NCBI GenBank assembly: GCA_021733945.1
Contig: JAIPJX010000008.1
Location: forward strand, 12,975-76,974
Direction of reading: 5' to 3'
DNA from: Verrucomicrobiota bacterium
GTDB taxonomy: Bacteria; Verrucomicrobiota; Verrucomicrobiia; Limisphaerales; SIBE01
Length of the DNA stretch: 64,000 nucleotides
This document shows, in pieces, positions 1 to 64,000 of the stretch. Every line of letters begins with the position of its first letter. Positions within the stretch are counted from its first letter, which is position 1. The position numbers were made by a program, and so were the translations under genes. The notes beneath the pieces are model-generated. The model did not search any database. It had not been told where the DNA came from and saw only the letters and a list, made by a program, of their open reading frames with translations.

Positions 1-323
1 TGAGGCCGCAACTCTTCGAGCCGGACGCATGGCCTGTCGGGCAGGGGCTGTTCTCGTCCCAGAGTTCGGTTTCAGTGGACCGACTGATGGGTTGTGATTC
101 AGTCCGATCCACTCAGCACAAACGGGGCCGAAGCCGAGGGTGGGCGGTTTTCCGGAATGGGAGCAGGCACCTGGAGGTGGTTTGGGTTGTCCGGCCAGAT
201 TGAGAGGGGGTAAGGGCGGTGGAGGGGGAAAAAAGATCGTGGTGCAGCAGGGTGGGTGGCAGGTTTTTCCGCATGCGCGTGAAGGAACCGGTGATTTGGT
301 TGGTTTTTTCCTGTTTTGGTGTG

Positions 324-339
324 TGGCACGTACCGTGCT
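324..339 (+). promoter_or_regulatory. sigma-54 (RpoN) -24/-12 promoter of the flgB operon
   Basis: TGGCACGTACCGTGCT matches TGGCACG-N4-TTGCW at 11 of 12 defined positions with exact GG-N10-GC spacing. It ends 24 nt before the flgB ATG. Almost the same 16-mer precedes flgF on the other strand. Confidence 0.7.
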
Positions 340-363
340 GAGGGGTGCAGGGTATATTTGGTT

Positions 364-744
364 ATGATTGAAGGACTCTTTTCAAGTAGCAGCTATCAAG
401 GGCTGCAGAAGATGATGGATGCCACGGTGATGCGCCAGGAGGCCATTGCCAGCAACCTGGCCCATGTGGAGACTCCGAATTACAAGCGGATCGACGTCGA
501 TTCGAGTTTTGGGTCCCAGCTGAGCGATGCCATCCGGTCCGGCAACAACACTGAGATCAAGCGGTTACAGCCGAGAATGATGGTGGACAAGGCAGCCTTG
601 GCGGCAAACCGGGATGGGAACACGGTGCAACTGGAGGAAGAAATGCTTTTGATGCAGAAAAACTCGATGGCTCACCGCATGCAGACACAGTTCATCTCCG
701 GACGTCTTTCGAAACTTAAAAGCGCAATTCAAGGAAAAGCCTGA
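364..744 (+). CDS. flgB: flagellar basal-body rod protein FlgB
   Basis: Translation ...RQEAIASNLAHVETPNYKRIDVD... and first position in a flgB-flgC-fliE array. ATG 364 is preferred over the track's TTG 316, which would overlap the sigma-54 promoter. Confidence 0.85.
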   Translation: MIEGLFSSSSYQGLQKMMDATVMRQEAIASNLAHVETPNYKRIDVDSSFGSQLSDAIRSGNNTEIKRLQPRMMVDKAALAANRDGNTVQLEEEMLLMQKNSMAHRMQTQFISGRLSKLKSAIQGKA

Positions 745-1172
745 TGATTAACATAATGCCAGGACTCGGGAGTGCGGCTTCTGCACTCAGTGCCGAAAAA
801 ATCCGGATGGAGGTGATCGCCCAGAACATTTCCAACGCCAACGTTACCAAGACCGCCTCCGGCAAGCCCTATGAACGGCAAGTGGTCGAATTTGAGGCGG
901 TTCTGAATCAAAAGGTTGGGTTCGGTTCGGATTCCGCACCGGAGTTGGTGAAGGCCGCGCGGATCGTGGGGGACGGACGGCCGCCCAAGACGATGTTCCA
1001 GCCCGGGCATCCGGATGCCAATGAAGCCGGAATGGTCTCCTATCCGAACATCGCGATTCACGAAGAAATGGCGGACATGATTGCCGCTTCACGGGCCTAC
1101 GAAGCGAATCTGGCGGTGATCAAGAACGCGCGTTCGATGGCGCTTCAGACTCTTTCCCTGGGGCAACGTTAG
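744..1172 (+). CDS. flgC: flagellar basal-body rod protein FlgC
   Basis: 142 aa. N-terminus ...MEVIAQNISNANVTKT... and C-terminus ...SYPNIAIHEEMADMIAASRAYEANLAVIKNA... are typical FlgC. The start overlaps the flgB stop (TGATG). Confidence 0.9.
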   Translation: MINIMPGLGSAASALSAEKIRMEVIAQNISNANVTKTASGKPYERQVVEFEAVLNQKVGFGSDSAPELVKAARIVGDGRPPKTMFQPGHPDANEAGMVSYPNIAIHEEMADMIAASRAYEANLAVIKNARSMALQTLSLGQR

Positions 1173-1190
1173 TCGGGTTAAAAAAACTTT

Positions 1191-1574
1191 ATGAATCCCA
1201 TAGCAGCAGGCGGCGGGTTTTCGGCAGACGCACTCGCCCTGTATCGGCAGGAATTGCTGACACGTCAGCAATCACCCGGTGGGCTGGATCCGATGTCCAA
1301 TCCGGCGATTCCGTCGATTGGACCGGAGGGGGTTGTGCCGTCCCAGACACCGGTGGTCGGTTTCGACAGTCTGCTGGGAAATTTTGTTCAGGAAGTCAAC
1401 ACGAAGCAGGTGGCGGCCGGGGATGCCGTCACCGGGCTGTTGAGTGGGAAGGATGTTCCCCTCCACCAAGCCATGATTGCGATGGAAGAGGCCAGCGTTT
1501 CCTTCCAGCTGATGGTCGAGGTCAGGAATAAACTGTTGGAGGGCTATCAGGAGCTGCTCCGCATGCAGGTCTAA
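1191..1574 (+). CDS. fliE: flagellar hook-basal body complex protein FliE
   Basis: 127 aa. C-terminal ...LHQAMIAMEEASVSFQLMVEVRNKLLEGYQELLRMQV is the FliE signature. Position after flgC. Confidence 0.85.
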   Translation: MNPIAAGGGFSADALALYRQELLTRQQSPGGLDPMSNPAIPSIGPEGVVPSQTPVVGFDSLLGNFVQEVNTKQVAAGDAVTGLLSGKDVPLHQAMIAMEEASVSFQLMVEVRNKLLEGYQELLRMQV

Positions 1575-1641
1575 GGCGGTGGTGGGACCAGGGCTGGAAC
1601 AAATTTTACGACTCAAACATTCATCGAACGCGAAATAACGG

Positions 1642-3369
1642 ATGCACGCTATAAGGTTATTAGGTCAGCAGCTGGGAAAGATCTGGAGTCAGCTCGGCAT
1701 CAACCAGCGGGTGACGATTGTCATGTCCGGTTTGGTGGTGTTCGCGGCGCTGTTCGGGTTGGTGTTTTGGTCGAGTCACCCGGATTACAGCCTGTTGTTT
1801 GGGCGGATGGACCCGACGGAAGCGGGCCGCGTGATCAGCGAATTGGAAGAGATGAATGTTGACCACAAGATTGGTGCCGGGGGCAGTTCGATCTACGTTC
1901 CGCGGAATGAGGTGCATCGGGTTCGGATGCAGTTGGCCACCAAGGGTCTGCCGGCTGCCTCGGGAGTTGGTTTTGAGATTTTCGATAAACCTGCGTTCGG
2001 CATGTCCGATTTCGTGCAGCAGGCGAATTACCTGCGGGCCATTCAGGGAGAGTTGGCCCGGACGATCGGAGAGATTGAGGGTGTGGATTCGGCTCGGGTG
2101 ATGGTTGTGAAGCCAGAGAGTCGGTTGTTGATTGATCCGAAGAAAAAGACCACCGCCTCGGTTTTTCTGAAGTTGCGCAGCTCCGGGGCGATTGACGGGA
2201 CCGCCGTCAATGCGATCCGGTATCTGGTGGCCAGTTCCGTGGAAGGTCTGAAGCCGGATCAGGTTTCGGTGGTGGATAATGCGGGCAATGTGCTTTCCGA
2301 GGTGGGTGAAGAAGGTTCCATGCACGCCATGAGCTCCAGTCAGTTTGCGGCCCGGCAGCGGGTCGAACAGTATTTGCAGAACAAGATTCGAGTGCTTCTC
2401 GAAGGCTTTCTGGGTCGCGGTCAGGTGGTGGTCAGTGTCGCCGCTGAGATCAACAACGAGACGATCACCAAGACGGCCGAGTATTATCCGAAAGAGGGGG
2501 GGGTGGCCCGGTCGACGACCAAGACCACGGAGACCACCGATACGGTCGTTCCCAAACCCGGTGGTGTTCCAGGCACTTCGATCAACGCTTCAGTGGATAC
2601 GAACGCGATCGCCTCGGCCACCCAGAACAACCGGACGTCGCGGGAGGACTCCACGGATGAGTATGCGGTGAGTCTTTTCAAGACGAATCTGGTGCGTACG
2701 GCGGGCAACATCAAGCGGGTGACCGCCTCCGTGTTTGTCAATACGAACGACAACCCTGCCATTACCACGCAGATGAAAGAGTTGCAGCAGGCGGTGGCCA
2801 ACGCACTCGGCATGGAGATTCCGGATGGAACCGAGGTTCAGGCGGCTGATGTGGCGATGAGTTTTGTTGGTTTCAGCACGAAGGAGGAGTCCGAGCTCAA
2901 GCTGCAGATGGATAACGATGAGAAGACCGAGCTGATGTGGCGGGTTGGAAAGAACGCGACCTACGTGCTGCTGGGTTTGACTGCTCTGATTGGATTTTGG
3001 AGGTTGGTGAAGAATTCGAGCGAAGAACTTTTACCAACAGGGATTCCGGTGGGTCAGCTCATCGGAGGCCAGTTGGTGTATGAAGCCCCGACGATGGCTC
3101 CCGGTATGGCGATGTCTTCCGGTGTGGTCCAGGGATCGCCGGATCAGAGAATCGACGAGATCATGCCCGAGGACGAGGATGTCGAGGAGTTGCAGGCTGC
3201 CAAGTCGAAGATGGTGATGGACTTCGGTCTGGGTCAGCAGGCACCGGAGCGCATCACGATCGAGGTGCTCAAGCAGTTGATTCGTGAGAATCCTGCCAAG
3301 ATGAGTCAGGCGGCACGCACCTGGATGGCCCGCAAAGCGCGTCCGGATGACAACGAATCCTATCAATAA
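1642..3369 (+). CDS. fliF: flagellar M-ring protein FliF
   Basis: 575 aa. N-terminal TM (VTIVMSGLVVFAALFGLVFW), YscJ/FliF ring region (ANYLRAIQGELARTIGEIEGVDSARV), second TM (ATYVLLGLTALIGFW). Follows fliE. Confidence 0.9.
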   Translation: MHAIRLLGQQLGKIWSQLGINQRVTIVMSGLVVFAALFGLVFWSSHPDYSLLFGRMDPTEAGRVISELEEMNVDHKIGAGGSSIYVPRNEVHRVRMQLATKGLPAASGVGFEIFDKPAFGMSDFVQQANYLRAIQGELARTIGEIEGVDSARVMVVKPESRLLIDPKKKTTASVFLKLRSSGAIDGTAVNAIRYLVASSVEGLKPDQVSVVDNAGNVLSEVGEEGSMHAMSSSQFAARQRVEQYLQNKIRVLLEGFLGRGQVVVSVAAEINNETITKTAEYYPKEGGVARSTTKTTETTDTVVPKPGGVPGTSINASVDTNAIASATQNNRTSREDSTDEYAVSLFKTNLVRTAGNIKRVTASVFVNTNDNPAITTQMKELQQAVANALGMEIPDGTEVQAADVAMSFVGFSTKEESELKLQMDNDEKTELMWRVGKNATYVLLGLTALIGFWRLVKNSSEELLPTGIPVGQLIGGQLVYEAPTMAPGMAMSSGVVQGSPDQRIDEIMPEDEDVEELQAAKSKMVMDFGLGQQAPERITIEVLKQLIRENPAKMSQAARTWMARKARPDDNESYQ

Positions 3370-3386
3370 AGGAGCCAGGAACGCAC

Positions 3387-4403
3387 GTGGATCAAGAACT
3401 CGAAAGACATGGCGGCAAGCCGATGATGACCCAGCTGCAGAAGCTGGCGGCACTGATGATTCTTCTGGGTGAAGACAGTGCGAGCATCATGCTCAAGAGC
3501 TTCGATGACAATGAGCGGGAGTTGATCTCGTCCGAGATGGCCAACCTGCCGCTGATGACCCTGGAGGAGCAGACTTCGGTGCTCAAGGAATTTACGGAGA
3601 TGGCGTTGCAGGCGAATGCAGCGCTGGGTGGATCTGTCGAGTATACAAGGGCCGTTTTGGAAAAATCGGTCGGTCTGTTCAAAGCCGCGGAGATCATCGG
3701 CCGCGTTTCCACCCGGAGGACTTCCGTGGCGACGATGCAGCAGATCATCGACATGGAGCCGCTGGCGATTGTCAACCTGATCAAGGAGGAACAGCCTCAG
3801 ACCATTGCTCTGGTGATCAGTTATCTGACGGCGCAGAAGGGTGCGGATGTTTTGCTGAACCTGCCGGAGCATCTGAGTGAGCAGGTTGTGGAACGGCTCG
3901 CCACACTTTCATCCACTCCGATTGAGGTGGTTGAAACGGTGGGTGAAGTTCTTTCCAAGAAGATCGGTGCGAAGATGTCCCGGGCGTTGAATCAAACCGG
4001 CGGCGTGAAGTCGGCGGCTGCGGTGCTCAACGTCATGGAGAAGCAGCGGCGGTTGGACATCCTGAACAAGCTGGATGAACGGACTCCCGAACTGGTCCGG
4101 TCGATCAAGATGAAGATGTTCACCTTTGATGACTTGGCGACGCTTGAGAGCAAGAGCATTCAGAAGATTCTGCGTGAGGTCGATTCCTCGACCCTGGCGA
4201 TCGCGCTGAGTGCGGCCAATGAGAATTTGCAGGCTGCATTGCTTGGATCGATTTCCAAGCGCGCGGCTGACACGGTCAAGGACGAGATCGCGAATCTGGG
4301 CCGTGTGGTGCTTCGCGAAATTGAACAGGCGCAGGACAGCATTATCGATGTGGTTCGCAAACTGGAAGCCGAGGGTGAGATATCCCTCGAAGGAGGAGGG
4401 TAA
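3387..4403 (+). CDS. fliG: flagellar motor switch protein FliG
   Basis: 338 aa. C-terminal torque region MKMFTFDDLATLESKSIQKILREVD and ISKRAADTVKDEI. The start is either GTG 3387 (after AAAGGAG) or ATG 3423. Confidence 0.9.
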   Translation: MDQELERHGGKPMMTQLQKLAALMILLGEDSASIMLKSFDDNERELISSEMANLPLMTLEEQTSVLKEFTEMALQANAALGGSVEYTRAVLEKSVGLFKAAEIIGRVSTRRTSVATMQQIIDMEPLAIVNLIKEEQPQTIALVISYLTAQKGADVLLNLPEHLSEQVVERLATLSSTPIEVVETVGEVLSKKIGAKMSRALNQTGGVKSAAAVLNVMEKQRRLDILNKLDERTPELVRSIKMKMFTFDDLATLESKSIQKILREVDSSTLAIALSAANENLQAALLGSISKRAADTVKDEIANLGRVVLREIEQAQDSIIDVVRKLEAEGEISLEGGG

Positions 4404-4406
4404 TTT

Positions 4407-5063
4407 ATGATTAATGTCGCACAGAATCCAGCATTACTGGGATACCTTCGGGATATCCGTTTGTCGGGCATCAAACGCCAGACCAAGCGGGAGGATGGAT
4501 ACGCGGCTCGGGGCGCGAATCGTCAGGGCGATGCTTCCGACGAATCCGGGGAGGCGAAGACTCCAGGGTTCGAGCGCGGGCGCAAGGAAGCGGAACAGCA
4601 GTTTGAGCGCCGTGTGGAGGAGTTGAAGAGTGAATGGGAGGCGGAGCACCGAACCGAGGTGGTTCAGGCCCTGGAGACATTAAACACGAGCATTCACAAG
4701 CAAATGTCCGAGGTCTTCAAGTCTCTCGAGAAGCACATGATGATGCTGGCCGCTGAAGCGGCCATCCGTTTGACAGCGGGGATTCCCGTGACGTCGGACA
4801 TGGTGGAGGCTTGCGTGCGCGAGGCTGTCGCCCCGGTCGAGAACGATTCGGAAGTCATGATCATTTTGAATCCCGAAGACTATGCCCTGCTTGAGCAGCA
4901 TCAGTCGAGCCTCCTGAACCGGGCTGGGGCTCATCCGGTATTTAAATTCCGCAGTGATGCGAAGATCGCTCGCGGCGGTTGCCTGGTGGAAACGAAGTTT
5001 GGTGAGCTGGACGCACGCCGGGAAACCAAGATCGAATTGCTTAGGAAGGCCGTTAACGAATGA
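4407..5063 (+). CDS. fliH: flagellar export ATPase regulator FliH
   Basis: 218 aa. Charged coiled-coil N-half and FliH-type C-terminus (IILNPEDYALLEQ..., GGCLVETKFGELDARRETKIELL). The stop overlaps the fliI start (ATGA). Confidence 0.75.
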   Translation: MINVAQNPALLGYLRDIRLSGIKRQTKREDGYAARGANRQGDASDESGEAKTPGFERGRKEAEQQFERRVEELKSEWEAEHRTEVVQALETLNTSIHKQMSEVFKSLEKHMMMLAAEAAIRLTAGIPVTSDMVEACVREAVAPVENDSEVMIILNPEDYALLEQHQSSLLNRAGAHPVFKFRSDAKIARGGCLVETKFGELDARRETKIELLRKAVNE

Positions 5064-6457
5064 TCAAATTGGTCGACGACTCGGGAACGGCCCCGTCCTT
5101 AATGGAGGGGGCCCGTTCGCGTTTACGGTCGTTGTCCCTTGTGGAACGTCACGGCCGGGTCGTGCAGATGATCGGTCTGGTGATCGAGTCGCGTGGACCG
5201 ATGTCGGCGATCGGGGACATTTGCCAGATTGAATCGGCGTCGAGTTCCGAGGGGTTGCTGGCGGAGGTGGTGGGGTTTCGAAACGAAAACCTATTGTTGA
5301 TGCCGCTGGGTGAAGTGACCGGCATTCATCCGGGAAGCCGGGTGATTGCGACCGGGGCGCCGCTTCGAATTCCCGTGGGGCCCGAGCTCATGGGCCGGGT
5401 GATCGACGGCTTGGGCAATCCGATGGACGATTTGGGCCCGATCCCGAGCCAGCTTCTGGAGGATCTCAATCTCACGGCACCGCATCCGCTCAAGCGGGAC
5501 CGGATTACCGAACAGTTTCGGACCGGGATCAAGGCGATCGACACCTTTGCTCCGTGTGGACGCGGACAGAGGATGGGAATTTTTGCCGGTAGTGGTGTGG
5601 GAAAATCGACCCTTCTGGGCATGATGGCCAGTCGGGCGGAGGCCGAAGTGAATGTAATTGCCCTGATCGGGGAGAGGGGTCGCGAAGTGCGCGAGTTCCT
5701 TGAGCGGGATCTGGATGAAGCGGGCAGGGCGAAGTCCGTGGTGGTGGTGGCGACTTCCAATTCGCCGGCGCTGGTGCGGGTGAGGGCGACGTTTTTGGCG
5801 ATGACCATCGCCGAGTATTTCCGGTCTGAAGGCAAGAATGTGTTGTTGATGATGGATTCGGTCACGCGGTTTGCGATGGCGCAGCGTGAGATCGGTCTGG
5901 CTGTGGGGGAACCCCCGACTTCGCGGGGCTATACTCCGTCTGTGTTTGCCCTGCTGCCGCAGCTTCTGGAACGTGCGGGAAACGATGATCAGGGATCCAT
6001 TACAGGTCTGTTTACCGTGCTGGTGGAAGGGGACGACATGAACGATCCCATCGCCGATGCGGCGCGGTCGATTCTGGACGGGCATCTGGTCTTGACTCGC
6101 GAACTGGCCGCTTTGAATCATTACCCGGCGATTGACATTCTGGACAGCGTCAGCCGGTTGACCCGCGATCTTTTGACACCCGATCAGGTTCGTTTGGTTG
6201 GGTTGGCACGGGAAGAGCTAGCAGTGTATCGGAAGAATCAGGATCTGATTACCATTGGCGCCTATGTGGGGGGCAGTAATCCGATGATCGATAAAGCGAT
6301 CCGGCTGCAGGCACCGTTGATTAAGTTCCTTCGGCAGGAAGTGACCGAGTCAAAGTCCATTTCAGAGAGTTGGCAATTGCTTCAGGGTGCCCTGACGCAA
6401 CCGGCACCGCCGCCGCCTCAGGGTCGGCAGGGTGCTCCGGCAGGCCGGCAGGGTTAA
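5060..6457 (+). CDS. fliI: flagellum-specific ATPase FliI
   Basis: 465 aa. Walker A GSGVGKST, Walker B LLMMDSVTRFA, F1/T3SS ATPase pattern throughout. Confidence 0.95.
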   Translation: MIKLVDDSGTAPSLMEGARSRLRSLSLVERHGRVVQMIGLVIESRGPMSAIGDICQIESASSSEGLLAEVVGFRNENLLLMPLGEVTGIHPGSRVIATGAPLRIPVGPELMGRVIDGLGNPMDDLGPIPSQLLEDLNLTAPHPLKRDRITEQFRTGIKAIDTFAPCGRGQRMGIFAGSGVGKSTLLGMMASRAEAEVNVIALIGERGREVREFLERDLDEAGRAKSVVVVATSNSPALVRVRATFLAMTIAEYFRSEGKNVLLMMDSVTRFAMAQREIGLAVGEPPTSRGYTPSVFALLPQLLERAGNDDQGSITGLFTVLVEGDDMNDPIADAARSILDGHLVLTRELAALNHYPAIDILDSVSRLTRDLLTPDQVRLVGLAREELAVYRKNQDLITIGAYVGGSNPMIDKAIRLQAPLIKFLRQEVTESKSISESWQLLQGALTQPAPPPPQGRQGAPAGRQG

Positions 6458-6460
6458 CGT

Positions 6461-6919
6461 ATGAAGCCATTTCGATTTTCGTTGCAGGCGGTTCTGACGA
6501 TTCGGCAGAACCAGGAGCGCAAGGCTTTGGAAGCCTTTGCCCTCGCGCAGCGGGCGTTTGCCGAGGCCGAGGCCCGGCTGCAGGCCATTCGCAGCGAAAT
6601 CGACGAGCTGCACGGAGCGCGTCGGGATGTATTCGTCCGATCGGTTTCGTCAGAGAGTCTCCAGGTGATGCAGCACGGATTGAGGGCATTGCAGAACCGG
6701 ATACCGGCTGCTCAGGAGCAGGTCGAAAAGGCGCGGGGTGTTGCGGTGCGGAGATCTGCAGAACTTCTGGAAGCTCGCAAGCAGAGGGAAGTGGTCGAGA
6801 AACTGTATGACAAACGACGCGCTGCTCACGCGGTGGATGCGGGGCGGGCGGAACAAAAGGCACTGGACGAGTTTGCATCCTACAAATCCGCAGGTGGCCT
6901 CGCAATGAAATGGCAGTAG
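6461..6919 (+). CDS. fliJ: flagellar export chaperone/stalk protein FliJ
   Basis: 152 aa, all-helical and charged (FRFSLQAVLTIRQNQERKALEAF...), immediately after fliI. Confidence 0.7.
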   Translation: MKPFRFSLQAVLTIRQNQERKALEAFALAQRAFAEAEARLQAIRSEIDELHGARRDVFVRSVSSESLQVMQHGLRALQNRIPAAQEQVEKARGVAVRRSAELLEARKQREVVEKLYDKRRAAHAVDAGRAEQKALDEFASYKSAGGLAMKWQ

Positions 6920-6926
6920 AGATTTT

Positions 6927-7655
6927 ATGAAAAAAATTCTGACATCCAAATGGTTTGCGCTCGGAGTCGGAATGGTTCTTTTCCTCGTTGTGCTCCTGCT
7001 TTCGAGCGCACCCGGCGAGGCGGACTCCGCGGCTGGTGCCCACGAGGGCGAAGGGGAAACCTCGACGAACGAGCTGGCTGCCGTGGAGCACGAAGAGGTC
7101 GATTCACCCCTGCACAAGGCGGAGCAGCCGATTGTTGCTCCCCCGCCGCTGACCCCGCTGCCGATCACGCAGGTCGGGGATCCGGGTTCCCTTCGATTCA
7201 ACAATCCTGACATTCAGCAACTCGTTGAAGAGCTCCAGCAGGAGCGGCAGAAGCTGCGGGATTGGGAGACGGAACTTGAGGAACTGCGGAAACGGCTGGA
7301 ACTGGACAAGATGTCCCTCGGCACCATTACCCAGAAATTCCTGCAGGCCAAAGCCGATCTGGAGCATACGCTGACCAACCAGTTGACCATGACGGAGACC
7401 CGGGAGCAGAAACAGCTCAGGGATTTGTCGGTGGTCTACACCAACATGCCTCCCTCGAGTGCTGTTGAGATTCTTTCATCCATGGACGCCAACGATGTTG
7501 CGCGGATTCTTCAATACATGTGGCCAGCTCAAATGGCCTCGATTCTTGAGAATTTCGCAACCAACAAAACAGTGCTGAGCTATGAGGAAGGGAAAGCCAC
7601 CATGATCAGCGAGAAGATCAGAAGACTTTCCGAAGTGCCGGCCATCCCCAAATAA
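6927..7655 (+). CDS. YlxF/MotE-like flagellar protein (MgtE-N-like C-terminal segment)
   Basis: 242 aa. Hydrophobic N-terminus, coiled coil, C-terminal PPSSAVEILSSMDANDVARILQYM segment. Occupies the slot that ylxF has between fliJ and fliK in the Bacillus fla/che operon. Confidence 0.45.
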   Translation: MKKILTSKWFALGVGMVLFLVVLLLSSAPGEADSAAGAHEGEGETSTNELAAVEHEEVDSPLHKAEQPIVAPPPLTPLPITQVGDPGSLRFNNPDIQQLVEELQQERQKLRDWETELEELRKRLELDKMSLGTITQKFLQAKADLEHTLTNQLTMTETREQKQLRDLSVVYTNMPPSSAVEILSSMDANDVARILQYMWPAQMASILENFATNKTVLSYEEGKATMISEKIRRLSEVPAIPK

Positions 7656-7659
7656 TTTC

Positions 7660-10600
7660 ATGAATATACTCTCATTCGATCCACCGAAGTCTTCCCAGCA
7701 GGGAGCTTCGTTGTTCGGCGTGGACGGCGCAAAGTCCTCTGGCAAGGTCGGGCTCACGGTTTCGTTCGAATCGGCTTTGAACACGGCTGCTCCTGAGTCC
7801 CAGCAGACTCCGGGAAGCTCCGGCAATGCGGGTCCATTGAACGAACAATCCCAGATCAGCAATCCATTCCAAACGCAGAACCCGAAAGCAGGAAACTCGC
7901 AGTCGGCAACGGTCCGGGACATGGAATCCCCGTATCCAATCGCACAGGAGGGAGACGCTCGGGAAGGTTCGGTCGCAGGCGGATTCTCCGGGGCGGAAAC
8001 GTCGGATCAGGAATCCGAACAGAAGAAGTTTCTCCAGAACGCTGCGGAAGAGCTTCTGCTGGTGGTGGAACAATCGTTGGTTGTGGGCGGCGTTTCTTCT
8101 CCGGTTGAGGCGCTGATTCCGGCAAAATCTCTGACTGCTTCCGAAGGAGACGCGACTTCGGGGCAAGCGGGAGAAGCGGTCGTTCCGCTGGTCGGTTCGG
8201 ATGCGATCGGTAATGAACCCAGGGTGTCCGGGAACGGAAGTCCGGGGGGTGGGGTGATCTTGGGTGGAAGCACTGAGCAATCCTCAGGCACCGGGACGGT
8301 AGTTGCTTTGCCTGACAAGACAGGGTCGTCGGGTGTCGGTGAATCTGGCTTGTCACAGAAGGTGTCAGGTCAGGTGGCTCAGCAGAGGCGTTCAATCCCG
8401 ACTCCTGGGAACGCACAGAAGGCTGTTTCTGAAGTTTTGGCGTCTGGCAGTACGATTGAGTCATCCGAAATTCCATCAGCTGCGGTTTCGGTAGATTCAT
8501 CTCCTGTAAATCTAAGTGCAGCTGGGCAGGGACAGGCCTTTTCGTCTGGTCCCAGCCTCTCTGGAGCCGCGACTGCCCAGTCGGGTGTTGAGTCCAAGGG
8601 ACCCAAACCGAGCACGAATGCCGCCGAACTGGCAGCGACTCCAATTGCAAAAAGCGGAGAGGTGTCCAATTCCCAATTGCTTTCAAAGGATGGGTTTGGC
8701 GTCAGACAGGATTTTGAACCTGAAGGTTCGGTTCGATTTAGTGAGATGTCTTTGGATGCGAAGGGCCAGAGCCTGTCCAGCGCGAGCGGTTCGATCCCGG
8801 CGCAGGGGGCGACCGCAACCCAGGGCGCGGACCATTCCGCAACCGCTGCAATTGCAGCCGAACGGAAGGCCTCTTTCACGGTGGGCGTGGGGGGCAAAGT
8901 GAGCGAAGGAAAGGTCCAACCGCTTCAGGGTACTGTTGCAACGACTCCGGAGGCCGATTCGTTGAGGGATTTTATTGCCCCAACACCGGGTCGGAACGTT
9001 TCCACGAGCTCCATGGGAGTTCAGTCAAATGTCAGTGCTGAGCTGCCCGTTCGTAAGGATTCGGGTGTGGCAGGGGATACGGTTCGGAACGTTCGGGAAT
9101 CTGTCGTCCAAAAAATGGCGGTGGGGGCCAAGTCCGATCCCGGCGTTTCCGGGAACCAGTTTCATTCTGGTGTTGGAAAGCAGGGTGTTCAGACTGGGAT
9201 CGAGAATTTGATGGATCAGAAAGTTTCAGACGAGCCGGTGAGTTCTCCTGCAACCACTGGCGCAACCGCTGGCGCAACCACTGGCGCAACCACTGGCGCA
9301 ACCACTGGCGCAGCGGCGCTGCCCCGGACGGGAGTTGCGTCCCAGCCCCGAGCGGCAGGAAGTGCGTTTGTTGAGAACCGTCCGGTCTCCGGCTCTGATG
9401 AGGTGGCCAAAGCCAAACCGTTGCAGTCGGACGCTCCGATCGGCAAGGGGGCGGTGGGTGGTGCTGCGCCCCAGGATTCGAAAACCGTGATCTCTCCGGT
9501 GTTGGTGGATGCAAGCGGGGAAGCGCGCGAGCTATCCTTGGCCCAACGTCTGAACCAGACGTCCGTTGCGCGGGGAGGCGAATTTGCCGCGCCATCCAGG
9601 GCGCAGGATCCGGTGGGGCAAACGGTTTCATCGGATCGAATGCCGGTTGCCGCAAGTCTGCCGGTTCAGGAAAAAGCGGCTGCTGGCGAAGGCGCCGAAG
9701 AGTTGACCGCAGCAGCAGCGCAATCGGGGAGGCCGAGCGGTGCGGGGGCGGTGGAATTTAGAATGGATGGGAAGAGTGGAGTGGCGGTGAGTCAGCCGGG
9801 TTCGGGATCGCAGTCCGCTGCGGATCAGGAATCGACGCCGGATTCGGGTGCCGGGAAAGATGGGGGCAGCAAGAATGGCGGCAAGCAATTGAACGGCACG
9901 GTAGCTGCTCAACGAGATAAAGACATGGCACATACGGCATCCAACGAGTCATACGGTCGGTTGATCGGGAAAAATATTCCTGATTCGGCTAAAAATGACA
10001 GTTTGCTCGGGACGGCGCGCGCTGGTGTTCCGATCGTGGAGGCAGGGTCCTCAGCGACGCGCCGGGGAACTGAGTTTTCGGGTGTGCCCGGGGTTCAGAT
10101 CGGTGCGATGGCCCAGTCGAGGGAATTTTCGGAGCTCGAGGGAGCCGATGGGGCGGGAGAAGTGGATGGGGTCCCGGGTTCAAAGCTCTCCGGGCAGGTA
10201 TGGTCCGCTGTTGAGAGTTTTCGGGCGCAGGGTGCGCGGGATTGGGTGGTTCGTATCCGACCGGATCAGGACACCGCCATGGAATTGCGGATGCGCATGC
10301 ATGGGGATCAGTTGGTGATCCACGCCCGGTTGGAGTCTGGTCGTGCCGAGATGATGCTGCCGCGCTGGACGGAGCTTCAGGGGATTCTGGCGGATCGGGG
10401 CATTCAGCTTCAGGGGTTGGAATCTGGAACGGGACACAATGCGGGGCAGGGTCCTGGGAATCAGGCCAATCAGGGCCAGGCCCGGGAAGACACGAATAAT
10501 CCACGTCAGTTTGATCAATCTGGGTCCAGCAGCTTTGAACAACGGGAAGCGGCTGAGCGGCAGAAACAGGCAGAGCGACTGACGCGGTTGGTGGGAGGTC

Positions 10601-10683
10601 GTTCAGGTCAGGGTGCCGCTTCGGTCGGATCCACCGGTGCAAAACCACGCAGCTCGAACAATGGATGGGAGAGCTGGGCTTAA
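7660..10683 (+). CDS. fliK: flagellar hook-length control protein FliK (unusually long, 1007 aa)
   Basis: C-terminal Flg_hook-type domain (WVVRIRPDQDTAMELRMRMHGDQLVIHARLESGRAEMMLPRW...). Lies between fliJ/ylxF-like and flgD. The preceding ~850 aa are S/G/A/P-rich low complexity. Confidence 0.75.
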   Translation: MNILSFDPPKSSQQGASLFGVDGAKSSGKVGLTVSFESALNTAAPESQQTPGSSGNAGPLNEQSQISNPFQTQNPKAGNSQSATVRDMESPYPIAQEGDAREGSVAGGFSGAETSDQESEQKKFLQNAAEELLLVVEQSLVVGGVSSPVEALIPAKSLTASEGDATSGQAGEAVVPLVGSDAIGNEPRVSGNGSPGGGVILGGSTEQSSGTGTVVALPDKTGSSGVGESGLSQKVSGQVAQQRRSIPTPGNAQKAVSEVLASGSTIESSEIPSAAVSVDSSPVNLSAAGQGQAFSSGPSLSGAATAQSGVESKGPKPSTNAAELAATPIAKSGEVSNSQLLSKDGFGVRQDFEPEGSVRFSEMSLDAKGQSLSSASGSIPAQGATATQGADHSATAAIAAERKASFTVGVGGKVSEGKVQPLQGTVATTPEADSLRDFIAPTPGRNVSTSSMGVQSNVSAELPVRKDSGVAGDTVRNVRESVVQKMAVGAKSDPGVSGNQFHSGVGKQGVQTGIENLMDQKVSDEPVSSPATTGATAGATTGATTGATTGAAALPRTGVASQPRAAGSAFVENRPVSGSDEVAKAKPLQSDAPIGKGAVGGAAPQDSKTVISPVLVDASGEARELSLAQRLNQTSVARGGEFAAPSRAQDPVGQTVSSDRMPVAASLPVQEKAAAGEGAEELTAAAAQSGRPSGAGAVEFRMDGKSGVAVSQPGSGSQSAADQESTPDSGAGKDGGSKNGGKQLNGTVAAQRDKDMAHTASNESYGRLIGKNIPDSAKNDSLLGTARAGVPIVEAGSSATRRGTEFSGVPGVQIGAMAQSREFSELEGADGAGEVDGVPGSKLSGQVWSAVESFRAQGARDWVVRIRPDQDTAMELRMRMHGDQLVIHARLESGRAEMMLPRWTELQGILADRGIQLQGLESGTGHNAGQGPGNQANQGQAREDTNNPRQFDQSGSSSFEQREAAERQKQAERLTRLVGGRSGQGAASVGSTGAKPRSSNNGWESWA
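9250..9309 (+). repeat. 12-bp in-frame tandem repeat x5 inside fliK
   Basis: Five head-to-tail copies of GCAACC(A/G)CTGGC starting at codon position 1, encoding ATTG-ATAG-ATTG-ATTG-ATTG. Confidence 0.95.
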
Positions 10684-10693
10684 TTTTGAAATC

Positions 10694-11155
10694 ATGATTT
10701 CTCCAATTACTCCAACCACAGCGGCGACACCTGCGGCAGCCGCCAGCAATCTGGCTACGGGAGAGCCGCCGTTGTCCCGGATTCCGACGAAGATCCTCAA
10801 GCAGGAGGATTTCCTGCAGCTTCTGGTGGCGCAATTGCAGAATCAGGATCCCATGGCTCCGCAAACGGACACGGAGTTTATCGGGATGATGACACAGTTT
10901 ACCTCCCTGGAGCAGACCCAGAACATGCAATCGGACATTGCGACGATGCGTTCGCAACAAGAGATGTTGCAGGCCATGTCGATGCTCGACAGGGAAGTCA
11001 TGGTTTCTTCGAAGGATGGAATTCCAGTAAGAGGGGTTGTCAAGGGTTTTGACATGGAAGGGCAGACGCCCAAGTTATTGATCGGCGACGGGCGGTATGC
11101 TCTGGCGGATATCCAGGCAATTCGAATGGTTAATCAAAACGAAACACAGAACTAA
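10694..11155 (+). CDS. flgD: flagellar hook assembly/capping protein FlgD
   Basis: FlgD N-domain ILKQEDFLQLLVAQLQNQDPMAPQTDTEFIGMMTQFTSLEQ. ATG 10694 is preferred because the track start 10613 would overlap the fliK 3' end. Confidence 0.85.
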   Translation: MISPITPTTAATPAAAASNLATGEPPLSRIPTKILKQEDFLQLLVAQLQNQDPMAPQTDTEFIGMMTQFTSLEQTQNMQSDIATMRSQQEMLQAMSMLDREVMVSSKDGIPVRGVVKGFDMEGQTPKLLIGDGRYALADIQAIRMVNQNETQN

Positions 11156-11167
11156 CAATAAGGCATT

Positions 11168-12097
11168 ATGTCTCTTCGAGCACTCAACACGGGCGTGTCT
11201 GGAATCAAGCAATTCCAATCCGCTCTGGATAACATCGGCAACAACCTCGCGAACATTAACACGATTGGTTTCAAATCAAGCCGTGTCGAGTTCGCCGACA
11301 CACTCAACCAGACGCTGAAGTCTTCCGCCCCGGATAGTGGTGCTGGTTACTCGGGAACCTCCACCGCTCAGGTTGGAAATGGTGTCACGGTTGCCGGTGT
11401 GAAGAATCTTTTCACCCAGGGTGCGGTGACCCAGACCGGGGTGAGCACGGATTTGGCGATCAGCGGAGAGGGCTTTTTCACGATCCGGAAACCGAACCCG
11501 GACCCGGCCGCCACAACGTCCGAGTATTTTGCGACTCGCGCCGGTGATTTTCGGTTGGACAGCAATGGCTATCTGGTGACCAACAACGGCTACCGGGTGC
11601 AGGGGATCACCGATTCGTTGTTGCCGGGTGGAGCCTCGGATTACGCGGATGGCGCAAACACGGGTGACATCAAGATTGATCCGGACGGCATCACCGCGAT
11701 CAGCACGTCGCCGATCTCCAGCGTTGCGATTGACACGAATGGAAAGGTGAACGTCACGCTGCAGGACGGGACGCAGTTTGTGCGGGGGCAGCTTCTTCTC
11801 CAGAACTTCACCAACCCGAACGCCCTCATGAAGAGTGGCAACAATCTCTATTCCAACCTCGAAAATGCAGGTCGGCTGACGGGCACCGGTACATTCGGGG
11901 CGGGCGGGGTTCTCGGAGGCAAGCCGAACACCAACGGTATGGGGCGGATTGATTCCGGGGCATTGGAACTTTCAAATGTGGACATCTCGCGAGAATTTGC
12001 GAATATGATCACGACACAGCGCGCCTTCCAGGCAAATGCACGGGTTGTCACGACCAGCGATCAGATATTGCAAGAAATTGTACAGCTCGTAAGATAG
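11168..12097 (+). CDS. flgE: flagellar hook protein FlgE (short, 309 aa)
   Basis: N-terminus MSLRALNTGVSGIKQFQSALDNIGNNLANINTIGFK and C-terminus ELSNVDISREFANMITTQRAFQANARVVTTSDQIL. Follows flgD. Confidence 0.85.
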   Translation: MSLRALNTGVSGIKQFQSALDNIGNNLANINTIGFKSSRVEFADTLNQTLKSSAPDSGAGYSGTSTAQVGNGVTVAGVKNLFTQGAVTQTGVSTDLAISGEGFFTIRKPNPDPAATTSEYFATRAGDFRLDSNGYLVTNNGYRVQGITDSLLPGGASDYADGANTGDIKIDPDGITAISTSPISSVAIDTNGKVNVTLQDGTQFVRGQLLLQNFTNPNALMKSGNNLYSNLENAGRLTGTGTFGAGGVLGGKPNTNGMGRIDSGALELSNVDISREFANMITTQRAFQANARVVTTSDQILQEIVQLVR

Positions 12098-12107
12098 TAG
12101 TTCGTTT

Positions 12108-12863
12108 ATGGCAGATGAAACCCCTGAGTCCGCAGCGGAAAGCGAAGACGCGGCGTCAGCGACGGCAACGTCGACCGGCGTTGCTGCCTTGCTGAACAAT
12201 AAGTACCTTCCGCTCATCGTGGCCGTGGTCGTGATGCCAATCATGGCCTGGGGGGTTATCAAGTTCCGTTCATCGGGCAGCAAGGCGAAGCCGGAAGCCG
12301 CGGCCGAATCCCATGCGGCAGAGGCCGAATCCTCCCACGGGGCCGCTCCAAGTGGAGGGGGGCACGGGGGTGGCGGGCACGGTGGAGCTGCTGCGGAAGA
12401 ATCATCCCATGAGGTTGATACCTCGGGAGACACCCGGCTCACGGTCCCTGTTCCCATCACACGCGATCCTGTTGCTTTCCAGCGGAAGGCCAGGAAACCG
12501 GCAGACGGGATCGTTGACTACGACAAGATCGTCGTCCTTGATTACAAGGGGGAGGCCAGGGATCTGGCTCAGGCGGACAAGATCGTGGTCAACATTTCCG
12601 GGACTGAAGGCCAACGTTATGCCGTGGCGCGTGTGCTGGTCACCGGACGCAGCACCGAATTGATCGATGCGGTCAACACGTATCGGGAAGCCTTGCTCGA
12701 CAAGGCTACCGGGGCACTCTCGAGCAAAACGCTCGATGACATCAACAAACCGGGCTTCAGGAATTTCCTGCGCGCCGAGCTCCTGACTCTTTTTAATGAG
12801 GTGATTCGTTCCCGTGGGAATCTCATTGAAGATGTCATCATCACAGAGTTTGTTATTCAATAG
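12108..12863 (+). CDS. fliL: flagellar basal body-associated protein FliL
   Basis: 251 aa. Single TM (YLPLIVAVVVMPIMAWGVI) and FliL-like C-domain (VVNISGTEGQRYAVARVLV..., FRNFLRAELLTLFNEV). Position before fliM. Confidence 0.7.
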   Translation: MADETPESAAESEDAASATATSTGVAALLNNKYLPLIVAVVVMPIMAWGVIKFRSSGSKAKPEAAAESHAAEAESSHGAAPSGGGHGGGGHGGAAAEESSHEVDTSGDTRLTVPVPITRDPVAFQRKARKPADGIVDYDKIVVLDYKGEARDLAQADKIVVNISGTEGQRYAVARVLVTGRSTELIDAVNTYREALLDKATGALSSKTLDDINKPGFRNFLRAELLTLFNEVIRSRGNLIEDVIITEFVIQ

Positions 12864-12871
12864 ACCTGACT

Positions 12872-13858
12872 ATGGCCCGTATCGGCGCACCATCCGTTCA
12901 GACGTCAGCCGCCGTTTCGGCTGCCCCGCAATCGGTACAGGTTTTTACGTTCCGTGGCTTAAAGACCAGTCTGCCGCCGGATCGTGTCCGGAACTATGCC
13001 GTTGGACAGTCTGCAGCCCTTAGCTCGAGCGAGTTACATCGGTTCAAGTCGCATAACGAATCCGTGGTGCGTGGTGTGGGGGCGAGGTTGTCCCTGTTTC
13101 TTCGAATCGAGTTTACCCTCGAGTTGCTTTCCCTGGATACCATCACGCTTCCGAAGTTCGCGGATTCCGCGCCGCCTCCCCGGCACATGATTCTGTTCAA
13201 GATCGATCCCCTGCGCGGAATCGGTCTGTTTGACATCCCGCCGCCGCTGGCATTGTCCGTGGCGGACCGGATGCTCGGAGGCAAAGGGTTCTCCGTGAAT
13301 CCAAACCGGGCATTGCGCGAGGTGGAAATAGCGCTGGTCAATCAGATGGCACAGATTGCGATCAAGGAATGGTGCGCCGCCTGGCACAGTCAGGACGAGC
13401 TGCGCCCGGCCCTGCTTGGCCATGAAAGCAATCCCCGATTTTTGCAGATCAGTGATCCGGACGAGACTTTTTACATGCTGAAGATGGAGGCGGGCATCGG
13501 TGATTGCATTGAGCAAATGCTGATGGCCATGCCCGTCAAGATGCTGGATCCGCTGGTTCGGCAGCTGTCTCTCGAGACGGACAGCGTCAAGATGGAGCGT
13601 GCCGCCAAGGAGACTGTGGTTCCGAAATGGAATCCCGGGTACGACGAAGTCAAGATCCCGCTCTCGGCCGAATGGCGGGAGTTGGAGATTAAGACACGGG
13701 ATCTGTTGAATTTCCAGGTGGGTGATGTGATTCCTTTGGATTCGGATCAACTCAACCGGGTGGAAGTTTGTTTGGCTGGAAAACCCAAGTATATGGGGCG
13801 TTTGGGGAGTTCGGGCCCAAAATGCGCGGTTGAAATCACCGATATTCTCTCACGTTGA
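12872..13858 (+). CDS. fliM: flagellar motor switch protein FliM
   Basis: 328 aa. FliM middle domain including RMLGGKG, and a C-terminal SpoA-type domain (LLNFQVGDVIPLD...). No in-frame upstream extension is evident. Confidence 0.85.
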   Translation: MARIGAPSVQTSAAVSAAPQSVQVFTFRGLKTSLPPDRVRNYAVGQSAALSSSELHRFKSHNESVVRGVGARLSLFLRIEFTLELLSLDTITLPKFADSAPPPRHMILFKIDPLRGIGLFDIPPPLALSVADRMLGGKGFSVNPNRALREVEIALVNQMAQIAIKEWCAAWHSQDELRPALLGHESNPRFLQISDPDETFYMLKMEAGIGDCIEQMLMAMPVKMLDPLVRQLSLETDSVKMERAAKETVVPKWNPGYDEVKIPLSAEWRELEIKTRDLLNFQVGDVIPLDSDQLNRVEVCLAGKPKYMGRLGSSGPKCAVEITDILSR

Positions 13859-13873
13859 TCTGGTTCTATCGTT

Positions 13874-14143
13874 ATGAGCACATCTCCTGAAAACATGCCC
13901 AGCTTGGATTTCCTGCTGGATGTTCCGATCAAGTTGACGGTTGAACTGGGAGGATGCCAGATTTCGATGCGTGATCTCTTGCAGTTGAGTGTCGGATCGG
14001 TGGTCCAGTTGGACAAGTCGGCCAATGCATCGGTCGATCTGTTCGTGAATCAAAAGCTGGTGGCGCGTGGCGAGGTGGTCGTTGTGGAGGAGAACTTCGG
14101 GATCAAGATCACTGAGATTCTCGCTAAAGCAACGCCGACATGA
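13874..14143 (+). CDS. fliN: flagellar motor switch protein FliN (SpoA domain only)
   Basis: 89 aa. LDVPIKLTVELGGCQISMRDLLQLSVGSVVQLDKSANASVDLFVNQKLVARGEVVVVEENFGIKITEI. Confidence 0.9.
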   Translation: MSTSPENMPSLDFLLDVPIKLTVELGGCQISMRDLLQLSVGSVVQLDKSANASVDLFVNQKLVARGEVVVVEENFGIKITEILAKATPT

Positions 14144-14589
14144 GAATCCGGTTGATCCTTGGTCTCTCCGGACTCGTTTTCGGTCTGTCCTCTTCGAGTC
14201 TTGGAGCTGCATCTTCGATCACCAACAGTCCTCCCACGTTCGGTCCATCCTCCGAGGATCTCGTCGCCATCCTCATCCGGATGCTTGGAGCCTTTGCGAT
14301 TGTGGTGGGGGTGTTTCTGGTGGCGGCATGGTTCTTCAAGAAATCACGCCTGTTTGCGACTTACCAGGGTGCGGGGGCGCAACTGAAGATACTGGAAACC
14401 AGATCGTTGGGGCATCGGAATTCGCTCATCGTGGTTGGGTATCAGAACCGACGGTTTCTTCTCGCCGCTTCTTCGACCGGAGTGCAATTCCTGAGTCCGC
14501 TGCCGGATACGGAAGATGGGGAATTGGAGGGGCAGGACGACGGGACCTTTGCCCAGCGCCTGGATGCAGCGCAGGAAGGGAAAACGTGA
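14140..14589 (+). CDS. fliO: flagellar biosynthesis protein FliO/FliZ-like
   Basis: 149 aa. Signal-like N-terminus, one TM (LGAFAIVVGVFLVAAWFF), then LKILETRSLG... Lies between fliN and fliP and overlaps both neighbours. Confidence 0.5.
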   Translation: MRIRLILGLSGLVFGLSSSSLGAASSITNSPPTFGPSSEDLVAILIRMLGAFAIVVGVFLVAAWFFKKSRLFATYQGAGAQLKILETRSLGHRNSLIVVGYQNRRFLLAASSTGVQFLSPLPDTEDGELEGQDDGTFAQRLDAAQEGKT

Positions 14590-15362
14590 GAAGACTACTC
14601 TGTGGTGTTTTAATTCTGCTCGGATTGTTCGCTCTGGGGGAGGTGTGGAGTGTTTCGGCGCAGGCTCCCGGCGCAGCCTCCAGCTCGGCGAGCAACAGCG
14701 TGAACTTCGGGGTGAACCTGCCGACCCAGCCGAAGGACATCGATGTAGCGATTCGAATCCTGTTCGTAATGACGCTGCTGACGCTGGCGCCATCCATGAT
14801 CATGCTCATGACGAGTTTTACGCGGATCGTGATTGTGTTTTCGTTTCTTCGAACCGCACTTTCGCTCCAGGGAACTCCAGCCACCCAGTTGTTGATCGGG
14901 TTTTCGCTGTTCATGACGTTTTTCATCATGGCGCCGACCTATCAACAGATCAATGCGGACGCGTTGGAGCCGTATGCGGCGAGCCAGATCACCAGTCAGG
15001 AGGCCTTCGACCGGGCGGCCAACCACATGAAGAACTTCATGCTGCAGCAGAGCCGGGTGCAGGATATGGAGGTTTTTGTGGAGTTGGCAAAGCTGGGGCC
15101 TACGACTCCGGACCAGCTCCCGCTGAAAGTCGTGATCCCGGGGTTTATCCTGAGTGAACTGCGGACAGGTTTTCAGATGGGGTTCCTGATTTTTATTCCG
15201 TTTATTCTGATCGATTTCGTGGTGGCGATTGTGTTGATGAGTTTGGGGCTGATGATGTTGCCTCCGGCGTTGATCTCGCTGCCGCTGAAGTTGTTGCTGT
15301 TTGTGCTGGTAGATGGGTGGACCCTGTTGGTCCGATCTCTGGCCGCGAGCTTTGAAGTCTGA
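14586..15362 (+). CDS. fliP: flagellar export apparatus protein FliP
   Basis: GTG 14586 (GTGA overlap with the fliO stop). Signal peptide, then LTLAPSMIMLMTSFTRIVIVFSFLRTALSLQGTP... The first 173 codons of track ORF 14067..15362 are out-of-gene read-through. Confidence 0.9.
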   Translation: MRRLLCGVLILLGLFALGEVWSVSAQAPGAASSSASNSVNFGVNLPTQPKDIDVAIRILFVMTLLTLAPSMIMLMTSFTRIVIVFSFLRTALSLQGTPATQLLIGFSLFMTFFIMAPTYQQINADALEPYAASQITSQEAFDRAANHMKNFMLQQSRVQDMEVFVELAKLGPTTPDQLPLKVVIPGFILSELRTGFQMGFLIFIPFILIDFVVAIVLMSLGLMMLPPALISLPLKLLLFVLVDGWTLLVRSLAASFEV

Positions 15363-15364
15363 CC

Positions 15365-15634
15365 ATGAATCCGGACTACACAGTGGATCTGCTGCGCGGG
15401 TTGTTGACTCAGGCGGTGACGGTCGCTGCACCGTTCCTGCTGACGGCATTGGTGGTTGGTTTGTCCGTCAGCCTCTTTCAGACCATTACATCGATCCAGG
15501 AGCAAACCCTGACGTTTGTCCCGAAGGCGCTGGCCGTTGTTGCGCTTCTTTTTATGGTGTTGCCCTGGTTGATTCGGACACTGATGGATTTTACGGTGGC
15601 CATGATCAGTCAAATCCCGAACATGGTTCGGTAG
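15365..15634 (+). CDS. fliQ: flagellar export apparatus protein FliQ
   Basis: 89 aa, two TM segments, ...FQTITSIQEQTLTFVPK... FliQ/SctS pattern. Confidence 0.9.
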   Translation: MNPDYTVDLLRGLLTQAVTVAAPFLLTALVVGLSVSLFQTITSIQEQTLTFVPKALAVVALLFMVLPWLIRTLMDFTVAMISQIPNMVR

Positions 15635-15687
15635 GGCGTTGCCGCGATCATCCGAACGGACCTTAAACGATTCCCAAATCCCATCTG

Positions 15688-16452
15688 ATGGAGCTGTTTT
15701 TCACCTGGTTTCTGGTTTTTGTAAGAACAGCCGCTTTCCTGTACTTCTTTCCGCTTTTTTCTGGCGGAAATGTTCCTGCGCGCCTGCGAATCAGTCTGGC
15801 CGGGATGTTTTCGATCCTGATCGCATCCAGTGTTCAGAATCCGGTCGATCTGGCCAGTTTTCAGGTGGTGCAGGTGGTGTTCCTGATATTTCAGGAAGTA
15901 TCCATCGGTCTCTACCTGAGCATGTCGACGAGGCTCATTTTTTACGGGATTCAGTTAGCAGGGCATTTTATGTCGACGGAGATGGGGCTTCAAACCTCGA
16001 CGTTGATCACCCCTGCGGACTCGATTCCCGTGGCGATTCCTGCGGCGGTACTAAACATGCTTGCCATTATGTTGTTTCTAAGTCTGGATATTCATCACAT
16101 GCTGATTTTGACCTTTCAACGGACTTACGATGTGTTGCCGATTGGCGGAGCTGTCCTAAGCAACCCGTTGTTCGACGATATGACCCTGAGGGCCGGAAGA
16201 TTGTTCCTCCTGGGAGTTCAAATCGCCGCGCCTCTGATTGCGATCAGCTTTTTGTTGAACGTCGTGTTGATGATGCTTGGCCGTGCGGTTCCCCAGATGA
16301 ACATATTTTTTGAAAGCTTCACAATTCGGTTGATGTCGGGTTTGATTGTATTTGGGGTGAGCATCAGCCTTGCCTCCCAACGGATTGCGGACGAATTGAG
16401 GCGATTGCCACAAAATCTCATCGAGGCCGGGCGTCTTCTGTCCGGGCACTAA
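15688..16452 (+). CDS. fliR: flagellar export apparatus protein FliR
   Basis: 254-aa polytopic membrane protein directly after fliQ and before flhB. Confidence 0.85.
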   Translation: MELFFTWFLVFVRTAAFLYFFPLFSGGNVPARLRISLAGMFSILIASSVQNPVDLASFQVVQVVFLIFQEVSIGLYLSMSTRLIFYGIQLAGHFMSTEMGLQTSTLITPADSIPVAIPAAVLNMLAIMLFLSLDIHHMLILTFQRTYDVLPIGGAVLSNPLFDDMTLRAGRLFLLGVQIAAPLIAISFLLNVVLMMLGRAVPQMNIFFESFTIRLMSGLIVFGVSISLASQRIADELRRLPQNLIEAGRLLSGH

Positions 16453-16458
16453 TCGAGT

Positions 16459-17550
16459 ATGTCCGATTCAGGCGAAAAGACGGAAAAACCGACAGCCAAA
16501 CGCACCTCTGAGGCGTGGGCGAAGGGGCAGTTTGCCAAGACGGCGGAGATTCAAACGGTTTTTGTGCTGACGGCTGGTCTCTGGATCCTCAGCACCTCGG
16601 GGGATGCGATGATCCGCGTGCTCTCGACTTCAATGGTGCAAACCCTGGGACAGGTGGGGCAACTGTCCCTCTCCACAACTTCCATTTACGGGTATGTGAC
16701 CTCGATCATGGGATGGATGTTGAGTTGCGTATTGCCAATCATGGGCTCGGCTGCGGCTGCGGGGTTGCTGGCGGGCGGGTTGCAGAGCCGCTTTCACCTG
16801 ACCCCCAAGCGGTTGGAGCTGAGCTGGAAGAAGCTGAACCCGATCACGAACGCGCAGCAGCTGTTCAAGCCGATGCCATCGCTGGTTCGAGCCGGTACGA
16901 ACGCATTGAAGTTCATCGTGATTCTTGGATTGACCTACATGGTCATCAAACGCCTTTTGGAACATCCGATCTTCCATTCCGCCACTGATTTTGATCAGGT
17001 GCTGCTTTTCATGGTGGAATCGGTGAAATCGATCACCATGCGGGTTCTCATGGGATTAACCGTGATTGCAGCAGCGGATTACGGGTATCAATTCTGGAAA
17101 AACCAGCAGGACATGCTGATGTCCAAGGAGGACATCAAGGAAGAGACCAAGAGTTCGGAAGGCAGTCCGCAAGCCAAGGGGGAAATGCGCCGTCGTCGTT
17201 CCGCCATTCTTCGGCAGACGTTGATGCAGGAGATCCCCCAGGCCGATGTGGTGGTCACCAACCCGACCCATCTGGCGGTTGCTTTGAAATACGATCGAGC
17301 CACCATGCGGGCACCCCGCGTCATTGCCAAGGGGGCACGGTTTAACGCCTTGAGGATCCGTGAAATAGCGGAGCAATTTCAGATTCCGATTGTCGAGAAC
17401 AAGCCGGTGGCGCGCATGCTCTTCAAGTTCGCCAAGGTGGGGCAGGAAATTCCGCCGGAAGTCTATTCCGCTGTGGCGGAGATCCTTGCCTATGTTTATC
17501 GGACCAACAAGTTCCGTTATCACCTTCAATCCCAGCGGGGTGGCTCATGA
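16459..17550 (+). CDS. flhB: flagellar export switch protein FlhB
   Basis: 363 aa. N-terminal TM domain and autocleavage motif NPTH (VVVTNPTHLAVALKY). Confidence 0.9.
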   Translation: MSDSGEKTEKPTAKRTSEAWAKGQFAKTAEIQTVFVLTAGLWILSTSGDAMIRVLSTSMVQTLGQVGQLSLSTTSIYGYVTSIMGWMLSCVLPIMGSAAAAGLLAGGLQSRFHLTPKRLELSWKKLNPITNAQQLFKPMPSLVRAGTNALKFIVILGLTYMVIKRLLEHPIFHSATDFDQVLLFMVESVKSITMRVLMGLTVIAAADYGYQFWKNQQDMLMSKEDIKEETKSSEGSPQAKGEMRRRRSAILRQTLMQEIPQADVVVTNPTHLAVALKYDRATMRAPRVIAKGARFNALRIREIAEQFQIPIVENKPVARMLFKFAKVGQEIPPEVYSAVAEILAYVYRTNKFRYHLQSQRGGS

Positions 17551-19661
17551 CGACAGCGACCGCCGCCGTCCCGGTAAAACGCTTTTGGAAGTATGGTGAC
17601 CTGGGGTTGGTCGTCTTCATGTTTGGCACCCTGCTGCTGCTCGTGCAGCCGGTGCCTCCGTTTATTCTGGATCTGCTCCTGGCCCTGAGCATTGCGGTGG
17701 GCATGCTGATCATGCTCGTCATCCTCTACCTTCGGGAGCCCTCGGATTTCAGCGGGTTTCCAACTCTGCTCCTGATCATCACCCTGTTTCGGTTGGGGCT
17801 CAATGTGGCGTCCACACGGCTGATCCTTCTGGACGGATATGCCGGGGAGGTGATCAATGCCTTCGGCAACTACGTTGTGAGGGGGAACTATGTCGTTGGC
17901 GCGGTCATCTTCCTGATCCTCACGGTCATCAACTTTATCGTCATCACCAAGGGCGCCGGGCGTATTGCTGAAGTCGCGGCCCGATTCACCTTGGACGCGT
18001 TGCCTGGTAAACAGATGTCCATTGACGCGGAACTCAATGCGGGATTGATCAAGGAGGATCAGGCCCGCGTCCGTCGGACTGCGCTTCAGCAGGAGACAGA
18101 TTTTTATGGCGCCATGGACGGTGCCAGCAAGTTCGTGCGAGGGGATGCCGTGGCGGCGGTGTTGATTACGTTGATCAATATCCTGGGCGGATTCGGAATT
18201 GGGGTGGTTCAGCGGGGGCTCTCGCTGATGGATTCGTTGCAGGTTTACACGGTTCTTTCGATCGGGGACGGTTTGGTGTCGCAGATTCCGGCGCTCGTCG
18301 TCTCGACCGCTGCCGGTATTCTCGTTACCCGGGCCGCCTCCAAGGAGAATCTGGGACACAGCCTCACCCGCCAGCTGTTTTTCTATCCCCGGGCTCTTGG
18401 GATCCTGGCGATCGGGATGGTGGTCTTCGCTTTGGTGCCCGGGTTGCCGTGGATTCCGTTTCTCCTGCTCGCCCTGTTGTTTGGTGGACTCTACCGGGCC
18501 TTGAAGAAGAGCGGGCTTGGAATCGATCTGGAGGGGCAGGAGCTTCTCGAGGCCGGAAAGGCTGGACAGCAGGGGGACGGAAAATCACAGGCCTCGGCAA
18601 AACCCGTGGCCGCTCCCGAGAAACTGGAAACCTTGCTCAATGTCGATACGCTGCAGATCGAACTTGGTTATGGACTGGTTTCGCTGGCCGATGTTCGGAA
18701 GGGGGGGGATTTGCTGGAACGGGTGACCGGGGTTCGCCGGAATTTTGTGCAGGATATGGGGTTTATCATCCCGCCCATTCGCCTGCGGGATAACCTTCAG
18801 TTGGGGCCCAACGAATATCGTTTTCTGCTGCGGGGACATTTTATTGCCACGGGCGAAATCATGCCGGGTCATTATCTGGCCATGAACACCGGGAACAGCA
18901 AGACGACCCTCGCTGGGATCCCCACGACGGAGCCTGTGTTCCAGCTGCCCGCCACGTGGATCAAGGAGATGGACCGGCGCAATGCGGAGGTGGCGGGGTT
19001 TACGATTGTGGACCCCGCTTCGGTGTTGGTCACCCACCTGGGAGAAACCATCAAGCGCAGCTGTCACCAGATCCTGAGCCGTCAGGACGTTCAGGTCTTG
19101 CTCGAGAACCTCAAGCAAAACCATCCCGCGCTGGTGAACGAATTGGTGCCGAGCCTGTTGAGCACTGGGCAGGTCCAGCGGATTCTCCAGAACCTCCTCG
19201 CCGAAGGGGTCTCGATCCGCAATCTCGTCGGTATTCTGGAGCGCGTGGCCGATTATTCCGCGGTGACGAAGAATCCGGATGAATTGTCCGAACAGGCGCG
19301 TCGTGCTCTTGGGGCGCAGATCGTCAAGCCCTATCAGAATGAACAGGGGGCTTTGCAGGCGATCACCATGGACCCCTGGTTGGAGGAGGAAATCTCGAAG
19401 GGACTGCGTCAGTCGTCCAACGAAACGCTCCTGTTCATGGAACCGAAACTCTCCCAGCATCTGACTTATCATCTTTCCAAGCTGGTACAACCCATGATTG
19501 CCGAAGGCAGAGCGCCGGTGATGATTTGCTCGGCGGTCATTCGCCTGGGGCTCCGGCGGTTTTTTGCCGCAAATTTCCCTGAAACGGCATTTCTTGCCTA
19601 TGAAGAGCTGCCCCCCAGAATTGAGATCCATGCTGCCGGTTCCATTCCGAGCCCGGCTTGA
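17547..19661 (+). CDS. flhA: flagellar export gate protein FlhA
   Basis: 704 aa. FHIPEP-type region ...FLILTVINFIVITKGAGRIAEVAARFTLDALPGKQMSIDAE... plus a large cytoplasmic C-domain. ATGA overlap with flhB. Confidence 0.95.
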   Translation: MTTATAAVPVKRFWKYGDLGLVVFMFGTLLLLVQPVPPFILDLLLALSIAVGMLIMLVILYLREPSDFSGFPTLLLIITLFRLGLNVASTRLILLDGYAGEVINAFGNYVVRGNYVVGAVIFLILTVINFIVITKGAGRIAEVAARFTLDALPGKQMSIDAELNAGLIKEDQARVRRTALQQETDFYGAMDGASKFVRGDAVAAVLITLINILGGFGIGVVQRGLSLMDSLQVYTVLSIGDGLVSQIPALVVSTAAGILVTRAASKENLGHSLTRQLFFYPRALGILAIGMVVFALVPGLPWIPFLLLALLFGGLYRALKKSGLGIDLEGQELLEAGKAGQQGDGKSQASAKPVAAPEKLETLLNVDTLQIELGYGLVSLADVRKGGDLLERVTGVRRNFVQDMGFIIPPIRLRDNLQLGPNEYRFLLRGHFIATGEIMPGHYLAMNTGNSKTTLAGIPTTEPVFQLPATWIKEMDRRNAEVAGFTIVDPASVLVTHLGETIKRSCHQILSRQDVQVLLENLKQNHPALVNELVPSLLSTGQVQRILQNLLAEGVSIRNLVGILERVADYSAVTKNPDELSEQARRALGAQIVKPYQNEQGALQAITMDPWLEEEISKGLRQSSNETLLFMEPKLSQHLTYHLSKLVQPMIAEGRAPVMICSAVIRLGLRRFFAANFPETAFLAYEELPPRIEIHAAGSIPSPA

Positions 19662-19787
19662 AGTAATGGGGCTTGCAGCACGGACTCCAGATATCGCCGG
19701 GATCCGCTCCTGCTCCGGGGAGGATGGCAGTCGCTCCGGTCAGGGTGGTTGTGATCGCCCACTCGGGACCATTCGTAGCGCTCAAAC

Positions 19788-20948
19788 ATGAAACTACTGA
19801 CGATTGTTGCCGATTCGGTTGCTGAAGCACTCGCGGAGGTGAACCGACAGCTCGGACCTACGGCCGTGATCGTGAATGTGCGGCGCACGAGCTCTGGCGG
19901 TTTGAGCCGGATATGGAAGAAGCCACAAATCGAGGTGCAGGCGACCGTCCCGGAGCAGGCGCAAAAACCTGAAACCAAACCCAAAGCCCCCCCCCCGAAA
20001 CCTCAACCGGAACCAGGACGCCCAGATCGGCCGGTCGGATTGGATCCTGGCACCCGAAAACGTCCCAGTCTCACACCGCGCCCAACCGAGCGTCCGGCTT
20101 CTTTCAGCGGTTCTCCGAGATCGCAAGGTTCGATTGCCGAGATCTATGGAAGGCCCAAGATTGAGCCCGCAGCCAGGGAACCCCAGCTGAACCTCACGCA
20201 GATGCTCGAAAATCTGGGATTGTTGCCGCTGCATGTGCAATGGCTGAAGGATCAACTCAGGCAGCGGGAGGGGGGGGGGCTCAGAGGAGGTCTGAGAGAG
20301 GAGTTTGGCGCGGTTCAACAGCTTTTGGTCAACTATTGGAATCGTCTGGCGGGTGGTTTTCATCCTCAGGTGGGTGTCACGCGCATTCTCATAGGGACCT
20401 CTGGAGTCGGGAAGACCACGTGCCTGTGCAAATGGCTCACTCAGGAGGTGCTTTTCTCGAATCAGAAGGCGCGTGTTTGGCGGTTGGACGGGACTTGTGC
20501 CAACACGGCGGAATTCCTCAGCATTCACGGGGAAATCCTCGGGGTGCCGGTGGAGCGGGTCTGGAGTGAGGAATTGTACGAACCGACAAACGATGTTCAG
20601 TTTGTTGATCTGCCGGGCGTATCCGCTCAGGATCTTCCGGGAATAGCGGCTTTGAAGCCGTTTTTGAAGCATTTCGAACCGGCCCAGTTCTATCTGGTGC
20701 TGAATGCCGCATACGACCTGAGCCATCTGTTGGATCACGTAAAGGCGTTTTCGGTACTGCCGATTTCCGGCCTCATCCTCACGCATCTCGACGAGGACCG
20801 GCGCTGGGGCAAGTTCTGGAACCTGCTCCTGGGAACCCGGGTTCCAGTGGTTTACCTCTCGGCGGATCAGAATATTCCTGGCGATTTTACGAAAGCGGCC
20901 CCCAGCTCGTTGTTTGATCTTGCTGGGGATCAGGGGCTGGAGTCTTGA
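19788..20948 (+). CDS. flhF: flagellar SRP-type GTPase FlhF
   Basis: 386 aa. N-terminus MKLLTIVADSVAEALAEVNRQLGPTAVIVNVRR, G1 GTSGVGKTT, DLPG, THLDE. Pro/basic-rich B-domain. Confidence 0.8.
   Translation: MKLLTIVADSVAEALAEVNRQLGPTAVIVNVRRTSSGGLSRIWKKPQIEVQATVPEQAQKPETKPKAPPPKPQPEPGRPDRPVGLDPGTRKRPSLTPRPTERPASFSGSPRSQGSIAEIYGRPKIEPAAREPQLNLTQMLENLGLLPLHVQWLKDQLRQREGGGLRGGLREEFGAVQQLLVNYWNRLAGGFHPQVGVTRILIGTSGVGKTTCLCKWLTQEVLFSNQKARVWRLDGTCANTAEFLSIHGEILGVPVERVWSEELYEPTNDVQFVDLPGVSAQDLPGIAALKPFLKHFEPAQFYLVLNAAYDLSHLLDHVKAFSVLPISGLILTHLDEDRRWGKFWNLLLGTRVPVVYLSADQNIPGDFTKAAPSSLFDLAGDQGLES
19987..19996 (+). repeat. C10 homopolymer inside flhF
   Basis: Ten consecutive C covering the codons for APPPKP. 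Confidence 0.95.
20270..20279 (+). repeat. G10 homopolymer inside flhF
   Basis: Ten consecutive G covering the codons for EGGGL. Confidence 0.95.
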
Positions 20949-21013
20949 TCCAGACGGTGTGAGGGAGGGGGCTGGACCCAGTCCGGGTGGTATTTTTGTC
21001 CACATTCTTCCGT

Positions 21014-21029
21014 TGGCAGGTGAATTGCC
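21014..21029 (+). promoter_or_regulatory. candidate sigma-54 promoter upstream of fliW-csrA-flagellin
   Basis: TGGCAGGTGAATTGCC: 10 of 12 defined positions of TGGCACG-N4-TTGCW with correct spacing. Lies in the 224-nt gap after flhF, ~145 nt upstream of fliW. Confidence 0.55.
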
Positions 21030-21098
21030 GAACGGGGGCATTTTTTGCCAGCAGGTGGGGATTAATTTACCTGGTTCTTCGAGGTGGGCTTTCAAGGT

Positions 21099-21121
21099 GG
21101 TAAAAAAAGGGACTTTTTACC
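21099..21121 (+). promoter_or_regulatory. stem-loop presenting a GGA motif (CsrA-site-like) in the fliW leader
   Basis: GGTAAAAA/TTTTTACC is a perfect 8-bp stem with loop AAGGGAC. An orphan AAGGAGG at 21135-21141 follows, with no start codon at Shine-Dalgarno distance. Confidence 0.35.
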
Positions 21122-21154
21122 CCGGAAAACTGAAAAGGAGGTATTTTTCGAACC

Positions 21155-21170
21155 TGGTACAGCCCCTGCT
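21155..21170 (+). promoter_or_regulatory. second, weaker sigma-54-like element abutting fliW
   Basis: TGGTACAGCCCCTGCT: correct GG-N10-GC spacing, 9 of 12 defined positions, with a -12 region (CTGCT) resembling the flgB/flgF elements (GTGCT). Confidence 0.35.
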
Positions 21171-21172
21171 AG

Positions 21173-21625
21173 ATGGGTTTTGGTCATATGCTCACCATTG
21201 AACAAAATCGGCTGGAAGAGAAAGTCATTCCTCTTTTTACGGAGAGTGCCATTGATTTGCGTGTTCCTTGCGGGGTGCTCGGATTCGAGCAGGTCAAGGA
21301 TTACAAATTGCACGCCTTCGAGGACATTTACCCTTTTCTCTGGCTTGAGGCCCTCACCGGAGCGGAGCTCTGTTTCCTGGTGGTGCCGCCGCAGCATGTC
21401 GTCGAGTCCTACAGCATTGAGCTGAGTGACGACGACGTGGCGTTCCTGGGTTTGGAGAATGGGGACGATGCCGTGGTGTTGAACATTGCCACGTTTCACC
21501 CGGACAACTCGATCACGGTCAATCTCAAGGGGCCGATTGTTTACAATCGGAAAACGCTACTGGGCAGGCAGGTCGTTCCCCGGAACGCCGCAGACCTTTC
21601 CATCAAGCACCCGCTCGGGAACTAG
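21173..21625 (+). CDS. fliW: flagellar assembly factor FliW
   Basis: 150 aa (145 aa if ATG 21188 is used). ...IDLRVPCGVLGFEQVKDYKLHAF..., FLVVPPQ..., ITVNLKGPIVYN fit FliW. Followed by csrA, as in the Bacillus fliW-csrA-hag arrangement. Confidence 0.8.
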   Translation: MGFGHMLTIEQNRLEEKVIPLFTESAIDLRVPCGVLGFEQVKDYKLHAFEDIYPFLWLEALTGAELCFLVVPPQHVVESYSIELSDDDVAFLGLENGDDAVVLNIATFHPDNSITVNLKGPIVYNRKTLLGRQVVPRNAADLSIKHPLGN

Positions 21626-21648
21626 GTTCGGAGAAAAACTTTAGAGCC

Positions 21649-21939
21649 ATGCTCGTACTTTCCCGAAGAATCAACGAAAGCATCGTGATTGATGGACGCA
21701 TCACGGTGAGCATCCTCCGCGTGGAGGGTGAGGTGGTCAAGGTGGGGGTCACGGCCCCCAAGGAAATTCACGTCCTGCGCAAAGAGGTGTACGATGAAAT
21801 TCAATCCAACAACCTTCAGGCAGTGGGTGCCTCTAGGTCCGCGTTGGAGCGTCTCTTAAATGGCAAGAAGACTGCTATGCAGGCAAACAAGCGTGAGATG
21901 GAGGCAGTTTGTTCCTCTCCGCAGGCACCGGTCAATTAG
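21649..21939 (+). CDS. csrA: carbon storage/translational regulator CsrA (flagellar type, extended C-terminus)
   Basis: MLVLSRRINESIVIDGRITVSILRVEGEVVKVGVTAPKEIHVLRKEVYDEI is the CsrA fold. 96 aa, i.e. a ~40-aa C-terminal extension. Confidence 0.9.
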   Translation: MLVLSRRINESIVIDGRITVSILRVEGEVVKVGVTAPKEIHVLRKEVYDEIQSNNLQAVGASRSALERLLNGKKTAMQANKREMEAVCSSPQAPVN

Positions 21940-21970
21940 GCGTTAGACAGCTAGAACAGGAATCAAGATT

Positions 21971-22783
21971 ATGGTCATCAACACAAATATTGAGGCGCTT
22001 GTAACCTCAAACAACCTTCAGGCCAGCAGCGCGCGTCTTGCGAAATCGCTATCGCGCCTTAGCTCGGGTACCAAGATTGTGGCGCCTTCCGACGACGCCG
22101 CGGGACTTGCGGTGTCATCCCGGCTGAAAGCGCAGATCGGGCGTCTGGACGCGGCCATGACGAACATCGTCAATGCTGTTTCGTTCACACAGACGCAGGA
22201 TGGGTTCCTCAAAACCGTCGGCAACGCCCTGAGCCGCATGAGCGAACTGGCGATGTTGGCGCAGGACGGAACCAAGTCCAACGACGACCGCGCTCTGTAT
22301 CATGCTGAATTTTCCCAGCTCAAGGACTTCATCTCGGTGACCCAGAGCAAGGAGTTTAATTCGGTCTCGCTCTTCTCCACCGCCACCTTGGATGTCACCA
22401 TCGATTCCTCCGGGAGCACATTCGGGTTGACCGGCATCGACATGAGCGCGGCGAGCTATTCGGCCGCCTATGCCGGGACGCTTGATATTTCCACTTCCCT
22501 TGGAGCCGTGAGCGCGGTTTCCGTGGTTCGGGCTGCCATCGACCGGGTTTCCCTGGATCGCGCCACGCTCGGTTCCCTGCAGGCTCGCCTGAATTTCACC
22601 AGTGAGCAGCTGAGCGTGACCAAGGAAAACCTGAGCGCCGCAACTTCGCGAATCACCGACGTCGATGTGGCCGATGAATCCACCGAATTTGCGCGTGGCC
22701 AAATCCTGGTTCAATCAGGCACGGCGATGTTGGCGCAGGCAAACACGCTCCCGCAGTCCGCCTTGCGTCTGCTCGGCGCGTAG
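21971..22783 (+). CDS. fliC: flagellin paralog 1 (270 aa, D0/D1-only size)
   Basis: MVINTNIEAL...SSGTKIVAPSDDAAGLAVSSRL... N-terminus and ...FARGQILVQSGTAMLAQANTLPQSALRLLGA C-terminus. Confidence 0.95.
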   Translation: MVINTNIEALVTSNNLQASSARLAKSLSRLSSGTKIVAPSDDAAGLAVSSRLKAQIGRLDAAMTNIVNAVSFTQTQDGFLKTVGNALSRMSELAMLAQDGTKSNDDRALYHAEFSQLKDFISVTQSKEFNSVSLFSTATLDVTIDSSGSTFGLTGIDMSAASYSAAYAGTLDISTSLGAVSAVSVVRAAIDRVSLDRATLGSLQARLNFTSEQLSVTKENLSAATSRITDVDVADESTEFARGQILVQSGTAMLAQANTLPQSALRLLGA

Positions 22784-22817
22784 GTCTGATTGGGTTCGCC
22801 TTTTATTACTCTGAGTC

Positions 22818-23636
22818 ATGGCTGTCATTAACACCAACACGGTTGCCGAGCAGACCTCGAACAACCTGCGGGCCAGCACAGCCTCCCTTTCCAAGTCCCT
22901 CTCGCGACTCAGCTCCGGGTTAAAGATCGTCCAGCCTTCCGATGACGCCGCCGGATTGGCGGTGAGTTCCCGGTTGGAGGCGCAAATCCGTCGTCTGGAC
23001 GCGGCCCTCAACAACGTTGTCAATGCGGTTTCCTTCACCCAGACCCAGGATGGGTTTCTGAAGACGGTTGACAAGGCATTGCGCCGGATGGGTGAGCTTG
23101 CGATGCTCTCGCAGGACACCACCAAGTCCCAGTCCGATCGTACGCTTTACAACCAGGAGTATGTTCAGCTTCAGGACTACATCCGCGCCACGGCCACCAA
23201 GGATTTCAACTCCGTTTCGCTTTTCTCATCAACCACCTTTGGTGTGACGATCGATGAGAAAGGAAGCACTTTTGATTTTCCGGGAACCCCCATCCTCAGC
23301 AACGCATCGTATGCGAACGCGATCGATCCATCGATTGACTTGACCACTTCGCTCGGCTCCGTGCAAGCCCTGGCCAACGTCTCCGGGGCAATCAATCAGA
23401 TTGCATTGGACCGTGCTCGTTTGGGTGCCGTTCAATCGCGTTTAAACTTTACGAACGATCAGTTGACGACTACAAAGGAGAACCTGAGCGCAGCAATCAG
23501 CCGGATCTCCGACGTCGACGTGGCCGAAGAGGCAACCCAGTTCGCACGCTTCCAGATTCTGGTGCAGTCCGGCACGACGATGTTGGCCCAGGCAAACGCC
23601 CTGCCGCAATCCGTGCTTGAGCTGCTGCGGTCGTAG
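22818..23636 (+). CDS. fliC: flagellin paralog 2 (272 aa)
   Basis: MAVINTNTVAE...SSGLKIVQPSDDAAGLAVSSRL... and ...FARFQILVQSGTTMLAQANALPQSVLELLRS. By eye roughly two-thirds identical to paralog 1 in the conserved termini. Confidence 0.95.
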   Translation: MAVINTNTVAEQTSNNLRASTASLSKSLSRLSSGLKIVQPSDDAAGLAVSSRLEAQIRRLDAALNNVVNAVSFTQTQDGFLKTVDKALRRMGELAMLSQDTTKSQSDRTLYNQEYVQLQDYIRATATKDFNSVSLFSSTTFGVTIDEKGSTFDFPGTPILSNASYANAIDPSIDLTTSLGSVQALANVSGAINQIALDRARLGAVQSRLNFTNDQLTTTKENLSAAISRISDVDVAEEATQFARFQILVQSGTTMLAQANALPQSVLELLRS

Positions 23637-23816
23637 GCCTGGTTCGGATTGAGTTTCGGGCGATTGTAGGATGCTTGGATCCGCTGTCTTTTAGTCGGTT
23701 GGGCCAGGTGCAACAAAGATACGCATGATGAAAGCCTGGAGTTTTATGCTTGATACCCGGGGTGCGGCAGCTTTGTCTTCGAATCTGGTGAGGAAGTCGT
23801 TGGCCGGCACCCGTTG

Positions 23817-24353
23817 ATGCACGATTTAGACACAGTTCGACGCTGGTATTGTGTTCGAAGCACCTGTGGCTATGAATTGCGAGCTGCGGAGTTGTTGAGC
23901 CGTTCTGTGGGGAATCTTAAGGCTGCAATCGGGGAGGTTGACGTTTTTTGTCCCACTCTTCGAAGGCACATGCGAGTAGGAGGGCATCGTCGTCAGATTC
24001 TTGCCCCCCTGTTTCCAGGTTATTTCTTCAGCCGCTTCAATTTGGGAGTTGCGGCCCGGTTTGTTTCCAGTCGCCCTGGGGTCATAGGGTTGGTTCGATT
24101 TGGGGAGGAACCGGAGTCCGTTTCCGATCGAGTCATCGACGAGCTCAGGGAGACGGAATTTGACTCCGAACTGCATTGTGAAAGATTTTCACCTGGGCAA
24201 CACCTCACCGTTTCCGAAGGTCCGTTCGCGGGTATGGAAGTCGAATACGTTGCCTCGCTCAACGACGGACAGAGAGCGCTGCTTCTGGTGGAGTATCTGC
24301 ACCAAAGGGTGAATTTAGTTATTGAACAAACCTCGTTGGAAGCCGCAGCCTGA
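23817..24353 (+). CDS. NusG paralog (RfaH/UpxY-type specialised transcription antiterminator)
   Basis: NGN-like N-half (WYCVRSTCGYELRAAELL..., VFCPT..., LFPGYFFSRFNL) and KOW-like C-half (GQHLTVSEGPFAGMEVEYV). First gene of the island. ATG 23817 sits one codon inside the track's TTG 23814. Confidence 0.7.
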   Translation: MHDLDTVRRWYCVRSTCGYELRAAELLSRSVGNLKAAIGEVDVFCPTLRRHMRVGGHRRQILAPLFPGYFFSRFNLGVAARFVSSRPGVIGLVRFGEEPESVSDRVIDELRETEFDSELHCERFSPGQHLTVSEGPFAGMEVEYVASLNDGQRALLLVEYLHQRVNLVIEQTSLEAAA

Positions 24354-24393
24354 GGTGGTTCGTCGATTTTGGGGCAACGTGTTTCCCTCTGCA

Positions 24394-25959
24394 ATGGATC
24401 CAGTCACCCAATCGGCTTCGAGCCAGCTTCCCGACTATCGGGCAAAGATCGCGGACATTGACCGACTGACCGTCATCATTGCGGCAAAGAAGGCGGAGGG
24501 AAAGAGAATTGTCCATGCCCACGGTGTGTTCGACCTCCTCCACGTGGGGCATATACGGCATCTCAAGGAAGCGAGGCAGATGGGGGATGTGCTGGTGGTG
24601 ACCCTTACCCCGGATCAGTTTGTCAACAAGGGGCCACACCGTCCGGCGTTTCCTCAGGAACTCCGTGTCGAATCGCTCGCTGCGCTTCAGATGGTTGACT
24701 ATGTAGGGGTTTCTCGATGGCCCACGTCGGTCGAAATAATCGGTCGGTTGAAGCCCGACATTTACGTCAAAGGGGCGGAGTTTAAGGAACTCGAGGATAT
24801 CACGGGTGCGGTCAGCGAAGAAGTCAAAGCTGTTCGCGGTGTGGGTGGCGAGGTGCGCTTCACGGAAGATTTAACCTTCAGTTCGTCAAATCTCCTCAAT
24901 CGTTTCTTTGGGCAGTTCTCTGCCGAAACGGAGAGCTATCTGGAACAATTTCGGCAGGGTCATTCTGCGGACGAAGTATTGGAGTGGTTGGAAAAAGTCG
25001 CACTGATCTCGCCGTTGGTGGTGGGCGAGGCAATTATTGACGAATATCAGTTCTGCCATGGCATTGGAAAATCGACGAAGGATCCGGTGCTTGCAGTCCT
25101 TCACGAAGATTTAAAGGCGTGTGCGGGGGGGAGTCTGGCGATAGCCAATCACCTGGCTGGCTTCTGCAGCAGAGTCCGGTTGGTGACGCAGTTGGGGGAA
25201 ATCGATTCTCGAGAAGAATTTGTGCGAAGTTCGCTGCGTCCAAATGTGGACGGGACCTTTCTCATAAAGTCCAAATCACCCACCATCCACAAGCGGCGGA
25301 TCATTGATAAATATTCGGGAAACAAACTGCTTGAAGTTTACCGGATGGATGACCGATCGACCTCCGGACCGAATGACGAACAGCTGGACTCGATTTTGGC
25401 GGAAGATCTTCGGGACAGCGGCCTTGATCTGTCGATCGTGGCTGACTACGGGCACGGAATGCTCAATGAGGAAACCATCCACCGGATTTCAAACGACGCT
25501 CAGTGGCTTGCTTTGAACGTGCAGTGTAATGCTGGTAACCGGGGTTTAAACCACATTTCCAAATACCCCAAGGCCGACTATGTTTGTTTGGCGAATCACG
25601 AGCTGGACATAGAGGTGCGTCACCGGGAGTTGACTCTTAAGGAACGAATTAAACTCCTCGCGAGTCGGATTCAGTGCCCTCGCTTCACAATCACGGGCGG
25701 GAGCACCGGAACGATGCACTTCGATTCCTCGAATGAATTTCATGAAGCTCCCTCCCTTGCCATGCGGGTTGTGGATCGTGTTGGTGCCGGGGACGCTGTG
25801 TTTGCGATCACCTCCCTGCTCGTGAAGATAGGGGCACCTTGGCCAATTGTGGGTTTCATAGGGAATGCGGCGGGTGGAATGGTCGTTTCAAGCCTTGGGA
25901 ACCGTGTTCCGCTAAACAAGGTCGCGTTGAGTCGGTATCTGATTTCCCTGCTGAAATAG
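24394..25959 (+). CDS. bifunctional nucleotidyltransferase (cytidylyl/adenylyl-transferase fold) + PfkB-family sugar kinase; HldE-like with swapped domain order
   Basis: N-half IVHAHGVFDLLHVGHIRHLKEARQMGDVLVVTLTPDQ...KGPHRPAFP...VDYV...PDIYVKG aligns by eye with HldE domain II. C-half is ribokinase-like (…VVDRVGAGDAVFAI…). ATG 24394 avoids overlap with the NusG paralog. Confidence 0.7.
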   Translation: MDPVTQSASSQLPDYRAKIADIDRLTVIIAAKKAEGKRIVHAHGVFDLLHVGHIRHLKEARQMGDVLVVTLTPDQFVNKGPHRPAFPQELRVESLAALQMVDYVGVSRWPTSVEIIGRLKPDIYVKGAEFKELEDITGAVSEEVKAVRGVGGEVRFTEDLTFSSSNLLNRFFGQFSAETESYLEQFRQGHSADEVLEWLEKVALISPLVVGEAIIDEYQFCHGIGKSTKDPVLAVLHEDLKACAGGSLAIANHLAGFCSRVRLVTQLGEIDSREEFVRSSLRPNVDGTFLIKSKSPTIHKRRIIDKYSGNKLLEVYRMDDRSTSGPNDEQLDSILAEDLRDSGLDLSIVADYGHGMLNEETIHRISNDAQWLALNVQCNAGNRGLNHISKYPKADYVCLANHELDIEVRHRELTLKERIKLLASRIQCPRFTITGGSTGTMHFDSSNEFHEAPSLAMRVVDRVGAGDAVFAITSLLVKIGAPWPIVGFIGNAAGGMVVSSLGNRVPLNKVALSRYLISLLK

Positions 25960-25970
25960 CAGGCGTCCGA

Positions 25971-25982
25971 GGCGGTAGGGTT
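25971..25982 (+). promoter_or_regulatory. ops/JUMPStart-like element GGCGGTAGGGTT
   Basis: Matches the enterobacterial RfaH ops GGCGGTAGnnTG at 9 of 10 defined positions. Lies on the non-template (+) strand in the 151-nt gap before the next gene, 1.6 kb downstream of the NusG paralog. Confidence 0.3.
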
Positions 25983-26110
25983 GTGTTGAAATCCGGATGA
26001 TCGATGGTCCTCGGGCATCGGTCCAAAAATCCGGAGCACCTTGGGAATGGGTATATTCCCGAAACTTCCATCGCAATTCGGAAACACCTTTGAATTATCT
26101 GAATCTATCA

Positions 26111-27121
26111 ATGAAAGAAGTGGATGCTGAGGGCAAAACGGTCCTTGTTACGGGCGGGGCCGGATATGTTGGAGCGGTGCTGGTGCCCCGCCTCTTGGAA
26201 CAAGGCTTCAGGGTCAAAGTTCTGGATCTGTTTATTTACGGGGATGACGTGCTGAGGGGGGTGCAAGGGAATTCGAACCTTGAGCAAATCCGGGGTGATA
26301 TACGAGATCAGAAACTGCTTCGAGAAACGATGCGGGGGTGTTATTCGGTGATTCATCTGGCCTGCATTTCCAATGATCCAAGCTTTGAGTTGGATCCCGA
26401 GTTGGGGCGGTCGATTAATTTCGATGCGTTTGGACCTCTGGTCGATATCGCGATTGAATCCGGGGTTCAACGATTCATCTACGCTTCTTCATCGAGCGTC
26501 TATGGACTGAAAAGCGAGTCCGATGTTACTGAGGATCTTGCGCTGGAGCCCCTGACGGATTATTCAAAATACAAGGCCCTCTGTGAGGAGATCCTGCTCG
26601 AAAAGAGGACCTCCAATTTCACCACACTCATTCTCCGACCAGCTACGATTTGCGGTTACTCCCCGCGATTGCGGCTGGATCTGACCGTGAACATCCTCAC
26701 GAGCCACGCTTTTCATAACCGGTTGATCACGGTGTTTGGCGGAACCCAGATGCGCCCGAATCTGCATATCGAGGATATGGCGGCTCTCTACGTCAAATCC
26801 CTGAAGCTACCGGCTGAATCGATTGACGGAAAGATCTACAACGCCGGATATGAGAATCATCGGGTTAGTGAAATCGCCATGATTGTCAAGTCTTTTGTTG
26901 GACCGGATGTCCAGATTGTGACAAAATCCACGGATGATAATCGTTCATACCACATTTCATCCGAGAAGATCCGACGGGAGCTGGACTTTATACCCAAACA
27001 TACCCTTCAGGATGCCGTAAGTGGTCTGGTTGCTGCGTTCAACCAAAATCTCGTGCCGGACGCATTGACCAAAGACATCTACTACAATATTCGCAAGATG
27101 CAGGGCCTTTCTCTCGCGTGA
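26111..27121 (+). CDS. NAD-dependent nucleotide-sugar epimerase/dehydratase (extended SDR)
   Basis: ATG 26111. Rossmann TGGAGYVG, catalytic YSKYK. The longer track start 25997 adds non-protein-like sequence. Confidence 0.75.
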   Translation: MKEVDAEGKTVLVTGGAGYVGAVLVPRLLEQGFRVKVLDLFIYGDDVLRGVQGNSNLEQIRGDIRDQKLLRETMRGCYSVIHLACISNDPSFELDPELGRSINFDAFGPLVDIAIESGVQRFIYASSSSVYGLKSESDVTEDLALEPLTDYSKYKALCEEILLEKRTSNFTTLILRPATICGYSPRLRLDLTVNILTSHAFHNRLITVFGGTQMRPNLHIEDMAALYVKSLKLPAESIDGKIYNAGYENHRVSEIAMIVKSFVGPDVQIVTKSTDDNRSYHISSEKIRRELDFIPKHTLQDAVSGLVAAFNQNLVPDALTKDIYYNIRKMQGLSLA

Positions 27122-27942
27122 CAGAGCAGAACCAAGACCTAGCGGTGATGTGCAGAGCCATTCGAACCCGTTTGGTGGAGATGTCCCATCAGGCTGGGGT
27201 ACCTCATTTGGGTTCGTCGTTATCTTGTGTCGAAATCCTGGCAGCCGCTTATTGGGGGGGGTTGAACCTCGATCCCTCCTGTCCGGATGACCCGGACCGG
27301 GACCGGTTTATTCTGAGCAAAGGACATGCGGCGTCCACGCTTTACGCGGCACTCGCGCTCAGGGGATTTTTTCCGCTTTCGTTGCTGGATGATTTTGCCA
27401 AGGCTGGAAGTCGGTTTCCTGAACATCCGAGTCCTCATTGCCTTCCGGGCGTCGAAGTTGCCACAGGGTCGCTTGGTCACGGTTTGTCGTTGGCGCTTGG
27501 GATGGCTCTGGCGGGCCGAATCCAGGCTCGAAAATTTCGTTCGTTCGCAGTCTTGAGTGATGGCGAGTGCAACGAGGGAACCGTTTGGGAGGCAGCCTTG
27601 TTCGCTGGAGGGCAGAAACTGGATCGCGTTGGTGTTATTATCGATTACAACAAATGGCAGGCCACGGGACGAAGCAACGAAGTGATGGCGTTGGAACCCA
27701 TGCGGGAGAAGTGGAATAGTTTCGGGTGGAGCACCTATGAGATTGATGGGCATGATTTGAAGGCGCTCGGGTCAACCATTCGGGCGGTTCCGGATGGGAC
27801 CGGAAAACCGGTTGCCGTCGTGGCTCATACGGTCAAGGGAAAGGGTGTGTCGTTCATGGAAGACGACAACAACTGGCATTATCGCGTTCCCTCTGCGAGT
27901 GAGTTGGCGGAGGCAAAACGAGAAATCGAGTCACTCGCATGA
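27118..27942 (+). CDS. transketolase, N-terminal (TPP-binding) subunit
   Basis: 274 aa. ...HLGSSLSCVEIL..., GSLGHGLSLALGMALA, LSDGECNEG. GTG start overlapping the upstream stop. Confidence 0.85.
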   Translation: MTEQNQDLAVMCRAIRTRLVEMSHQAGVPHLGSSLSCVEILAAAYWGGLNLDPSCPDDPDRDRFILSKGHAASTLYAALALRGFFPLSLLDDFAKAGSRFPEHPSPHCLPGVEVATGSLGHGLSLALGMALAGRIQARKFRSFAVLSDGECNEGTVWEAALFAGGQKLDRVGVIIDYNKWQATGRSNEVMALEPMREKWNSFGWSTYEIDGHDLKALGSTIRAVPDGTGKPVAVVAHTVKGKGVSFMEDDNNWHYRVPSASELAEAKREIESLA

Positions 27943-28880
27943 GAAACGCGTTTGCTGCGGAGATGGCAGATCTTGCTGAGGCGGATCAACGCATCGTTCT
28001 TATGTCGGGGGATATAGGAAATCGCCTCTTCGACCGGTTCAAAAACTGCTATCCGAAACGTTTTTTGAATTGTGGCGTTGCCGAGGCGAACATGGTCAGC
28101 ATGGCTGCCGGAATGGCGATGTGCGGGTTCAGGCCAGTTGCCTACACGATAGCTTCCTTCATGACCAGTCGTTGCTTCGAGCAGATTCGAGTTGATCTTT
28201 GTTATCATAATGTTCCGGTGGTCATCGTCGGAGTTGGCGCAGGACTTTCCTATGCCGCCAACGGCCCGACTCACCACAGTTGTGAGGATGTTGCCATTTT
28301 ACGGGCGCTCCCTCACATCACTGTGATTTGTCCCGCTGATCCGATTGAGACTCGCCTTGCCCTCAAAGCGGCGCTTGCGAACGACGGACCCTGTTACATT
28401 CGCTTGGGAAAAAAGGGGGAGCCGAACCTGCATGGAAACATTCCGGAATTCCTGATCGGAAAAGGCATCGTTGTTCATAGAGGCTCGGGGGTTTGCCTTC
28501 TCGGGACAGGGACAATCCTTCCCGTCGCCGTTGAGGCAGCAGAACGTCTCGGGAAGGACGGGATTCGACCGGAAGTTGTGAGCCTGCACACGGTCAAGCC
28601 ACTCGATGAAGAGCTCCTTTTCGATGTCTTCTCACGTTTCGAAGTTGTTGTAACGGTTGAGGAGCACAGCGTTATTGGCGGACTTGGCAGTGCGGTGGCC
28701 GAGTGGATTGCGGATCATCCGTTTCTGAAGGGGCGCCTCTACCGAATTGGCACTGCAGATAGGTTTATCCACGAAGCGGGAGGTCAGGAGCATGCCCGAA
28801 AACACTTTGGCCTCACTCCGGAAGCGATTGCCCAGAAAGTAACCAGCTGGGTCCGCGGAGGGGCGGTGGAGGTCAAATGA
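27939..28880 (+). CDS. transketolase, C-terminal (pyrimidine-binding) subunit
   Basis: 313 aa. ...NCGVAEANMVSMAAGMA..., ...EEHSVIGGLGSAVAE... ATGA overlap with the N-subunit gene. Confidence 0.85.
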   Translation: MRNAFAAEMADLAEADQRIVLMSGDIGNRLFDRFKNCYPKRFLNCGVAEANMVSMAAGMAMCGFRPVAYTIASFMTSRCFEQIRVDLCYHNVPVVIVGVGAGLSYAANGPTHHSCEDVAILRALPHITVICPADPIETRLALKAALANDGPCYIRLGKKGEPNLHGNIPEFLIGKGIVVHRGSGVCLLGTGTILPVAVEAAERLGKDGIRPEVVSLHTVKPLDEELLFDVFSRFEVVVTVEEHSVIGGLGSAVAEWIADHPFLKGRLYRIGTADRFIHEAGGQEHARKHFGLTPEAIAQKVTSWVRGGAVEVK

Positions 28881-29926
28881 AAACGCTTGCTGCAGTCCTC
28901 GTCGAAACGGGACGGCCTTTGGAATTGGCAGAACTTGAAGTCCCCACCCTACAGGCGGGACAGGTTCTGGTGGATATCGCCTTTAGCGGTGTCTGCCATA
29001 CCCAGCTGCTGGAGGCTAGGGGATACCGCGGCAACGATCCATTCCTGCCTCATTGCATGGGGCATGAAGGAAGTGGGAGGGTAATCGAAGTCGGACCCGA
29101 AGTCTCCAAGGTCAAATCCGGCGACGAGGTGGTGCTCTCCTGGATCCAGGGAACGGGAGCAAATGTCCAGAGCACGATTTACAAATGGAATGGTCGTGCG
29201 GTAAATGCGGGTGCCGTTACCACGTTTAGTCGTCAATCCATTATAAGTGAGAATCGCCTGACCCGGTTGCCGGCTCATGTTCCGACGGAGGCAGCAGCGC
29301 TCCTTGGGTGTGCTATTCCGACTGGGTTCGGTTCGGTTTTGAATACAGCCCAGGCGCGCCCTGGCCAGAGCATAGCCGTTTTTGGGGTTGGAGGAGTTGG
29401 GCTATGCGCGGTAGTGGCCGCTGCCATGGTCGGATGTAAGCCGATCATCGCCGTGGATGTGTTGGCGCACAAATTGGAATTGGCGAAACTGGCTGGGGCA
29501 ACTGACATAGTCATGGCTTCTTCAGGCGACCCCTTGCAGGCGATCCGCCGCCTGATCCCGGACGGGATAGATCTAGCCGTTGAAGCGACCGGGCGCCCCG
29601 AGGTGATGGTTCAGGCTTTGGCCGCAGTCAGACGAAGAGGCGGAACTTCGATTGTCATTGGAAATGCACGGAAGGGTGAGCGCCTCAGTTTGGATCCCGG
29701 CGAGTTTAACCAAGGCAAGCGAATACTCGGAACCTGGGGTGGAGACAGTAGTCCGGACATTGATTTTCCTCGGTACGCAAAACTCCTGGTTTCGTCAAAA
29801 CTGAATCTGCCGGCCCTTCTTGGGCGAATCTATTCGCTGGAATCAATCAATGAGGCTTTGGAAGGTCTTGAATCCGGGCAGGTCGCAAGGCCCCTGATCG
29901 ACATGAGGCTCGGAGCACCGTGTTGA
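28877..29926 (+). CDS. zinc-dependent alcohol dehydrogenase family (MDR) oxidoreductase
   Basis: 349 aa. GVCHTQL, CMGHEGSGRV, Rossmann AVFGVGGVG. Confidence 0.8.
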   Translation: MKTLAAVLVETGRPLELAELEVPTLQAGQVLVDIAFSGVCHTQLLEARGYRGNDPFLPHCMGHEGSGRVIEVGPEVSKVKSGDEVVLSWIQGTGANVQSTIYKWNGRAVNAGAVTTFSRQSIISENRLTRLPAHVPTEAAALLGCAIPTGFGSVLNTAQARPGQSIAVFGVGGVGLCAVVAAAMVGCKPIIAVDVLAHKLELAKLAGATDIVMASSGDPLQAIRRLIPDGIDLAVEATGRPEVMVQALAAVRRRGGTSIVIGNARKGERLSLDPGEFNQGKRILGTWGGDSSPDIDFPRYAKLLVSSKLNLPALLGRIYSLESINEALEGLESGQVARPLIDMRLGAPC

Positions 29927-29948
29927 AATTCCCTGACTCCCCCTTTCG

Positions 29949-30572
29949 ATGTTAATAGGCCTGGACTTTGACAATACCATAATCTGCTATGACTCCGTGT
30001 TTCATCAGGTCGCGGTAGAAAGGGCGCTCATCCCCTCCAGTGTGCCAGCGATCAAAGAGGCGATCCGGAACTATTTGCGATCTGCGGGAAAAGAAAGAGA
30101 ATGGACCGAGCTTCAAGGCTATGTTTATGGAAAGCGGATCACTGAGGCGGAAGCCTTTCCCGGACTGTTCGAGTTCCTTGGAGGGTGCAAGGATCGAAAC
30201 ATCGATTTCATTGTGATCAGTCACAAAACGCAGTTTCCATTTCAGGGGCCACCTTACGATTTGCACGTTTCGGCGCGAAATTGGATGGAACAAAAGGGCT
30301 TCTTCGATTCGAGTCGTATCGACTTCAGTGAAGATCGACTTTTTTTCGAGCCCACAAAACAGCGCAAATTGAACCGAATCGCTGCGATGGGCTGTCAGCA
30401 TTTTGTAGACGATTTGCCTGAAATCTTTGCCGACCCCGAATTTCCCGTAGGTGTGCACGGGATCCTGTTTGATCCAGCTTCAAGAGGCACTGAAGTGCCG
30501 GGGGTTCAGTCGGTTGTTTCCTGGACGGAGGTCGGAGGCATTGTTTTCTCAATCGGAGAAGTAACACTTTGA
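29949..30572 (+). CDS. HAD-superfamily hydrolase (probable sugar phosphatase)
   Basis: 207 aa. HAD motif I at the extreme N-terminus (LIGLDFDNTI). Confidence 0.6.
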   Translation: MLIGLDFDNTIICYDSVFHQVAVERALIPSSVPAIKEAIRNYLRSAGKEREWTELQGYVYGKRITEAEAFPGLFEFLGGCKDRNIDFIVISHKTQFPFQGPPYDLHVSARNWMEQKGFFDSSRIDFSEDRLFFEPTKQRKLNRIAAMGCQHFVDDLPEIFADPEFPVGVHGILFDPASRGTEVPGVQSVVSWTEVGGIVFSIGEVTL

Positions 30573-31591
30573 TCACGGAGGAAGTCAGGGAAATCGCTAC
30601 GGGTCTGGCTTTCGCGTGTGGGGGCGGACCCATCAGTGACATTTTCCAACGGACAGGAGGGGGGAACAACCGGGGGTTCGAAGTCCGTGGGCGGATTCGA
30701 ATGTTCCTGAAGCTTTATTTTCAGCATCCGTGTGATCCACGCGATCGGCTACGGGCCGAGTATGATTTTTGCGAGTTGCTGTGGAATCAAGGCCTGCGGA
30801 GCGCTCCGCAGCCGTTGGTCCGGGATCCGTCGCACCATGCGGCGCTTTACGAGTTTATCGAGGGTCGCTCTTTAAGTGAAGACGAGATCACGGAAGGCAG
30901 AATCCTCGAAGCTGTCGAGTTTCTCCTGGGAGTGAACGAACTCAAAACGAGAGCGCGCCCTTTGAACAAGGCGTCAGAAGCCTGTTTTAGTTTGGACGAG
31001 CATTTGGAATGTGTGGGGCACCGGGTTCAGGGTATGCTGGTCATCGGCGATGCTTCGGAGGAAGATCGGGAGGCCTCGGTGTTCGTTCGGCAACATCTGC
31101 TGCCGGCGTGGGAGCGGATCAAAAAACAAACGATCGAATGGTCAAGCCGCGTTCTGGGCAGAACTTTGAGTGATGCTGAACGATGTGTTTCACCTTCTGA
31201 TTTCGGGTTTCACAACGCGTTGCTAACATCGCACGATCGATTGCGTTTCATCGATTTTGAATACGCTGGCTGGGATGATCCTGCAAAACTGGCATGCGAT
31301 TTTTTCTGCCAACCGGCGTTGCCGGTGCCTGTTCGATTTCTAGACGCCTTTTTGCGACCGTTGCTCAACAAATTCGGGGACCCCGATCTGCTTCGGGAAC
31401 GAATCCGGTTGCTCTTGCCAGTCTACAGGATCAAGTGGTGCTGCATCCTCCTGAACGAATACCTGCCTGCTGGCAAGGCTCGCAGGAGGTTTGCAGACAA
31501 GACCTTCAATTCAGACCATCGTAAACCAGTCCAACTTGCAAGAGCCCGGGACCTTCTTGAAAGCGCCCTCCGCTCGGAAGCGAGAAGTTAA
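30569..31591 (+). CDS. APH/choline-kinase-fold phosphotransferase
   Basis: 340 aa. Catalytic segment FGFHNALLTSHDRLRFIDFEYAGWDDP. The TTG start (overlapping the HAD stop) is uncertain. Confidence 0.6.
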   Translation: MITEEVREIATGLAFACGGGPISDIFQRTGGGNNRGFEVRGRIRMFLKLYFQHPCDPRDRLRAEYDFCELLWNQGLRSAPQPLVRDPSHHAALYEFIEGRSLSEDEITEGRILEAVEFLLGVNELKTRARPLNKASEACFSLDEHLECVGHRVQGMLVIGDASEEDREASVFVRQHLLPAWERIKKQTIEWSSRVLGRTLSDAERCVSPSDFGFHNALLTSHDRLRFIDFEYAGWDDPAKLACDFFCQPALPVPVRFLDAFLRPLLNKFGDPDLLRERIRLLLPVYRIKWCCILLNEYLPAGKARRRFADKTFNSDHRKPVQLARARDLLESALRSEARS

Positions 31592-31601
31592 AAAGGCTCA
31601 G

Positions 31602-32603
31602 ATGAACTCAACTAGAAAAGTCGTCGTTTTGGGGGCGAATTCGTTTTCCGGTCAGGATTTCGTCGATCTTCTTCTCGATGATCCCAAATATCAGGTCATA
31701 GGCATTAGTCGATCGCCAGAGAGATCCGCCGTATTCCTAAGATACCGGATTCGTTCTGATCTGGGCCGGTACCGGTATCATGCTCTGGATCTGAATCACG
31801 ATGCCGAAGATTTGCTTCAATTGCTCGATGTGGAACGTCCCGAATATATTGTCAATTTCGCTGCTCAGAGCGAGGTGGCGCCCAGTTGGGATTGGCCGGA
31901 GCACTGGTTTCAAACCAACACGGTGGCTTTGGCTCGCTTGGTGAATCATCTTCGTAAACAAGATTATCTCAAACGTTATATTCATATTTCGTCGCCGGAA
32001 GTCTATGGAAACTGTCACGGAACGGTCTTCGAAGACGCCCCGTTGAATCCGAGCACTCCCTACGCCGCCTCGAAGGCCGCGGCGGATATGTTACTTGATG
32101 TATATCAAAAACAGTATGGCTTTCCCGTCCTGAAAGTAAGGGCGACGAACGTTTATGGAGCGCGGCAACAACTCTTTAAGATAATTCCAAGAACGGTGAT
32201 ATACATCCGGTTGGGCAAACGAATCCCTCTCCATGGCGGAGGACGGTCGGTTAAATCCTATATTCATGTTCGGGATGTGTCGCGCGGCGAGGCGGCGGTG
32301 ATGGAGCACGGTCAAGTCGGGTCGTTGTATCACCTATCGCCGGTTGGGGGAGTGGCGGTGCGAACCGTGGTAAAGTCAATCGTGGAAATACTCGGAAAAT
32401 CCTTTGAGGATGCTGTTGATTCTGTGGAGGAGCGACCTGGTCAGGATGCGGCCTACGTGATTGATTCAACTCGGGCGCGAACCGAACTGGGTTGGTCCCC
32501 GAAAATGGAATTGACGACGGGAATTGAGGAAACCGTCCGATGGATTGAGGACTATTGGCAGCAGATTGCTGAAATGCCGTTGGAATACCTCCATAAAAGT
32601 TAA
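31602..32603 (+). CDS. NDP-sugar 4,6-dehydratase-like extended SDR
   Basis: ATG 31602. VVVLGANSFSGQ Rossmann, YAASKAAADML (YxxxK). RmlB/GMD-like overall. Confidence 0.7.
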   Translation: MNSTRKVVVLGANSFSGQDFVDLLLDDPKYQVIGISRSPERSAVFLRYRIRSDLGRYRYHALDLNHDAEDLLQLLDVERPEYIVNFAAQSEVAPSWDWPEHWFQTNTVALARLVNHLRKQDYLKRYIHISSPEVYGNCHGTVFEDAPLNPSTPYAASKAAADMLLDVYQKQYGFPVLKVRATNVYGARQQLFKIIPRTVIYIRLGKRIPLHGGGRSVKSYIHVRDVSRGEAAVMEHGQVGSLYHLSPVGGVAVRTVVKSIVEILGKSFEDAVDSVEERPGQDAAYVIDSTRARTELGWSPKMELTTGIEETVRWIEDYWQQIAEMPLEYLHKS

Positions 32604-32611
32604 GGTTCGCT

Positions 32612-33274
32612 ATGGCATACATAGATTTTATAACAACAATTCACAGATCTACGAAGCGCGATTACGTTGCACGGGTGAATGAGTTCGACAAAGCCAAGGC
32701 GGCGGAGAAAGCCGGGCAGTTTGGGTTTGATTACTGGGATGGAGACCGAAAATTCGGATACGGCGGATACCGTTACGATGGTCGATGGCACCGGGTGGCG
32801 GAGATGATGGCCAAACACTATGATCTCAAGGAGGGGGCGCGTATTCTGGATGTGGGCTGTGGGAAGGGGTTTCTGCTTTATGAATTCACCCAGGTGATTC
32901 CGGGTGCGCAGGTGGTTGGAATCGACGTTTCTGCCTATGCGATTCAGAACGCCAAGGAGGAGGTGCGGCCCCAGTTGGGTCTTGGAAATGCGAACGCACT
33001 TCCGTTTGCCAACGAGTCGTTCGATCTGGTTTACTCAATCAACACGCTTCACAATCTCTACATCAACGATCTGTGGATGGCGCTGAAAGAAATCGAGCGC
33101 GTGGGGCGTGAATCGAAGCATGTCACTGTTGAAGCCTATCGCAACGAAAGAGAAAAGGTGAATTTGCTTTACTGGCAATTGACCTGTCGTGCGTTTCACA
33201 CGCCGCATGAATGGGAGTGGATTTATCAACAGGCCGGCTACTCCGGGGATCACTCATATATCACGTTCGAGTAG
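32612..33274 (+). CDS. class I SAM-dependent methyltransferase
   Basis: 220 aa. Motif I ILDVGCGKGF. Confidence 0.75.
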   Translation: MAYIDFITTIHRSTKRDYVARVNEFDKAKAAEKAGQFGFDYWDGDRKFGYGGYRYDGRWHRVAEMMAKHYDLKEGARILDVGCGKGFLLYEFTQVIPGAQVVGIDVSAYAIQNAKEEVRPQLGLGNANALPFANESFDLVYSINTLHNLYINDLWMALKEIERVGRESKHVTVEAYRNEREKVNLLYWQLTCRAFHTPHEWEWIYQQAGYSGDHSYITFE

Positions 33275-33314
33275 TCTGGCGGATGAGCGCACCCTCGATC
33301 ATGGGAAATTCCGT

Positions 33315-34583
33315 ATGAATGAGATCAAGGTGACGAAACGGACAACCTGCCGACTTTGCGAAAGCCCTCGCTTGGAACTGGGAGCTTCACTGGCACCCAC
33401 GCCGGTGGCGGAAAAATACGTTGCGAGGGACGAGTTGGATCTTCCGACTCCGGCTCATCCGCTGGATCTGTTCATTTGCCTCGACTGCGGGCACGTACAG
33501 CTCCTTTACGTGGTGGATTCGGAATACCTCTTTGATAATTACACCTACGTCAGTGGCGGTACGAAGTCCCTCGTTCAACATTTCGATGAATGCGCTGCGG
33601 CAACCATCGAGCGTTTCAAGATTGGAACCGACAGCCTCATTGTTGACATTGGCAGCAATGACGGATCTTTGCTTCGGTGTTTCCAGAGGCGCGGGCTACG
33701 GGTGCTTGGAGTTGATCCGGCGAAGGAGATCGCCCGGAAAGCCACGGAAGCTGGGATTCCGACGTTCCCTGCCTTTCTGACGCAGGAGCTGGCTGGAAGG
33801 ATTCGTCGTGAGCATGGCCCGGCTTCTGTGGTCTGCGCATTCAACGTGTATGCCCATGCTGATGCGCTCGGCTTAATGACGGAGAGCATTCGGGAGTTGC
33901 TGTCGCCCACAGGCGTGTTCGTTTTTGAGTTCTCGTATTTGATGGATATCTTCGATCGCATGCTGCTTGGAACAATATTTCACGAGCATCTGAGCTACCA
34001 TTCCTTAAAACCAATGGATTTGTTCCTGAAGAGGCATGGTTTGGAATTGATCGATGTCCAGCGCAACCTGATTCAGGGCGGTTCCGTTATCGGGACTGCG
34101 CAATTCATCGGGGGGCCCCATTTGGAGGCCCCATCGGTGAAGGAATCGCTGCGACTTGAAGAAGCCCGGAACATCGACAAACCGGAGACTCTCAAAATGT
34201 TTGCGGCGAAACTGCAGCAGGTCAAAGGCGAACTGGGGGGGCTGATCGCAGATTTCAAGAATCAGGGAAAATCAGTCTGGGGATACGGTGCCGCGCGGAG
34301 CGGAACGACGCTCATCGCTCAGATGAATCTCGGGGGAATTATCAGTCACATCGTCGACGATAGCCCGGACAAGCAGGATATGTTCAGCCCGGGTGACCAT
34401 ATCCCGATCCTGCCGGCGCAAGCACTCACAGAGAAAATGCCCGACTACGTTTTCATCTTGGCCTGGATTCACGCACCAAGCATTATTAGGAATAATCGGG
34501 AATACCTCGCAAAGGGTGGACGCTTCATACTTTGCTTTCCTGAGATTCAGATCGTGGGAGAAGAAGAGACGGGTGATCAATGA
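33315..34583 (+). CDS. NDP-hexose C-methyltransferase-like enzyme (TylC3-type layout)
   Basis: ATG 33315. N-terminal zinc ribbon CRLCES...CLDCGH, SAM motif VDIGSNDGS, and a C-terminal extra domain as in sugar C-methyltransferases. Confidence 0.65.
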   Translation: MNEIKVTKRTTCRLCESPRLELGASLAPTPVAEKYVARDELDLPTPAHPLDLFICLDCGHVQLLYVVDSEYLFDNYTYVSGGTKSLVQHFDECAAATIERFKIGTDSLIVDIGSNDGSLLRCFQRRGLRVLGVDPAKEIARKATEAGIPTFPAFLTQELAGRIRREHGPASVVCAFNVYAHADALGLMTESIRELLSPTGVFVFEFSYLMDIFDRMLLGTIFHEHLSYHSLKPMDLFLKRHGLELIDVQRNLIQGGSVIGTAQFIGGPHLEAPSVKESLRLEEARNIDKPETLKMFAAKLQQVKGELGGLIADFKNQGKSVWGYGAARSGTTLIAQMNLGGIISHIVDDSPDKQDMFSPGDHIPILPAQALTEKMPDYVFILAWIHAPSIIRNNREYLAKGGRFILCFPEIQIVGEEETGDQ

Positions 34584-35734
34584 ATCGATGCCTCGTGTGC
34601 CAAGGGTCGCGTGTCCGTCAGTTGGTGGACTTTGGAACGCAACCAATCAGTCATCATTTTCTTGCCGGCAGCGGCACGGCACGACGCTATCCGTTGGCAT
34701 TGGGGCAGTGTGACGACTGCTGCCTTGTGCAGCTGTTGGGTGTGATCTCCGCTGAGGAGCTGGTTCCTCAATTTGACTGGATTCGGTACAACGAACCGGA
34801 GTTTCATCTCGACGCAATGGTTGACTCCCTCTGCCTGCGACTTCCCCCTGGAGCGACGATCTGCGGTTTGAGTCATAAGGATGATTCGACACTCCGTCGC
34901 TTTCGTGATCGAGGCTTTGAGAATACCCATCGCCTCGATTTGGGAATTGCCGATCCGCGGGCAGGAGTGGAGACGATACAGGACAGATTAAGACCTGAGA
35001 ATCTTGACCTGCGGGAGCCCGTGGATCTTGTGGTTGCTCGCCATATCCTTGAGCATTCGCATAATCCTCTCGTATTTATGGGGGCATTGCGGAAGCTCAT
35101 CAAACCATCCGGGTATGTTGCAGTGGAGATACCCGACACCAGATTGCCGTTTGACCTGCTCGATTACACCGTTCTCTGGGAGGATCACAGTCTCTATTTC
35201 TCTGAGTCCACGCTTCGGGAGACTTTGAAGGTGGGCGGTTTTCAATGCGTCGCGGTCACCAGCTATTCCGCACGGTATGAGACTGCCGTCGTCGCAGTTG
35301 TCCGGCCTGGAGAAGGAGGGGGGTGGCTCTCAATGGATGGCGAGCGCGAGCGGGCAAATCGATTTGCGCAGGCCTACCCTAGGAGACGGAACGAGTGGCG
35401 TGAGCTCCTGACGAATCGTGGAAGAGTTGCGCTGTTTGGGGCGGGGCATCATGCATCCGTATTTACGAATCTGATGGGGGTCGCTGATCTGATCGAATTT
35501 ATTGTGGATGATTCGCCCAATAAATGTGGTTTGAGAATGCCTGGAACCGAACTTCCGATTGTCGGTTCGGAACGTTTGAGCGACATCGAAATGTGCCTCA
35601 GCAGTCTTGGTGATGGCAGTGAAAGGGCGGTTTTGGCACAGCTTCAGCCGTTTATTAGACGTGGCGGGATCTTCGCCTCGATTTTCCCGAGCAATCCCAA
35701 TTCTCCATTCACACTGATCGGAGGGGAACTGTGA
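34580..35734 (+). CDS. second, divergent C-methyltransferase-like enzyme
   Basis: 384 aa. CLVCQG...CDDCCL zinc ribbon, MT core, same three-part layout. ATGA overlap with the previous gene. Confidence 0.55.
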   Translation: MNRCLVCQGSRVRQLVDFGTQPISHHFLAGSGTARRYPLALGQCDDCCLVQLLGVISAEELVPQFDWIRYNEPEFHLDAMVDSLCLRLPPGATICGLSHKDDSTLRRFRDRGFENTHRLDLGIADPRAGVETIQDRLRPENLDLREPVDLVVARHILEHSHNPLVFMGALRKLIKPSGYVAVEIPDTRLPFDLLDYTVLWEDHSLYFSESTLRETLKVGGFQCVAVTSYSARYETAVVAVVRPGEGGGWLSMDGERERANRFAQAYPRRRNEWRELLTNRGRVALFGAGHHASVFTNLMGVADLIEFIVDDSPNKCGLRMPGTELPIVGSERLSDIEMCLSSLGDGSERAVLAQLQPFIRRGGIFASIFPSNPNSPFTLIGGEL

Positions 35735-36237
35735 AATCGGTCAACCCCGAGGTCTTTGTTTCGGAGGACCGTATTGTCACCGTTGGAGCCGCTCAACTCG
35801 AGACATTAAAGAAACAGGCTGCAAGGAACGCTCGAAGGCGTTGCAGGTTGTGCGCGCACAAGACTCCGCAGGATCGTCTCCACGAAATGTTTATCGTGTT
35901 GGCCCGGGGTATTTATATCCGACCCCATAAACATATTGGAAAGACAGAGTCCTTCCATGTCATTGAAGGGGCCGCTGATATTATCTTCTTCGACGACGTC
36001 GGTGGGATAGAAGAGGTTCTGCGTGTGGATTCTGCGGGAATCTTCTACTTTCGGAATGACGAGCCCCGTTTTCATACGCAGATCGTCATCACCGAATTTT
36101 TGGTCGTACACGAAATCACGAACGGCCCGTTTGATCGAACCGACACGGTTGGAGCGACCTGGGCTCCAGACGAATCCGATGTTGCGGCCGGAGCCGCCTA
36201 TTTGGAGTGTTTGAAACGCGATGTCGCACCGGTCTAG
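35731..36237 (+). CDS. WbuC-type cupin-fold protein
   Basis: 168 aa. ...CRLCAHKTPQDRLHEMFIVLARGIYIRPHKHIGKTESFHVIEG... Confidence 0.6.
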   Translation: MKSVNPEVFVSEDRIVTVGAAQLETLKKQAARNARRRCRLCAHKTPQDRLHEMFIVLARGIYIRPHKHIGKTESFHVIEGAADIIFFDDVGGIEEVLRVDSAGIFYFRNDEPRFHTQIVITEFLVVHEITNGPFDRTDTVGATWAPDESDVAAGAAYLECLKRDVAPV

Positions 36238-37090
36238 TTTAAGGTTTCTCGTGGTGGGCGCATCCGGGTTTATTGGATGCCATCTCATGCACCACATCCG
36301 TTCACGAGGTTTTGATGCCTTCGGGACTTCGTCGGCGACGATGAACCTGCTGACGGACCGGATTGCGGATGTTATCGGGGATTTCCGGCCGACTCATACA
36401 ATCATCGCCGCAGTTATCAGTAACATGGATCGCTGTCTTGCGGAGAGGGAGATGAGTTACAGAGTCAATGTCACAAACACGATACGCCTGATAGAGGATG
36501 TCAGAAGCATGGGCAGTCGACCGGTGTTTCTCTCAACCAATTTTGTCTTTGACGGTTCGGTTGGGTGTTACAATGAGGAAGCCCCCATATCTCCGGTCAA
36601 TGAATACGGCCGGCACAAGGCGGAAGTGGAGGGATACCTTCGAGCCAATGTTCCAGAAGGTTTGGTGACGCGGCTCTCCACGAATGTTGGAGACAATCCG
36701 GGGGAAGCGCATTTGTTTTCACAATGGTATCAATTACTGATCGAAAACAAGCCGATTGTCTGCATTGACGGCGCAATGATTTCCCCGACTTATGTTGAAG
36801 ATGTAGCGCATGCGCTTGTGACCTGCTGTGAGCGAAAGATAACGGGATTGTTTCATCTGGCTAACACAGAGAGTTTTTACAGGAATGATTTAGCTCTAAA
36901 GTTTTGCGATGCGTTCGGCAAGAAAGCGAATATCATTCGCAAGCCGCTAAGGGAATTTGGTTTCCTCGATAACCGTGCATTGAAGGCGGATCTGGACAGT
37001 TCCAAATTTGTTCACACGACAGGATTGAGCTTCACTCCAATGGGGGAAGTAATTCGAAGATTCATTGAAAACGTCCGGTTGAACCAGTGA
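36221..37090 (+). CDS. RmlD-like NDP-4-keto-sugar reductase (SDR)
   Basis: 289 aa. VVGASGFIG Rossmann, YGRHK. 17-nt overlap with the cupin gene. Confidence 0.65.
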   Translation: MSHRSSLRFLVVGASGFIGCHLMHHIRSRGFDAFGTSSATMNLLTDRIADVIGDFRPTHTIIAAVISNMDRCLAEREMSYRVNVTNTIRLIEDVRSMGSRPVFLSTNFVFDGSVGCYNEEAPISPVNEYGRHKAEVEGYLRANVPEGLVTRLSTNVGDNPGEAHLFSQWYQLLIENKPIVCIDGAMISPTYVEDVAHALVTCCERKITGLFHLANTESFYRNDLALKFCDAFGKKANIIRKPLREFGFLDNRALKADLDSSKFVHTTGLSFTPMGEVIRRFIENVRLNQ

Positions 37091-37216
37091 TTTATTGAAT
37101 TTTGTGGCCTGAATCCCACGAAGCCATGGATGTCACCGGATCTTTCGTGGTTCTCGATTCGTCCATGCCGGGGTGATCGGCTTGACGGGGCCCGTGTGGT
37201 TCGAATACAAAAAACT

Positions 37217-37924
37217 ATGCCTGATGTGTTGATTACGGGAACAAGCAGCGGTTTGGGCTTGGAATTCGTCCGATCCATGGCGGCCGAGGGTTGGAGGATC
37301 ATTGCAACCTGCCGAAATCCTTCGGACGCCCTTGCGCTCAAGGGAGTTGGTGGAGACATTCGAATTCGCCCGATGGATGTTTCAAGGACGGAACAGATCA
37401 GGGCCGTTGCAGGTGAATTTTCCGGTGTTCCTTTGGATATGGTGATCAACAATGCCGGAACCCATGGCCCACGGGATGCCAGTGGGACTTTTGGCGACAT
37501 AGATGTCGAAGCGTGGATCGAGGTTCTTCGGGTCAATGCGATCGGGCCAGCGAAGGTTGCCGAGGCGTTTCTTCCGAACATCCGACTTGGTCGGATGAAG
37601 AAACTCGTCTTCGTGACAAGTCGTGCCGGGAGTATTTCGGAACGGGGTAGCCTGCCTCACATGAGGCGCGGCGGACCTTATATTTACCGGACAAGCAAGG
37701 CTGCCGCGAACGCCGCCGCTAAAGCAATCGCGTACGATCTGCAACCGGAGGGAATCAGCGTTGTGGTTTTGCATCCGGGGTGGGTGAAGACGGAGACCGG
37801 TGGGTGGGATGCGCCCGGTGACCCGGCCATCAGTGTTGCTGGAATGCGAAAGGTAATCGATTCAGCCTCGCCCGCGGACAACGGAATTTTTCGAAATGTG
37901 GACGGAGCCCCGATTCCATGGTGA
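37217..37924 (+). CDS. classical short-chain dehydrogenase/reductase
   Basis: ATG 37217. TGTSSGLG and YRTSK motifs. Confidence 0.75.
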   Translation: MPDVLITGTSSGLGLEFVRSMAAEGWRIIATCRNPSDALALKGVGGDIRIRPMDVSRTEQIRAVAGEFSGVPLDMVINNAGTHGPRDASGTFGDIDVEAWIEVLRVNAIGPAKVAEAFLPNIRLGRMKKLVFVTSRAGSISERGSLPHMRRGGPYIYRTSKAAANAAAKAIAYDLQPEGISVVVLHPGWVKTETGGWDAPGDPAISVAGMRKVIDSASPADNGIFRNVDGAPIPW

Positions 37925-38134
37925 CGACAAAACCGGGGTTATGATGATAGGTGCCGATAAGTGACAAAATTCAAGAATTTAGGAGCAATCCTCTGTGTGA
38001 GTTCTCGTGTTCGGAGACATGGTGCGAAACCGTTGCTCGCGCAGGCCGATGGACATGCAGCCGGCGGGGCGATCAGCTCCTGCCTGGCTCTGCGAACGTG
38101 TCGATGGGGCTCATGCTTTGGACGGAAAAACCGA

Positions 38135-38196
38135 CCCTCTTCTAAGAGGGGATGGATGCCTGATGCATCCTTGCACCGGGGCGGCGAGCCCGCCCC
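38135..38196 (+). other. three adjacent stem-loops in a 372-nt non-coding gap
   Basis: CCCTCT-tcta-AGAGGG (38135-38150), GGATGC-ctgat-GCATCC (38154-38170), GGGGCGG-cgagc-CCGCCCC (38178-38196). None is followed by a T-run. Confidence 0.4.
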
Positions 38197-38296
38197 AATC
38201 GACGTGAGGGCGGAAGCAGTCGAAAACACGGAGGATTGGCATAACTCGATATTGCAGGCAGGTTTCCGAGATTGAGGCGCTTTGGGTTGATTAAGT

Positions 38297-39559
38297 ATGG
38301 AAAAGAATTCCCAGTTTTCGCATGGTCTGTTTACCGAGGTTGAGTGGGCGCAGACGCCAGAGGCGATTAGACGATTTGTTCAAGGATTGACGGATATGGC
38401 GAGGTTTTCCCAGATGGAAGCTGAAGTCTTTCGTCAGGAAGCCGTAAAAATGGCAACTGTTGCGTCGCGACGGAGTCGGGTTCCGGAGGAAGTGGTTTTC
38501 GTGGCCGATCGTCCCGGAATGAGGGTGAACAAGTTCGCATACGGTTTGAAACAGATCGGCTGGCGGGTGATCCTTCTGCACAGGGAGGCTCCAGATTTCG
38601 ATCCTTCCCAGCACTTTGTCGGTGTGCATCGGTACGCGAATCAATGGCAAGCGCTCGCAATCGCTTCGAGCTATTCCCCAGCGGCGTATCATTTGTTTTC
38701 AAGTTGGAATTTCGAGGTTGCCTCCACATTCATTCAGTGCAAACCAGGAAAAATTGTTTTTGAAACCTGGGACCTGGCGAATGGAATGCTCAAGGAAGAT
38801 TTTGCGGCCGGGATGAAAGAGGGCATAAAACTGGAACGGTTCTGTCTTGAAAATGCAGATGGAGTAAGTTGTCGCGGTTTGCATACTCAGTATTTGAAGC
38901 GAAACGAGGGATTCAAATTTCGGAAGAGGATCCTGTTTCCAGACTATTGCTGGGCAAAACCGAGGCAAGGAATGACTCAGGAAAAGATGTCGGACGGGAT
39001 CCACGCGGTTTATCTGGGCAATTTGCAGATGGACCCCAATCATCCTGCCGGCTTTACGTATCGTTTGGCGGAGCAGTTGAGCAGAAACGGAGTGCACTTT
39101 CACATTTATCCGTCCTTCCCGAATCAGGCGACTCAGCTCCGCACGGTCATGACCGAGTATTTCAAGGGAGCATCGGTTCCTGAACTTGTCCATATTCACG
39201 AGAAGGTTCCGTCTGACAGATTGACGGAGGAATTATCGAAATACCATTTTGGGATTTTTGTCTCGTCGCAGACAGAAGGTCTCCGGACTGACAACGATGC
39301 CTACCATCCGCGTTTCAATGAATACGTGACGGCGAACAAGGTGTTCGACTACATTGACGCAGGCCTGTTTGTGCTGGCCCAGAATGGGCGCTGGCTGCGG
39401 CGTGTCATCGGTCAGTATGGGAATGGGAAGACAGTGAAAACCATGGAGGATATTGTGCATCTTTGTAAAACCGAGCCGCTGAGGCACATTCCCGTTCCGA
39501 GGGGATATACCCTCCAGGCGAATGTGTCCCGTTTGGCGAGTTTTTATTCCTCTCTCTAG
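38297..39559 (+). CDS. hypothetical protein, possibly a GT-B-fold glycosyltransferase
   Basis: 420 aa, codon-plausible ORF. Rossmann-like VVFVADRPGMRVNKFAYGLKQIGWRVILLH. No canonical GT motif that I can name. Confidence 0.35.
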   Translation: MEKNSQFSHGLFTEVEWAQTPEAIRRFVQGLTDMARFSQMEAEVFRQEAVKMATVASRRSRVPEEVVFVADRPGMRVNKFAYGLKQIGWRVILLHREAPDFDPSQHFVGVHRYANQWQALAIASSYSPAAYHLFSSWNFEVASTFIQCKPGKIVFETWDLANGMLKEDFAAGMKEGIKLERFCLENADGVSCRGLHTQYLKRNEGFKFRKRILFPDYCWAKPRQGMTQEKMSDGIHAVYLGNLQMDPNHPAGFTYRLAEQLSRNGVHFHIYPSFPNQATQLRTVMTEYFKGASVPELVHIHEKVPSDRLTEELSKYHFGIFVSSQTEGLRTDNDAYHPRFNEYVTANKVFDYIDAGLFVLAQNGRWLRRVIGQYGNGKTVKTMEDIVHLCKTEPLRHIPVPRGYTLQANVSRLASFYSSL

Positions 39560-39772
39560 CGAAGCGGTTCGGTGTGATTCTGTTTTACAACGAAAGACGA
39601 ACGGGTTCCTCCAAAATGACCCAACCGGAGGGAAGAATCGGTTCGAATATCGGAGCAACTGGACCTCCTGCGAGCTCGATCCTCGATCGATTGGCGCTTC
39701 GGAAGCGTTGCCCCTCTCGCAAAGCGGTGGGGTCCGCCAGAAAAATGACTTAGGAACGAGTTACCGACGATC

Positions 39773-40855
39773 ATGAGCGAGAATACAGATTTGTTGATTC
39801 ACATTGGGCAACCCAAGACGGGTACGACGACGCTGCAGAGCTTTTTCAAGCTCAATGCAAGCTTTCTGAAAAAAAACGGAGTTTGTTTTCATCTCCTCGA
39901 TGAAAACCACGATCGCACCTATATCGAAGCGGCCCTGCGAAGGGAAATGTATGGAAAGGATGGGGTTGACCGGGTCACGGCGTTGATCTCGAAGATCGCA
40001 GCGCGAAGAGGTTGCACGCATGTGCTAAGCGACGAGGCTCTGTTCATTGCGCCGAGACTCGCTGGAACGGTTCGTGACATCGTCGCAGGGGTATCTCCGA
40101 CAATGTCTGTCAAAGTTGTCGTCTACCTGAGAAGGCAGGATCAGTGGTTGAGTTCGCTTCACGCAGCAAACATCAAAAACCCGCATGTGTATACGACCGA
40201 AGTGCACGGCCGGAGACTCAGTCAGATTCTGACCGACTTCGAGCTCTTTTCAATACCGGAGATTCCGCTGGACTACTATCATATCATTGAGGAATGGAGT
40301 CGCGCATTTGGGGCCGAGAATCTCATTGTCAGAGTGTACGAAAAGGAACAGCTGAACGGTGACATTATTGAGGATTTTCTGCGAAACGTTTTAAAATTAA
40401 CGCTGACCGGGGAATGTTCAGTGCCGGGGAACCAGAACATCAGCCTGCCTGAAGTCTGTACCGAAATCCTCCGGATCTGCAATGACAGCGGTTATTTTAA
40501 AAAAACAGAGGATATGCGTCAGAATCAGGAGCTTTTTGCGCGAATAGTCCTGCCGAGACACAGGGAAAGCCGAATATTTGATCTGACCCCTGTTCAGCGA
40601 CGAAGAATTCTCGAGAAGTGCGCCCAATCGAATGCAGCGATTGCGAGAAAGTACCTGCATCGGGATGACGGAATTTTGTTCCATGAGCCAGTTGGGGAAG
40701 CGCGTGATGCCAAGGGCAACTCGGAGCTGAAAATTGAGGACATTGTGCAGCCCCTTGTATTCGCGCTAGGGCAGCAGCGGAATGAGATCGAGGCGATCAA
40801 ACGGCAGTTGTTCGAAATCATAAGGTTTTTGCAGGCCCAGACACGAACTCCATGA
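39773..40855 (+). CDS. sulfotransferase-like protein
   Basis: 360 aa. 5'-PSB-like IHIGQPKTGTTTLQSFF and 3'-PB-like VVYLRRQDQWLSS. Confidence 0.5.
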   Translation: MSENTDLLIHIGQPKTGTTTLQSFFKLNASFLKKNGVCFHLLDENHDRTYIEAALRREMYGKDGVDRVTALISKIAARRGCTHVLSDEALFIAPRLAGTVRDIVAGVSPTMSVKVVVYLRRQDQWLSSLHAANIKNPHVYTTEVHGRRLSQILTDFELFSIPEIPLDYYHIIEEWSRAFGAENLIVRVYEKEQLNGDIIEDFLRNVLKLTLTGECSVPGNQNISLPEVCTEILRICNDSGYFKKTEDMRQNQELFARIVLPRHRESRIFDLTPVQRRRILEKCAQSNAAIARKYLHRDDGILFHEPVGEARDAKGNSELKIEDIVQPLVFALGQQRNEIEAIKRQLFEIIRFLQAQTRTP

Positions 40856-41048
40856 TATCCGGTATGATAATTCAGTCCGTGACGAGCGCAGCCAGGCAGC
40901 ACTCGCGTTTGAGCAGGGTGAGATTGGTTAAGGCGCGACGGGATTCGCCGACAATGCGATGGGCGGGTCGGTACCCTCGTGCTGGACGTGACCATATGGT
41001 GCGTTGCGAACCCATGTATTGATATAGAATCGGAAAGGCTAATTTTTC

Positions 41049-44000
41049 GTGAAAACACCAACAACGGACAACAAGCCAGCGATCTCCCGAATCGCTGGAA
41101 ACAAAGCGCCTCGCTTCAGCTTTGTGACGATCGTGCTCAATGGAATGCCATTTATCGAGCACGCACTCAAGGCCGTGTACGCATTCGCTCATGAGATTAT
41201 TGTAATCGAAGGGGCTGTTGAGAATTGTCAGTTCGCTGCAAATTCTGACGGTAGCTCGCGGGACGGAACCGTGGACTGCATACGGAATATGCCGGATCCA
41301 AGCGGCAAGATTCGGCTGCTGCAGGGTAAATGGCCGGAAAAATGCGAAATGCAGAATGCCGCTCTGGCGCATGTTACCGGCGATTACGTGTGGTTGATGG
41401 ATTCCGATGAAATATACCGGAGCGAAGATTTGGAAAAGATCCGCGAAATGATTCAAGCGGATCCTTCGATCACACAAGTGAATTTTATTCCGGACAATTT
41501 CTGGAGGGGGTTTGATTACATTTTTATTTCGTCCGAATTCTTCAAAGCTCCCCACCATTATCGAAGGTTGTTTCAATTCAAACCGGGAGCGCGGTTTTTG
41601 ACCCACCGTCCACCGACGATGCTTCTTCCTGGTGCGGACCGGTCTACCGAGCAAATGAAATGTGTGGGAGGTGATATTACTCGAGCGATGGGAGTGATTC
41701 CTTACCATTACAGTTATGTTCTCGAGAGTCAGGTGAAGCAGAAGATCGAACTTTACAATCGATACGGCTGGGGGGCGATGTGGGGCGTTGATATGAACCT
41801 TTGGTTGAATGAAGGGTTCCTTCAGTGGACCCCGGAGAATCGACGAGAGCTCGAGAAGAGGTATCCACCTTGGACAGGTGACAGGGGGTCCTTCACAGTT
41901 CCTTTCACAAAAGAACACCCGGAGGTGATGAAGGATTTTATTGCCGAATTTCGCGGCAAGGCTGAAAAGCGAACAGTTTTTCGAATACCGGATGAAGACT
42001 TGTTGATGCCTGTGATCGGAGACCCTTACTATTTGGAGAGGGTTCTGGAGGCCTGGAATCATATTGAATTGGACGCTCCTTTGCGGGGGCGTCAATCCAC
42101 CATTCGGAAGCATTTGACCAAAGGGACTTCCTTTTGGAACGTTCATGTGGGAATTGCGTTTCTTGCGAGCAGGCTCAAACCGCGGCGTTATCTCGAGATC
42201 GGTGTGCGGACTGGCGGGTCATTCGTTCAGGCCCTCTATAATGCTCCAATTGAGGAGGCAGTGGCAGTCGATATGTGGGCCGGCTCGTATTCGGGTCTCC
42301 CGAATACCAAGGATTATACGGTTTCTCAAATCGATCGGTTCCAAACGGAAGTGCGAAGGATTCCCGAGATAAAATATATTCACGGAAACAGTCATGTTGA
42401 GCTCAAGAAGCTGATTGAGGCGAAGTGCAGATTTGATCTGATCAATGTGGATGGGGACCATACGGAAGCTGGGGCGATTGAGGATTTGGAGGACGCTGTG
42501 CGACTTTTGAATCCTCGTGGCGCGATTGTGTTCGATGATGTGATCCATGTTTCGTTTCGCTTTCTTTTGGATGTAGCCAAACAGTTCGTCGAACGTCATC
42601 CTGAATTCACGCTCCTTTTAAATACCAGCCAGGATAACGGAACGGCCCTTTTTGTTCGTGGCCTGGCATTGGAGGAAATTCTTGCACCCCGGGAGGCGGT
42701 TCGGAAGCGCCCGAAGATTGCCGGCGAGGTGAAATCGGATCACGATCTGACCGCCGTTGGCAGCGAATCGGAGTTCAGCCGGAGTATTGGTCAACTCTTT
42801 GAGAAGATCAGGCCGCAGAAACTGATTGAAACCGGCACTTATTTGGGTACAGGAACCACCCGGACCATTGGGAATGCACTGAAGGAATTGGGGTGTGATG
42901 GCGCGGTCTTCTTTTCGATCGAAGTGAACCCGCGACATTTGAGCCAGGCATACGCCAATCTCGAGGCGGATGGATTGATGTCGAGGGTCCGGCTGTGCCA
43001 CGGTTTGTCAGTACCCCGTTCGATTCTGCCGAGTATTGAGGAGATTGAGGCGGCGACCGTAAGAAACATACAATCGGAGGAGATTTTTGTTGATCATCAG
43101 GAACATGAACGCGCGGCCCTTTATTACAGGGAAACGTGTTTTGAGGGGGTGCCTGATGATCTTTTGGGTAGATGCCTTGGGGAATTCAATTGCAGGCCTG
43201 ATTTTGTCATTCTTGACAGCGGAGGGCATTTGGGAAATGTGGAATTCAACTACCTGATCGAACGTCTTCAGGGCGAGTGTCATATCGCTTTGGATGACAT
43301 CTACCACATCAAACACAACCGAAGCTATTTGCAGATTCTGAATGATCCAAGATTCGAATTGGTTGTGTCTTCGAAGGAAAAGTTTGGGTTTTGCATTGCA
43401 AAATTCAGCCCCAAAGTCCAGGCGGAACCTAGGGTTCAGAGCGTGTTCTGGGTAAGACCCGATTCGATTGGGGACGCTGTTCTGTCGCTTTCTCAGCTTC
43501 CCTATATACGGGGCAAATACCCCGATGCCAGGATTGTCGTGTTGTGCCAGGAGCACGTCGCCGAGCTCTATGAGGCGAGTCCGTATGTGGACGCGATCGA
43601 GACGATCCGACAAGCGGACGCCCTCTCCAACAAGGAGTATCAAGCGCGTCTGGTTCAGCGAGTTCGAGCCGTTCAGGCTGATGTCTGCCTGAATCCGGTT
43701 TATTCCCGTGACCCGCTAAGCGATTTTCTTGCACTCAACTCGAACGCTCCGACCCGCGTTGCCTTTGAAGGGGGTGTTGAGAACATGATGCCCGAGGTGC
43801 GAGATCACCATAACCGACACTATACGAAACTGATTCCGAACAGGTCCAAATGGAAGGGTGAGTTGGAGAGGAATCGTGATTTTCTTCAGGGCATCGGAAT
43901 TGAGGTTTCCGAATTGGGTGCATTGATCTGGCTGAACAACGAAGATCTTGAATTTGCAGAGGATGTATTCAGAGCGAATCAACTGGATCCGAACAGAACG

Positions 44001-45227
44001 ATCGCCATGTTCGCGGGGGCTCAGCACGATTGCAGGCACTATTTGGGGTACGGAGAGGCGCTGAAGGAGATTTGCCGGGAGCGGGGTCTTGTCGTGGTCG
44101 GGTTGGGGGCGAAGCGGGATTTTGAAATAAACCAGAAGAATCTGGAAGCGACGGGTGCACCCGGGCTGAATCTTTCGGGCAAGATGACTCTGCGTCAAAA
44201 TGCTGCATTTCTCAAGAAATGCAGGCTGGCAGTGGGAGCGGAGACGGGACTGGCACACATTGCCTGTGCGGTCGAGGTGCCAAACGTGATACTTCTTGGT
44301 GGCGGGCATTTTGGAAGATTCATGCCGTATTCAGCGTTGACCTCGGTTGCGTGCCTTCCGCTGGAGTGCTTTGGCTGCAATTGGCAGTGCCGATTCTCTC
44401 GACCTCATTGTGTCAAGGATCTGCTGCCGGGAGTGATTGAGGCCGCGGTTCGGCGGACGCTGGATTCAAAATCGCAAAAGCCCAGGATCTTTGTGCAAGA
44501 CGATTCCATGCTGTCTCCCGGACCTGGCACTCCTGGATTGGGATCCTTCGATCAGCTCATTGATTCCGGCCGGGTCGAGGTGTTGATTGTAAATAGGGAA
44601 TCCGGTTCGGTTTGTTCAGGTAATTCCGGGATTCGGACTCGTGGAAATGAAGCTTCGATTCTGGAGCTGCTCCAGACTGCTGAAAGCCTCTATCGATCCG
44701 GAAAGACACAGGATGCGGTGGAGCATCTCAAACAGGCGAATTCGAATTACCCTGGTTCGGCTCAAATATTGGCGACTCTTTCGAATGTTCTTCTTCAAGC
44801 GGAAGATTTTGCCGGTGCTGAGCCTCGACTAAAAGAGTGGTTGAAGTTGCAGCCTCAAGATGCGAATGCATGGACCGGATTGGCTGTTGCGAAAAGCAGA
44901 CTTCAGGATCGTGAGGGATGCAAACAGGCGCTGAATCGGGTTCTTGAACTGGAACCTCGTAATCAGGGGGCTTTGCGATTGCTGGCGGACAATCTGCTGA
45001 TTGAAGGAGATTACCGGGCTGCAGGTGAGTTGTATGCGAAAATGCTCGAAGCGACGCCCGATGATCTCGATCTACTCGTGCGACGGGGCGTATGCCTTTT
45101 TAGGGCTCTGGAATACGACGCTGCGGCTTCATTTTTTGATCGTGTGCTCAAAATTGATCCGAATCATGGGTTGGCTACAGAGAATCGTGAAGCTGTCGAC
45201 CTGGCAAGGGCGATTCGTAAGGTATAG
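41049..45227 (+). CDS. multidomain GT2 - methyltransferase - methyltransferase-like - GT9 (heptosyltransferase-like) - TPR protein (1392 aa)
   Basis: GT2 (~41100-41950: FSFVTIVLNGMPFIEHAL..., LMDSDE). MT (~42130-42660: LEIGVRTGGS..., NVDGDH). Second Rossmann/MT-like domain (~42790-43410: LIETGTYLGTGTT). GT9 (~43430-44470: VFWVRPDSIGDAVLSL..., LSGKMTLRQNAAFLKKCRLAVGAETGLAHIA). TPR (~44660-45227). GTG start. Confidence 0.75.
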   Translation: MKTPTTDNKPAISRIAGNKAPRFSFVTIVLNGMPFIEHALKAVYAFAHEIIVIEGAVENCQFAANSDGSSRDGTVDCIRNMPDPSGKIRLLQGKWPEKCEMQNAALAHVTGDYVWLMDSDEIYRSEDLEKIREMIQADPSITQVNFIPDNFWRGFDYIFISSEFFKAPHHYRRLFQFKPGARFLTHRPPTMLLPGADRSTEQMKCVGGDITRAMGVIPYHYSYVLESQVKQKIELYNRYGWGAMWGVDMNLWLNEGFLQWTPENRRELEKRYPPWTGDRGSFTVPFTKEHPEVMKDFIAEFRGKAEKRTVFRIPDEDLLMPVIGDPYYLERVLEAWNHIELDAPLRGRQSTIRKHLTKGTSFWNVHVGIAFLASRLKPRRYLEIGVRTGGSFVQALYNAPIEEAVAVDMWAGSYSGLPNTKDYTVSQIDRFQTEVRRIPEIKYIHGNSHVELKKLIEAKCRFDLINVDGDHTEAGAIEDLEDAVRLLNPRGAIVFDDVIHVSFRFLLDVAKQFVERHPEFTLLLNTSQDNGTALFVRGLALEEILAPREAVRKRPKIAGEVKSDHDLTAVGSESEFSRSIGQLFEKIRPQKLIETGTYLGTGTTRTIGNALKELGCDGAVFFSIEVNPRHLSQAYANLEADGLMSRVRLCHGLSVPRSILPSIEEIEAATVRNIQSEEIFVDHQEHERAALYYRETCFEGVPDDLLGRCLGEFNCRPDFVILDSGGHLGNVEFNYLIERLQGECHIALDDIYHIKHNRSYLQILNDPRFELVVSSKEKFGFCIAKFSPKVQAEPRVQSVFWVRPDSIGDAVLSLSQLPYIRGKYPDARIVVLCQEHVAELYEASPYVDAIETIRQADALSNKEYQARLVQRVRAVQADVCLNPVYSRDPLSDFLALNSNAPTRVAFEGGVENMMPEVRDHHNRHYTKLIPNRSKWKGELERNRDFLQGIGIEVSELGALIWLNNEDLEFAEDVFRANQLDPNRTIAMFAGAQHDCRHYLGYGEALKEICRERGLVVVGLGAKRDFEINQKNLEATGAPGLNLSGKMTLRQNAAFLKKCRLAVGAETGLAHIACAVEVPNVILLGGGHFGRFMPYSALTSVACLPLECFGCNWQCRFSRPHCVKDLLPGVIEAAVRRTLDSKSQKPRIFVQDDSMLSPGPGTPGLGSFDQLIDSGRVEVLIVNRESGSVCSGNSGIRTRGNEASILELLQTAESLYRSGKTQDAVEHLKQANSNYPGSAQILATLSNVLLQAEDFAGAEPRLKEWLKLQPQDANAWTGLAVAKSRLQDREGCKQALNRVLELEPRNQGALRLLADNLLIEGDYRAAGELYAKMLEATPDDLDLLVRRGVCLFRALEYDAAASFFDRVLKIDPNHGLATENREAVDLARAIRKV

Positions 45228-45517
45228 TCTCTGGGTGCGACCGCCGCAGCCGAGTCATGCGATGTGCGAACGGGAACTCCGCCAGTCGGCGCATCCTGAG
45301 GTGGCCTAGAATCGTGATGGGATCCACCTCTTTCAACAATTCATTCGATGCTACTCGTGGAGCCGTGACATCCTTGTCCACCGAGGTTCGCGGGGCGGGC
45401 GGCAAAGTCGATGGTGGAAAACGGTGGGTATCTCCTTCCTGCGGAGTATCGCCTCCGGAAACGGGTGGTACGGGTTCCGGAAGCAGCAGGGGGATAGCAC
45501 AGCCGAGCTCGTTCGCT

Positions 45518-48500
45518 ATGGATAAAAAATGCCAGTCACGTGGCCCACTTGTTTCGGCCATTGTGTCGACGTACAATTCGGAGGGGTATCTTCGCGGGTG
45601 TTTAAGGGACTTGGTGGGGCAAACGCTTTTTGCCCAGGGGAAACTTGAGATTTTCGTAATCGACAGCGGGTCCCAGCAGAACGAAGGCAGGGTGGTTGAA
45701 GAGTTTCAGAGGCAGTTTCCGAGTATTCGTTATCTCCGAACGGAGCGGGAGCCGATCTACGCCGCCTGGAATCGCGCGATCCCCCTTCTGTCCGGCAAGT
45801 ACATCACGAATGCAAACACGGATGATGCCCATCGGGCGGATGCGCTGGAATTGCTCGCGGCGGCGTTGGACAGGTTTCCGGAGGCCGGGCTGGCGTACGG
45901 GGATTTTGTAAATTCATCGGTTCCAAACGATTCGTTTGACGACCCGCACGTTCTCCGCGAGGTGCGGTTTCCAGCCTATGAACCGAGCGATGTGCTTTTT
46001 TACTGCCCCATCGGGTGTCATCCGATGTGGCGGAGGGATGTGTTCGAGCAACTCGGAAATTTCGACCCCCGGCACTGGTCGGTGGGCGATTACGAATTTC
46101 TGCTGCGGTTTGTGGATGCCGGGATGATCGCTGTCCGTGTTCCGGAACTGCTGAGCCTCTTCTTTGAGAACCCGTCCGGAATCCAGTTCAAATCGGCCCA
46201 GGAGACCTACCAACAGTTTCTGAATGTAAGACACGAGTATCGCATCAAGATCCCGGTCGAAAAGATCTACGAAGCGGATCCGGCGGATCCTTCGGCGATT
46301 GCCAGAGCCTGGGTAGCTCTGGGGAACAAGGCGATGCATCATCGGATCCCGTGGTTTCCCAATCCGGCATCGGAGCTCCCGTATGCCGAGTTCTGTTACC
46401 GGCGGGCTCTCGAGGCATGTCCCTCCTTCATGCCGGCTCTCCGGAATTTGTGCGTGTTGTGGAGCTTGCAGAAGGAGGAAACGAAGGTTGCCGGGCTTTT
46501 GCTGAGATTGCCTTCCGGGACGGCTACGGAGGTTAAGAGTAAACTGGAGACCGAAGGGCTCAGGCTGGTTCATGTGGACGTCGTTCCGAAAGGTCAGACT
46601 CTGAAAGCGGAGGGATCCGAGCCCCACCCTTCCGCTCCGAAAGAGGTGGCGGCTCGACGAGCCGAAGTAATGGATGGGCAGAGCCCCGGGTTCAAGAATG
46701 CCCCGCAGAGTCGCGAACGGTTTCGGATTCTCCTGACCCTGGATGATCGAGGTGAGGGGCGGGTCGGCGCGTTCGGTCCCGGAGTTGTTGCGGAGGAACT
46801 CGTGCGACGGGGGCACGATGTCTCGGTGCTGTATGCCGCTGGCACCCATCCCTCGTCGCGGACTCCATACTTCCTCGAAGAAACAACGTCGCCGGGTGGG
46901 GTGCGCCTGTTTGGCGTGTACAACGGTCCCGTGACAGGGTGCGATCCTGAGAATCCGGATCGGGAAACGCTGGACCCGGAAATGATCCGGTGTTTCGGCG
47001 AGGTGATCGAGCGCTGCAAACCGGGCCTCGTGCATTTCCATACCTTCCAGGGATTGACTTTGGCGCTCGCCGCCGAGGCGAAACGGAAGGGGTTGGTGAC
47101 AATTTACAGCCCGCACAATTATCACCTGATCGATCCGGCGCTTTACCTGTTGGGGGCTGATCTCTCGGCGTGGACAGGGACGGATTTTTTCCGAAACTCG
47201 GAATGGGTGGCGCGTCGCCCCGACCTGCGCGGGGCCTACGCCCGACGTGCTGAAGCAGGCCGGGCGGTGTTGAACGAGCATTTGGATCTGACTCTTGCCG
47301 GTTCGTATCGTGCCCGCGACCTGTTTGAGGACTTCTGCGGTCGGCACGGCCGGATTGCCGTCGTTCACCAGGGTTACCCAGGTTCGGAGAGGGTGCCTGG
47401 CGAGGTTGGGGGCGAGTCGGGTCGGACGGGGCCGCTGAGAGTGGGGTTCCTGGGGCCGATCGTGCCTCGCGAAGGGCTGCATATTCTGGCCGCTGCCCTT
47501 CAGCGTGTATCCCCGGGCGGTGTGGAGGCCCATGTGTTTGGAGTGGTTGATGCCGCCTACAAGGAGCAGGTGATGGCGGTTGATGGGCGGCGGGTAATCC
47601 GTTGGCGGGGGGCCATCGAACCGGAGGCCCTGGGGGCAATCGCGAAGGAAACGGACTTGGTCGTGGTTCCAAGCCTCTGGGAAGCGGGAGCAGGGTCGGA
47701 GATTGTCGATGCATTGGCCATGGGGCGTCCGGTGGTCGCTGCGCGAATCGGGAGTGCGGCCGATTTTGTTGTTGATGGGTTTAACGGGCGCTTATACCGT
47801 AGTGATTCGATCGACGAATTGGCAGAAATCCTGGAGGAGCTGGTTCGCGACCGAGCTTTGGTTGAGCGGTTGAGCAGGAACTGTCGGCTGCCCCATGCGT
47901 TTGGAGACTATGTTGATCACGTTGTTTCGATTTATCACAGATTGCTCAAGGGCGAGCGAGTCCTTCCCGGAACCGCCTCCCTGGTTTTTCCGAGCTCTCC
48001 AACCAAGCCTCTTCCGCAGTCTGAGCCCGCAGGCGGGGGAGCCGCATCGGCTCCCGCCGATTTAGCTGAAGCCATGCACCACCCGCTCGACCTGCTGTTT
48101 GCCCGCGCTTCCTCCGATCTTGAATCTGGAAATTTGGCGGCTGCACGAAATGTTCTGATCGAAATCCTGGCACAGGCGCCGGACAGCTTCGAGGCCCGGG
48201 TCTCGCTCGGTTCGGTCCTGTTTCATCTGGAGGATTTTGAGGGGTCCTGGGTGCATTACGACCGGGCGCTGAGCCTCAAGAAGGACGATGCGGGCCTTTG
48301 TGTTCAGGCGGCCCTGGTGTGTCTCAAGCTTGGACGCATGAGTGACTTCGAACGGGTGATCGAACTAGCTCTGAAACTGGAGCCGGAGCATGTGGGCGCC
48401 CTGAAACTCCTGGGTGATCTCAACCTTCAGGAAGGGCGCTTTGCGGATGCTGGCCGGTGTTACTCCAGAATACTGAGCCGGGAACCCGGGAACTGCGATA

Positions 48501-51500
48501 TCCTGATTGCTTTGGGTGTGTCCTTCTTCAAGGGGGGGGACCCGGAGATGGCGAAGGCGGTTTTCGGGCAGGTGCTGGTGCGCGAACCGGAGCATGCTCT
48601 GGCAAAGGAGAATCTGGAGGTGATTCGACGGAGCATGGAGCAGGGGGCCGGCTCCGGCGCGCCTGTTCCTCAGGCGGCTCCTGAGGAGGTTGATTCCGCC
48701 GCGAAAGAAATTCTGGAGTTGATCGAGAGCGCCGATCGTCATTTTGAGGAGGGGCGGTACTTTGATGCGAAGGAACACCTGCTGAAGGTGCTTCAGCTGA
48801 GATCCGACGACATTCGGGCACTGACGTCGCTGGCCGCCGTGGCCGATGCCCTGGGCGATGTGGCTGGGTCCCGACATTATCTGCAGGAGGCTCTGCGGGT
48901 GAAGGGCGAGGATGCGGATCTTTATTTGCAGTGGGCTCTCGTGGAACTGAAGCAGGATGATGTTGAGCGGTTCGAGGAGTTGTTGGCCAAGGCCTTTGCA
49001 GTGGATCCCAAACATCACGCCTCTCTCAAGCTCCTTGCCGATCTGAATTTTCGGAGCGATCGCCTGAAGGCCGCAGCGGAGTCCTACACGACGATTCTGA
49101 CGCATTACCCCGACGATGTGGAGGCGATGGTTTCCCTGGGGGCCTGCTTCATGAACGATGGAGATTTGGAGACCGCGCGGATGGTGTTGACACGGGCGTT
49201 GGAGCTGGATGCGAGCTGCGCCAGTGCGAAGGAGCATCTCGAAACCATTGCCAGCCGGCTCGGCGACACGGGGGCCCGTCCCGGAGCGAGTGGTTCGGCC
49301 GTTGATTCGCAGGACGGGCCAAAAACTGCGCCGGAGACGATTCAACCAGCGGTTTCCAAAAAGAAGAACTCGGAGCGGGTCCAGGACCTGGTGGATGAAG
49401 CTGATTTTTTCAGCGAAGTGGGAAACCTGGAAGCATCGCTTGAGACCCTGGAACGGGCTTTGGAACTTGCGCCCCGGGACATGGGCCTGCTTTCGGCGGT
49501 GGGCAGCCTGCACTATACGATGGGGGACTACGAGGCTTCGCGCGCGAAGTTTCGGAACGTGATCGAATCCAGACCCCGGGATCCGGAGGCTTACACGAGA
49601 CTGGCCATGGCGTGCCTGCGGCTGGATCGGATCGAGGAGATGGAGGCGGCCCTGGGCATTGCGTTGGAGATTGATCCGGAAAACCGGGAGGCGCTCAAGT
49701 TTCTTGCGAAAACAAATCTGGAGGCGGAGCGGGTCCGGGACGCCGGGCGCGCCTATGCAAAACTTCTGGAGGAGCAGCCCGATGACATGGAATCGCTCCT
49801 GGCGCTGGGGTTGTGTTTCTTCAAGGGCGGGGATCTTCCGGCAGCGCGCATGGTGTACGGCCGGGTGTTGGAGTATGACGCGGAAAATCCGACGGCTGTT
49901 GAGAATTTGGCCCAGATCGACGCCAGGGAGAATCGTTCAACCCCAAAAAGAGGGAAGTCCGAAGCAGAGGAAGCCAGGGAACGTTCCGGGAAGGTGAATG
50001 AATTGATGGCTGCGGCCGAGGGGGCGTTCAAGGCCAAGAACCTGCCAGCCGCGAGGGATGCGTTGAAGAATGCCGTTGAGCTGGCTCCCAATGCGATCGA
50101 ACTCCTGGCTGCGTTGGGAAGCCTCCATTTTCAACTGGACGAAATGCCCGAGGCGCGCGAGGTGTTGTGCCGATTGGTGGAGCTGGCTCCGGCGGAACCC
50201 GCCAAATGGGTTCAGCTGGCTTTGACGCACTATCAGCTGAACGAGATTGAGGACTTCGAGAAGGCGCTGAAACGGGCTCTGGAATTGGATCCGGATCATT
50301 TCGAGGCGTTGCGCTTGTTGGCGCACATGAGTTTCAAGCATGGAAACTTCCGGGACGCAGCGCAGACGTATGGTCGCATCCTGAAGCGGGCTCCGAACGA
50401 CGTGGAGATTCTGTCTGCCTTGGGAGTTTGCTTTTTCAAGGGCGGGGACATGGATGCCGCCGGCATGATGTTTGAGAAGGTTCTCGAAGTGGAGCCCGGA
50501 AACGCGATCGCGACCGAAAACCTGAGCGTCATCGAAAACCGGAGTGCAGGCAATTCCGCAGGAGCGTTGCCGAGTGTTTCGAATCCCGGGAATGAGGGGG
50601 AAGGTGGCGCTTCCGACGAACCTGCATCGAAGCGCATGGAAAGGGTCGATGAGTTGCTCGTGGATGCGGACAGGTGCGCCACCAGCGGGGATGTTTCCGG
50701 CGCGTGTGATCGGTTGAGGAAGGCGTGCGAACTTGAGCCCGAAACCCATGAGATTCATGCTGCCCTGGGCAGCTTGCTCTACCAGCTTGGGCAGTGGGAC
50801 GCGGGGGTCGCGTCGCTCAAGCGCGCCACGCAACTGGCTCCGAATTCCGCCGATTACCACACGCGGCTCGCGATCAGCCTTCTGTCCGTGGATAGCGTCG
50901 GCGAGTTTGAAGAAGCCCTGCAAAAGGCCCTGACCCTTGATCCCAGCCACCGGCCGGCTCTGCGGTTGCTGGCGGATCTGAATCTTCGCGGAGGTAATTT
51001 CAAGGACGCGGCACACACCTATCACCGGTTGCTTTTGCAGACACCCGATGATGTGGATGTCATGCTTCCGATGGCGGTGTGTTTCTACAAGAACGGGGAT
51101 CCGCAGGCTGCGCGAATGGTTTTCAACCGGATCCTGACACTCGATCCCGAGCACGCCATCGCGCGTGAGAATCGGGATTTGCTGGATCGTGAGGAAGCGG
51201 GTTCGGGTGCTGCAGGCGCTACATCCGGGGGAAGTGTCCCGACCGTGGCACCGGCCTCTGTGGCTGTGCCGGCGGTTGGAAAGGTTTCGGTGCTCTGGGA
51301 GGGATCCCAGTTTGTTCATCATTCACTGGCGCTCGTGAATCGTGAGCTCTGTTTCCAGTTGCTGCAGATGGGCCATGACGTTTCGATCCTCCCTTACGAA
51401 CCGGACCAATTCGGGGCGGAGATGGATCCGCGATTTGTGCGGCTGGCGGGGGCGGTCCGGGCGCCCCTTTCAAAAGCGCCTGAAATCCACCTGCGCCATC

Positions 51501-54500
51501 AGTGGCCTTTCAATCCGGTTCCTCCCAAGGAGGGGCGATGGGTGGTGATCCAGCCCTGGGAATATGGGATGCTTCCCAAGGAATGGCTTCCGGTTCTCAG
51601 GGAGCAGGTCGACGAAATCTGGACCTATAGCAATTTTGTTCGGGATACCTACATTCGATCCGGAGTCCCTGCTGAGAAGGTTTTTGTGGTTCCGTGTGGG
51701 GTGGATCCGGACCGGTTTCATCCCGGAGCATCTCCGGCGAAGCTTGCCACGCAGAAGAAGTATAAGTTCCTGTTCGTGGGTGGTTTGATTCATCGCAAGG
51801 GAATCGACCTGTTGCTCAACACCTACATGAACCGGTTCCGGGCCAGTGATGATGTTTGTCTGGTCATCAAGGCATTCGGCAGCGGGTGGTATCGGGACGA
51901 CAAGGTGAGGGCTCAGATTAAAAAGATTCAACAGACGCCCGGCAGTCCGGAGATCCTGCTTTTGGATCGGGACATGGAGCCCGCTGAGTTGCCGGGTCTG
52001 TACACTACGTGCGATTGTCTGGTGCATCCCTATCGTGGGGAAGGCTTCGGGTTGCCCGTGCTTGAGGCGATGGCGTGCGAATTGCCGGTGATTGTGACCG
52101 GGGGCGGATCGACGGATGATTTTGCCACCGACGAACTGGCCAGCCGGGTGGCTGCGGTTCGAAAGAATTTGGGAACCCGGGTCATGGACCTGGAGCTGGC
52201 GGGTGAGGGCTGGTTGTTGGAACCCGACCCGGCCGACCTGGGTGAGCGCATGACCTGGATGGTGAATCATCCGGATGAAGCCGCGGCAATGGCGCGGCGG
52301 GCCAGTGAGGTGGCACGCACCAAATGGTCCTGGGCTGCGGGGGCGGCCAGGGCGGAGGCGCGACTCAGGGCCTTATCCAAATGCAATGAGCTGCCGATGC
52401 GGTTCACCTCGCAACCTGGGCAAAGCGCGTCCGGGCAGAACCCTGGGACGGTGGTCGAAAAAGAAGTGGGTGATCAACGGTCGTTGGGTAAAGAGCCGGG
52501 ATCCGCATCGGCCGGGAACGGGGTTGATGTTGTGTGGGAGGGACCCCAGTTCAGCCATCATTCTCTGGCACTGATCAATCGCGAGGTTTGTCTCAGTTTG
52601 ATCGCGGGCGGAACTGCGGTCAGGGTGCAGTCCGTCGGGGACAAGGTGTTTGGCCCCGAGGCGGACCCGAGGTTTCAGGAACTCGAGAAGCGCATGAATG
52701 GAGTCGGGCCTTCGGCCTCGGCGTTGCGGGTGCGCCATCAGTGGCCCATGAATCTTGAGCCGCCCCTCGACGGACCCTGGATCGTCATGCAGCCTTGGGA
52801 ATTCGGGGCGATTCCGAGGGATTGGCTCGAGCCAATGCAACACCGGGTTGATGAGATTTGGGCGTATACGGAATTTGTGCGGCAGACCTACATCCAATGC
52901 GGGGTGCCGCCGGAGAAGGTGTTTGTCATCCCGTGCGGAGTGCACCCGGGGAAATTTCATCCCGAGGTAACCCGGGCGAACCTGGCGACTCGCAAGAAAT
53001 TCAAGTTCCTTTTTGTGGGCGGCACGATTCTGAGGAAGGGGCCCGATGTCCTGTTGAACGCCTACCTTCGCACATTCACTGCGCAGGACGATGTCTGTCT
53101 GGTGATCAAGGATTTTGGAGGCAGGGATGTGTACAAGGGGCAGACGATCGAACGATCGATTCGTGAGGCGCAGGCGAGGTCCGGGGCACCGGAGATCCTT
53201 CATCTGACCGAGGACATGACGCCCGACGAGTTGCCGGGACTTTACGCGGCCTGCGATTGTCTGGTGCATCCGTACCGGGGGGAGGGCTTCGGGTTGCCGG
53301 TGTTGGAGGCCATGGCCGTGGGACTGCCTGTTATTGTGACTGAGGGTGGGTCCACGGACGATTTTGCGCCAGCCAACGTTGCCTACCGAATTCCTTCAAA
53401 ATCGGTCGAAGTACCCAACTGGGCTGGTCCGGAACTGGTCGGGAGCCCGACTTGGCTGGAGCCCGATCAGGGTGTGTTGGAGCAAGTCATGCGTGCTGTG
53501 TTTCAGGATCCTGAAGCCGGACGCAGGATGGGGCGGGCTGCGAGTGCCCATGTTCACCAATCGTGGACCTGGGATTGCGCCGCGACCCGGGTTTTGGAAC
53601 GTCTGAAGAGCCTCGCGAGCCGGACGGAACTGCCCGTTCGGTTCCAGGGCCAGGGCATGATTCCGCCGTCCCTGATTCCCGGGGGAAACGCCGAAATTAA
53701 GGTTCCTGCGGCGGGAGAGGTCGGGTCTCTCGAGAAGGTGCACGCGTTGGTTGAGAAAAGGAAATTTCTGAAAGCGTGGAACGCGACACTGGACGCGATT
53801 CGGCAGCGGCCCTTTCATCCGGACGCCTACTTGCAGATGGTGGATATTGCGTTGCGTGCGGAGGATATCCGCCAGGCTCTTGCCTGTGCGGAGCGATTGA
53901 TCCGAATGACACCCAACTGGACGACCGCACGGCGGATCCACGATTCCCTCAAGAAGGAACGTAAACCGAAGAAATCCAAAGTCAGGTGGACGCCTCTTCC
54001 CAAGCCGGGCGCGCGTCCGAGCCTGAGCGTCTGCCTGATTGTCCGGAATGAGGAGGAACACATCGGGCGCTGCCTGGCATCGGTCAAGGACATAGCGACG
54101 CAGATCGTGGTGGTGGACACCGGATCGAGCGACCGGACGGTGGCGATTGCGAAGGAGTACGGGGCCGAAGTTTATCATTTTGAATGGAACGACGATTTCA
54201 GTGACGCTCGGAACGAGGGACACCGGCATGCGCGCGGGGATTGGGTCCTGATTCTGGATGCGGACGAAGAGTTGCCGGTCGAAAGCCATAAACAGCTCCT
54301 GGAGGACATGGCTGTGGAAAATGTGCTCGGGTACCGGATTCCGATCTGCAACATTCATGAAGCCGATGACTCCGTGACCTATGTCCCGCGCCTGTTCCGA
54401 AACGCGCCGGCGCTCTTTTTTGTGGGTCGGGTGCACGAGCAGATTTACGCGAGCGTGATCGCACGGAAGTCGGAGTGGAACATGGAAGCGGTTCTGGGTA

Positions 54501-55633
54501 CGGCCAGAATCAATCATTACGGATACGATCCGGGCCTGGTGAAGCGTCGGCAGAAGGTCCGGCGAAACCTTCGGCTGCTCGAGCGTGCGATTCAGGAGAT
54601 GCCGAACGAGGCGGCGCTCGTGATGAATTACGGTCTGGATCTTGTGAATGACGGTCGGCTCGAGGAGGGGCTTGTCCAGTATCGCAACGCGGTCCGTATC
54701 ATGGAGCCGCACAAACCGGATGCCATTCTTCCCGAGGTGCGTGAGCGCCTCCTGACAATCTTCGGGGTGCATCTGCTGAGAGCCGACCGATTCGAAGAAG
54801 TCGTGCAGGTGATGACTTCACGACTTGCCAATGACTGCGGTCCAACGGCCTCGCTGCACTTTCTGGCCGCTGCCGGATTGATGAAGCTGGACCGGCCTGC
54901 GGAGGCGATTCCCCATCTTCAGGCGTGCCTGGCCAAGCGCGGGCAACCCACGCTCACGCCCCCTTGCAAGCAGGTGTTCCGCGGTGGTCCCAGGCATTTG
55001 CTTGCGGAATGTTTTTGCAGGACCAAGCAGGTTGCAGAGGCTGAGGAGGCCTTCAAGGAAGGACTCAAGGAGGATCCGGATTCGGTGGGGCTCCTGCGTG
55101 ATTACGCCTATTTTCTGCATAAAAGTGAACGATCCCTGGAGGCAATGCAGGTGTTGCATCAATTTCTGGGCTCCGGGGTCGACGATGAGCATATCTGGCA
55201 TTTGGGATGTCTGATTTCAAACAGTCGACCCGAGTTCGCCGAGTTCGCCTCCGATTGGACGGCGGAAGCCATCAAGTTTCATCCTGAACATCCGGGGATT
55301 GTGCGGGCCCGGGGGGAAGCGTTGCTGAAAGCGGGTGAACTCCGGGAATCGGTGCCGTTTTTCAAAAAGGCACCGCATCGGGAGGAGTCGGACGCTCTGG
55401 CCGCCGTGGTTCTCGCGGAGTTGGGCGCAGGGGATCCGGTGTCCGGAGTGGGATCTGCGAACGAAGCCGATGTCAGCCGGGAGTTCATCGCCTGGTACCG
55501 CCGTCTCCTGGCCACCAAAGCGCAGAAAGCCGTCCGTGCGATCAACGGAAAACTGGAAATTCTTGCGGGGGTTTTGCCGACTGCGAGCCGGATGCTGAAG
55601 CAGGCACTGGAGGAAGCCGGTTCGCCTGAGTGA
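45518..55633 (+). CDS. giant multi-glycosyltransferase/TPR protein (3371 aa from ATG 45518; 3458 aa from track start 45257)
   Basis: One uninterrupted frame. In order: GT2 (~45545-46200), GT4-like (~46720-47950), 5 TPR super-modules (~48070-51200), two paralogous GT4 domains (~51280-52400 and ~52520-53650), a short TPR stretch, GT2 (~54010-54600), helical/TPR tail. The first 87 codons of the track ORF are R/G/S-rich and look non-coding. Confidence 0.8.
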   Translation: MDKKCQSRGPLVSAIVSTYNSEGYLRGCLRDLVGQTLFAQGKLEIFVIDSGSQQNEGRVVEEFQRQFPSIRYLRTEREPIYAAWNRAIPLLSGKYITNANTDDAHRADALELLAAALDRFPEAGLAYGDFVNSSVPNDSFDDPHVLREVRFPAYEPSDVLFYCPIGCHPMWRRDVFEQLGNFDPRHWSVGDYEFLLRFVDAGMIAVRVPELLSLFFENPSGIQFKSAQETYQQFLNVRHEYRIKIPVEKIYEADPADPSAIARAWVALGNKAMHHRIPWFPNPASELPYAEFCYRRALEACPSFMPALRNLCVLWSLQKEETKVAGLLLRLPSGTATEVKSKLETEGLRLVHVDVVPKGQTLKAEGSEPHPSAPKEVAARRAEVMDGQSPGFKNAPQSRERFRILLTLDDRGEGRVGAFGPGVVAEELVRRGHDVSVLYAAGTHPSSRTPYFLEETTSPGGVRLFGVYNGPVTGCDPENPDRETLDPEMIRCFGEVIERCKPGLVHFHTFQGLTLALAAEAKRKGLVTIYSPHNYHLIDPALYLLGADLSAWTGTDFFRNSEWVARRPDLRGAYARRAEAGRAVLNEHLDLTLAGSYRARDLFEDFCGRHGRIAVVHQGYPGSERVPGEVGGESGRTGPLRVGFLGPIVPREGLHILAAALQRVSPGGVEAHVFGVVDAAYKEQVMAVDGRRVIRWRGAIEPEALGAIAKETDLVVVPSLWEAGAGSEIVDALAMGRPVVAARIGSAADFVVDGFNGRLYRSDSIDELAEILEELVRDRALVERLSRNCRLPHAFGDYVDHVVSIYHRLLKGERVLPGTASLVFPSSPTKPLPQSEPAGGGAASAPADLAEAMHHPLDLLFARASSDLESGNLAAARNVLIEILAQAPDSFEARVSLGSVLFHLEDFEGSWVHYDRALSLKKDDAGLCVQAALVCLKLGRMSDFERVIELALKLEPEHVGALKLLGDLNLQEGRFADAGRCYSRILSREPGNCDILIALGVSFFKGGDPEMAKAVFGQVLVREPEHALAKENLEVIRRSMEQGAGSGAPVPQAAPEEVDSAAKEILELIESADRHFEEGRYFDAKEHLLKVLQLRSDDIRALTSLAAVADALGDVAGSRHYLQEALRVKGEDADLYLQWALVELKQDDVERFEELLAKAFAVDPKHHASLKLLADLNFRSDRLKAAAESYTTILTHYPDDVEAMVSLGACFMNDGDLETARMVLTRALELDASCASAKEHLETIASRLGDTGARPGASGSAVDSQDGPKTAPETIQPAVSKKKNSERVQDLVDEADFFSEVGNLEASLETLERALELAPRDMGLLSAVGSLHYTMGDYEASRAKFRNVIESRPRDPEAYTRLAMACLRLDRIEEMEAALGIALEIDPENREALKFLAKTNLEAERVRDAGRAYAKLLEEQPDDMESLLALGLCFFKGGDLPAARMVYGRVLEYDAENPTAVENLAQIDARENRSTPKRGKSEAEEARERSGKVNELMAAAEGAFKAKNLPAARDALKNAVELAPNAIELLAALGSLHFQLDEMPEAREVLCRLVELAPAEPAKWVQLALTHYQLNEIEDFEKALKRALELDPDHFEALRLLAHMSFKHGNFRDAAQTYGRILKRAPNDVEILSALGVCFFKGGDMDAAGMMFEKVLEVEPGNAIATENLSVIENRSAGNSAGALPSVSNPGNEGEGGASDEPASKRMERVDELLVDADRCATSGDVSGACDRLRKACELEPETHEIHAALGSLLYQLGQWDAGVASLKRATQLAPNSADYHTRLAISLLSVDSVGEFEEALQKALTLDPSHRPALRLLADLNLRGGNFKDAAHTYHRLLLQTPDDVDVMLPMAVCFYKNGDPQAARMVFNRILTLDPEHAIARENRDLLDREEAGSGAAGATSGGSVPTVAPASVAVPAVGKVSVLWEGSQFVHHSLALVNRELCFQLLQMGHDVSILPYEPDQFGAEMDPRFVRLAGAVRAPLSKAPEIHLRHQWPFNPVPPKEGRWVVIQPWEYGMLPKEWLPVLREQVDEIWTYSNFVRDTYIRSGVPAEKVFVVPCGVDPDRFHPGASPAKLATQKKYKFLFVGGLIHRKGIDLLLNTYMNRFRASDDVCLVIKAFGSGWYRDDKVRAQIKKIQQTPGSPEILLLDRDMEPAELPGLYTTCDCLVHPYRGEGFGLPVLEAMACELPVIVTGGGSTDDFATDELASRVAAVRKNLGTRVMDLELAGEGWLLEPDPADLGERMTWMVNHPDEAAAMARRASEVARTKWSWAAGAARAEARLRALSKCNELPMRFTSQPGQSASGQNPGTVVEKEVGDQRSLGKEPGSASAGNGVDVVWEGPQFSHHSLALINREVCLSLIAGGTAVRVQSVGDKVFGPEADPRFQELEKRMNGVGPSASALRVRHQWPMNLEPPLDGPWIVMQPWEFGAIPRDWLEPMQHRVDEIWAYTEFVRQTYIQCGVPPEKVFVIPCGVHPGKFHPEVTRANLATRKKFKFLFVGGTILRKGPDVLLNAYLRTFTAQDDVCLVIKDFGGRDVYKGQTIERSIREAQARSGAPEILHLTEDMTPDELPGLYAACDCLVHPYRGEGFGLPVLEAMAVGLPVIVTEGGSTDDFAPANVAYRIPSKSVEVPNWAGPELVGSPTWLEPDQGVLEQVMRAVFQDPEAGRRMGRAASAHVHQSWTWDCAATRVLERLKSLASRTELPVRFQGQGMIPPSLIPGGNAEIKVPAAGEVGSLEKVHALVEKRKFLKAWNATLDAIRQRPFHPDAYLQMVDIALRAEDIRQALACAERLIRMTPNWTTARRIHDSLKKERKPKKSKVRWTPLPKPGARPSLSVCLIVRNEEEHIGRCLASVKDIATQIVVVDTGSSDRTVAIAKEYGAEVYHFEWNDDFSDARNEGHRHARGDWVLILDADEELPVESHKQLLEDMAVENVLGYRIPICNIHEADDSVTYVPRLFRNAPALFFVGRVHEQIYASVIARKSEWNMEAVLGTARINHYGYDPGLVKRRQKVRRNLRLLERAIQEMPNEAALVMNYGLDLVNDGRLEEGLVQYRNAVRIMEPHKPDAILPEVRERLLTIFGVHLLRADRFEEVVQVMTSRLANDCGPTASLHFLAAAGLMKLDRPAEAIPHLQACLAKRGQPTLTPPCKQVFRGGPRHLLAECFCRTKQVAEAEEAFKEGLKEDPDSVGLLRDYAYFLHKSERSLEAMQVLHQFLGSGVDDEHIWHLGCLISNSRPEFAEFASDWTAEAIKFHPEHPGIVRARGEALLKAGELRESVPFFKKAPHREESDALAAVVLAELGAGDPVSGVGSANEADVSREFIAWYRRLLATKAQKAVRAINGKLEILAGVLPTASRMLKQALEEAGSPE
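48070..51200 (+). repeat. five tandem ~213-aa TPR super-modules (protein-level repeat) inside the giant ORF
   Basis: The landmark CFFKGGD (variants CFMNDGD, CFYKNGD) recurs at 48524, ~49148, 49817, 50432 and ~51082 (period 615-670 nt). Each module ends ...A.EN(L/R).... Confidence 0.8.
51280..53650 (+). repeat. tandem duplication of a ~400-aa GT4 domain inside the giant ORF
   Basis: VLWEGSQFVHHSLALVNRELC... versus VVWEGPQFSHHSLALINREVC... Both contain CDCLVHPYRGEGFGLPVLEAMA. The DNA around 52021 versus 53261 is ~80% identical by eye. Confidence 0.85.
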
Positions 55634-55680
55634 GGACGAACGGCAGGGGCATCAGGTTAAAACTGAAAAAATCTTGATGA

Positions 55681-55714
55681 CGCGCCTTTTCACCCCGTGT
55701 GAAGGGCGCGTTTT
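55681..55714. terminator. bidirectional intrinsic terminator between the giant ORF and flgL
   Basis: CGCGCCTTTTCAC-cccgt-GTGAAGGGCGCG stem-loop (~12 bp, one bulge) followed by TTTT on the + strand, with an A-rich tract upstream (a T-run for the minus strand). Lies between convergent stop codons. Confidence 0.6.
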
Positions 55715-55717
55715 GCG

Positions 55718-56653
55718 TTAACGGATGTAGTCGAGGAGGGACGTGCCGAGGATCTTTCCTCCGGTTTGCAGCGCAGCGGTGTAGGCGTTTTGCACTTCGC
55801 TCAGGGAGACCAGGGTCAGGGACAGATCGGCATCCGCCTCCTGGGAGACGAGGCCTTCGAGAGACGCTTTCTGGCGATTGGCAATCGAGCTGGCGGTGTC
55901 GAGTCGGGTCTGGGTGGCACCGATTCTGCCGTAGTGATGAATGATGTTCTCTTCGTCCTTCAGGAGATTGCCGAGATCCACCTTGTTGATCGTTTCCGCA
56001 TTCCCCGCCTGCAGATTGTCCCGCAGGGCGATGAGGTGGGCGAAGAAATCGGATCCCGATCGGGGATCCGCCAGCAGGCCCCGCTCGCCGACTCCCGATG
56101 CATTTGCCCCGGGAATCATGGCTGAAATCTTGATTCCCTCTCCGATTTCGCTTTCCGCCACTGTGGAGGAACCCTGGTAGGCGACGGAAACGACCTTGCC
56201 ATTCGCATCGCGGGTTGCGTTGAACGGGAGAGTGGAGTTCTTGGTTCCGCCGAACAGGTAGGAGGCGTGATGCCGGGTGTTGGAGATTTGCAGCGTTCGT
56301 TCGATGAGCTGGTCCACCTCGGTTGCGAATGTGACGAGTTCCTCGGGTGTCTTCAGGGAATCGACGCGTGTGGCGATTTCTCCCGCCCGATCTGAAACCT
56401 TCTTGATGCCCGAGATGGATACGTAGGACGCTTCGACGGTGTCCTTGAGATTGGCAATGTTCTTTTCGTACTGCCCCAGCAGCTTGATCTCGCCCTGCAT
56501 GTCCAGGACCCTGCGCATTGCCCGGGGATCCTCGCTTGAGACATGAAATCGTTGACCGGTTCCCGCCTGGGTCTGGAGACGCGCCTGCTTGGTGGCCAGA
56601 TTGGTGAGCTGGTTTCGCAGAGCCGTGGGGAATGTGCTGGAAGTTACTCGCAT
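55718..56653 (-). CDS. flgL: hook-filament junction protein FlgL
   Basis: 311 aa. MRVTSSTFPTALRNQLTNLATKQARLQTQAGTGQRF... flagellin-like termini. Follows flgK. Confidence 0.85.
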   Translation of the reverse strand: MRVTSSTFPTALRNQLTNLATKQARLQTQAGTGQRFHVSSEDPRAMRRVLDMQGEIKLLGQYEKNIANLKDTVEASYVSISGIKKVSDRAGEIATRVDSLKTPEELVTFATEVDQLIERTLQISNTRHHASYLFGGTKNSTLPFNATRDANGKVVSVAYQGSSTVAESEIGEGIKISAMIPGANASGVGERGLLADPRSGSDFFAHLIALRDNLQAGNAETINKVDLGNLLKDEENIIHHYGRIGATQTRLDTASSIANRQKASLEGLVSQEADADLSLTLVSLSEVQNAYTAALQTGGKILGTSLLDYIR

Positions 56654-56703
56654 ATGGTCAGGCAGGAAAAGGTTTTATGGGTCAGGCGGTTTCTCCCGGA
56701 TGG

Positions 56704-58140
56704 TTATTGACCGAGGTTGATCACGCTCTGCAGCAGTTCATCCATTGTCTGCACCATTCGGGCGGACGCCTGAAAAGCTCGTTGAAAAATGATGAGATTG
56801 GACATTTCTTCATCAATGGAGACGCCGCCCAGGGAGTCCCGCTGGCGCAGCAGCATCTGGTTGACCGCGTTTTGGTCGAGCAGTTCGCTGTTGGTATTGT
56901 TCAGGGCCTGTCCCAGGTCCGCAACCGCCTGGTTGTAGCTTTCGGCGAAGGTCAGATTGCCAAGTGCCGCCTGTGGAGTTTGACCGAGTGTGGCCAAGGC
57001 GAGGGCGATTTCGTTGTTGCCCGGGTCGCCGTTGGCGCTCGCCTGAAGCAAATTCGGGTCAGCTTTCAGCGCCGCGCTCACCTGGATGTCGGAGGCCTTT
57101 GTGCCGGTAAAGAAAGGCTGCCCGGTGGTCGTTCCGTCCAGTGCCGTTCCAGCGCCATGAATCGTGTTGAAGACGGTAATCAGGGTGTCGGCGAGCGTGT
57201 CGATCTCCGATTGAATGGTGGCCAATTCACCGTCACGGGCATCGATGGTGCCCTTGATGGATCCCCCGGAAATGGTGGGTGCGGCCCCGGAAGTTGTCTG
57301 AACCTGGATTCCACCGTTGGCGTCCGTAAGTGTGGTGAGGGAATCTATCTTGTTGTCGGCACGAATCACCTCCACGCCACCGATAAACATGGAAAGAGCG
57401 CCGGAGCTGGTATCCTCGGTTGTGGTGAAATCAACCAGTTCCGCCAACTGCTCAAGCTGCGCCTGACGCCTGTCCCGCAGGTCGTTCGAATTTCCCTTGC
57501 TCGATTTGCCTTCGTCGGTCGTGATCGAAAGGCTGAGGTCCGCGATCTGGGTGATCAGAGTGTCGGCCTGTCGGATATCCTCGGTTGTCGAGGTGTTGAG
57601 ATCCGCACGGAGCCGTGTGAACCGCTGGTCGAGAGCGTTGAATTTGTTGGTCAGGCTGTCGGCTTCGAGCAGGACGATCTGGCGATCGGAGGTCGCGGCG
57701 GGAGATGTGCTCAGAGCCTGAAGCGCGTTGAACAGGTCGCTGAACCCTTCAACCAGCCCGTGCTGGCCACCGATGCCCTGGGCGGCCGTGGCACCCTCGG
57801 CTGTGGACGACTGGCGGTCGAGTTGTTGGCCCAAGTTGACCTCGGTGAACTCGAGTGCCTTCTGTCGACCCTCGAGAAATCCGGTGACGCTCGTTTCGGT
57901 CAGGATCTGGGTGTCGAGCAACTTGCTGCGCACCTGGGAAACTCCGGAGACAGTGGCGCCGGTTCCGACCGGGCCGTTGGAGCTCGGAAGCGTGGCCCCC
58001 GTTTCAATCCTGAGTTGCTGTCGGGAGTACGCCGTATTGCTGACATTGGCCAGATTATGACCGGTCACCTCGATGCCACGCATGTTGGTATCGAGCGACC
58101 GTTTGGCCAATTCCAATGTTCCAATGAGACCGAGTGACAT
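56704..58140 (-). CDS. flgK: hook-filament junction protein FlgK
   Basis: 478 aa. N-terminus MSLGLIGTLELAKRSLDTNMRGIEVTGHNLANVSNTAYSRQ, C-terminus GVSIDEEMSNLIIFQRAFQASARMVQTMDELL. Confidence 0.9.
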   Translation of the reverse strand: MSLGLIGTLELAKRSLDTNMRGIEVTGHNLANVSNTAYSRQQLRIETGATLPSSNGPVGTGATVSGVSQVRSKLLDTQILTETSVTGFLEGRQKALEFTEVNLGQQLDRQSSTAEGATAAQGIGGQHGLVEGFSDLFNALQALSTSPAATSDRQIVLLEADSLTNKFNALDQRFTRLRADLNTSTTEDIRQADTLITQIADLSLSITTDEGKSSKGNSNDLRDRRQAQLEQLAELVDFTTTEDTSSGALSMFIGGVEVIRADNKIDSLTTLTDANGGIQVQTTSGAAPTISGGSIKGTIDARDGELATIQSEIDTLADTLITVFNTIHGAGTALDGTTTGQPFFTGTKASDIQVSAALKADPNLLQASANGDPGNNEIALALATLGQTPQAALGNLTFAESYNQAVADLGQALNNTNSELLDQNAVNQMLLRQRDSLGGVSIDEEMSNLIIFQRAFQASARMVQTMDELLQSVINLGQ

Positions 58141-58152
58141 AGCAGTTTGCCT

Positions 58153-58650
58153 TTAAAGGATCATCTCGCAGAGGGAGCTCTGCGGCAGGGGACCGGATTT
58201 GACCATGCCAGCCTGGCTGTAGGTCTGCCCTCCGCTCGATGGGAACAGGCTGAAAATCATCTGCTGCATCAGGTCGAGGGAACGGCTGAGCAGGAGGTGA
58301 TTCTGGCGAAGCCGCTGCTGCGAACGCATCAACAGATCGTTGATCTCGTCGACGAGAGCCTCCAGAAGCGGTTGGTAATCGGCCGGCACGAGGAGCACGA
58401 GCTGCCGGAAGGAGAGTGTGGAGGGGTTGCCCATGGAGACAGCCAGGTCTTTGCGCAGTTGGTCGCGGCGCTGGCGTGCGGCGGCCACGACCGGCACCTG
58501 GGCGTTGATGGCACCCAGATTCTCCAGGAGACCCTCAGCGGAACGGCTGACGATCAGATCTTGTTGCTGCTCCAGAAGGGCGAGCAACTCTCCGTATTGG
58601 GTGAGTTCCTCCCGGAGGGTTTCGATTAGCGTGTCCAGTTCGACTTTCAT
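58153..58650 (-). CDS. flgN: FlgN-like flagellar export chaperone
   Basis: 165 aa, helical. LIETLREELTQYGELLALLEQQQDLIVSRSAEGLLE... Directly upstream of flgK. Confidence 0.65.
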   Translation of the reverse strand: MKVELDTLIETLREELTQYGELLALLEQQQDLIVSRSAEGLLENLGAINAQVPVVAAARQRRDQLRKDLAVSMGNPSTLSFRQLVLLVPADYQPLLEALVDEINDLLMRSQQRLRQNHLLLSRSLDLMQQMIFSLFPSSGGQTYSQAGMVKSGPLPQSSLCEMIL

Positions 58651-59000
58651 TCGATGGGCGCCGGAGTTGGATCGGAGTCGGCAGCGGCTTTTTTAGGGTG
58701 GACCATTTGAGTTTGAAAGGATTTCGCGAGTCCGAATTTTCCGGACTTGCTGATCGAATCGGCCAGATGTTCGACCATCATGTCCTTGTAGATGTCGTTG
58801 ACGGAATTGTTTTCCTCGCCCTTGGGATTGAGCACCGGTTTGTAGGCTTCCGTGAGAAACTGGCGGAGCATGATCGCCTCGAAGTGACGGCTCACACCCG
58901 CGACCTTCTGATCTTCCGTGAGGGTCGTGCTGGCGGCCATCCGTTCCAACGGCATGTTGTCCGGGTCGAGCGTCCGCGAAAAGAAGGGTTGAATTTCCAT
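58647..59000 (-). CDS. flgJ: rod-binding protein (FlgJ N-terminal domain only, no muramidase domain)
   Basis: 117 aa. ...SRHFEAIMLRQFLTEAYKPVL...DIYKDMMVEHLADSISKSGKFGLAKSF... fits the Rod_binding pattern. Follows flgI. Confidence 0.6.
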   Translation of the reverse strand: MEIQPFFSRTLDPDNMPLERMAASTTLTEDQKVAGVSRHFEAIMLRQFLTEAYKPVLNPKGEENNSVNDIYKDMMVEHLADSISKSGKFGLAKSFQTQMVHPKKAAADSDPTPAPIE

Positions 59001-59002
59001 GG

Positions 59003-60112
59003 TTAACGGACGATCAATTCTGCGTGAAGGGCGCCCGCCTGTTTCATGGCCTGGAAGATGGCCATCATGTCACGGGGAGTCGCGCCCAGTTCATTCATCG
59101 CCGCGGCCACACGGTCGACGGTCGGCATTTCCGGAAACGCCTTCATTTGCGCCGCCTGCTCGGTGACGTCGACCTGCGTGGTTGGAACCACCTGCGTGGT
59201 GCCGGTCTGGGCAAAGGGGCTGGGTTGGGAAACATCCAGGGTTTCGGAAATCTGAACAATGATGTTTCCGTGGGCGACGGCGCAGCTGGAGATCTTGGTC
59301 CGGGCCGTTGCGACGATCGTGCCGGTTTTTTCATTGATGACCACGCGGGCCGGGGTGTCGACCTGAAAGGTAATCTCGCGGAGTTGGGCCACGAAATCGA
59401 TCGGGTGAGTCTGATAGGTGTCCGGAATCTCGACGCGAACACTTCCGCCATCGACAGCGTGTGCCGAGCTCGGGAACTTGGCGTTGACGGCTTCGGCCAT
59501 GCGGGCCGAGTTGCTGAAGTCGTAGTCCCGCAGCACCAGTTCAATGGCGTTGCCCCGGACGAGGGTGACAGGAACCGTTTTTTCGACGCTTGCACCGCCG
59601 ATAATCTGACCGGTCAGAGGGTGGTTTTTCTGAACATTCGCGCCGCCGCCGCCGCCGCCACCGAGGGAAAAGCCGCCAATGGCAACAGGGCCCTGACCGA
59701 TGGCGTAGACGTTTCCGTCCACACCGTAAAGGAGCGTCTGGGCAAGCATGCCGCCTTCGAGCGATTTGGCGTCGCCCATCGCGGAAACCGTGACATCAAT
59801 CCGGCTGCCCGATTTGGCGAAGGGCGGCAGGTCGGCCGTGACGAGCACGACGGCGATGTCCTTGGAGGTGAGGCTGGTTGCGGGGAGATTGATTCCGAAT
59901 CGTCGGAGGGTGTTCGCCAGGGCAGCCCGCGTCTGGGCCGGGTCCTTGTCACCCACGGTGTTCAAGCCTGAAACCAAACCGACACCGATCAATTGGTTGG
60001 AGCGTTCGCCCAGGACAAATGCCTGGTCGCCCACGCGCACCAAAGCGCCCTGAGTGTTCAGGGCGACCAGAAGCAGTCCGGTTCGGAGGATGTTCTTGAG
60101 GATTAGATTCAT
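59003..60112 (-). CDS. flgI: flagellar P-ring protein FlgI
   Basis: Signal peptide, then VRVGDQAFVLGERSNQLIGVGLVSGLNTVGD... ATG at 60110-60112 is preferred; the track's TTG 60145 would overlap flgH. Confidence 0.9.
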   Translation of the reverse strand: MNLILKNILRTGLLLVALNTQGALVRVGDQAFVLGERSNQLIGVGLVSGLNTVGDKDPAQTRAALANTLRRFGINLPATSLTSKDIAVVLVTADLPPFAKSGSRIDVTVSAMGDAKSLEGGMLAQTLLYGVDGNVYAIGQGPVAIGGFSLGGGGGGGANVQKNHPLTGQIIGGASVEKTVPVTLVRGNAIELVLRDYDFSNSARMAEAVNAKFPSSAHAVDGGSVRVEIPDTYQTHPIDFVAQLREITFQVDTPARVVINEKTGTIVATARTKISSCAVAHGNIIVQISETLDVSQPSPFAQTGTTQVVPTTQVDVTEQAAQMKAFPEMPTVDRVAAAMNELGATPRDMMAIFQAMKQAGALHAELIVR

Positions 60113-60120
60113 GATGGAGA

Positions 60121-60753
60121 TTAAAAAGGAGTGAGCACGTCCCAAGCCCGGGTGAACCAGCCCTTTTTCTGGCTGTTGCTGATGGCCCCGGAATCGACAA
60201 ATTTGATGGAGACATCGGCCAGGCTGTAGCTGAAGACCGTGTTCGCGGGGGAGATGTCATCCCTCCGGACGGTGCCGCGCAGGATCACCGTGCGTGATTC
60301 GCCGGAAAAGGAGGTCTGGCGCAATCCCTCGACGATCATGTTCTTGTTGGGCAGCACATCGACCACCCGGACCCCGAATCGTGCGACGATCGTCTCGGAG
60401 TTGTTGATTGCTCCGCCACCGTCAAAATTATTGTTGGAAGTCATGGCCATGGCCGGGAGATTCCCGCCCTTGGTCATGAAGTTGCTCGCCGTGGGAGCAA
60501 ACAGGAAGGACTGAAGGGCCGCATCCGTTGAGGTTGTCTTGGAGGACTTGGTGCTGGTGTCCTTCTTGGTGCTGGCGCTTTCCTGAACGATCACCGAGAT
60601 GATATCGCCCACCGCGTTGGCGCGCGAGTCGGAGATCAGGGACATGACGATTTCCTCCGACCAGAGTGAATCGGCGTGTGCTCCGGTCAGAAGGATCGGA
60701 AGAGTTGCCAGTGCAACCAGTGGTTTAGAGATCAACTTGAATGGTGTCTTCAT
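60121..60753 (-). CDS. flgH: flagellar L-ring protein FlgH
   Basis: 210 aa. Signal peptide ...LLTGAHA/DSLW..., then ...IVEGLRQTSFSGESRTVILRGTVRRDDISPANTV... Confidence 0.85.
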   Translation of the reverse strand: MKTPFKLISKPLVALATLPILLTGAHADSLWSEEIVMSLISDSRANAVGDIISVIVQESASTKKDTSTKSSKTTSTDAALQSFLFAPTASNFMTKGGNLPAMAMTSNNNFDGGGAINNSETIVARFGVRVVDVLPNKNMIVEGLRQTSFSGESRTVILRGTVRRDDISPANTVFSYSLADVSIKFVDSGAISNSQKKGWFTRAWDVLTPF

Positions 60754-61675
60754 TAATTACCCTTCCTTGAAATTCCTTGCGTGTTTTCGGGTTTCTGGCG
60801 CGGATCATGTCGCCCGGAGCCCCGTCTTCGAGGGCTTCAACTCTGGCACTGATCGACATCGTTCCGGATTGAACGACGGCGCGGACGAGCTGCATCCGCT
60901 TGATGACCGGTCGGGGGCGAACCGCGCGATCGAACACCACGGCTCCGGCGGGAACGCCTTCCACAAAATGAAACGAAGGGTCCAGAGCGATTTCGGTCCA
61001 GGCGGGCACCCGCAGATTGATGATATCCCTGGGTTCCCGCACGAGATCCGCTTCATCAACCGGAGTGCCGCGACGGATGGTTGATTGCGCCACCCAGACG
61101 TCGCGAATGAGATTGGCTTCGAGAAAGGCCGAATAGGTTCCGACAGATTCCTCCTCGGATTTGAGCTGGAACCGCACGGAGAATCGGGCGGCGAGTCCGG
61201 TCGCCGGTTTGTCCAGGATGACAAGCTGCACCTTGCCGACCGGAACCTGCACCGGAGACCAGCGGGTCAGGCGAACCGACAGGCGTCCATCCCGTTCAGG
61301 ATCTGAACCGGGCTGCAGGGCGGCCGTCAGAAGCTCCACCAGTTCGGCTTCGTCCAAATTGCGCGAGTGCCTCGAAATGGTGATGGACTCGGCGCCTGTA
61401 AAATTCTGCGTGGGCACCAGCGGGGCGGCTTTCGCAACGAGATCGATGACCTCGGCCCGGCTCCACTTGACAGTTTGGCCCCAGCGCGGTGCGGGTGCCA
61501 GATGGATGTTCGAGAAACCCTGATCGTCTGCGGAGGAGACGATTTCACTGAGAAAGATGCCGATGGATTCCACCGAGGCTTCGGGGCGCAGGGTGATCGG
61601 ACCCGCTTGAGCCGACAACACCGCAAGAAATACGGTGAACGTGGACCAAGCTCGGAATGTGCGGTTAAAAGCCAT
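60725..61675 (-). CDS. flgA: P-ring assembly chaperone FlgA
   Basis: 316 aa. Signal peptide, SAF/ChapFlgA-type C-terminus (...VIKRMQLVRAVVQSGTMSISARVEALEDGAPGDMIRARNPKTRKEFQGRVI). Confidence 0.75.
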   Translation of the reverse strand: MAFNRTFRAWSTFTVFLAVLSAQAGPITLRPEASVESIGIFLSEIVSSADDQGFSNIHLAPAPRWGQTVKWSRAEVIDLVAKAAPLVPTQNFTGAESITISRHSRNLDEAELVELLTAALQPGSDPERDGRLSVRLTRWSPVQVPVGKVQLVILDKPATGLAARFSVRFQLKSEEESVGTYSAFLEANLIRDVWVAQSTIRRGTPVDEADLVREPRDIINLRVPAWTEIALDPSFHFVEGVPAGAVVFDRAVRPRPVIKRMQLVRAVVQSGTMSISARVEALEDGAPGDMIRARNPKTRKEFQGRVINEDTIQVDL

Positions 61676-61679
61676 CCAA

Positions 61680-62462
61680 TTAGCGTCTCAAATTGTTGCT
61701 CTGTTGGAGCATTTCGTCCGCAGCCTGAATCGCCTTTGAGTTTACCTCATAAGCGCGCTGGGCGAGGATCAGTTTGACCATTTCCTCGACGACCTTGACG
61801 TTCGACATTTCCAGGAAGCCTTGGGAGAGCTCGCCGAAACCGTTTTCTCCCGGGTTGCCGGTTTCGGGGGCACCTGAAGCGAGACTCTCGCGGAAGAGGT
61901 TTCCTCCGACCGCCTGCAGGCCCGCCGGATTGTTGAACCGGGTCAGCTGCACCTGAAAATTGGTGACTCCGGCACTGCCGCTCAAACTCACGGCTCCGTT
62001 GGGAGCAATCGTGACGCCCGTCGTGCCTGGGGGCACGGGTTGGAAACCGCTCAAGACCGAAAGACCGTCACTGGTTGTGATTCGTCCGTCGGAAGCGACC
62101 TTGAAGGCACCGTCGCGGGTGTATGCCTGAGTGCCGTCCGGGAGTTGCACTTCGAAAAAACCGTCCCCTGCGATGGCAACGTCGAGTTTTTCACCCGTCT
62201 GCGTGACTTCACCGGTTGTGAAGATCCGGGAGGTGGCTACTGCCCTGGAACCGTGACCGATCTGGAGTCCTGTGGGGAGAGTGTTTCCGGCACCCTGCTC
62301 GGCACCGGCGGTGCGGGTGGTCTGGTAGAGCAGATCCTGGAACTCGATCTTGCTTTTCTTAAAACCCGTGGTGTTGACGTTCGCGAGGTTGTTCGCGATG
62401 ACATCCAGGTTCATCTGCTGCGACTGCATGCCGGTCGCGGAGGAAAAGAGTGCTCGTAACAT
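61680..62462 (-). CDS. flgG: distal rod protein FlgG
   Basis: 260 aa. MLRALFSSATGMQSQQMNLDVIANNLANVNTTGFKKSKIEFQDL... and ...VKVVEEMVKLILAQRAYEVNSKAIQAADEML. Confidence 0.9.
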   Translation of the reverse strand: MLRALFSSATGMQSQQMNLDVIANNLANVNTTGFKKSKIEFQDLLYQTTRTAGAEQGAGNTLPTGLQIGHGSRAVATSRIFTTGEVTQTGEKLDVAIAGDGFFEVQLPDGTQAYTRDGAFKVASDGRITTSDGLSVLSGFQPVPPGTTGVTIAPNGAVSLSGSAGVTNFQVQLTRFNNPAGLQAVGGNLFRESLASGAPETGNPGENGFGELSQGFLEMSNVKVVEEMVKLILAQRAYEVNSKAIQAADEMLQQSNNLRR

Positions 62463-62477
62463 GGTGAAAAAATCGGA

Positions 62478-63233
62478 CTACGTGGTGGAGGCAAGTTCCT
62501 GGATGGTCTTGCCCATGCGTTCGTCGGTGATCTGAATCACCTTCTGGTTTGCCTCGTAATGCCGCAGAGCCAGCATCAGGGTGCTCATTTCGGTCGAGGG
62601 CGTTGTATTGGAAGATTCCAAGTGGCCTTGGGCGACCGTCGTGTCCACTGCGGGAACCGGTTCCACGCCTTGTGGCGGCAGAAAATAGCCGTTGCCGACC
62701 CGGGTCAGGGTGGTTTGATCTTCAAATTCGAACAGGCTGAGTTGGCCTTTGATTTCCAGACCTTCACTCACGACACCGGCTGTGGAAACTGCGATGTTGT
62801 CCTTGTTCCTCGGGTTGACAACGATTGGTTGGCCACTTTCGGCTACCAATTCGTATCCATCCTTGTTCCGGATTTCGCCGTCGTTGGTCACTCCGAACTC
62901 GCCGTCACGGGTATAATAGATATTACCGTCGGGAAGCTTGACGGCGAAATACCCGGGCCCATCCAGAGCGAGGTCGGATGACGAGCCGCTTCCCTGCAGG
63001 GCACCGCGTGCGAAGTTTGTGGAAATCGTGGGGGCGGGCAGAAGTGAATGACTCTGCTGCATCGCGATCGTGTCCGATCCCGACCCGAGCAGACCCGCTT
63101 CGATCGAATGGAATGATATCTCGTTCTTCTTAAAAGCCGGTACCGAGCCAGCCGCCACATTCTCAGCAATCATCTGCTGCCACTGGATGTTGGCATCCAG
63201 TGCTGCTGCGGCTTGGTAAAGACTGACGTTCAT
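62478..63233 (-). CDS. flgF: proximal rod protein FlgF
   Basis: MNVSLYQAAAALDANIQWQQMIAENVAAGSVPAFKK... and ...EMSTLMLALRHYEANQKVIQ. ATG at 63231-63233 is preferred over the track's GTG 63263, which lies inside the promoter. Confidence 0.85.
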   Translation of the reverse strand: MNVSLYQAAAALDANIQWQQMIAENVAAGSVPAFKKNEISFHSIEAGLLGSGSDTIAMQQSHSLLPAPTISTNFARGALQGSGSSSDLALDGPGYFAVKLPDGNIYYTRDGEFGVTNDGEIRNKDGYELVAESGQPIVVNPRNKDNIAVSTAGVVSEGLEIKGQLSLFEFEDQTTLTRVGNGYFLPPQGVEPVPAVDTTVAQGHLESSNTTPSTEMSTLMLALRHYEANQKVIQITDERMGKTIQELASTT

Positions 63234-63246
63234 TCGGGACCTTCCG

Positions 63247-63262
63247 AGCACGCGGCGTGCCA
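63247..63262 (-). promoter_or_regulatory. sigma-54 (RpoN) -24/-12 promoter of the flgF operon
   Basis: The minus strand reads TGGCACGCCGCGTGCT: 11 of 12 defined consensus positions, and the same TGGCACG-N4-GTGCT form as at flgB. It ends 13 nt before the flgF ATG. Confidence 0.7.
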
Positions 63263-63539
63263 CTGGGAAGGGTTGGGGTCCGATCGGTCGGAATGTGCCT
63301 CGATAGGTTTTTTTTATGATTAGTATCGGTTAATTGAAAAAGTATAATTCCCTGGGGTGGAGCGGTTTTGGAAGAAGCGGGGGAGATCGGCTGGATTTAT
63401 TGGGAGTGTTTGTAAAACTCTGAAGGTGAACAGTATATGTCGATAAAGAGTCGCGTTCGATTTGAATGCGCTGCGATGGTGCGCCCGTTTTATGGGGGGA
63501 TGATCGAAATCGAAGAGTAGGAAGCTTAATGAAGAATGG

Positions 63540-64000
63540 TCATATCGGCTTTGATTGGGGAATAGCCGTGACTCCAGATCGATTTGCCTTTTCAAAAGCA
63601 GGTTCGACGTTTGGGTTCGGAAACAGGGGGGAGGTGGCAACTATTTCTCCCGTCGCAGAAAAAAGTGCCACGGGGGACGAAATGGATTTCGGAGGCGGAA
63701 AGAAATGCTGTCCGAGTCGGTTGGTGAAGGGAACTGCCAGCCGGACGAGTGCTAGGAATAAGCCTGCCAGAATGAGTTTCCGCTCTTTCCGTAGGCCTGT
63801 TGGATGAATTTAAGGCTGCTGATGGTCTTGTTGGATTCCTTCAGCTCCAGATCGGTTTCGGCAATCCGGGTGGTGAGCACGGTCTGATTTTGTTTCTCGA
63901 GGAGCATGAGTTCGGCGGTGGTCCGTTTGAGGCGTTGCCGTTCGGCTTCCTTGGCATCATCGGGCAGGGCCGGATTCTGAAAGAAGGTCGTCTCGGCGGC
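63540..64000 (-). CDS. 3' part of an unidentified gene running off the window (coiled-coil segment, then a hydrophobic helix)
   Basis: This is the only minus-strand frame without stops from 64000 down to TGA at 63540-63542. It reads ...AKEAERQRLKRTTAELMLLEKQNQTVLTTRIAETDLELKESNKTISSLKF...GKLILAGLFLALVRLAVPF... It is absent from the ORF track, apparently because it touches the window edge. Function unknown. Confidence 0.35.

Follow-up and report, generated by a model that had tools for sequence, protein, structure and literature searches.

What a block of 31.8 kb situated between the flagellin genes and flgL may be doing there is the question raised by this locus of an uncultured freshwater Verrucomicrobium, whose 66.8-kb source contig comes from a metagenome assembly. 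In the window, i.e. the whole analysed stretch of 64,000 nucleotides, the block (23,817-55,633) is filled by 19 co-directional genes of the + strand (g01 to g19, Table 1), starting with a NusG paralog and ending with a gene for a 3,458-aa protein. Two flagellin genes lie upstream of it and the convergent flgL closes it downstream, at a junction that recurs in three other assemblies; flgK, flgN, a gene for rod-binding protein and flgI follow beyond flgL. Directly upstream of the flagellin genes stand fliW and csrA, a pair controlling flagellin translation. Both flagellins, the presumed acceptor proteins, are short (270 and 272 aa), and 29–33% of their central 70 residues are Ser or Thr by composition. 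With high confidence we read the block as a flagellin O-glycosylation island composed of a control unit, a sugar cassette and a transferase unit.

Table 1. Positions in the window of the island, its domains and the flanking genes
Feature	Position	Strand	Basis or remark
fliW	21,173-21,625	+	Pfam FliW 2e-29
csrA	21,649-21,939	+	PF02599, called on source contig
Flagellin paralogs 1 and 2	21,971-22,783 and 22,818-23,636	+	Flagellin_N and Flagellin_C (Pfam)
Island leader	23,637-23,816	+	Conserved block, core GGGGTGCGGCAGCTTTGTCTT at 23,759-23,779
g01, specialised NusG paralog (RfaH/UpxY-like)	23,817-24,353	+	Pfam NusG 2e-11
Strain-variable sugar cassette	24,014-41,031	+	g01 3' part through g17, ~17 kb
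g02, nucleotidyltransferase-PfkB sugar kinase fusion	24,322-25,959	+	Pfam CTP_transf_like, PfkB
g03, SDR epimerase/dehydratase; g04, g05, split transketolase	within 26,111-32,603	+	Pfam, NCBIfam
g06, Zn alcohol dehydrogenase; g08, APH-type kinase	within 26,111-32,603	+	Pfam, NCBIfam
g07, HAD-like protein	within 26,111-32,603	+	DxDxT motif; HAD match weak
g09, NDP-hexose 4,6-dehydratase	within 26,111-32,603	+	Pfam, NCBIfam
g10, SAM methyltransferase	within 32,612-37,924	+	Pfam, NCBIfam
g11, g12, sugar C-methyltransferases (Methyltransf_13/14)	within 32,612-37,924	+	Pfam, NCBIfam
g13, WbuC cupin; g14, RmlD-like reductase; g15, short-chain dehydrogenase	within 32,612-37,924	+	Pfam, NCBIfam
g16, uncharacterised GT-B glycosyltransferase	38,297-39,559	+	Fold (pLDDT 90.8)
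g17, sulfotransferase-like P-loop protein	39,773-40,855	+	Family profile, fold
g18, 1,392-aa megaprotein	41,049-45,227	+	Pfam on whole protein and segments
g18 GT2	41,106-41,498	+	Pfam
g18 Methyltransf_24	42,192-42,542	+	Pfam; followed by an unassigned domain
g18 GT9, heptosyltransferase-like	43,446-44,378	+	Pfam
g18 TPR unit	44,616-45,224	+	
g19, 3,458-aa megaprotein	45,257-55,633	+	Pfam on segments, TPR unit alignment, GmaR match
g19 GT2	45,554-46,156	+	Pfam
g19 GT4 (first)	46,784-47,896	+	Pfam
g19 five tandem TPR units, ~205 aa each	48,074-51,211	+	Unit alignment
g19 GT4 (second and third)	51,284-52,351 and 52,514-53,596	+	Pfam
g19 TPR between third GT4 and GmaR-like GT2		+	
g19 GmaR-type GT2 catalytic domain	54,005-54,595	+	phmmer vs PDB
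g19 C-terminal TPR	54,596-55,630	+	
flgL	55,718-56,653	-	Pfam; convergent right border

Gene content and the swapped sugar cassette

The ORF listing and an independent gene caller, applied to the source contig, delimit the same 19 genes that the preliminary description had counted between the second flagellin gene and flgL. Of the stop/start overlaps reported there, those at 27,939, 28,877, 30,569, 34,580 and 35,731 are borne out by the gene calls. At 27,118 the overlap is doubtful, since the independent caller, from which the gene starts of g03–g09 were taken, begins the gene in question at 27,148. Pfam recovered the NusG paralog together with 14 sugar-pathway genes (g02–g15) and gave exactly seven glycosyltransferase (GT) domains, in keeping with the earlier estimate of at least seven; an eighth, g16 of the variable cassette, was recognised by fold alone. 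No promoter or terminator signals of the island stood above background; its reading as one transcript is putative.

Family scan and hydrophobicity agreed on the lack of a membrane route, which had also been remarked upon preliminarily. Families of Wzx, Wzy, ABC exporters and polyprenyl-phosphate transferases found no match either in the island or in the rest of the 66.8-kb contig, and more than one hydrophobic 19-mer per ORF was found in no island gene. The three 19-mers registered in total (in g02, g06 and g19) all fall within soluble-enzyme folds, one of them being part of the Rossmann fold of the Zn alcohol dehydrogenase. Export or lipid-carrier genes, whose presence next to the window would have spoken against the initial interpretation, did not appear there: the remaining contig consists of flagellar genes.

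Comparative genomics, suggested earlier as a way to see whether the island is variable, revealed that the sugar cassette is swapped between strains. On a sister contig of the same species a different 9-kb cassette with another gene content replaces the region 24.0–41.0 kb, and DNA identity falls from ~96% to ~75% at 24,014 and then to ~60%, returning to 99% at 41,032; both breakpoints are sharp. FlhA of the two strains is 99% identical, the flagellins 98–99%, and g18 98.5% over its N-terminal 481 aa, the part present on the sister contig. The G+C content of the cassette is 0.50–0.55 vs 0.57–0.61 in the flanks. Both a G+C content below that of the flanks and gene content swapped within a species typify flagellin glycosylation islands (PMC4875605).

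Within the cassette, g02 resembles HldE with reversed domain order; NCBIfam models of the HldE domains match it below cutoff and its solved-structure matches are cytidylyltransferases and heptose-7-phosphate kinase, which is consistent with a putative function in activation of a sugar phosphate, heptose or polyol/ketose. The sugar products of the cassette cannot be named because a GmhA-type isomerase and an RmlA-type transferase are absent from the sugar pathway of the island. Best fold matches of g16 are Gtf3 and GtfC, glycosyltransferases of serine-rich-repeat adhesins, and a weak Gtf3_C match is on record; its homologs, some with an N-terminal TPR domain, are all annotated as “hypothetical”, and the counterpart in the sister cassette is 36% identical. 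The sulfotransferase-like character ascribed to g17 is sub-threshold in Pfam (E 0.1–0.2), but its family profile matches the solved sulfotransferase 3rnl (E 2e-4) and its model (pLDDT 86.8) has sulfotransferases as top folds, with low TM scores. A clear Sulfotransfer_3 gene is present in the sister cassette.

Two megaproteins and a GmaR-type domain

Two genes, g18 and g19, account for 14.6 kb of the 31.8 kb and together encode seven GT domains (GT2 and GT9 in g18; GT2, GT4, GT4, GT4 and GT2 in g19), a methyltransferase domain and six homologous TPR units. Thus, seven of the eight GT domains of the island are fused in two TPR-bearing megaproteins, an arrangement of which we found no description in the literature. 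For the GT9 domain of g18 the NCBIfam models of heptosyltransferases I, II and III stay below cutoff, and the only solved structure matched is LPS heptosyltransferase II (1psw), at a weak E of 6e-4, TibC being missing from its solved-structure matches at E ≤ 0.01.

The last GT domain of g19 is homologous to that of a flagellin glycosyltransferase. In a phmmer search against PDB its residues 2,917–3,113 match GmaR (22ao_A) with E 4.7e-33 over 197 residues at ~40% identity, the DADE (DxD) motif being aligned between the two, and the next-best match is SunS, a peptide S-glycosyltransferase (E 6.5e-18). GmaR of Listeria monocytogenes O-GlcNAcylates flagellin, has a layout of GT followed by TPR (PMC9638930) and acts also as the MogR anti-repressor. 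Shared with it are the homologous catalytic domain, the retained DxD and the TPR repeats that come next; unlike GmaR, the domain of g19 is the last of the GT modules in a protein of 3,458 aa and has TPRs on both sides, and nothing in g19 matched the anti-repressor domain of GmaR. Judging from this homology, the domain is a candidate for the flagellin-initiating transferase.

The clade to which this domain belongs was sampled in 80 loci, retrieved with the two GT2 motifs conserved in it and verified by comparison with the TPR-GT2-TPR module. A flagellin ORF lies within 10 kb in 25 of them, in many phyla, so that the clade is strongly enriched beside flagellin genes. It also takes in peptide glycosyltransferases, and 21 of the 80 loci belong to cyanobacteria or archaea, which to our knowledge have no bacterial flagella. 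A Verrucomicrobiota MAG (a single 3,455-aa ORF) and Ignavibacteria (3,144 + 1,023 + 501 aa) have the modules of g18 and g19 immediately next to flagellin with their order unchanged, and in a Sedimentisphaerales MAG the modules adjoin flgL and flgI. The GT9, GT2-GT4 and GT4 modules are also present without flagellin or a GmaR-like domain on contigs of some Ignavibacteria and Bacteroidota MAGs (L006–L008, L010) and therefore are not flagellin-specific in themselves; flagellar genes were registered in the fetched flanks of only 5 out of 19 loci found with g18.

The control unit

In relatives with 80% identical FlhA, two flagellin genes are followed by an ortholog of g01 (57% identical), behind which lie NeuB, a CMP-nonulosonate synthetase, a PseB-like dehydratase and an aminotransferase. 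The leader preceding g01 contains a block kept in four relatives though the intergenic region has otherwise diverged; it occurs once in the window, an exact 15-mer of it is found in L021, L023 and L024, and Rfam has no family that matches the leader. This conservation would suit a candidate promoter or a recruitment site of the NusG paralog. The best NCBIfam matches of g01 are RfaH (3e-22) and UpxY (2e-14), below every cutoff of the curated subfamilies. Like the operon-specific NusG paralogs (RfaH of Enterobacteria, UpxY of Bacteroides capsule loci and LoaP of Firmicutes) it has an NGN domain; along its whole length it shows RfaH-like similarity, and as with UpxY its gene opens a long glycan operon, here with the conserved cis motif in the leader. 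Unlike the curated paralogs, however, g01 heads a putative flagellin-modification operon. We found no paper tying NusG paralogs to flagellin glycosylation, nor a description of such an island in which a NusG paralog stands first, behind a conserved leader motif.

Alternative readings and comparison with known islands

That the product is cytoplasmically O-glycosylated flagellin, as the preliminary description had proposed, is supported by the GmaR homology, by the flagellin linkage of its clade, by the nonulosonate genes that relatives carry at the same locus, which are canonical for flagellin glycosylation, by the replaced cassette of lower G+C and by the absence of lipid-carrier and export genes from the whole contig. 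It is unlikely that the megaproteins and the cassette serve instead, or in addition, other proteins recruited by the TPR units, such as other flagellar axial proteins, pilins or cell-surface proteins. TPR-GT fusions do act on non-flagellar proteins too, the TPR stretch of g19 weakly matches the repeats of O-GlcNAc transferase among solved structures, SunS glycosylates a peptide, homologous modules exist on the contigs without flagellin, and the fold of g16 is nearest to enzymes of serine-rich adhesins. However, the GT2 domain of g19 has in GmaR (E 5e-33) a much nearer match than in SunS, the whole contig is flagellar, flagellin is immediately adjacent in several phyla, and at this very site relatives have their nonulosonate genes.

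Even less probable is an envelope polysaccharide locus (O-antigen, capsule or exopolysaccharide) with its carrier and export genes elsewhere in the genome. The 4,6-dehydratase, RmlD-like reductase, WbuC cupin and C-methyltransferases, as well as GT2, GT4, GT9 and HldE-like families, are also met in O-antigen and LPS-core loci, and LPS and capsule operons are the best-known setting of NusG paralogs of RfaH and UpxY types; yet neither the island nor the contig has an initiating polyprenyl-phosphate transferase, flippase, polymerase, ABC exporter or polytopic protein, while the GT domains of g18 and g19 are fused to protein-binding TPR arrays in soluble proteins, one of them is homologous to GmaR, and the linkage of the module set with flagellin extends to other phyla. 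As for giant ORFs arising by misassembly or artificial fusion of several ordinary-sized glycosyltransferases, the metagenomic origin of the contig and the mostly stand-alone state (600–1,100 aa) of homologs of the C-terminal module would allow for it, but the 10.4-kb frame of g19 is uninterrupted, three further assemblies of different samples preserve its C-terminal 2,492 aa colinearly with 97% identity (in the sister contigs the protein has 3,808 aa), unrelated MAGs contain single ORFs of 3,455 and 3,144 aa, and a second assembly has the same flagellin with the same neighbours, so that we give this explanation hardly any weight.

The flagellin glycosylation island thus preferred was compared with those of Pseudomonas aeruginosa, P. 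syringae, Enterobacteriaceae, Aeromonas and Campylobacter. Common to all are the flagellin-adjacent position, which in P. aeruginosa is likewise between flgL and fliC, and the combination of sugar-biosynthesis genes with soluble GTs in the absence of lipid-carrier or export genes. The present island differs in having a NusG paralog at the head and in carrying seven of eight GT domains in two TPR megaproteins, vs separate enzymes of 300–600 aa. Pfam scans of the island proteins gave no match to the Maf family, and we found no report of flagellin glycosylation in Verrucomicrobiota. The P. aeruginosa island contains about 14 genes and the locus of C. jejuni roughly 50. Since enterobacterial islands have at most 23 kb and 18 proteins (PMC4875605), the preliminary claim of a size much exceeding the described islands holds for these and for P. 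aeruginosa but not for C. jejuni, and “larger than all” is overstated.

Caulobacter crescentus FlmG, a TPR + GT-B flagellin pseudaminyl transferase compared here by description only, follows the same logic of a flagellin-binding TPR joined to a soluble cytoplasmic GT and serves flagellins of the same ~270 aa (PMC7591256). Some homologs of g16 share its layout, with TPR at the N-terminus and GT-B at the C-terminus; unlike the FlmG system, the window has no nonulosonate pathway, while relatives have one at this locus. GT9 of g18 and the HldE-like g02 are reminiscent of autotransporter heptosyltransferases (TibC, AAH) and LPS heptosyltransferases, and for cytoplasmic O-heptosylation of a secreted protein there is a precedent (PMC4358343). 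Unlike in these systems the heptose pathway of the island, lacking GmhA, is incomplete, and heptose can be only hypothesised as donor.

From the analogy to RfaH and UpxY one can assume that g01 probably sustains elongation by RNA polymerase over the whole 31.8 kb. The cassette would make an NDP-activated heptose, ketose or polyol (by the nucleotidyltransferase-kinase fusion, split transketolase, Zn dehydrogenase, HAD-like protein and APH-type kinase) and a C-methylated 6-deoxyhexose (by the 4,6-dehydratase, two C-methyltransferases, cupin, RmlD-like reductase and SDR); it also encodes its own GT-B transferase, an O-methyltransferase and the sulfotransferase-like enzyme. The transferase unit consists of the soluble g18 and g19, which are nearly identical between strains. 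All steps would be cytoplasmic. TPR units may hold newly made flagellin, as in Caulobacter, where the TPR domain of FlmG binds flagellins and is needed for their efficient modification (PMC7591256); the TPR-flanked GmaR-type GT2 would then add the first sugar to Ser/Thr of the Ser/Thr-rich central region, and the remaining GT domains together with that of the cassette would extend and decorate a presumably complex glycan, before the modified flagellin leaves via the flagellar type III system. Flagellin glycosylation islands as such are already known; this one is unusual because it has a NusG-type factor at its head, a 17-kb cassette swapped between strains and most of its glycosyltransferases in two giant GT-TPR fusions.

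Genomic setting and gene content of the island

The window covers nearly all of a contig of 66,775 bp that derives from assembly of the public run SRR12088351, and outside the island this contig carries flagellar genes throughout its 66.8 kb. FlhA of the host is 91% identical to that of a Caspian Sea Verrucomicrobia MAG and 80-82% identical to those of three further Verrucomicrobiota MAGs, two of the three apparently derived from lakes and one labelled Akkermansia muciniphila, and based on these relatives the host can be regarded as an uncultured aquatic Verrucomicrobium. The population is widespread, as 46 blocks of the sequence collection contain an identical FlgN protein.

The island is placed inside the flagellar cluster, with two flagellin genes on its upstream side and flgL on its downstream side. 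The mechanical ORF list and an independent gene caller agree on the 19 co-directional genes (g01-g19) proposed in the preliminary description. Five of the six stop/start overlaps listed there match called starts, while the one at 27,118 is uncertain, because the independent caller starts that gene at 27,148. The predicted NusG paralog and enzymes of sugar activation and modification were borne out by Pfam and NCBIfam, which give, in order, a NusG paralog, a nucleotidyltransferase-PfkB kinase fusion, an SDR epimerase, a split transketolase and a Zn alcohol dehydrogenase (g01-g06), a HAD-like protein (weak match only), an APH-type kinase, a 4,6-dehydratase, a SAM methyltransferase and two sugar C-methyltransferases (g07-g12), then a WbuC cupin, an RmlD-like reductase and an SDR (g13-g15). 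No significant family of either collection was found for g16 and g17. At least seven recognisable glycosyltransferase (GT) domains had been expected: Pfam on segments registers exactly seven in g18 and g19, and g16 adds an eighth by fold, so that the island holds 8 GT domains and 14 sugar-pathway genes.

Three observations concern the flagellar genes around it. The fliW and csrA genes stand directly 5' of the two flagellin genes in an order kept in all close relatives; flagellin translation in this Verrucomicrobium may therefore be controlled by FliW-CsrA partner switching. L022, a relative whose FlhA is 82% identical, encodes between flhF and fliW a 933-aa protein with FkbM-type and Methyltransf_24 methyltransferase domains and a Sulfotransfer_1 domain, another modification enzyme linked to the flagellar cluster. 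Finally, a 1,007-aa ORF located after the presumed fliH/I/J and 5' of genes that we take to be flgD and hook genes could encode an unusually long hook-length or FliK-like protein.

Coordinates of the island, its neighbourhood and related loci (positions on the window unless another locus is named)
Feature	Position	Strand	Remark
Genes upstream of island			fliL/M/N/O/P/Q/R, flhB, flhA, flhF, fliW, csrA, two flagellins
1,007-aa ORF	7,660-10,683		within flagellar cluster
fliW, csrA	21,173-21,939		
Leader core GGGGTGCGGCAGCTTTGTCTT	23,759-23,779		21 nt, single occurrence within window
Island, g01-g19	23,817-55,633	+	
Variable cassette	24,014-41,031		
Gap g15-g16	37,925-38,296		372 nt
104-aa ORF	37,961-38,275		in gap g15-g16
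g16	38,297-39,559	+	GT-B
g17	39,773-40,855	+	sulfotransferase-like
g18	41,049-45,227	+	1,392 aa
g19	45,257-55,633	+	3,458 aa
GT9, GT2-GT4, GT4 modules	43,446-53,596		
Antisense ORF in g18/g19	40,872-42,146	-	all four 424-539 aa
Antisense ORF in g18/g19	45,914-47,533	-	
Antisense ORF in g18/g19	49,937-51,322	-	
Antisense ORF in g18/g19	53,396-54,772	-	
Genes downstream of island		opposite	flgL, flgK, flgN, rod-binding protein gene, flgI, flgH, flgA
Genes further downstream			two rod-protein genes (flgG/flgF-like), fliS, fliD, sigma-54 activator; likewise opposite strand
g19 counterpart in L049	8,101-15,581		without sister gene's N-terminal part
g19 counterpart in L047	13,018-20,498		without sister gene's N-terminal part
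933-aa protein in L022	14,135-16,936	-	
g16-family GT and GT9 gene in L053	7,009-9,290		Geobacteraceae MAG
g16-family GT and GT9 gene in L052	6,307-9,539		JGI metagenome contig

Flagellin as the predicted acceptor

A Wzx/Wzy- or ABC-dependent surface polysaccharide locus would carry an initiating polyprenyl-phosphate transferase together with a flippase, a polymerase or an ABC exporter, whereas among the island proteins neither Pfam nor a hydropathy scan detected any such component. This agrees with the preliminary description, which saw no Wzx/Wzy, ABC exporter or polyprenyl-phosphate transferase (no such families appear in Pfam or the gene calls of the island) and no polytopic membrane protein (none by hydropathy). 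Lipid-carrier or export genes next to the window, which it had named as evidence to the contrary, were likewise not found: lipid-carrier, flippase and oligosaccharyltransferase families and polytopic proteins are absent from the 66.8-kb contig, though such genes may lie elsewhere in the genome. Within this contig the island resembles flagellin glycosylation islands, which are likewise independent of lipid carrier, flippase and oligosaccharyltransferase. Pfam matches to a GT4-conflict family, considered as a sign of a defence system, were rejected, since stronger GT4 matches cover the same stretches.

The specific tie to flagellin is provided only by a GmaR-like module. For the last GT2 domain of g19 (residues 2,917-3,113) the best match among all solved structures is the GT domain of Listeria GmaR (E 5e-33, about 40% identity over 197 aligned residues, with the DxD motif (DADE) aligned), and the match after it is SunS, a peptide S-glycosyltransferase. 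GmaR is a flagellin GlcNAc transferase in which TPRs come after the GT domain (PMC9638930). In g19 Pfam on segments likewise registers TPR matches 3' of this domain (residues ~3,170-3,400). This part weakly matches PDB chain 7x9r, which we take to be a GmaR C-terminal construct. Shared with GmaR are, therefore, a GT-A (GT2) domain homologous to its residues 1-200, the DxD motif and TPRs after the GT, whereas the C-terminal MogR-binding anti-repressor domain of GmaR finds no match in g19 past the GT domain and the first TPRs. Because the module lies inside a 3,458-aa protein and comes without an anti-repressor match, it is no GmaR ortholog, yet it presumably works like the GT part of GmaR. Maf-family proteins were not matched in Pfam scans of the island proteins.

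To follow the clade of this GT2 domain one genome per species was scanned, using an alignment of the TPR-GT2-TPR module and two conserved GT2 motifs as search patterns. It gave 80 loci from many phyla, and a strong flagellin ORF was registered within 10 kb in 25 of them, the chance level being estimated at only a few percent; 21 of the 80 loci belong to cyanobacteria or archaea, which have no bacterial flagella. In both flagellins of the window Ser and Thr make up 29-33% of the central 70 residues, a composition which fits O-glycosylation, though it is not diagnostic. At the same place in relatives with about 80% identical FlhA (L023, L024/L045) an orthologous NusG paralog (57% identical) comes after two flagellin genes, and behind it lie genes for a PseB-like dehydratase, NeuB, CMP-nonulosonate synthetase, an aminotransferase and a C-methyltransferase. 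Nonulosonate genes beside flagellin are a classic signature of flagellin glycosylation. Homology to GmaR, flagellin linkage and the nonulosonate genes at this locus in relatives all speak for the flagellin O-glycosylation system initially proposed, and the island, a real feature of this genome, very probably belongs to the flagellin glycosylation islands, an established type of system; modification of flagellin by its products is a prediction from sequence. The supposition that it is much larger than described islands was overstated: the flagellin glycosylation locus of Campylobacter jejuni has about 50 genes, and 14.6 kb of the present island are occupied by just two.

These two genes encode the megaproteins g18 and g19. 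According to Pfam on segments, their modules follow the orders GT2-Methyltransf_24-unassigned-GT9-TPR and GT2-GT4-TPR array-GT4-GT4-TPR-GT2-TPR, respectively. Over its 1,050 residues the TPR array of g19 repeats a unit of about 205 aa five times in tandem, with linkers rich in Gly, Ser, Ala and Pro between the copies; pairwise identity among the units is 29-40%, and the C-terminal TPR domain of g18 resembles them at 26-32% identity. The TPRs of both proteins, including those flanking the GmaR-like domain, may offer many protein-binding surfaces, with flagellin, its chaperones or the two megaproteins themselves as possible partners. The independent caller ignores the open reading frames on the opposite strand of both genes, and these were rejected as shadow frames of G+C-rich coding sequence.

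At least three phyla show the module order of the multi-GT/TPR fusions next to flagellin genes. In a Verrucomicrobiota MAG (L013) the genes flgI-flgJ-flgN-flgK-flgL-fliW-flagellin are directly followed by a 3,455-aa ORF with GT2, GT9, TPR, GT2, GT4, GmaR-like GT2 and TPR in this order; in an Ignavibacteria MAG (L014) the same order is spread over ORFs of 3,144, 1,023 and 501 aa with flagellin directly after them, and in a Sedimentisphaerales MAG g18/g19 modules adjoin flgL and flgI. Some GT9, GT2-GT4 and GT4 module homologs are also present on contigs without flagellin or a GmaR-like domain. Four MAG contigs labelled Ignavibacteria, Bacteroidetes and Chitinophagaceae, Bacteroidota thus included (L006, L007, L008, L010), keep these modules in the order of the window, have no GmaR-like GT2 module and no flagellin nearby, and either serve a different acceptor or come from mislabelled bins.

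It is conceivable, though we consider it unlikely, that the megaproteins represent an undescribed class of protein-glycan "assembly lines", in which seven GTs and a methyltransferase mounted on repeated, substrate-holding TPR units would build a defined oligosaccharide processively on bound flagellin. The conserved order GT2, MT, GT9, TPR, GT2, GT4, TPR array, GT4, GmaR-like GT2, TPR would then reflect the order or geometry of the reactions, gain and loss of modules (3,458 versus 3,808 aa between strains) together with cassette swapping would diversify the glycan, and the dedicated NusG paralog would secure read-through of the long operon.

The NusG paralog and its leader

In g01 the Pfam NusG model covers residues 10-112 and RfaH models align over residues 10-176, so that the layout of an NGN domain and a C-terminal KOW-type domain is common to g01 and RfaH, UpxY and LoaP. 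The best curated matches, RfaH (79 bits, cutoff 144.5) and UpxY (54 versus 100), are both below the subfamily cutoffs, as are LoaP (29 versus 125) and NusG (41 versus 136). Like UpxY, the g01 product is encoded by the first gene of a glycan operon that it presumably controls. The literature gave no paper tying NusG paralogs to flagellin glycosylation.

The 180-nt leader between flagellin 2 and g01, to which the stretch GGGGTGCGGCAGC belongs, is poorly conserved except for one block about 35 nt 5' of the NusG paralog gene, kept in three or four relatives whose intergenic DNA has otherwise diverged. By eye, the motif core GCGGCAGC is similar to the RfaH ops element GGCGGTAG, a likeness that may serve only as a lead. 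GGCA/TGCC of the motif could form a 4-bp hairpin. Two promoter readings of the block were rejected on inspection: for sigma-54 the GG/GC spacing is too short by two bases and L023 and L024 do not keep it, and for sigma-28 the -10 element matches at only 3-4 of 8 positions. No Rfam family was found in 21-25 kb, leader included. Scans for sigma-70 promoters and intrinsic terminators across the island stayed at or below the shuffled background and are therefore uninformative on operon structure. The gaps before g16, g17 (213 nt) and g18 (193 nt) are longer than usual within an operon, and internal promoters may exist; the first of these gaps contains a 104-aa ORF with no family match, which is not called by the independent caller.

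Sugar cassette, its replacement between strains and implications

Solved structures searched with phmmer were of no help for g07, g16 and g17, and the last two were resolved only via alignment-based structure prediction and fold search. All 56 collected homologs of g16 are "hypothetical", some with an N-terminal TPR domain. The model built on their alignment (pLDDT 90.8) has a GT-B fold nearest to Gtf3 and GtfC, cytoplasmic enzymes which extend O-glycans on serine-rich-repeat adhesins, and on this model g16 is assigned as the eighth GT of the island. For g17 the designation "sulfotransferase-like" is reasonable but not firm: the profile of its family (6,262 representatives at E <= 0.001) matches one solved sulfotransferase (E 2e-4) and the best fold matches of the model (pLDDT 86.8) are sulfotransferases, though with low TM scores and no significant Pfam match. 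Homologs of g16 also adjoin a stand-alone GT9 gene in L052 and L053, among B12/radical-SAM enzymes, aminotransferases and a formyltransferase (in L053 also a sigma-54 activator and TPR proteins). This may be a related protein-glycosylation cluster; flagellin is absent within a distance of 8 kb.

The 4,6-dehydratase, two C-methyltransferases, cupin, RmlD-like reductase and SDR point to a C-methyl-branched 6-deoxyhexose, and the product would be decorated by O-methylation and possibly sulfation. A second sugar may come from an NDP-heptose route, which fits the split transketolase, the HAD-like protein and GT9, or just as likely from one via a CDP-polyol or a ketose. In the fusion g02 the kinase half is nearest to heptose-7-phosphate kinases and the nucleotidyltransferase half is equally near HldE domain II and cytidylyltransferases; both HldE domain models match in reversed order and far under cutoff. 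GmhA (SIS; sedoheptulose-7-phosphate isomerase) found no match among the 19 island proteins in Pfam and NCBIfam, which distinguishes the island from the HldE/GmhA/GmhB pathway of ADP-heptose, though a housekeeping copy elsewhere in the genome is possible. The complete ADP-heptose route, from transketolase via sedoheptulose-7-phosphate and HldE-like and HAD enzymes to GT9 transfer, is kept as a hypothesis for want of GmhA and in view of the nucleotidyltransferase, which is just as near to cytidylyltransferases.

Scans for related loci based on g02 and FlgK gave no relatives, as the method requires shared exact peptide words, and relatives were then gathered by exact-protein look-ups and an alignment-based scan. 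Variability of the island among relatives, suggested as a check in the preliminary description, was found within the species. In ERR13967261_503, a contig of the same species (FlhA and FlhF 99%, flagellins 98-99% and the covered part of g18 98.5% identical), the NusG paralog is only 87% and the g02 counterpart only 60% identical, and the remaining sugar genes are replaced by a cassette of about 9 kb with a g16-like GT (36% identical), a clear Sulfotransfer_3 gene, methyltransferases, an SDR (58% identical) and a DegT aminotransferase. DNA identity falls from ~96% to ~75% at position 24,014, within the NusG paralog gene; it rises again, to 99%, at 41,032, 17 nt 5' of g18. The cassette has a G+C content of 0.50-0.55 versus 0.57-0.61 in the flanks and g19. 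The g19 counterpart of the sister strain is 3,808 aa long, its C-terminal 2,492 aa being colinear and 97% identical; the difference in length lies in the N-terminal third, where the sister protein has an extra GT match. The arrangement is no one-off assembly product, since flagellin 2 of the window recurs in a second assembly, where most of its neighbours are the same as well. Flagellin glycosylation islands of enterobacteria span 2.4-23 kb, encode 1-18 proteins, have lower G+C and vary within species (PMC4875605), and the lower G+C and within-species replacement of the cassette match theirs.

Most knowledge of flagellin glycosylation comes from pathogens and a few model bacteria; no report of it was found in the literature for Verrucomicrobiota, to which the island, as predicted, extends it. 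New are the NusG-paralog head with its conserved leader motif, which would add a new type of operon to the targets of operon-specific antitermination, the strain-swapped cassette between fixed breakpoints and the giant multi-GT/TPR fusions. Substrate choice by cytoplasmic O-glycosyltransferases and oligosaccharide building without a lipid carrier are as yet poorly understood. The architecture recurring across phyla, with many GT domains and repeated TPR units fused in proteins of 3,000-3,800 aa beside flagellin genes, would be useful for studies of substrate specificity and for glyco-engineering, if these proteins are indeed scaffolds for stepwise glycan assembly on bound protein. Co-existing strains that combine identical flagellins and transferase megaproteins with different sugar cassettes represent a natural experiment, and the strain-level swapping seen in this abundant lake bacterium points to diversifying selection acting on the filament surface, with phages or grazers as its most plausible agents.

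Follow-up and report, generated by a model that had tools for sequence, protein, structure and literature searches.

A split-gene transketolase with a remodelled substrate pocket in a bradyrhizose-type sugar cassette beside flagellin genes

Bradyrhizose is a ten-carbon, two-ring, non-immunogenic sugar whose synthesis took 26 steps and whose biosynthesis has been stated as unknown (PMC4743980). Bradyrhizobium mutants in gdh, the only gene mutated and one for which polar effects are possible, lack the bradyrhizose O-antigen (Busset 2016, PMC4743980). A sugar-modifying role for split transketolases has so far only been proposed: the suggestion is that they add a hydroxyacetyl group to keto-sugars in amipurimycin and miharamycin, a branching role still unproven even in Streptomyces, and the E1 alpha/beta class is known to put two-carbon branches on keto-sugars (PMC12247030). 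Among flagellin-modifying proteins, FlmG binds flagellin through its TPR domain (PMC7591256).

We analyzed a stretch of 64,000 nucleotides (the window), whose flagellar and sugar genes are collected in Table 1. The first-pass annotation had described translationally coupled halves of a transketolase (tkN and tkC) followed by a Zn-dependent alcohol dehydrogenase (adh), and the open reading frames, their Pfam domains and 4-nt overlaps at the junctions (GTGA at 27118, with the stop of the upstream SDR, and ATGA at 27939 and 28877) confirm that description. It had also placed these genes in a glycan pathway within a flagellar locus; the gene context of the island bears out the former, and the flagellins, the flgL-like and flgK-side genes and the equivalent slot in relatives bear out the latter. 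The NusG-like gene at the head of the island has an equal position in relatives G004, G007 and G009, and a promoter and terminator scan of the window stayed at chance level. The upstream SDR has its best PDB match in 6VO6 (E 1e-41), the structure of Cj1427, of the NDP-heptose C4 dehydrogenase type; a reading of the SDR as Cj1427 was withdrawn after a control, as a gene on contig C186 of the same genome, adjoining an L-2-hydroxyglutarate oxidase, is the closer relative of 6VO6 (E 1e-113).

Table 1. Features of the island, with positions in the window.
Feature	Position	Strand	Details
Two short flagellins	21971-23636	+	270 and 272 aa; Pfam Flagellin_N/C; 63 and 59 Ser+Thr
NusG/RfaH-like antiterminator, head of island	23814-24353	+	Pfam NusG E 2e-11; RfaH/UpxY under cut-offs
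HldE-like nucleotidyltransferase + PfkB kinase, reversed domain order	24394-25959	+	25% to Bradyrhizobium gene 1
NAD-dependent SDR epimerase/oxidoreductase	26111-27121	+	ORF open from 25997; 40% to Bradyrhizobium gene 3
Split transketolase, ThDP-pyrophosphate-binding subunit (tkN)	27118-27942	+	274 aa, GTG start; Transketolase_N E 8e-39
Split transketolase, pyrimidine-binding + C-terminal subunit (tkC)	27939-28880	+	313 aa; Transket_pyr E 5e-40, Transketolase_C E 1.5e-26
MDR Zn-alcohol dehydrogenase (adh)	28877-29926	+	349 aa; ADH_N + ADH_zinc_N E 1e-21 (Pfam)
HAD-like phosphatase (had)	29949-30572	+	DxD motif; weak Pfam HAD E 0.018; 42% to Bradyrhizobium gene 9
APH/choline-kinase-fold kinase (aph)	30569-31591	+	42% to Bradyrhizobium gene 10
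NDP-sugar 4,6-dehydratase-like SDR, Bradyrhizobium gdh orthologue	31602-32603	+	47% to primer-bearing gene
Conserved class I SAM-binding protein	32612-33274	+	57% to Bradyrhizobium gene 11
Accessory block: two sugar C-methyltransferase-type genes, WbuC cupin, RmlD-like reductase, SDR	33312-37924	+	
Two multi-domain TPR glycosyltransferases	41049-55633	+	1392 and 3458 aa
flgL-like, putative flgK, flgI, flgA, two rod genes, island's close	55718-63263	-	flgK by position only

The tkN-tkC pair is a split-gene transketolase, with separate PP and Pyr+C genes and a 6YAK-like fold; its nearest solved structure is the Carboxydothermus split transketolase (6YAK/6YAJ, E 6e-67 and 3e-57), and the model of the window enzyme compares with the 6YAK-like fold at TM 0.89. 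The NCBIfam scores of the two halves (253 and 203 bits) fall jointly under the 488 cut-off of NF004559. The split is no frameshift artefact, since a search covering proteins of 172-548 aa found 120 stand-alone tkC homologues of 305-330 aa, and gene calls on other contigs also have tkN and tkC as two separate genes. Nor is the pair the housekeeping enzyme: the first-pass annotation had raised the question of another full-length tkt, and one is present on contig C38 of the same genome, where it passes TIGR00232 (828.8 versus 682 bits). It had also proposed a phylogeny against housekeeping tkt, and a quick tree, in which the housekeeping and E1 branches are saturated and which is hence taken as agreement only, separates canonical from glycan-locus transketolases (support 99). 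In it the window proteins fall together with those of Bradyrhizobium, in a group of weak resolution.

The ThDP-binding motif and catalytic Glu/His residues of canonical transketolases are present in the pair, with His30, His70, His103, His254 and the DGE motif retained in tkN and Arg2, Glu49 and His112 in tkC. Transketolase recognizes its substrate through Ser384, Arg357, Arg520, His461 and Asp469 (PMC4601599), and of these five only Arg357 is kept in the window, the tkC equivalents of the others being Gly100 (His461), Asn108 (Asp469), Lys158 (Arg520) and Asn28/Arg29 (Ser384). Among the 120 tkC homologues, the His461 position is Gly and the Arg520 position Lys in every one, and the Asp469 position is Leu or Asn in 119, with most of the sugar-phosphate and 2-hydroxyl pocket gone in all or nearly all of them; canonical split transketolases of the same order (L065 and L068) have His, Asp and Arg intact. 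An E. coli transketolase changed at Asp469 shows higher activity on aliphatic aldehydes (bioRxiv 10.1101/719906). The remodelled loop is poorly modelled in tkC (pLDDT <50 at residues 109-114), so the model is uninformative on pocket geometry.

We found the closest counterpart of this gene set in Bradyrhizobium. The two primer sites published for gdh (Busset 2016) lie within a dehydratase gene, with 2 and 1 mismatches and about 381 bp apart, and this gene sits in a cluster of exactly 11 genes around a Bradyrhizobium-named tkC; the link to ORS285 runs through the primers and near relatives. The exact gdh primer had no match in metagenomes, and a degenerate version did match. Nine of the 11 cluster genes best-match the window cassette (25, 40, 47, 59, 59, 55, 42, 42 and 57% identity; tkN 59%, tkC 59%, adh 55%), and gene 1 has the domain order of the window HldE-like protein. 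The window thus clusters orthologues of gdh, tkN, tkC, adh, had, aph, the SAM-binding protein, the SDR and the reversed HldE. GmhA-like and NTP-transferase genes were found on other contigs only, so the window cassette is a variant rather than a copy of the Bradyrhizobium type. Bradyrhizobium appears to use this gene set for bradyrhizose.

By sequence comparison, tkN-tkC-adh is part of a cassette conserved over many phyla. In 52 loci seeded with the ADH, many of them on short contigs, we counted tkN in 36, HAD in 35, APH in 34, the dehydratase in 33, the methyltransferase in 30, the reversed HldE in 28 and the GmhA-like gene in 16; the accessory C-methyltransferase, cupin and RmlD genes each occur in 7-13. 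A sample of 400 alphaproteobacterial genomes gave one match, and in the plasmid and phage collections searched the only close cassette was that of Solidesulfovibrio pDCAR1.

The slot beside the flagellin genes is swappable and holds varied sugar pathways. In family relatives, the position after flagellin-flagellin-nusG carries PseB/PseF/NeuB-like genes, other sugar pathways, or a TPR glycosyltransferase directly. In the window it lies between the flagellins and flgL/flgK and holds the cassette, giving variable sugar genes and TPR glycosyltransferases inside a flagellar cluster, as in flagellin glycosylation islands. Since relative G004 has pseudaminic-acid genes in the slot taken up here by the cassette, flagellin is the likely target, and the two Ser/Thr-rich flagellins are likely the glycan acceptors. 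The adjoining TPR glycosyltransferases, built like FlmG, would on balance put the cassette sugar on flagellin. A smaller but substantial chance goes to the same chemistry serving LPS, a capsule or another protein, a question independent of the chemistry itself: the studied Bradyrhizobium relative feeds an LPS O-antigen (PMC4743980), the cassette is also present in Microcoleus (one genome) and in a Methanosarcinales archaeon, G004 carries its cassette and its flagellins on different contigs, and a GT9 domain is present in the island. Flagellar genes within 10 kb were found in 0 of the 52 related loci, which counts against a flagellar role of the cassette, and the cassette itself is not flagellum-specific. 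The window copy, judged by its neighbours, probably builds a carbon-extended, bradyrhizose-related sugar for the flagellum. More tentatively, and with considerable doubt, flagellin may be O-glycosylated with a carbocyclic, C-methylated bradyrhizose-related higher sugar whose skeleton is made by transketolase acting on a nucleotide-activated heptose; we found no paper on such an activity or such a flagellin glycan.

We consider it likely that the transketolase makes a carbon-carbon bond on a sugar derived from NDP-heptose, as a specialised ThDP carboligase for a bradyrhizose-type higher sugar; the match to the bradyrhizose-linked gdh cluster argues for this role over the supply of sedoheptulose-7-phosphate. 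The 8 loci in which a pair of the C2-branching E1 alpha/beta class is found close to the same ADH also speak for it. From the observed gene content, orthology, pocket changes and context we infer the reactions, donor, product and acceptor as follows. The HldE-like enzyme and a phosphatase, together with a GmhA-like isomerase whose gene lies elsewhere, would yield NDP-heptose, which the gdh-type dehydratase would convert to its 4-keto-6-deoxy form and the transketolase would extend by a two-carbon glycolaldehyde unit. In the order we slightly prefer, the Zn-ADH would first oxidise C7 to an aldehyde without an alpha-hydroxyl, for the transketolase to extend; in the other, the transketolase would attack the C4 ketone to give a hydroxyacetyl branch, and the ADH would reduce or oxidise later. 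Either order would provide two carbons that could close a C4-C7 carbocycle, and the C-methyltransferases, cupin and reductase may modify the product further or serve to make another sugar. Several points count against this proposal: a heptose plus two carbons makes nine, leaving the tenth carbon of bradyrhizose unaccounted for; the Bradyrhizobium cluster has GmhA-like and HddC-like genes that are missing from the window; and Arg2, Arg29 and Lys158 could yet bind phosphate. Our literature searches found no in vitro test of any cassette enzyme and nothing relevant that ties transketolase to O-antigen, to Leptospira rfb, to flagellin glycosylation or to Coxiella LPS.

The transketolase might instead act at the ketose-phosphate stage, producing sedoheptulose-7-phosphate or octulose-8-phosphate for the GmhA-like isomerase and HldE-like activation, analogous to the entry into the lincomycin octose. 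A GmhA-like SIS gene and the reversed HldE travel with the cassette, the SIS protein scores under the GmhA cut-off and so may take a longer substrate, and three basic residues are left near the pocket. We nevertheless regard this route, whose sedoheptulose-7-phosphate form was put forward by the first-pass annotation, as unlikely, since the equivalents of His461 and Asp469 are lost, the normal tkt already makes sedoheptulose-7-phosphate, and in 8 of the 52 loci an E1 alpha/beta pair, unable to make that compound, sits no more than 10 kb from the same ADH; 7 of these 8 loci lack this transketolase type. It also leaves the ADH without a role.

The ADH has catalytic Cys40/His63/Cys145, an NAD-type Asp194 and no structural-Zn lobe, and it most resembles class I/III, benzyl and NDMA-type ADHs. 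The earlier analogy to TarJ therefore fits poorly: judged by general TarJ-type features, neither a polyol-dehydrogenase-type zinc site nor the corresponding similarity was found. Of 67 relatives, 65 have the Cys-His-Cys ligands, and polyol-phosphate dehydrogenase models score far weaker (E 1e-22) than the best ADH models (1e-58). Joint formation of an alditol phosphate, for activation as a CDP-alditol, by the transketolase and an ADH of TarJ type is thus very improbable, despite the cytidylyltransferase fold of the N-terminal domain in the HldE-like protein, and the cassette also contains SDRs that modify NDP-aldoses. Of the first-pass suggestion of an unusual alditol or branched sugar, the carbon-extended or branched part is supported, and the alditol part is improbable. 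An ordinary pentose-phosphate transketolase placed here by chance is scarcely credible: although a split transketolase is the only one in some prokaryotes (PMC7661550), the C38 tkt, the altered pocket, matches at E<=1e-60 in just 11 of 41 genomes searched (source genome included) and fixed glycan-gene neighbours already contradict it.

With the transketolase and ADH named as the step that probably builds the skeleton, the origin of bradyrhizose and the role of split transketolases both become testable in a cultured, genetically tractable Bradyrhizobium. The window copy indicates that a slot for flagellin glycosylation genes can be taken by a bradyrhizose-type cassette, and the frequency of the cassette in environmental genomes of many phyla implies a family of undescribed surface sugars.

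Compared with known systems, the window shares with the Bradyrhizobium gdh cluster (BRAO285v1_100023 region) the tkN-tkC-adh-had-aph order and an identically remodelled pocket, but its best GmhA-like and HddC-like matches lie on contigs C208 and C186, its dehydratase is shifted downstream, it adds two C-methyltransferase-type genes, a cupin, an RmlD and an SDR, and it stands in a flagellar island with TPR glycosyltransferases rather than an LPS region. FlmG-type islands likewise combine a variable sugar pathway with a TPR glycosyltransferase in a flagellar cluster (PMC7591256), whereas the sugar pathway of the window is not a nonulosonate one. The split transketolase of Carboxydothermus hydrogenoformans (6YAK/6YAJ; PMC7661550) has the same two chains, fold and ThDP/catalytic residues, yet its pocket still has the His, Asp, Ser and Arg of canonical enzymes, and it is the sole transketolase of its organism. 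The closest known sugar-branching systems are the amipurimycin and miharamycin split transketolases, alphaKADH2 and YerE-type ThDP enzymes (PMC12247030). The amipurimycin/miharamycin type resembles the window in placing a split transketolase beside sugar oxidoreductases, with proposed two-carbon transfer onto a modified sugar, although the 13 candidates of that review, untested and compared here by their description, all belong to natural-product clusters of Streptomycetes (PMC12247030).

The split transketolase (TK) is real, dedicated and remodelled; together with its zinc-dependent alcohol dehydrogenase (ADH) it belongs to a variant form of the bradyrhizose-type cassette, and this variant probably sits in a flagellin glycosylation island. 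Going by the names of FlhB homologues, the host belongs to the Verrucomicrobiota. The first-pass annotation had placed a split TK and a Zn-ADH in a sugar pathway, and its gene calls hold: there are three real ORFs with a 4-base overlap at each junction, identified by profile search as listed in the table. The closest solved structure to the TK pair is the split TK of Carboxydothermus. Its check for a non-housekeeping role, another full-length tkt, was borne out by one on contig C38 of the same genome, which scores over the TIGR00232 cut-off and shares only about 30% identity with the split pair. The pair was matched at E<=1e-60 in 11 of the 41 genomes searched (its own counted among the 11), and the sugar block has 53% GC compared to 59% for the genome.

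Features of the window and of two loci elsewhere
Feature	Location	Strand	Description
ops-like element	25971-25978		GGCGGTAG; in the gap 5' of the SDR gene, 3' of the NusG paralogue
tkN	27118-27942	+	TK pyrophosphate-binding (PP) domain subunit
tkC	27939-28880	+	TK pyrimidine-binding (Pyr) plus C-terminal subunit
adh	28877-29926	+	MDR Zn-ADH
gdh orthologue	31602-32603		dehydratase-like SDR
Low-GC ORF, 420 aa	38297-39559		between sugar block and TPR glycosyltransferases; no Pfam match
Low-GC ORF, 360 aa	39773-40855		between sugar block and TPR glycosyltransferases; faint sulfotransferase match
Contig C186 operon, same genome	L111:3706-10054		separate heptose operon
Locus L108, family relative (G005:C74)	7693-13524		different remodelled split TK (40-43%) with HddA/HddC-like genes, immediately 3' of flagellin

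In alignment, the split TK keeps its ThDP-binding and catalytic residues (His30, His70, His103, His254, the DGE motif, Glu49 and His112). Five substrate residues have been named for TK (Arg357, Ser384, His461, Asp469 and Arg520; PMC4601599), and the Arg357 equivalent is their sole survivor here, with His461 replaced by Gly, Asp469 by Asn, Arg520 by Lys and Ser384 by Asn or Arg. These replacements are nearly invariant in 120 homologues, with Leu at the Asp469 position in two thirds; canonical split TKs of the same order (L065, L068) retain the pocket residues. Asp469 reads the 2-hydroxyl of the acceptor. It is also a hotspot for shifting TK to aldehydes outside its normal sugars (bioRxiv 10.1101/719906). 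The ADH has Cys40, His63 and Cys145 with an NAD-type Asp, a structural zinc lobe is missing from it and from 67 of 67 relatives checked, and its closest matches are ADHs of class I/III and of the benzyl and NDMA types, features that together point to primary alcohol or aldehyde chemistry instead of the TarJ type offered earlier as an analogy.

Seeding with the ADH found 52 related loci at 30-70% identity, spanning Planctomycetota, Elusimicrobiota, Acidobacteriota, Nitrospirota, Chloroflexota, Pseudomonadota, Bacillota, one archaeon and others. Their recurring set comprises a reversed HldE (nucleotidyltransferase plus PfkB kinase, domain order reversed), SDR, tkN, tkC, adh, HAD, APH kinase, dehydratase and SAM protein, often joined by a GmhA-like gene. 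An E1 alpha/beta pair lies <=10 kb from the same ADH in eight of the 52, and this TK type is missing from seven of those eight at the threshold used. Because ThDP enzymes of the E1 alpha/beta class put acetyl branches on keto-sugars (PMC12247030), the TK slot beside the ADH looks like a C2-carboligase slot. Cassette versions with a pyruvate-type E1 pair (L006, L038, L044), and locus L035, often have a tandem pair of DegT-family genes. Should these encode 3-dehydrases, the product of the set could be a carbocyclic nonose that is 3-deoxy and methyl-ended, as caryose is. On plasmid pDCAR1 of the cultured Solidesulfovibrio carbinolicus (L072), a single glycan locus contains two split TKs among pseudaminic-acid genes: the first is canonical in type, and the second is remodelled and accompanied by HAD, APH and SAM protein.

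The sugar block is flanked by two flagellins and a NusG paralogue, and by a reverse-strand flgL-flgI-flgA-rod cluster. Two giant TPR glycosyltransferases accompany it; the TPR domain of FlmG binds flagellin (PMC7591256). What occupies this slot differs among family relatives: G004 has PseB and PseF, which both score over cut-off, plus a NeuB-like synthase; G009 has another NeuB-type pathway; G007 has a different set of aminosugar genes; and G006 has the TPR glycosyltransferase directly. To judge by gene content, this matches the layout of a variable flagellin glycosylation island. The cassette in itself is not flagellar, since no flagellar genes lie within 10 kb of it in the 52 related loci and it is found in a cyanobacterium and an archaeon.

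Bradyrhizose is a 4,9-cyclo-6-deoxy-8-C-hydroxymethyl nonose. This ten-carbon bicyclic inositol-fused sugar closes its rings via OH-4, OH-5 or OH-9 (PMC9912281). In the proposed route, C1-C7, with C6 deoxygenated and C4 electrophilic, would come from a heptose front end plus a 4,6-dehydratase, and the TK would supply two further carbons. The acceptor may be an ADH-made C7 aldehyde beside a CH2, whose lack of an alpha-hydroxyl fits the lost Asp of the TK pocket; also fitting, the TK may attack the C4 ketone, as proposed for the split TK of amipurimycin (PMC12247030). This route accounts for neither the tenth carbon of bradyrhizose nor what the APH kinase, HAD and SAM protein do. Added C-methyltransferase-type genes, a cupin and a reductase suggest either a product here that is distinct from bradyrhizose or the synthesis of a second sugar. 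The C186 operon encodes L-2-hydroxyglutarate oxidase, a dehydrogenase close to 6VO6 (Cj1427-type), an HddC-like transferase and an HddA-like kinase; as a putative GDP-heptose route, this operon could complement the cassette in the window.

In Bradyrhizobium, Busset et al. (2016, PMC4743980) found bradyrhizose O-antigen to be missing from mutants of gdh, one gene in a cluster of 11. Translated motifs of both gdh primers from that study align to the window dehydratase with the right spacing, and metagenome contigs recovered with a degenerate version of the gdh primer have both primer sites inside the cassette. Their tkC clusters with Bradyrhizobium-named proteins, among them ABQ37595.1 of strain BTAi1. 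In its genome this protein lies in a set of exactly 11 genes, in the order reversed HldE, NTP transferase, SDR, SIS, gdh, tkN, tkC, adh, HAD, APH and SAM protein, with 2 and 1 mismatches to the gdh primers. Where dTDP-glucose dehydratases have the Thr-Asp-Glu triad, members of the gdh family have Ser-Pro-Glu or Thr-Pro-Glu, and their glycine-rich motif is altered; we assume dehydratase activity for them. Tardiphaga, Bradyrhizobium betae, B. denitrificans and one B. diazoefficiens record contain gdh-type genes as well, so the cluster is not confined to photosynthetic strains. Nine of the 11 genes in the ABQ37595.1 cluster find their best match within the window cassette, whereas the GmhA-like and HddC-like matches lie outside it, on contigs C208 and C186 of the same genome.

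Follow-up and report, generated by a model that had tools for sequence, protein, structure and literature searches.

The window analyzed here, a 64,000-nucleotide stretch of DNA from a Verrucomicrobiota bacterium (GCA_021733945.1 JAIPJX010000008.1:12975-76974), raises the question of what one protein carrying two glycosyltransferase (GT) domains, two methyltransferase (MT) domains, and a TPR module is doing inside a flagellar gene cluster, and which molecule it modifies. The gene, ORF A (Table 1), is not an assembly artifact, because the same gene is present on four independent JGI contigs at 99.4% nucleotide identity; the exact window is found on a 66.8-kb lake-metagenome contig, and the gene is covered by metatranscriptome contigs and so is transcribed. 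The host is an uncultured aquatic (freshwater) Verrucomicrobiota bacterium, with ORF A lying in its flagellar gene cluster. No TM segments were found in the ORF A protein, which is predicted to be soluble, and its domain order is kept in more than 40 homologues, in other phyla. For the adjacent giant protein, ORF B, a start at 45563 (aa 103) is more likely, which is also where the database representative P0114 begins.

Table 1 Coordinates of the features discussed, counted from the first nucleotide of the window
Feature	Position	Strand	Description or basis
fliW	21173-21625		just upstream of the flagellins
Two short flagellin genes	21971..23636	+	270 and 272 aa; presumed substrates
Sugar-nucleotide and modification gene set	23814..41032	+	all products soluble
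ORF A	41049..45227	+	1392-aa GT2 / MT / MT-like / GT9 / TPR fusion, GTG start
GT2 domain of ORF A	41106..41978	+	aa ~20-310; PF00535 E 6e-11 and family alignment
MT domain 1 of ORF A	42069..42713	+	aa 341-555, Methyltransf_24 type; PF13578 E 2e-15
Domain X of ORF A	42714..43433	+	aa 556-795, COMT/YrrM-like class I MT fold; AF2/Foldseek and family profile
GT9 domain of ORF A	43434..44498	+	aa 796-1150, heptosyltransferase-fold GT-B; PF01075 E 1.6e-14
Cys4 knuckle in GT9 C-lobe	44367..44411	+	C1107-x2-C1110-x3-C1114-x6-C1121; conservation
TPR module of ORF A	44637..45200	+	aa 1197-1384, five TPRs and capping helix; same module family as the five ORF B copies
ORF B	45257..55633	+	GT2, GT4, five TPR modules, two GT4, then GT2 and TPR; profile searches
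TPR module array of ORF B	48095..51187	+	five modules of ~185 aa; in-register alignment
C-terminal GT2 of ORF B	53999..54676	+	SunS-like TIGR04195 match
flgL and flgK	55718..58140	-	convergent with the island; far border inside the flagellar regulon

The catalytic domains of ORF A

The original prediction read ORF A as a GT2-MT-MT-GT9-TPR fusion, and all five domain calls hold, including that of the uncertain second MT-like domain, for which Pfam, AF2, and Foldseek were combined. GT2, Methyltransf_24, and GT9 all score above their Pfam cutoffs, and AF2 with Foldseek backs the MT fold of the second MT-like domain (domain X) and the GT9 fold. Glycosyl-transfer and methylation domains thus do occur on one polypeptide, as had been claimed, in an architecture conserved across phyla. 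The GT2 domain matches PF00535 over aa 66-150 (42.9-45.3 bits against a cutoff of 23.3), and D118-x-D120-E121 of its DxD motif, LMDSDE, is invariant in an alignment of 12 diverse homologues. Within the ORF A family this module is conserved best, at 60-67% identity across phyla, and the GT-A enzymes matched in the PDB by a profile of the family were SunS (5.6e-5), GalT1 (8e-4), and GmaR (0.024). MT domain 1 matches PF13578 over aa 382-498 (58 bits against a cutoff of 26.3) and contains the glycine-rich SAM motif LEIGVRTGGS and also DGDH; it is optional, being found in only part of 112 homologues.

Domain X has no Pfam model of its own: its best match, Methyltransf_24, reaches 15.8 bits against a cutoff of 26.3, which places it outside PF01596 and PF13578, and by these scores it is best assigned to a separate family lacking a Pfam model. 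A family profile searched against the PDB matched COMT/YrrM at only E 4e-4, and the AF2 model (pLDDT 90.1) gave 50 top Foldseek matches that were all class I O-MTs, among them TrmR, COMT, Rv0187, and SafC (probability 1.00, E about 2e-8, TM 0.5-0.63). The invariant motifs of the domain are ETGTYxGxGTT, SIE, FVDH, and LLDSGGH. In the alignment with COMT, ETGTYxGxGTT falls on motif I, E70 (SIE) on the ribose-binding Glu, and D127-H128 (FVDH) on D141. Domain X lies upstream of GT9 in nearly all homologues that have both, and in most of them the two are immediately adjacent.

The GT9 domain matches PF01075 over aa 955-1109 (54-57 bits against a cutoff of 22) and has WaaF and 3TOV as its sequence matches in the PDB. 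The nine top Foldseek matches of its AF2 model (pLDDT 91.5) were 3TOV, WaaF, and WaaC, with E 1e-17 to 1e-12 and TM up to 0.82. Orthology with the LPS heptosyltransferases I/II/III (WaaC/WaaF/WaaQ) was rejected, since the corresponding NCBIfam scores were 50.5, 47.5, and 36.4 bits against cutoffs of 185.3, 134.6, and 170.2; overall, the LPS-heptosyltransferase equivalog models gave 34-50 bits against cutoffs of 134-569. All 78 GT9 domains compared keep the four cysteines of a knuckle in the C-lobe (100% conservation), and these cysteines likely form a metal site. Membership in the BAHT family (TibC/AAH) was also rejected, because in Foldseek TibC came only at rank 39 and below (E about 2e-6, TM about 0.48), the cysteine spacing CX2CX3CX6C differs, and in the AF2 model no beta-barrel precedes the GT9 domain.

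The flagellar island and its counterparts

The flagellar setting that the prediction implied is real: a 32-kb island lies between fliW with two flagellin genes and flgL/flgK, with flgN also downstream and a full flagellar cluster around it. The flagellins contain 22-23% Ser+Thr. The gene set that follows them encodes an RfaH-like protein, an HldE-like kinase/nucleotidyltransferase, epimerases/dehydratases, a split transketolase, an ADH, a kinase, one methyltransferase, two C-methyltransferases, RmlD-like and SDR proteins, and unknowns. Positions 24654-41032 and 45228-46777 are swapped for other sequence in sister contigs, with sharp breakpoints: in the strain variant the sugar cassette and the N-terminal GT of ORF B are exchanged, and amino acid identity is 99% for ORF A, 96% for the ORF B module array, and 98.7% for FlaB. 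Both island variants retain the HldE-like gene, at 60.7% amino acid identity, and neither GmhA nor GmhB of the heptose pathway was found in the island. No Maf (DUF115) domain and no Pse/Leg pathway was matched by Pfam or NCBIfam in any island protein scanned, and Maf-type nonulosonic-acid transfer was rejected on this ground. By gene position and strain-to-strain variability, we class the locus as a flagellin glycosylation island, with flagellin as the presumed acceptor.

Relatives of ORF A occur at 19 genome loci, eight of which have flagellar genes within 10 kb, and seven of the eight core ORFs at these flagellar-associated loci carry TPR; at the other 11 no flagellar gene lies within the flanks covered. 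The Verrucomicrobiota relative L013 shows the gene order flgK-flgL-fliW-flagellin (60% identity) with a 3455-aa protein encoded immediately after it, and the arrangement directly after flagellin recurs in Ignavibacteria loci. GT/sugar genes stand beside flagellar genes at L013 and also at L004, L011, and L014. Homologues with 45-49% identity over GT2-MT-X-GT9 are encoded at two Wzm/Wzt loci (Geomonas paludis and a groundwater contig) as TPR-less forms of 1240-1253 aa, with UbiA-type and many GT2 genes nearby and no flagellar genes. As these closest TPR-less homologues belong to ABC-transporter polysaccharide loci, the catalytic core alone is not protein-specific, and the occurrence of TPR-less forms there and of TPR-bearing forms near flagellar genes would fit the TPR as a protein-targeting part.

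The same homologues, together with the fact that most GT9 enzymes whose function is known are LPS heptosyltransferases, speak for a different reading, in which the product of the locus is a free or lipid-linked polysaccharide or a modified LPS, ORF A acts as the Geomonas homologues presumably do, and the flagellar placement is incidental. We regard this as improbable, given that no Wzx/Wzy/ABC transporter, flippase, polymerase, or phosphoglycosyltransferase/lipid-carrier transferase was found in the island, that none of its proteins has a TM segment, that filament and junction genes flank it on both sides, that the placement directly after flagellin recurs at the loci mentioned above, and that the NCBIfam LPS-heptosyltransferase cutoffs are far off.

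The TPR module and its possible partners

In ORF A, TPR was assigned to aa 1207-1380. Its C-terminal TPR module, of about 185 aa, had been called a clear sixth copy of the one repeated five times in ORF B (aa 947-1123, 1152-1331, 1366-1555, 1574-1760, and 1761-1977). Family membership is borne out, as aa 1197-1384 of ORF A align in register with all five at BLASTP E 1e-19 to 1e-30, and the multiple alignment of the six modules has no gaps anywhere in the module core, the capping helix 'A-x-E-N' included. A recent duplicate of the ORF B modules it is not: identity between ORF A and ORF B modules is 26-30%, compared with 29-39% among the ORF B modules themselves, which indicates an old duplication, and some modules of other organisms (up to 37% identity) are just as near to the ORF A module as those of ORF B are. 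Among the best 150 BLAST matches listed, chosen with a profile from the six modules, in-register module arrays in multi-GT proteins scored highest, at 97-110 bits, and generic TPR arrays fell below about 65 bits, so that the module is separable from generic TPR, its profile being nonetheless close to the TPR consensus. Since the invariant positions are mostly those of the TPR structural consensus, ligand specificity could differ between copies, and sequence alone does not establish a shared ligand. The common partner that had been assigned to the two proteins is a conjecture drawn from 26-30% identity within a near-consensus scaffold, with some indirect backing from the FlmG precedent described below and from the occurrence of TPR-bearing homologues near flagellar genes and of TPR-less ones in Wzm/Wzt loci.

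Elsewhere, module arrays are joined mostly to GT2 domains of the kind at the C-terminus of ORF B and to GT4 domains, this GT2 being the catalytic domain most consistently joined to them; two Firmicutes genomes (Eubacteriales, Eisenbergiella) encode homologues of it immediately after flagellin genes. The 3455-aa protein of L013 combines a GT9+TPR-module unit (37% identity to ORF A 797-1373) with N- and C-terminal parts of ORF B in one chain that carries a single module, suggesting the possibility that ORF A and ORF B are a split protein that needs re-association. The modules might then serve enzyme-enzyme docking, with that of ORF A pairing with the ORF B array or self-associating in a multi-enzyme glycan factory, and with flagellin recognized otherwise, for example by the C-terminal GT2/TPR region of ORF B. 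This would be consistent with ORF A and ORF B being adjacent, on the same strand, and both transcribed, and with ORF B having a separate, unrelated C-terminal TPR region beside its flagellin-locus-type GT2. It is nevertheless rather unlikely, as the usual ligands of TPRs are extended peptides and not each other, arrays of 2-7 copies occur in proteins without an ORF A-like partner and also in TPR-only proteins, and the FlmG precedent described below is one of substrate binding.

Another candidate ligand for the modules, in place of flagellin, is a chaperone, regulator, or export component of the flagellum (FliW, FliS, FlgN, or the FlhA gate), and binding to it would couple glycosylation to secretion order. 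Here the positions of fliW and flgN around the island are suggestive, and the module has weak NCBIfam similarities to, among others, chaperones of TPR type (LcrH/SycD, SctY), but these are generic TPR matches far below cutoffs, docking on FliW or FlgN has been shown for no known flagellin glycosyltransferase, and FlmG, the sole tested precedent, binds flagellin; we give this reading little credence.

Proposed role and comparison with known systems

Our preferred reading is that ORF A is a cytoplasmic multi-enzyme of the flagellin glycosylation island, and that it most likely helps to build a methylated sugar chain on flagellin; the mechanism as a whole, TPR targeting included, we consider reasonably probable. 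Soluble island enzymes would make the activated donor sugars, presumably including the product of the HldE-like enzyme, and ORF B, probably via its C-terminal GT2, would initiate O-glycosylation, with both short flagellins as substrates, in the cytoplasm and ahead of export. ORF A would then extend and decorate the glycan, with one sugar added by its GT2 domain and one by its GT9 domain, and with its two SAM-dependent MT domains presumably methylating sugars and not protein. Targeting would fall to the C-terminal TPR module, which would deliver the catalytic core to its protein substrate in one of two ways: the module would bind flagellin itself, unfolded or chaperoned, or it would join a flagellin-bound ORF B scaffold.

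The ORF A GT9 domain finds its best matches, by sequence and by fold, in WaaC/WaaF and other GT9 enzymes (PDB 2H1H, 1PSW, 3TOV), and an HldE-like gene shares its island. Unlike them, the ORF A domain is built into a soluble fusion of 1392 aa encoded among flagellar genes, has the invariant knuckle, and presumably acts on a protein-linked glycan, whereas the acceptor of WaaC/WaaF is Kdo-lipid A. Several GT and methyltransferase activities on long soluble polypeptides are also known from WbdA/WbdD-type ABC-transporter-dependent systems, whose substrates are undecaprenyl-linked glycans and which depend on an exporter. Wzm/Wzt loci contain the nearest TPR-less homologues of ORF A, whereas its own island has no lipid-carrier transferase or transporter, and ORF A has the TPR module in addition. 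TibC/AAH are similar in being heptosyltransferase-related GT-B enzymes of cytoplasmic protein glycosylation with a Cys4 metal 'finger' in the C-lobe, but TibC has an iron finger of C339, C342, C358, and C370, a beta-barrel N-domain, and a dodecameric assembly (PMC4358343).

A GT-MT fusion acting on flagellin already has a precedent in the C. difficile type B flagellin GT2 (CDR20291_0242), whose gene is downstream of fliC and in which the SAM methyltransferase domain fused to the GT2-family domain is proposed to methylate the rhamnoses that the GT2 adds (PMC5207246). That protein has one GT and one MT of PF08241 type, with neither GT9 nor a TPR module, and the MT families of ORF A (Methyltransf_24 and COMT-like) differ from it. 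For the TPR module, the comparator is FlmG of Caulobacter crescentus, a modular flagellin O-glycosyltransferase that is also a cytoplasmic enzyme of the flagellar regulon with TPR and GT-B domains. Flagellin binding by its TPR domain was shown in BACTH, and efficient glycosylation depends on this domain (PMC7591256); the same mechanism is what we propose for the ORF A module. FlmG is a 596-aa protein with an N-terminal TPR and one catalytic domain and transfers pseudaminic acid (PMC7591256), whereas ORF A, compared by domain layout, has a C-terminal TPR, four catalytic domains (GT2, two MT, and GT9), a different GT, and an island without a nonulosonic-acid pathway.

Gene A and its flagellar setting

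The open reading frame with a GTG start that had been predicted to encode a 1392-residue fusion protein, here gene A, was found as described. It is a real gene rather than a chimeric assembly, because four independent JGI metagenome contigs carry a copy 99.4% identical to it, window positions 38000-57000 are present in their entirety, with 0 differences, on one 66.8-kb contig of a lake-water metagenome run, and contigs of an aquatic metatranscriptome (in which DNA carry-over in the library is possible) cover both A and its giant neighbor, gene B. A database protein, P0001, is ~99% identical to A. The scan of 38-57 kb for promoters and terminators gave counts no higher than the shuffled expectation, its sole remark being a terminator-like hairpin 3' of B. 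The opening 102 codons of B encode a Gly/Ser/Arg-rich stretch that is missing from the database representative of B (P0114), which starts at residue 103 (MDKKCQ...), and the true start of B is probably 45563, with a gap of ~335 nt behind A.

The FlhA of the window shares 91% identity with its counterpart in a Verrucomicrobia MAG, and the host is an uncultured aquatic Verrucomicrobiota bacterium. Besides the cluster from fliF to flhF, the flagellar genes include fliW, then two short flagellin genes (270 and 272 aa, Ser+Thr 22-23%), after which comes a ~32-kb island with all genes on the + strand, ending in A and then B. The genes before A encode an RfaH-like protein, an HldE-like kinase/nucleotidyltransferase, epimerases, dehydratases, a split transketolase, a kinase, a methyltransferase, two C-methyltransferases, reductases and proteins of unknown function, and the far border is formed by convergent flgL, flgK, flgN, flgI, flgH, flgA and rod genes. 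None of the island proteins has a membrane segment, and no flippase, polymerase, ABC transporter or lipid-carrier transferase was found in the island. This layout is that of a classic flagellin glycosylation island.

Positions of the features discussed
Feature	Position	Strand	Residues
Flagellar genes fliF to flhF	1.6-21 kb		
ORF between fliJ-like ORFs and flgE	7660-10683		1007 aa
ORF with FliP homology	14067-15362		431 aa; homology aa 234-429
RfaH/NusG-paralogue gene	23814-24353		
HldE-like enzyme	24322-25959		
Sugar cassette replaced in sister contigs	24654-41032		
ops element match	25971-25978		
Split transketolase and zinc-ribbon C-methyltransferases	27118-28880, 33189-35734		
Protein directly 5' of A	39773-40855		360 aa
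Gene A	41049-45227	+	1392 aa
GT2 of A (Pfam span)			A aa 66-150
Methyltransferase MT1 of A			A aa 382-498
Domain X of A	42714-43433		A aa 556-795
GT9 motif CX2CX3CX6C	44367-44411		A aa 1107-1121
TPR module of A			A aa 1197-1384
B N-terminal GT2, replaced in sister contigs	45228-46777		
Gene B	45257-55633	+	
First 102 codons of B	45257-45563		
Terminator-like hairpin	55696-55710		

Several island genes deserve comment in their own right. The RfaH/NusG paralogue heads the island directly 3' of the flagellin genes and may sustain transcription across the 32-kb operon. The ops element GGCGGTAG has one exact match, between the HldE-like and epimerase genes, which is not above chance, since ~2 matches are expected for an 8-mer in 64 kb, and it is not counted as evidence. 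The HldE-like enzyme has a reversed domain order, with the nucleotidyltransferase preceding the PfkB kinase. The N- and C-terminal halves of the transketolase are encoded in separate genes; taken with the two zinc-ribbon C-methyltransferases, they suggest a sugar that is chain-modified or C-branched and also C-methylated, a kind that flagellin glycans would not usually contain. The protein encoded directly 5' of A has a faint sulfotransferase similarity (E ~0.1), and a variant island in a sister strain encodes a clear Sulfotransfer_3 protein (contig L020, 4753-5397); the glycan may be sulfated. Within the flagellar cluster, the 1007-aa ORF has no NCBIfam match at E ≤1e-5 and, judged by its position, could encode a long hook-length protein or some other flagellar protein specific to the lineage, and the ORF with FliP homology has an unexplained N-terminal extension of ~230 residues, possibly a fusion with FliO/FliN or a mis-set start.

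Catalytic domains and the TPR module of A

The catalytic domains named in the original prediction are all borne out. The GT2 domain matches PF00535 (E 6e-11), and its conserved unit of ~300 aa reaches beyond the Pfam span and is the best-conserved section of the family (60-67% identity across phyla), with D118-x-D120-E121 invariant in the homologue alignment. The first class I methyltransferase, MT1, matches PF13578 (Methyltransf_24, E 2e-15). In the case of the second Rossmann/methyltransferase-like domain, domain X, no Pfam model matches above threshold, the best being Methyltransf_24 with 15.8 bits against a cut-off of 26.3, and a profile built from 24 homologues matches catechol-O-methyltransferase (COMT) and YrrM/TrmR at E 4e-4. 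In Foldseek, its AlphaFold model (pLDDT 90.1) matches class I O-methyltransferases exclusively (E ~2e-8, TM 0.52-0.63). Domain X looks catalytically competent, because its invariant motifs align with COMT, ETGTYxGxGTT at motif I, SIE at the ribose-binding Glu and FVDH at the Asp that is the first metal ligand. It is conserved at 52-62% identity across phyla (73 homologues), a COMT fold for which there is no Pfam model. Domain X and the highly conserved 300-aa GT2 subfamily represent two families that are neither covered nor named in present domain libraries.

The GT9 domain matches PF01075 (E 1.6e-14) and, in sequence searches of the PDB, WaaF and 3TOV, and the nine best Foldseek matches of its model (pLDDT 91.5) are 3TOV, WaaF and WaaC (E 1e-17 to 1e-12, TM ≤0.82). 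Two narrower assignments were rejected: the domain falls far short of the NCBIfam equivalog cut-offs for an LPS heptosyltransferase, and the protein heptosyltransferase TibC ranks 39th and lower in Foldseek and differs in its Cys spacing. The C-lobe contains a CX2CX3CX6C motif in which all four Cys are invariant (78/78 homologous GT9 domains), and at which the confidence of the model dips; it is a likely structural metal site, and Cys motifs like it may occur at the C-terminus of many GT9 proteins. Directly below the bacterial heptosyltransferases, Foldseek ranks subunits of chloroplast NDH-PSI supercomplexes (9GRX chain 1, 7WFF chain a and 7F9O chain 6), which from this rank share a GT9-like fold. 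Where a homologue contains both domains, X nearly always precedes GT9 and in most cases directly adjoins it, which suggests that the two form a functional GT9-methyltransferase pair.

The C-terminal TPR module of A had been described as a sixth copy of the module repeated five times in B, and it does align in register with the five consecutive ~185-aa modules of B, gapless over the module core and extending through a capping helix at the C-terminal end in which one Glu is invariant. BLASTP E values between the A and B modules are 1e-19 to 1e-30, with 26-30% identity compared with 29-39% among the B copies. Against the PDB, the module profile finds designed consensus TPR proteins best and then the TPR domain of eukaryotic OGT, so by sequence the module is close to the consensus TPR, and an exhaustive representative search gave 632,317 matches at E ≤0.001, flooded by TPR proteins. 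Among the matches listed, the top-scoring representatives consist of 2-7 full-length modules arrayed in register, which the A module matches at 97-110 bits and 30-37% identity, whereas generic TPR arrays score below ~65 bits; on these scores a specific module family can be separated from generic TPR. The claim of a shared module is confirmed as family membership, with A and B modules descending from an old duplication, and a recent copy of a B module was rejected, since the A module is 26-30% identical to B modules and up to 37% identical to modules of other organisms, among the matches listed. That A and B recognize the same partner through it is plausible. Because the conserved module positions mostly belong to the TPR structural consensus, the module may instead serve enzyme-enzyme docking or bind a chaperone, and the specificities of its copies may have diverged.

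Relatives and strain variation

The database holds 112 proteins that share parts of A, among which the domains act as shuffled modules, GT2 being present in almost all and MT1 being optional; the TPR module itself is confined, among them, to the near-identical P0001. In another Verrucomicrobiota MAG (L013), flgK-flgL-fliW-flagellin (the last 60% identical to that of the window) is followed directly by one 3455-aa protein that contains a GT9+module unit (37% identity to A 797-1373), the N-terminal GT2 of B, a GT4, and the C-terminal GT2/TPR of B. Since their parts are joined in this protein, A and B would be the split, rearranged form of a single ancestral-type megaprotein. The C-terminal GT2 of B is also the domain most often joined to module arrays elsewhere (53-80% identity, among the matches listed), and a genome scan with this region gave four loci, two of them informative, in an Eubacteriales and an Eisenbergiella genome, where GT2 homologues lie ~200 bp downstream of flagellin genes.

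The presence of TPR was compared with locus type over ~23 loci. Flagellar genes lie within 10 kb at 8/19 genome loci with A relatives, and 7/8 of those core ORFs contain TPR. Compact forms without TPR (1240-1253 aa) are encoded in Geomonas paludis and on a groundwater contig, amid Wzm/Wzt ABC-transporter, UbiA-type and many GT2 genes, and no flagellar genes are present at these two polysaccharide loci. The informative contrast is that the GT2-MT-MT-GT9 core is free of TPR at polysaccharide loci with an ABC transporter, whereas it has TPR in flagellar loci.

In the sister-strain contigs L020-L023, the DNA of A is 99.4% identical, and the breakpoints are sharp and fall precisely at its gene borders, 41032 and 45228. 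The sugar cassette upstream is replaced by a different 8-kb one with a sulfotransferase, methyltransferases and a DegT aminotransferase, the N-terminal GT2 of B has likewise been replaced, an additional GT2-like gene of 415 aa is inserted, and the same joint is seen in an independent run. From 46777 on, B retains 97.4% DNA identity, all five modules included, FlaB protein (one of the two flagellins) is 98.7% identical, and the HldE-like enzyme persists (60.7% aa identity), unlike most other sugar genes. As the stretch with the flagellin and RfaH-like genes shows just 88.6% DNA identity, compared with 99.4% for A, A looks like a cassette that either was exchanged recently or is strongly conserved. 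The comparison indicates that the flagellin, A and the TPR scaffold are fixed and that sugar synthesis and some catalytic modules vary.

Proposed role and comparison with known systems

On the reading with the best support, A is an enzyme of the cytoplasm with several activities in flagellin glycosylation, for which we infer the acceptor, the sugars, the order of action and the module partner. A would extend and methylate an O-linked glycan on flagellin prior to export, and the TPR module would be a targeting element by which a core of general glycan-building enzymes reaches a protein substrate. This targeting role draws on the correlation of TPR with locus type and on two precedents, FlmG, whose flagellin-binding TPR domain is indispensable (PMC7591256), and the C. 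difficile GT2, a GT-MT fusion acting on flagellin (PMC5207246). If the module is such an element, it would offer a simple, portable rule for redirecting bacterial glycan-building enzymes to proteins, with use in glyco-engineering.

A more ambitious reading, which we hold to be rather unlikely, is that A and B form a protein-glycan assembly line in which six homologous TPR modules hold the flagellin(s) and ~ten fused catalytic domains build the oligosaccharide. The module array (five in B, one in A) would then be multivalent, binding unfolded flagellin or several flagellins, and the product would be a complex, multiply methylated oligosaccharide whose intermediates are never released. If true, gain of TPR would be an evolutionary switch of the GT2-MT-MT-GT9 core from lipid-linked glycans to protein, and the swapping of catalytic cassettes between strains, with the TPR scaffold kept constant, would be a source of diversity in flagellar glycans.

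A literature search revealed no apparent experimental study of any member of the A family. For Verrucomicrobiota, the island offers an initial look at how flagella may be glycosylated. Taken singly, islands for flagellin glycosylation, flagellin glycosyltransferases targeted by TPR, and GT-MT fusions are already known. What is unusual here is the scale, with ~ten catalytic domains in two polypeptides organized round a repeated 185-aa TPR module, and the combination is new in three respects: its size, the 185-aa repeated module common to two adjacent megaproteins, and a core that occurs with or without TPR according to the locus.
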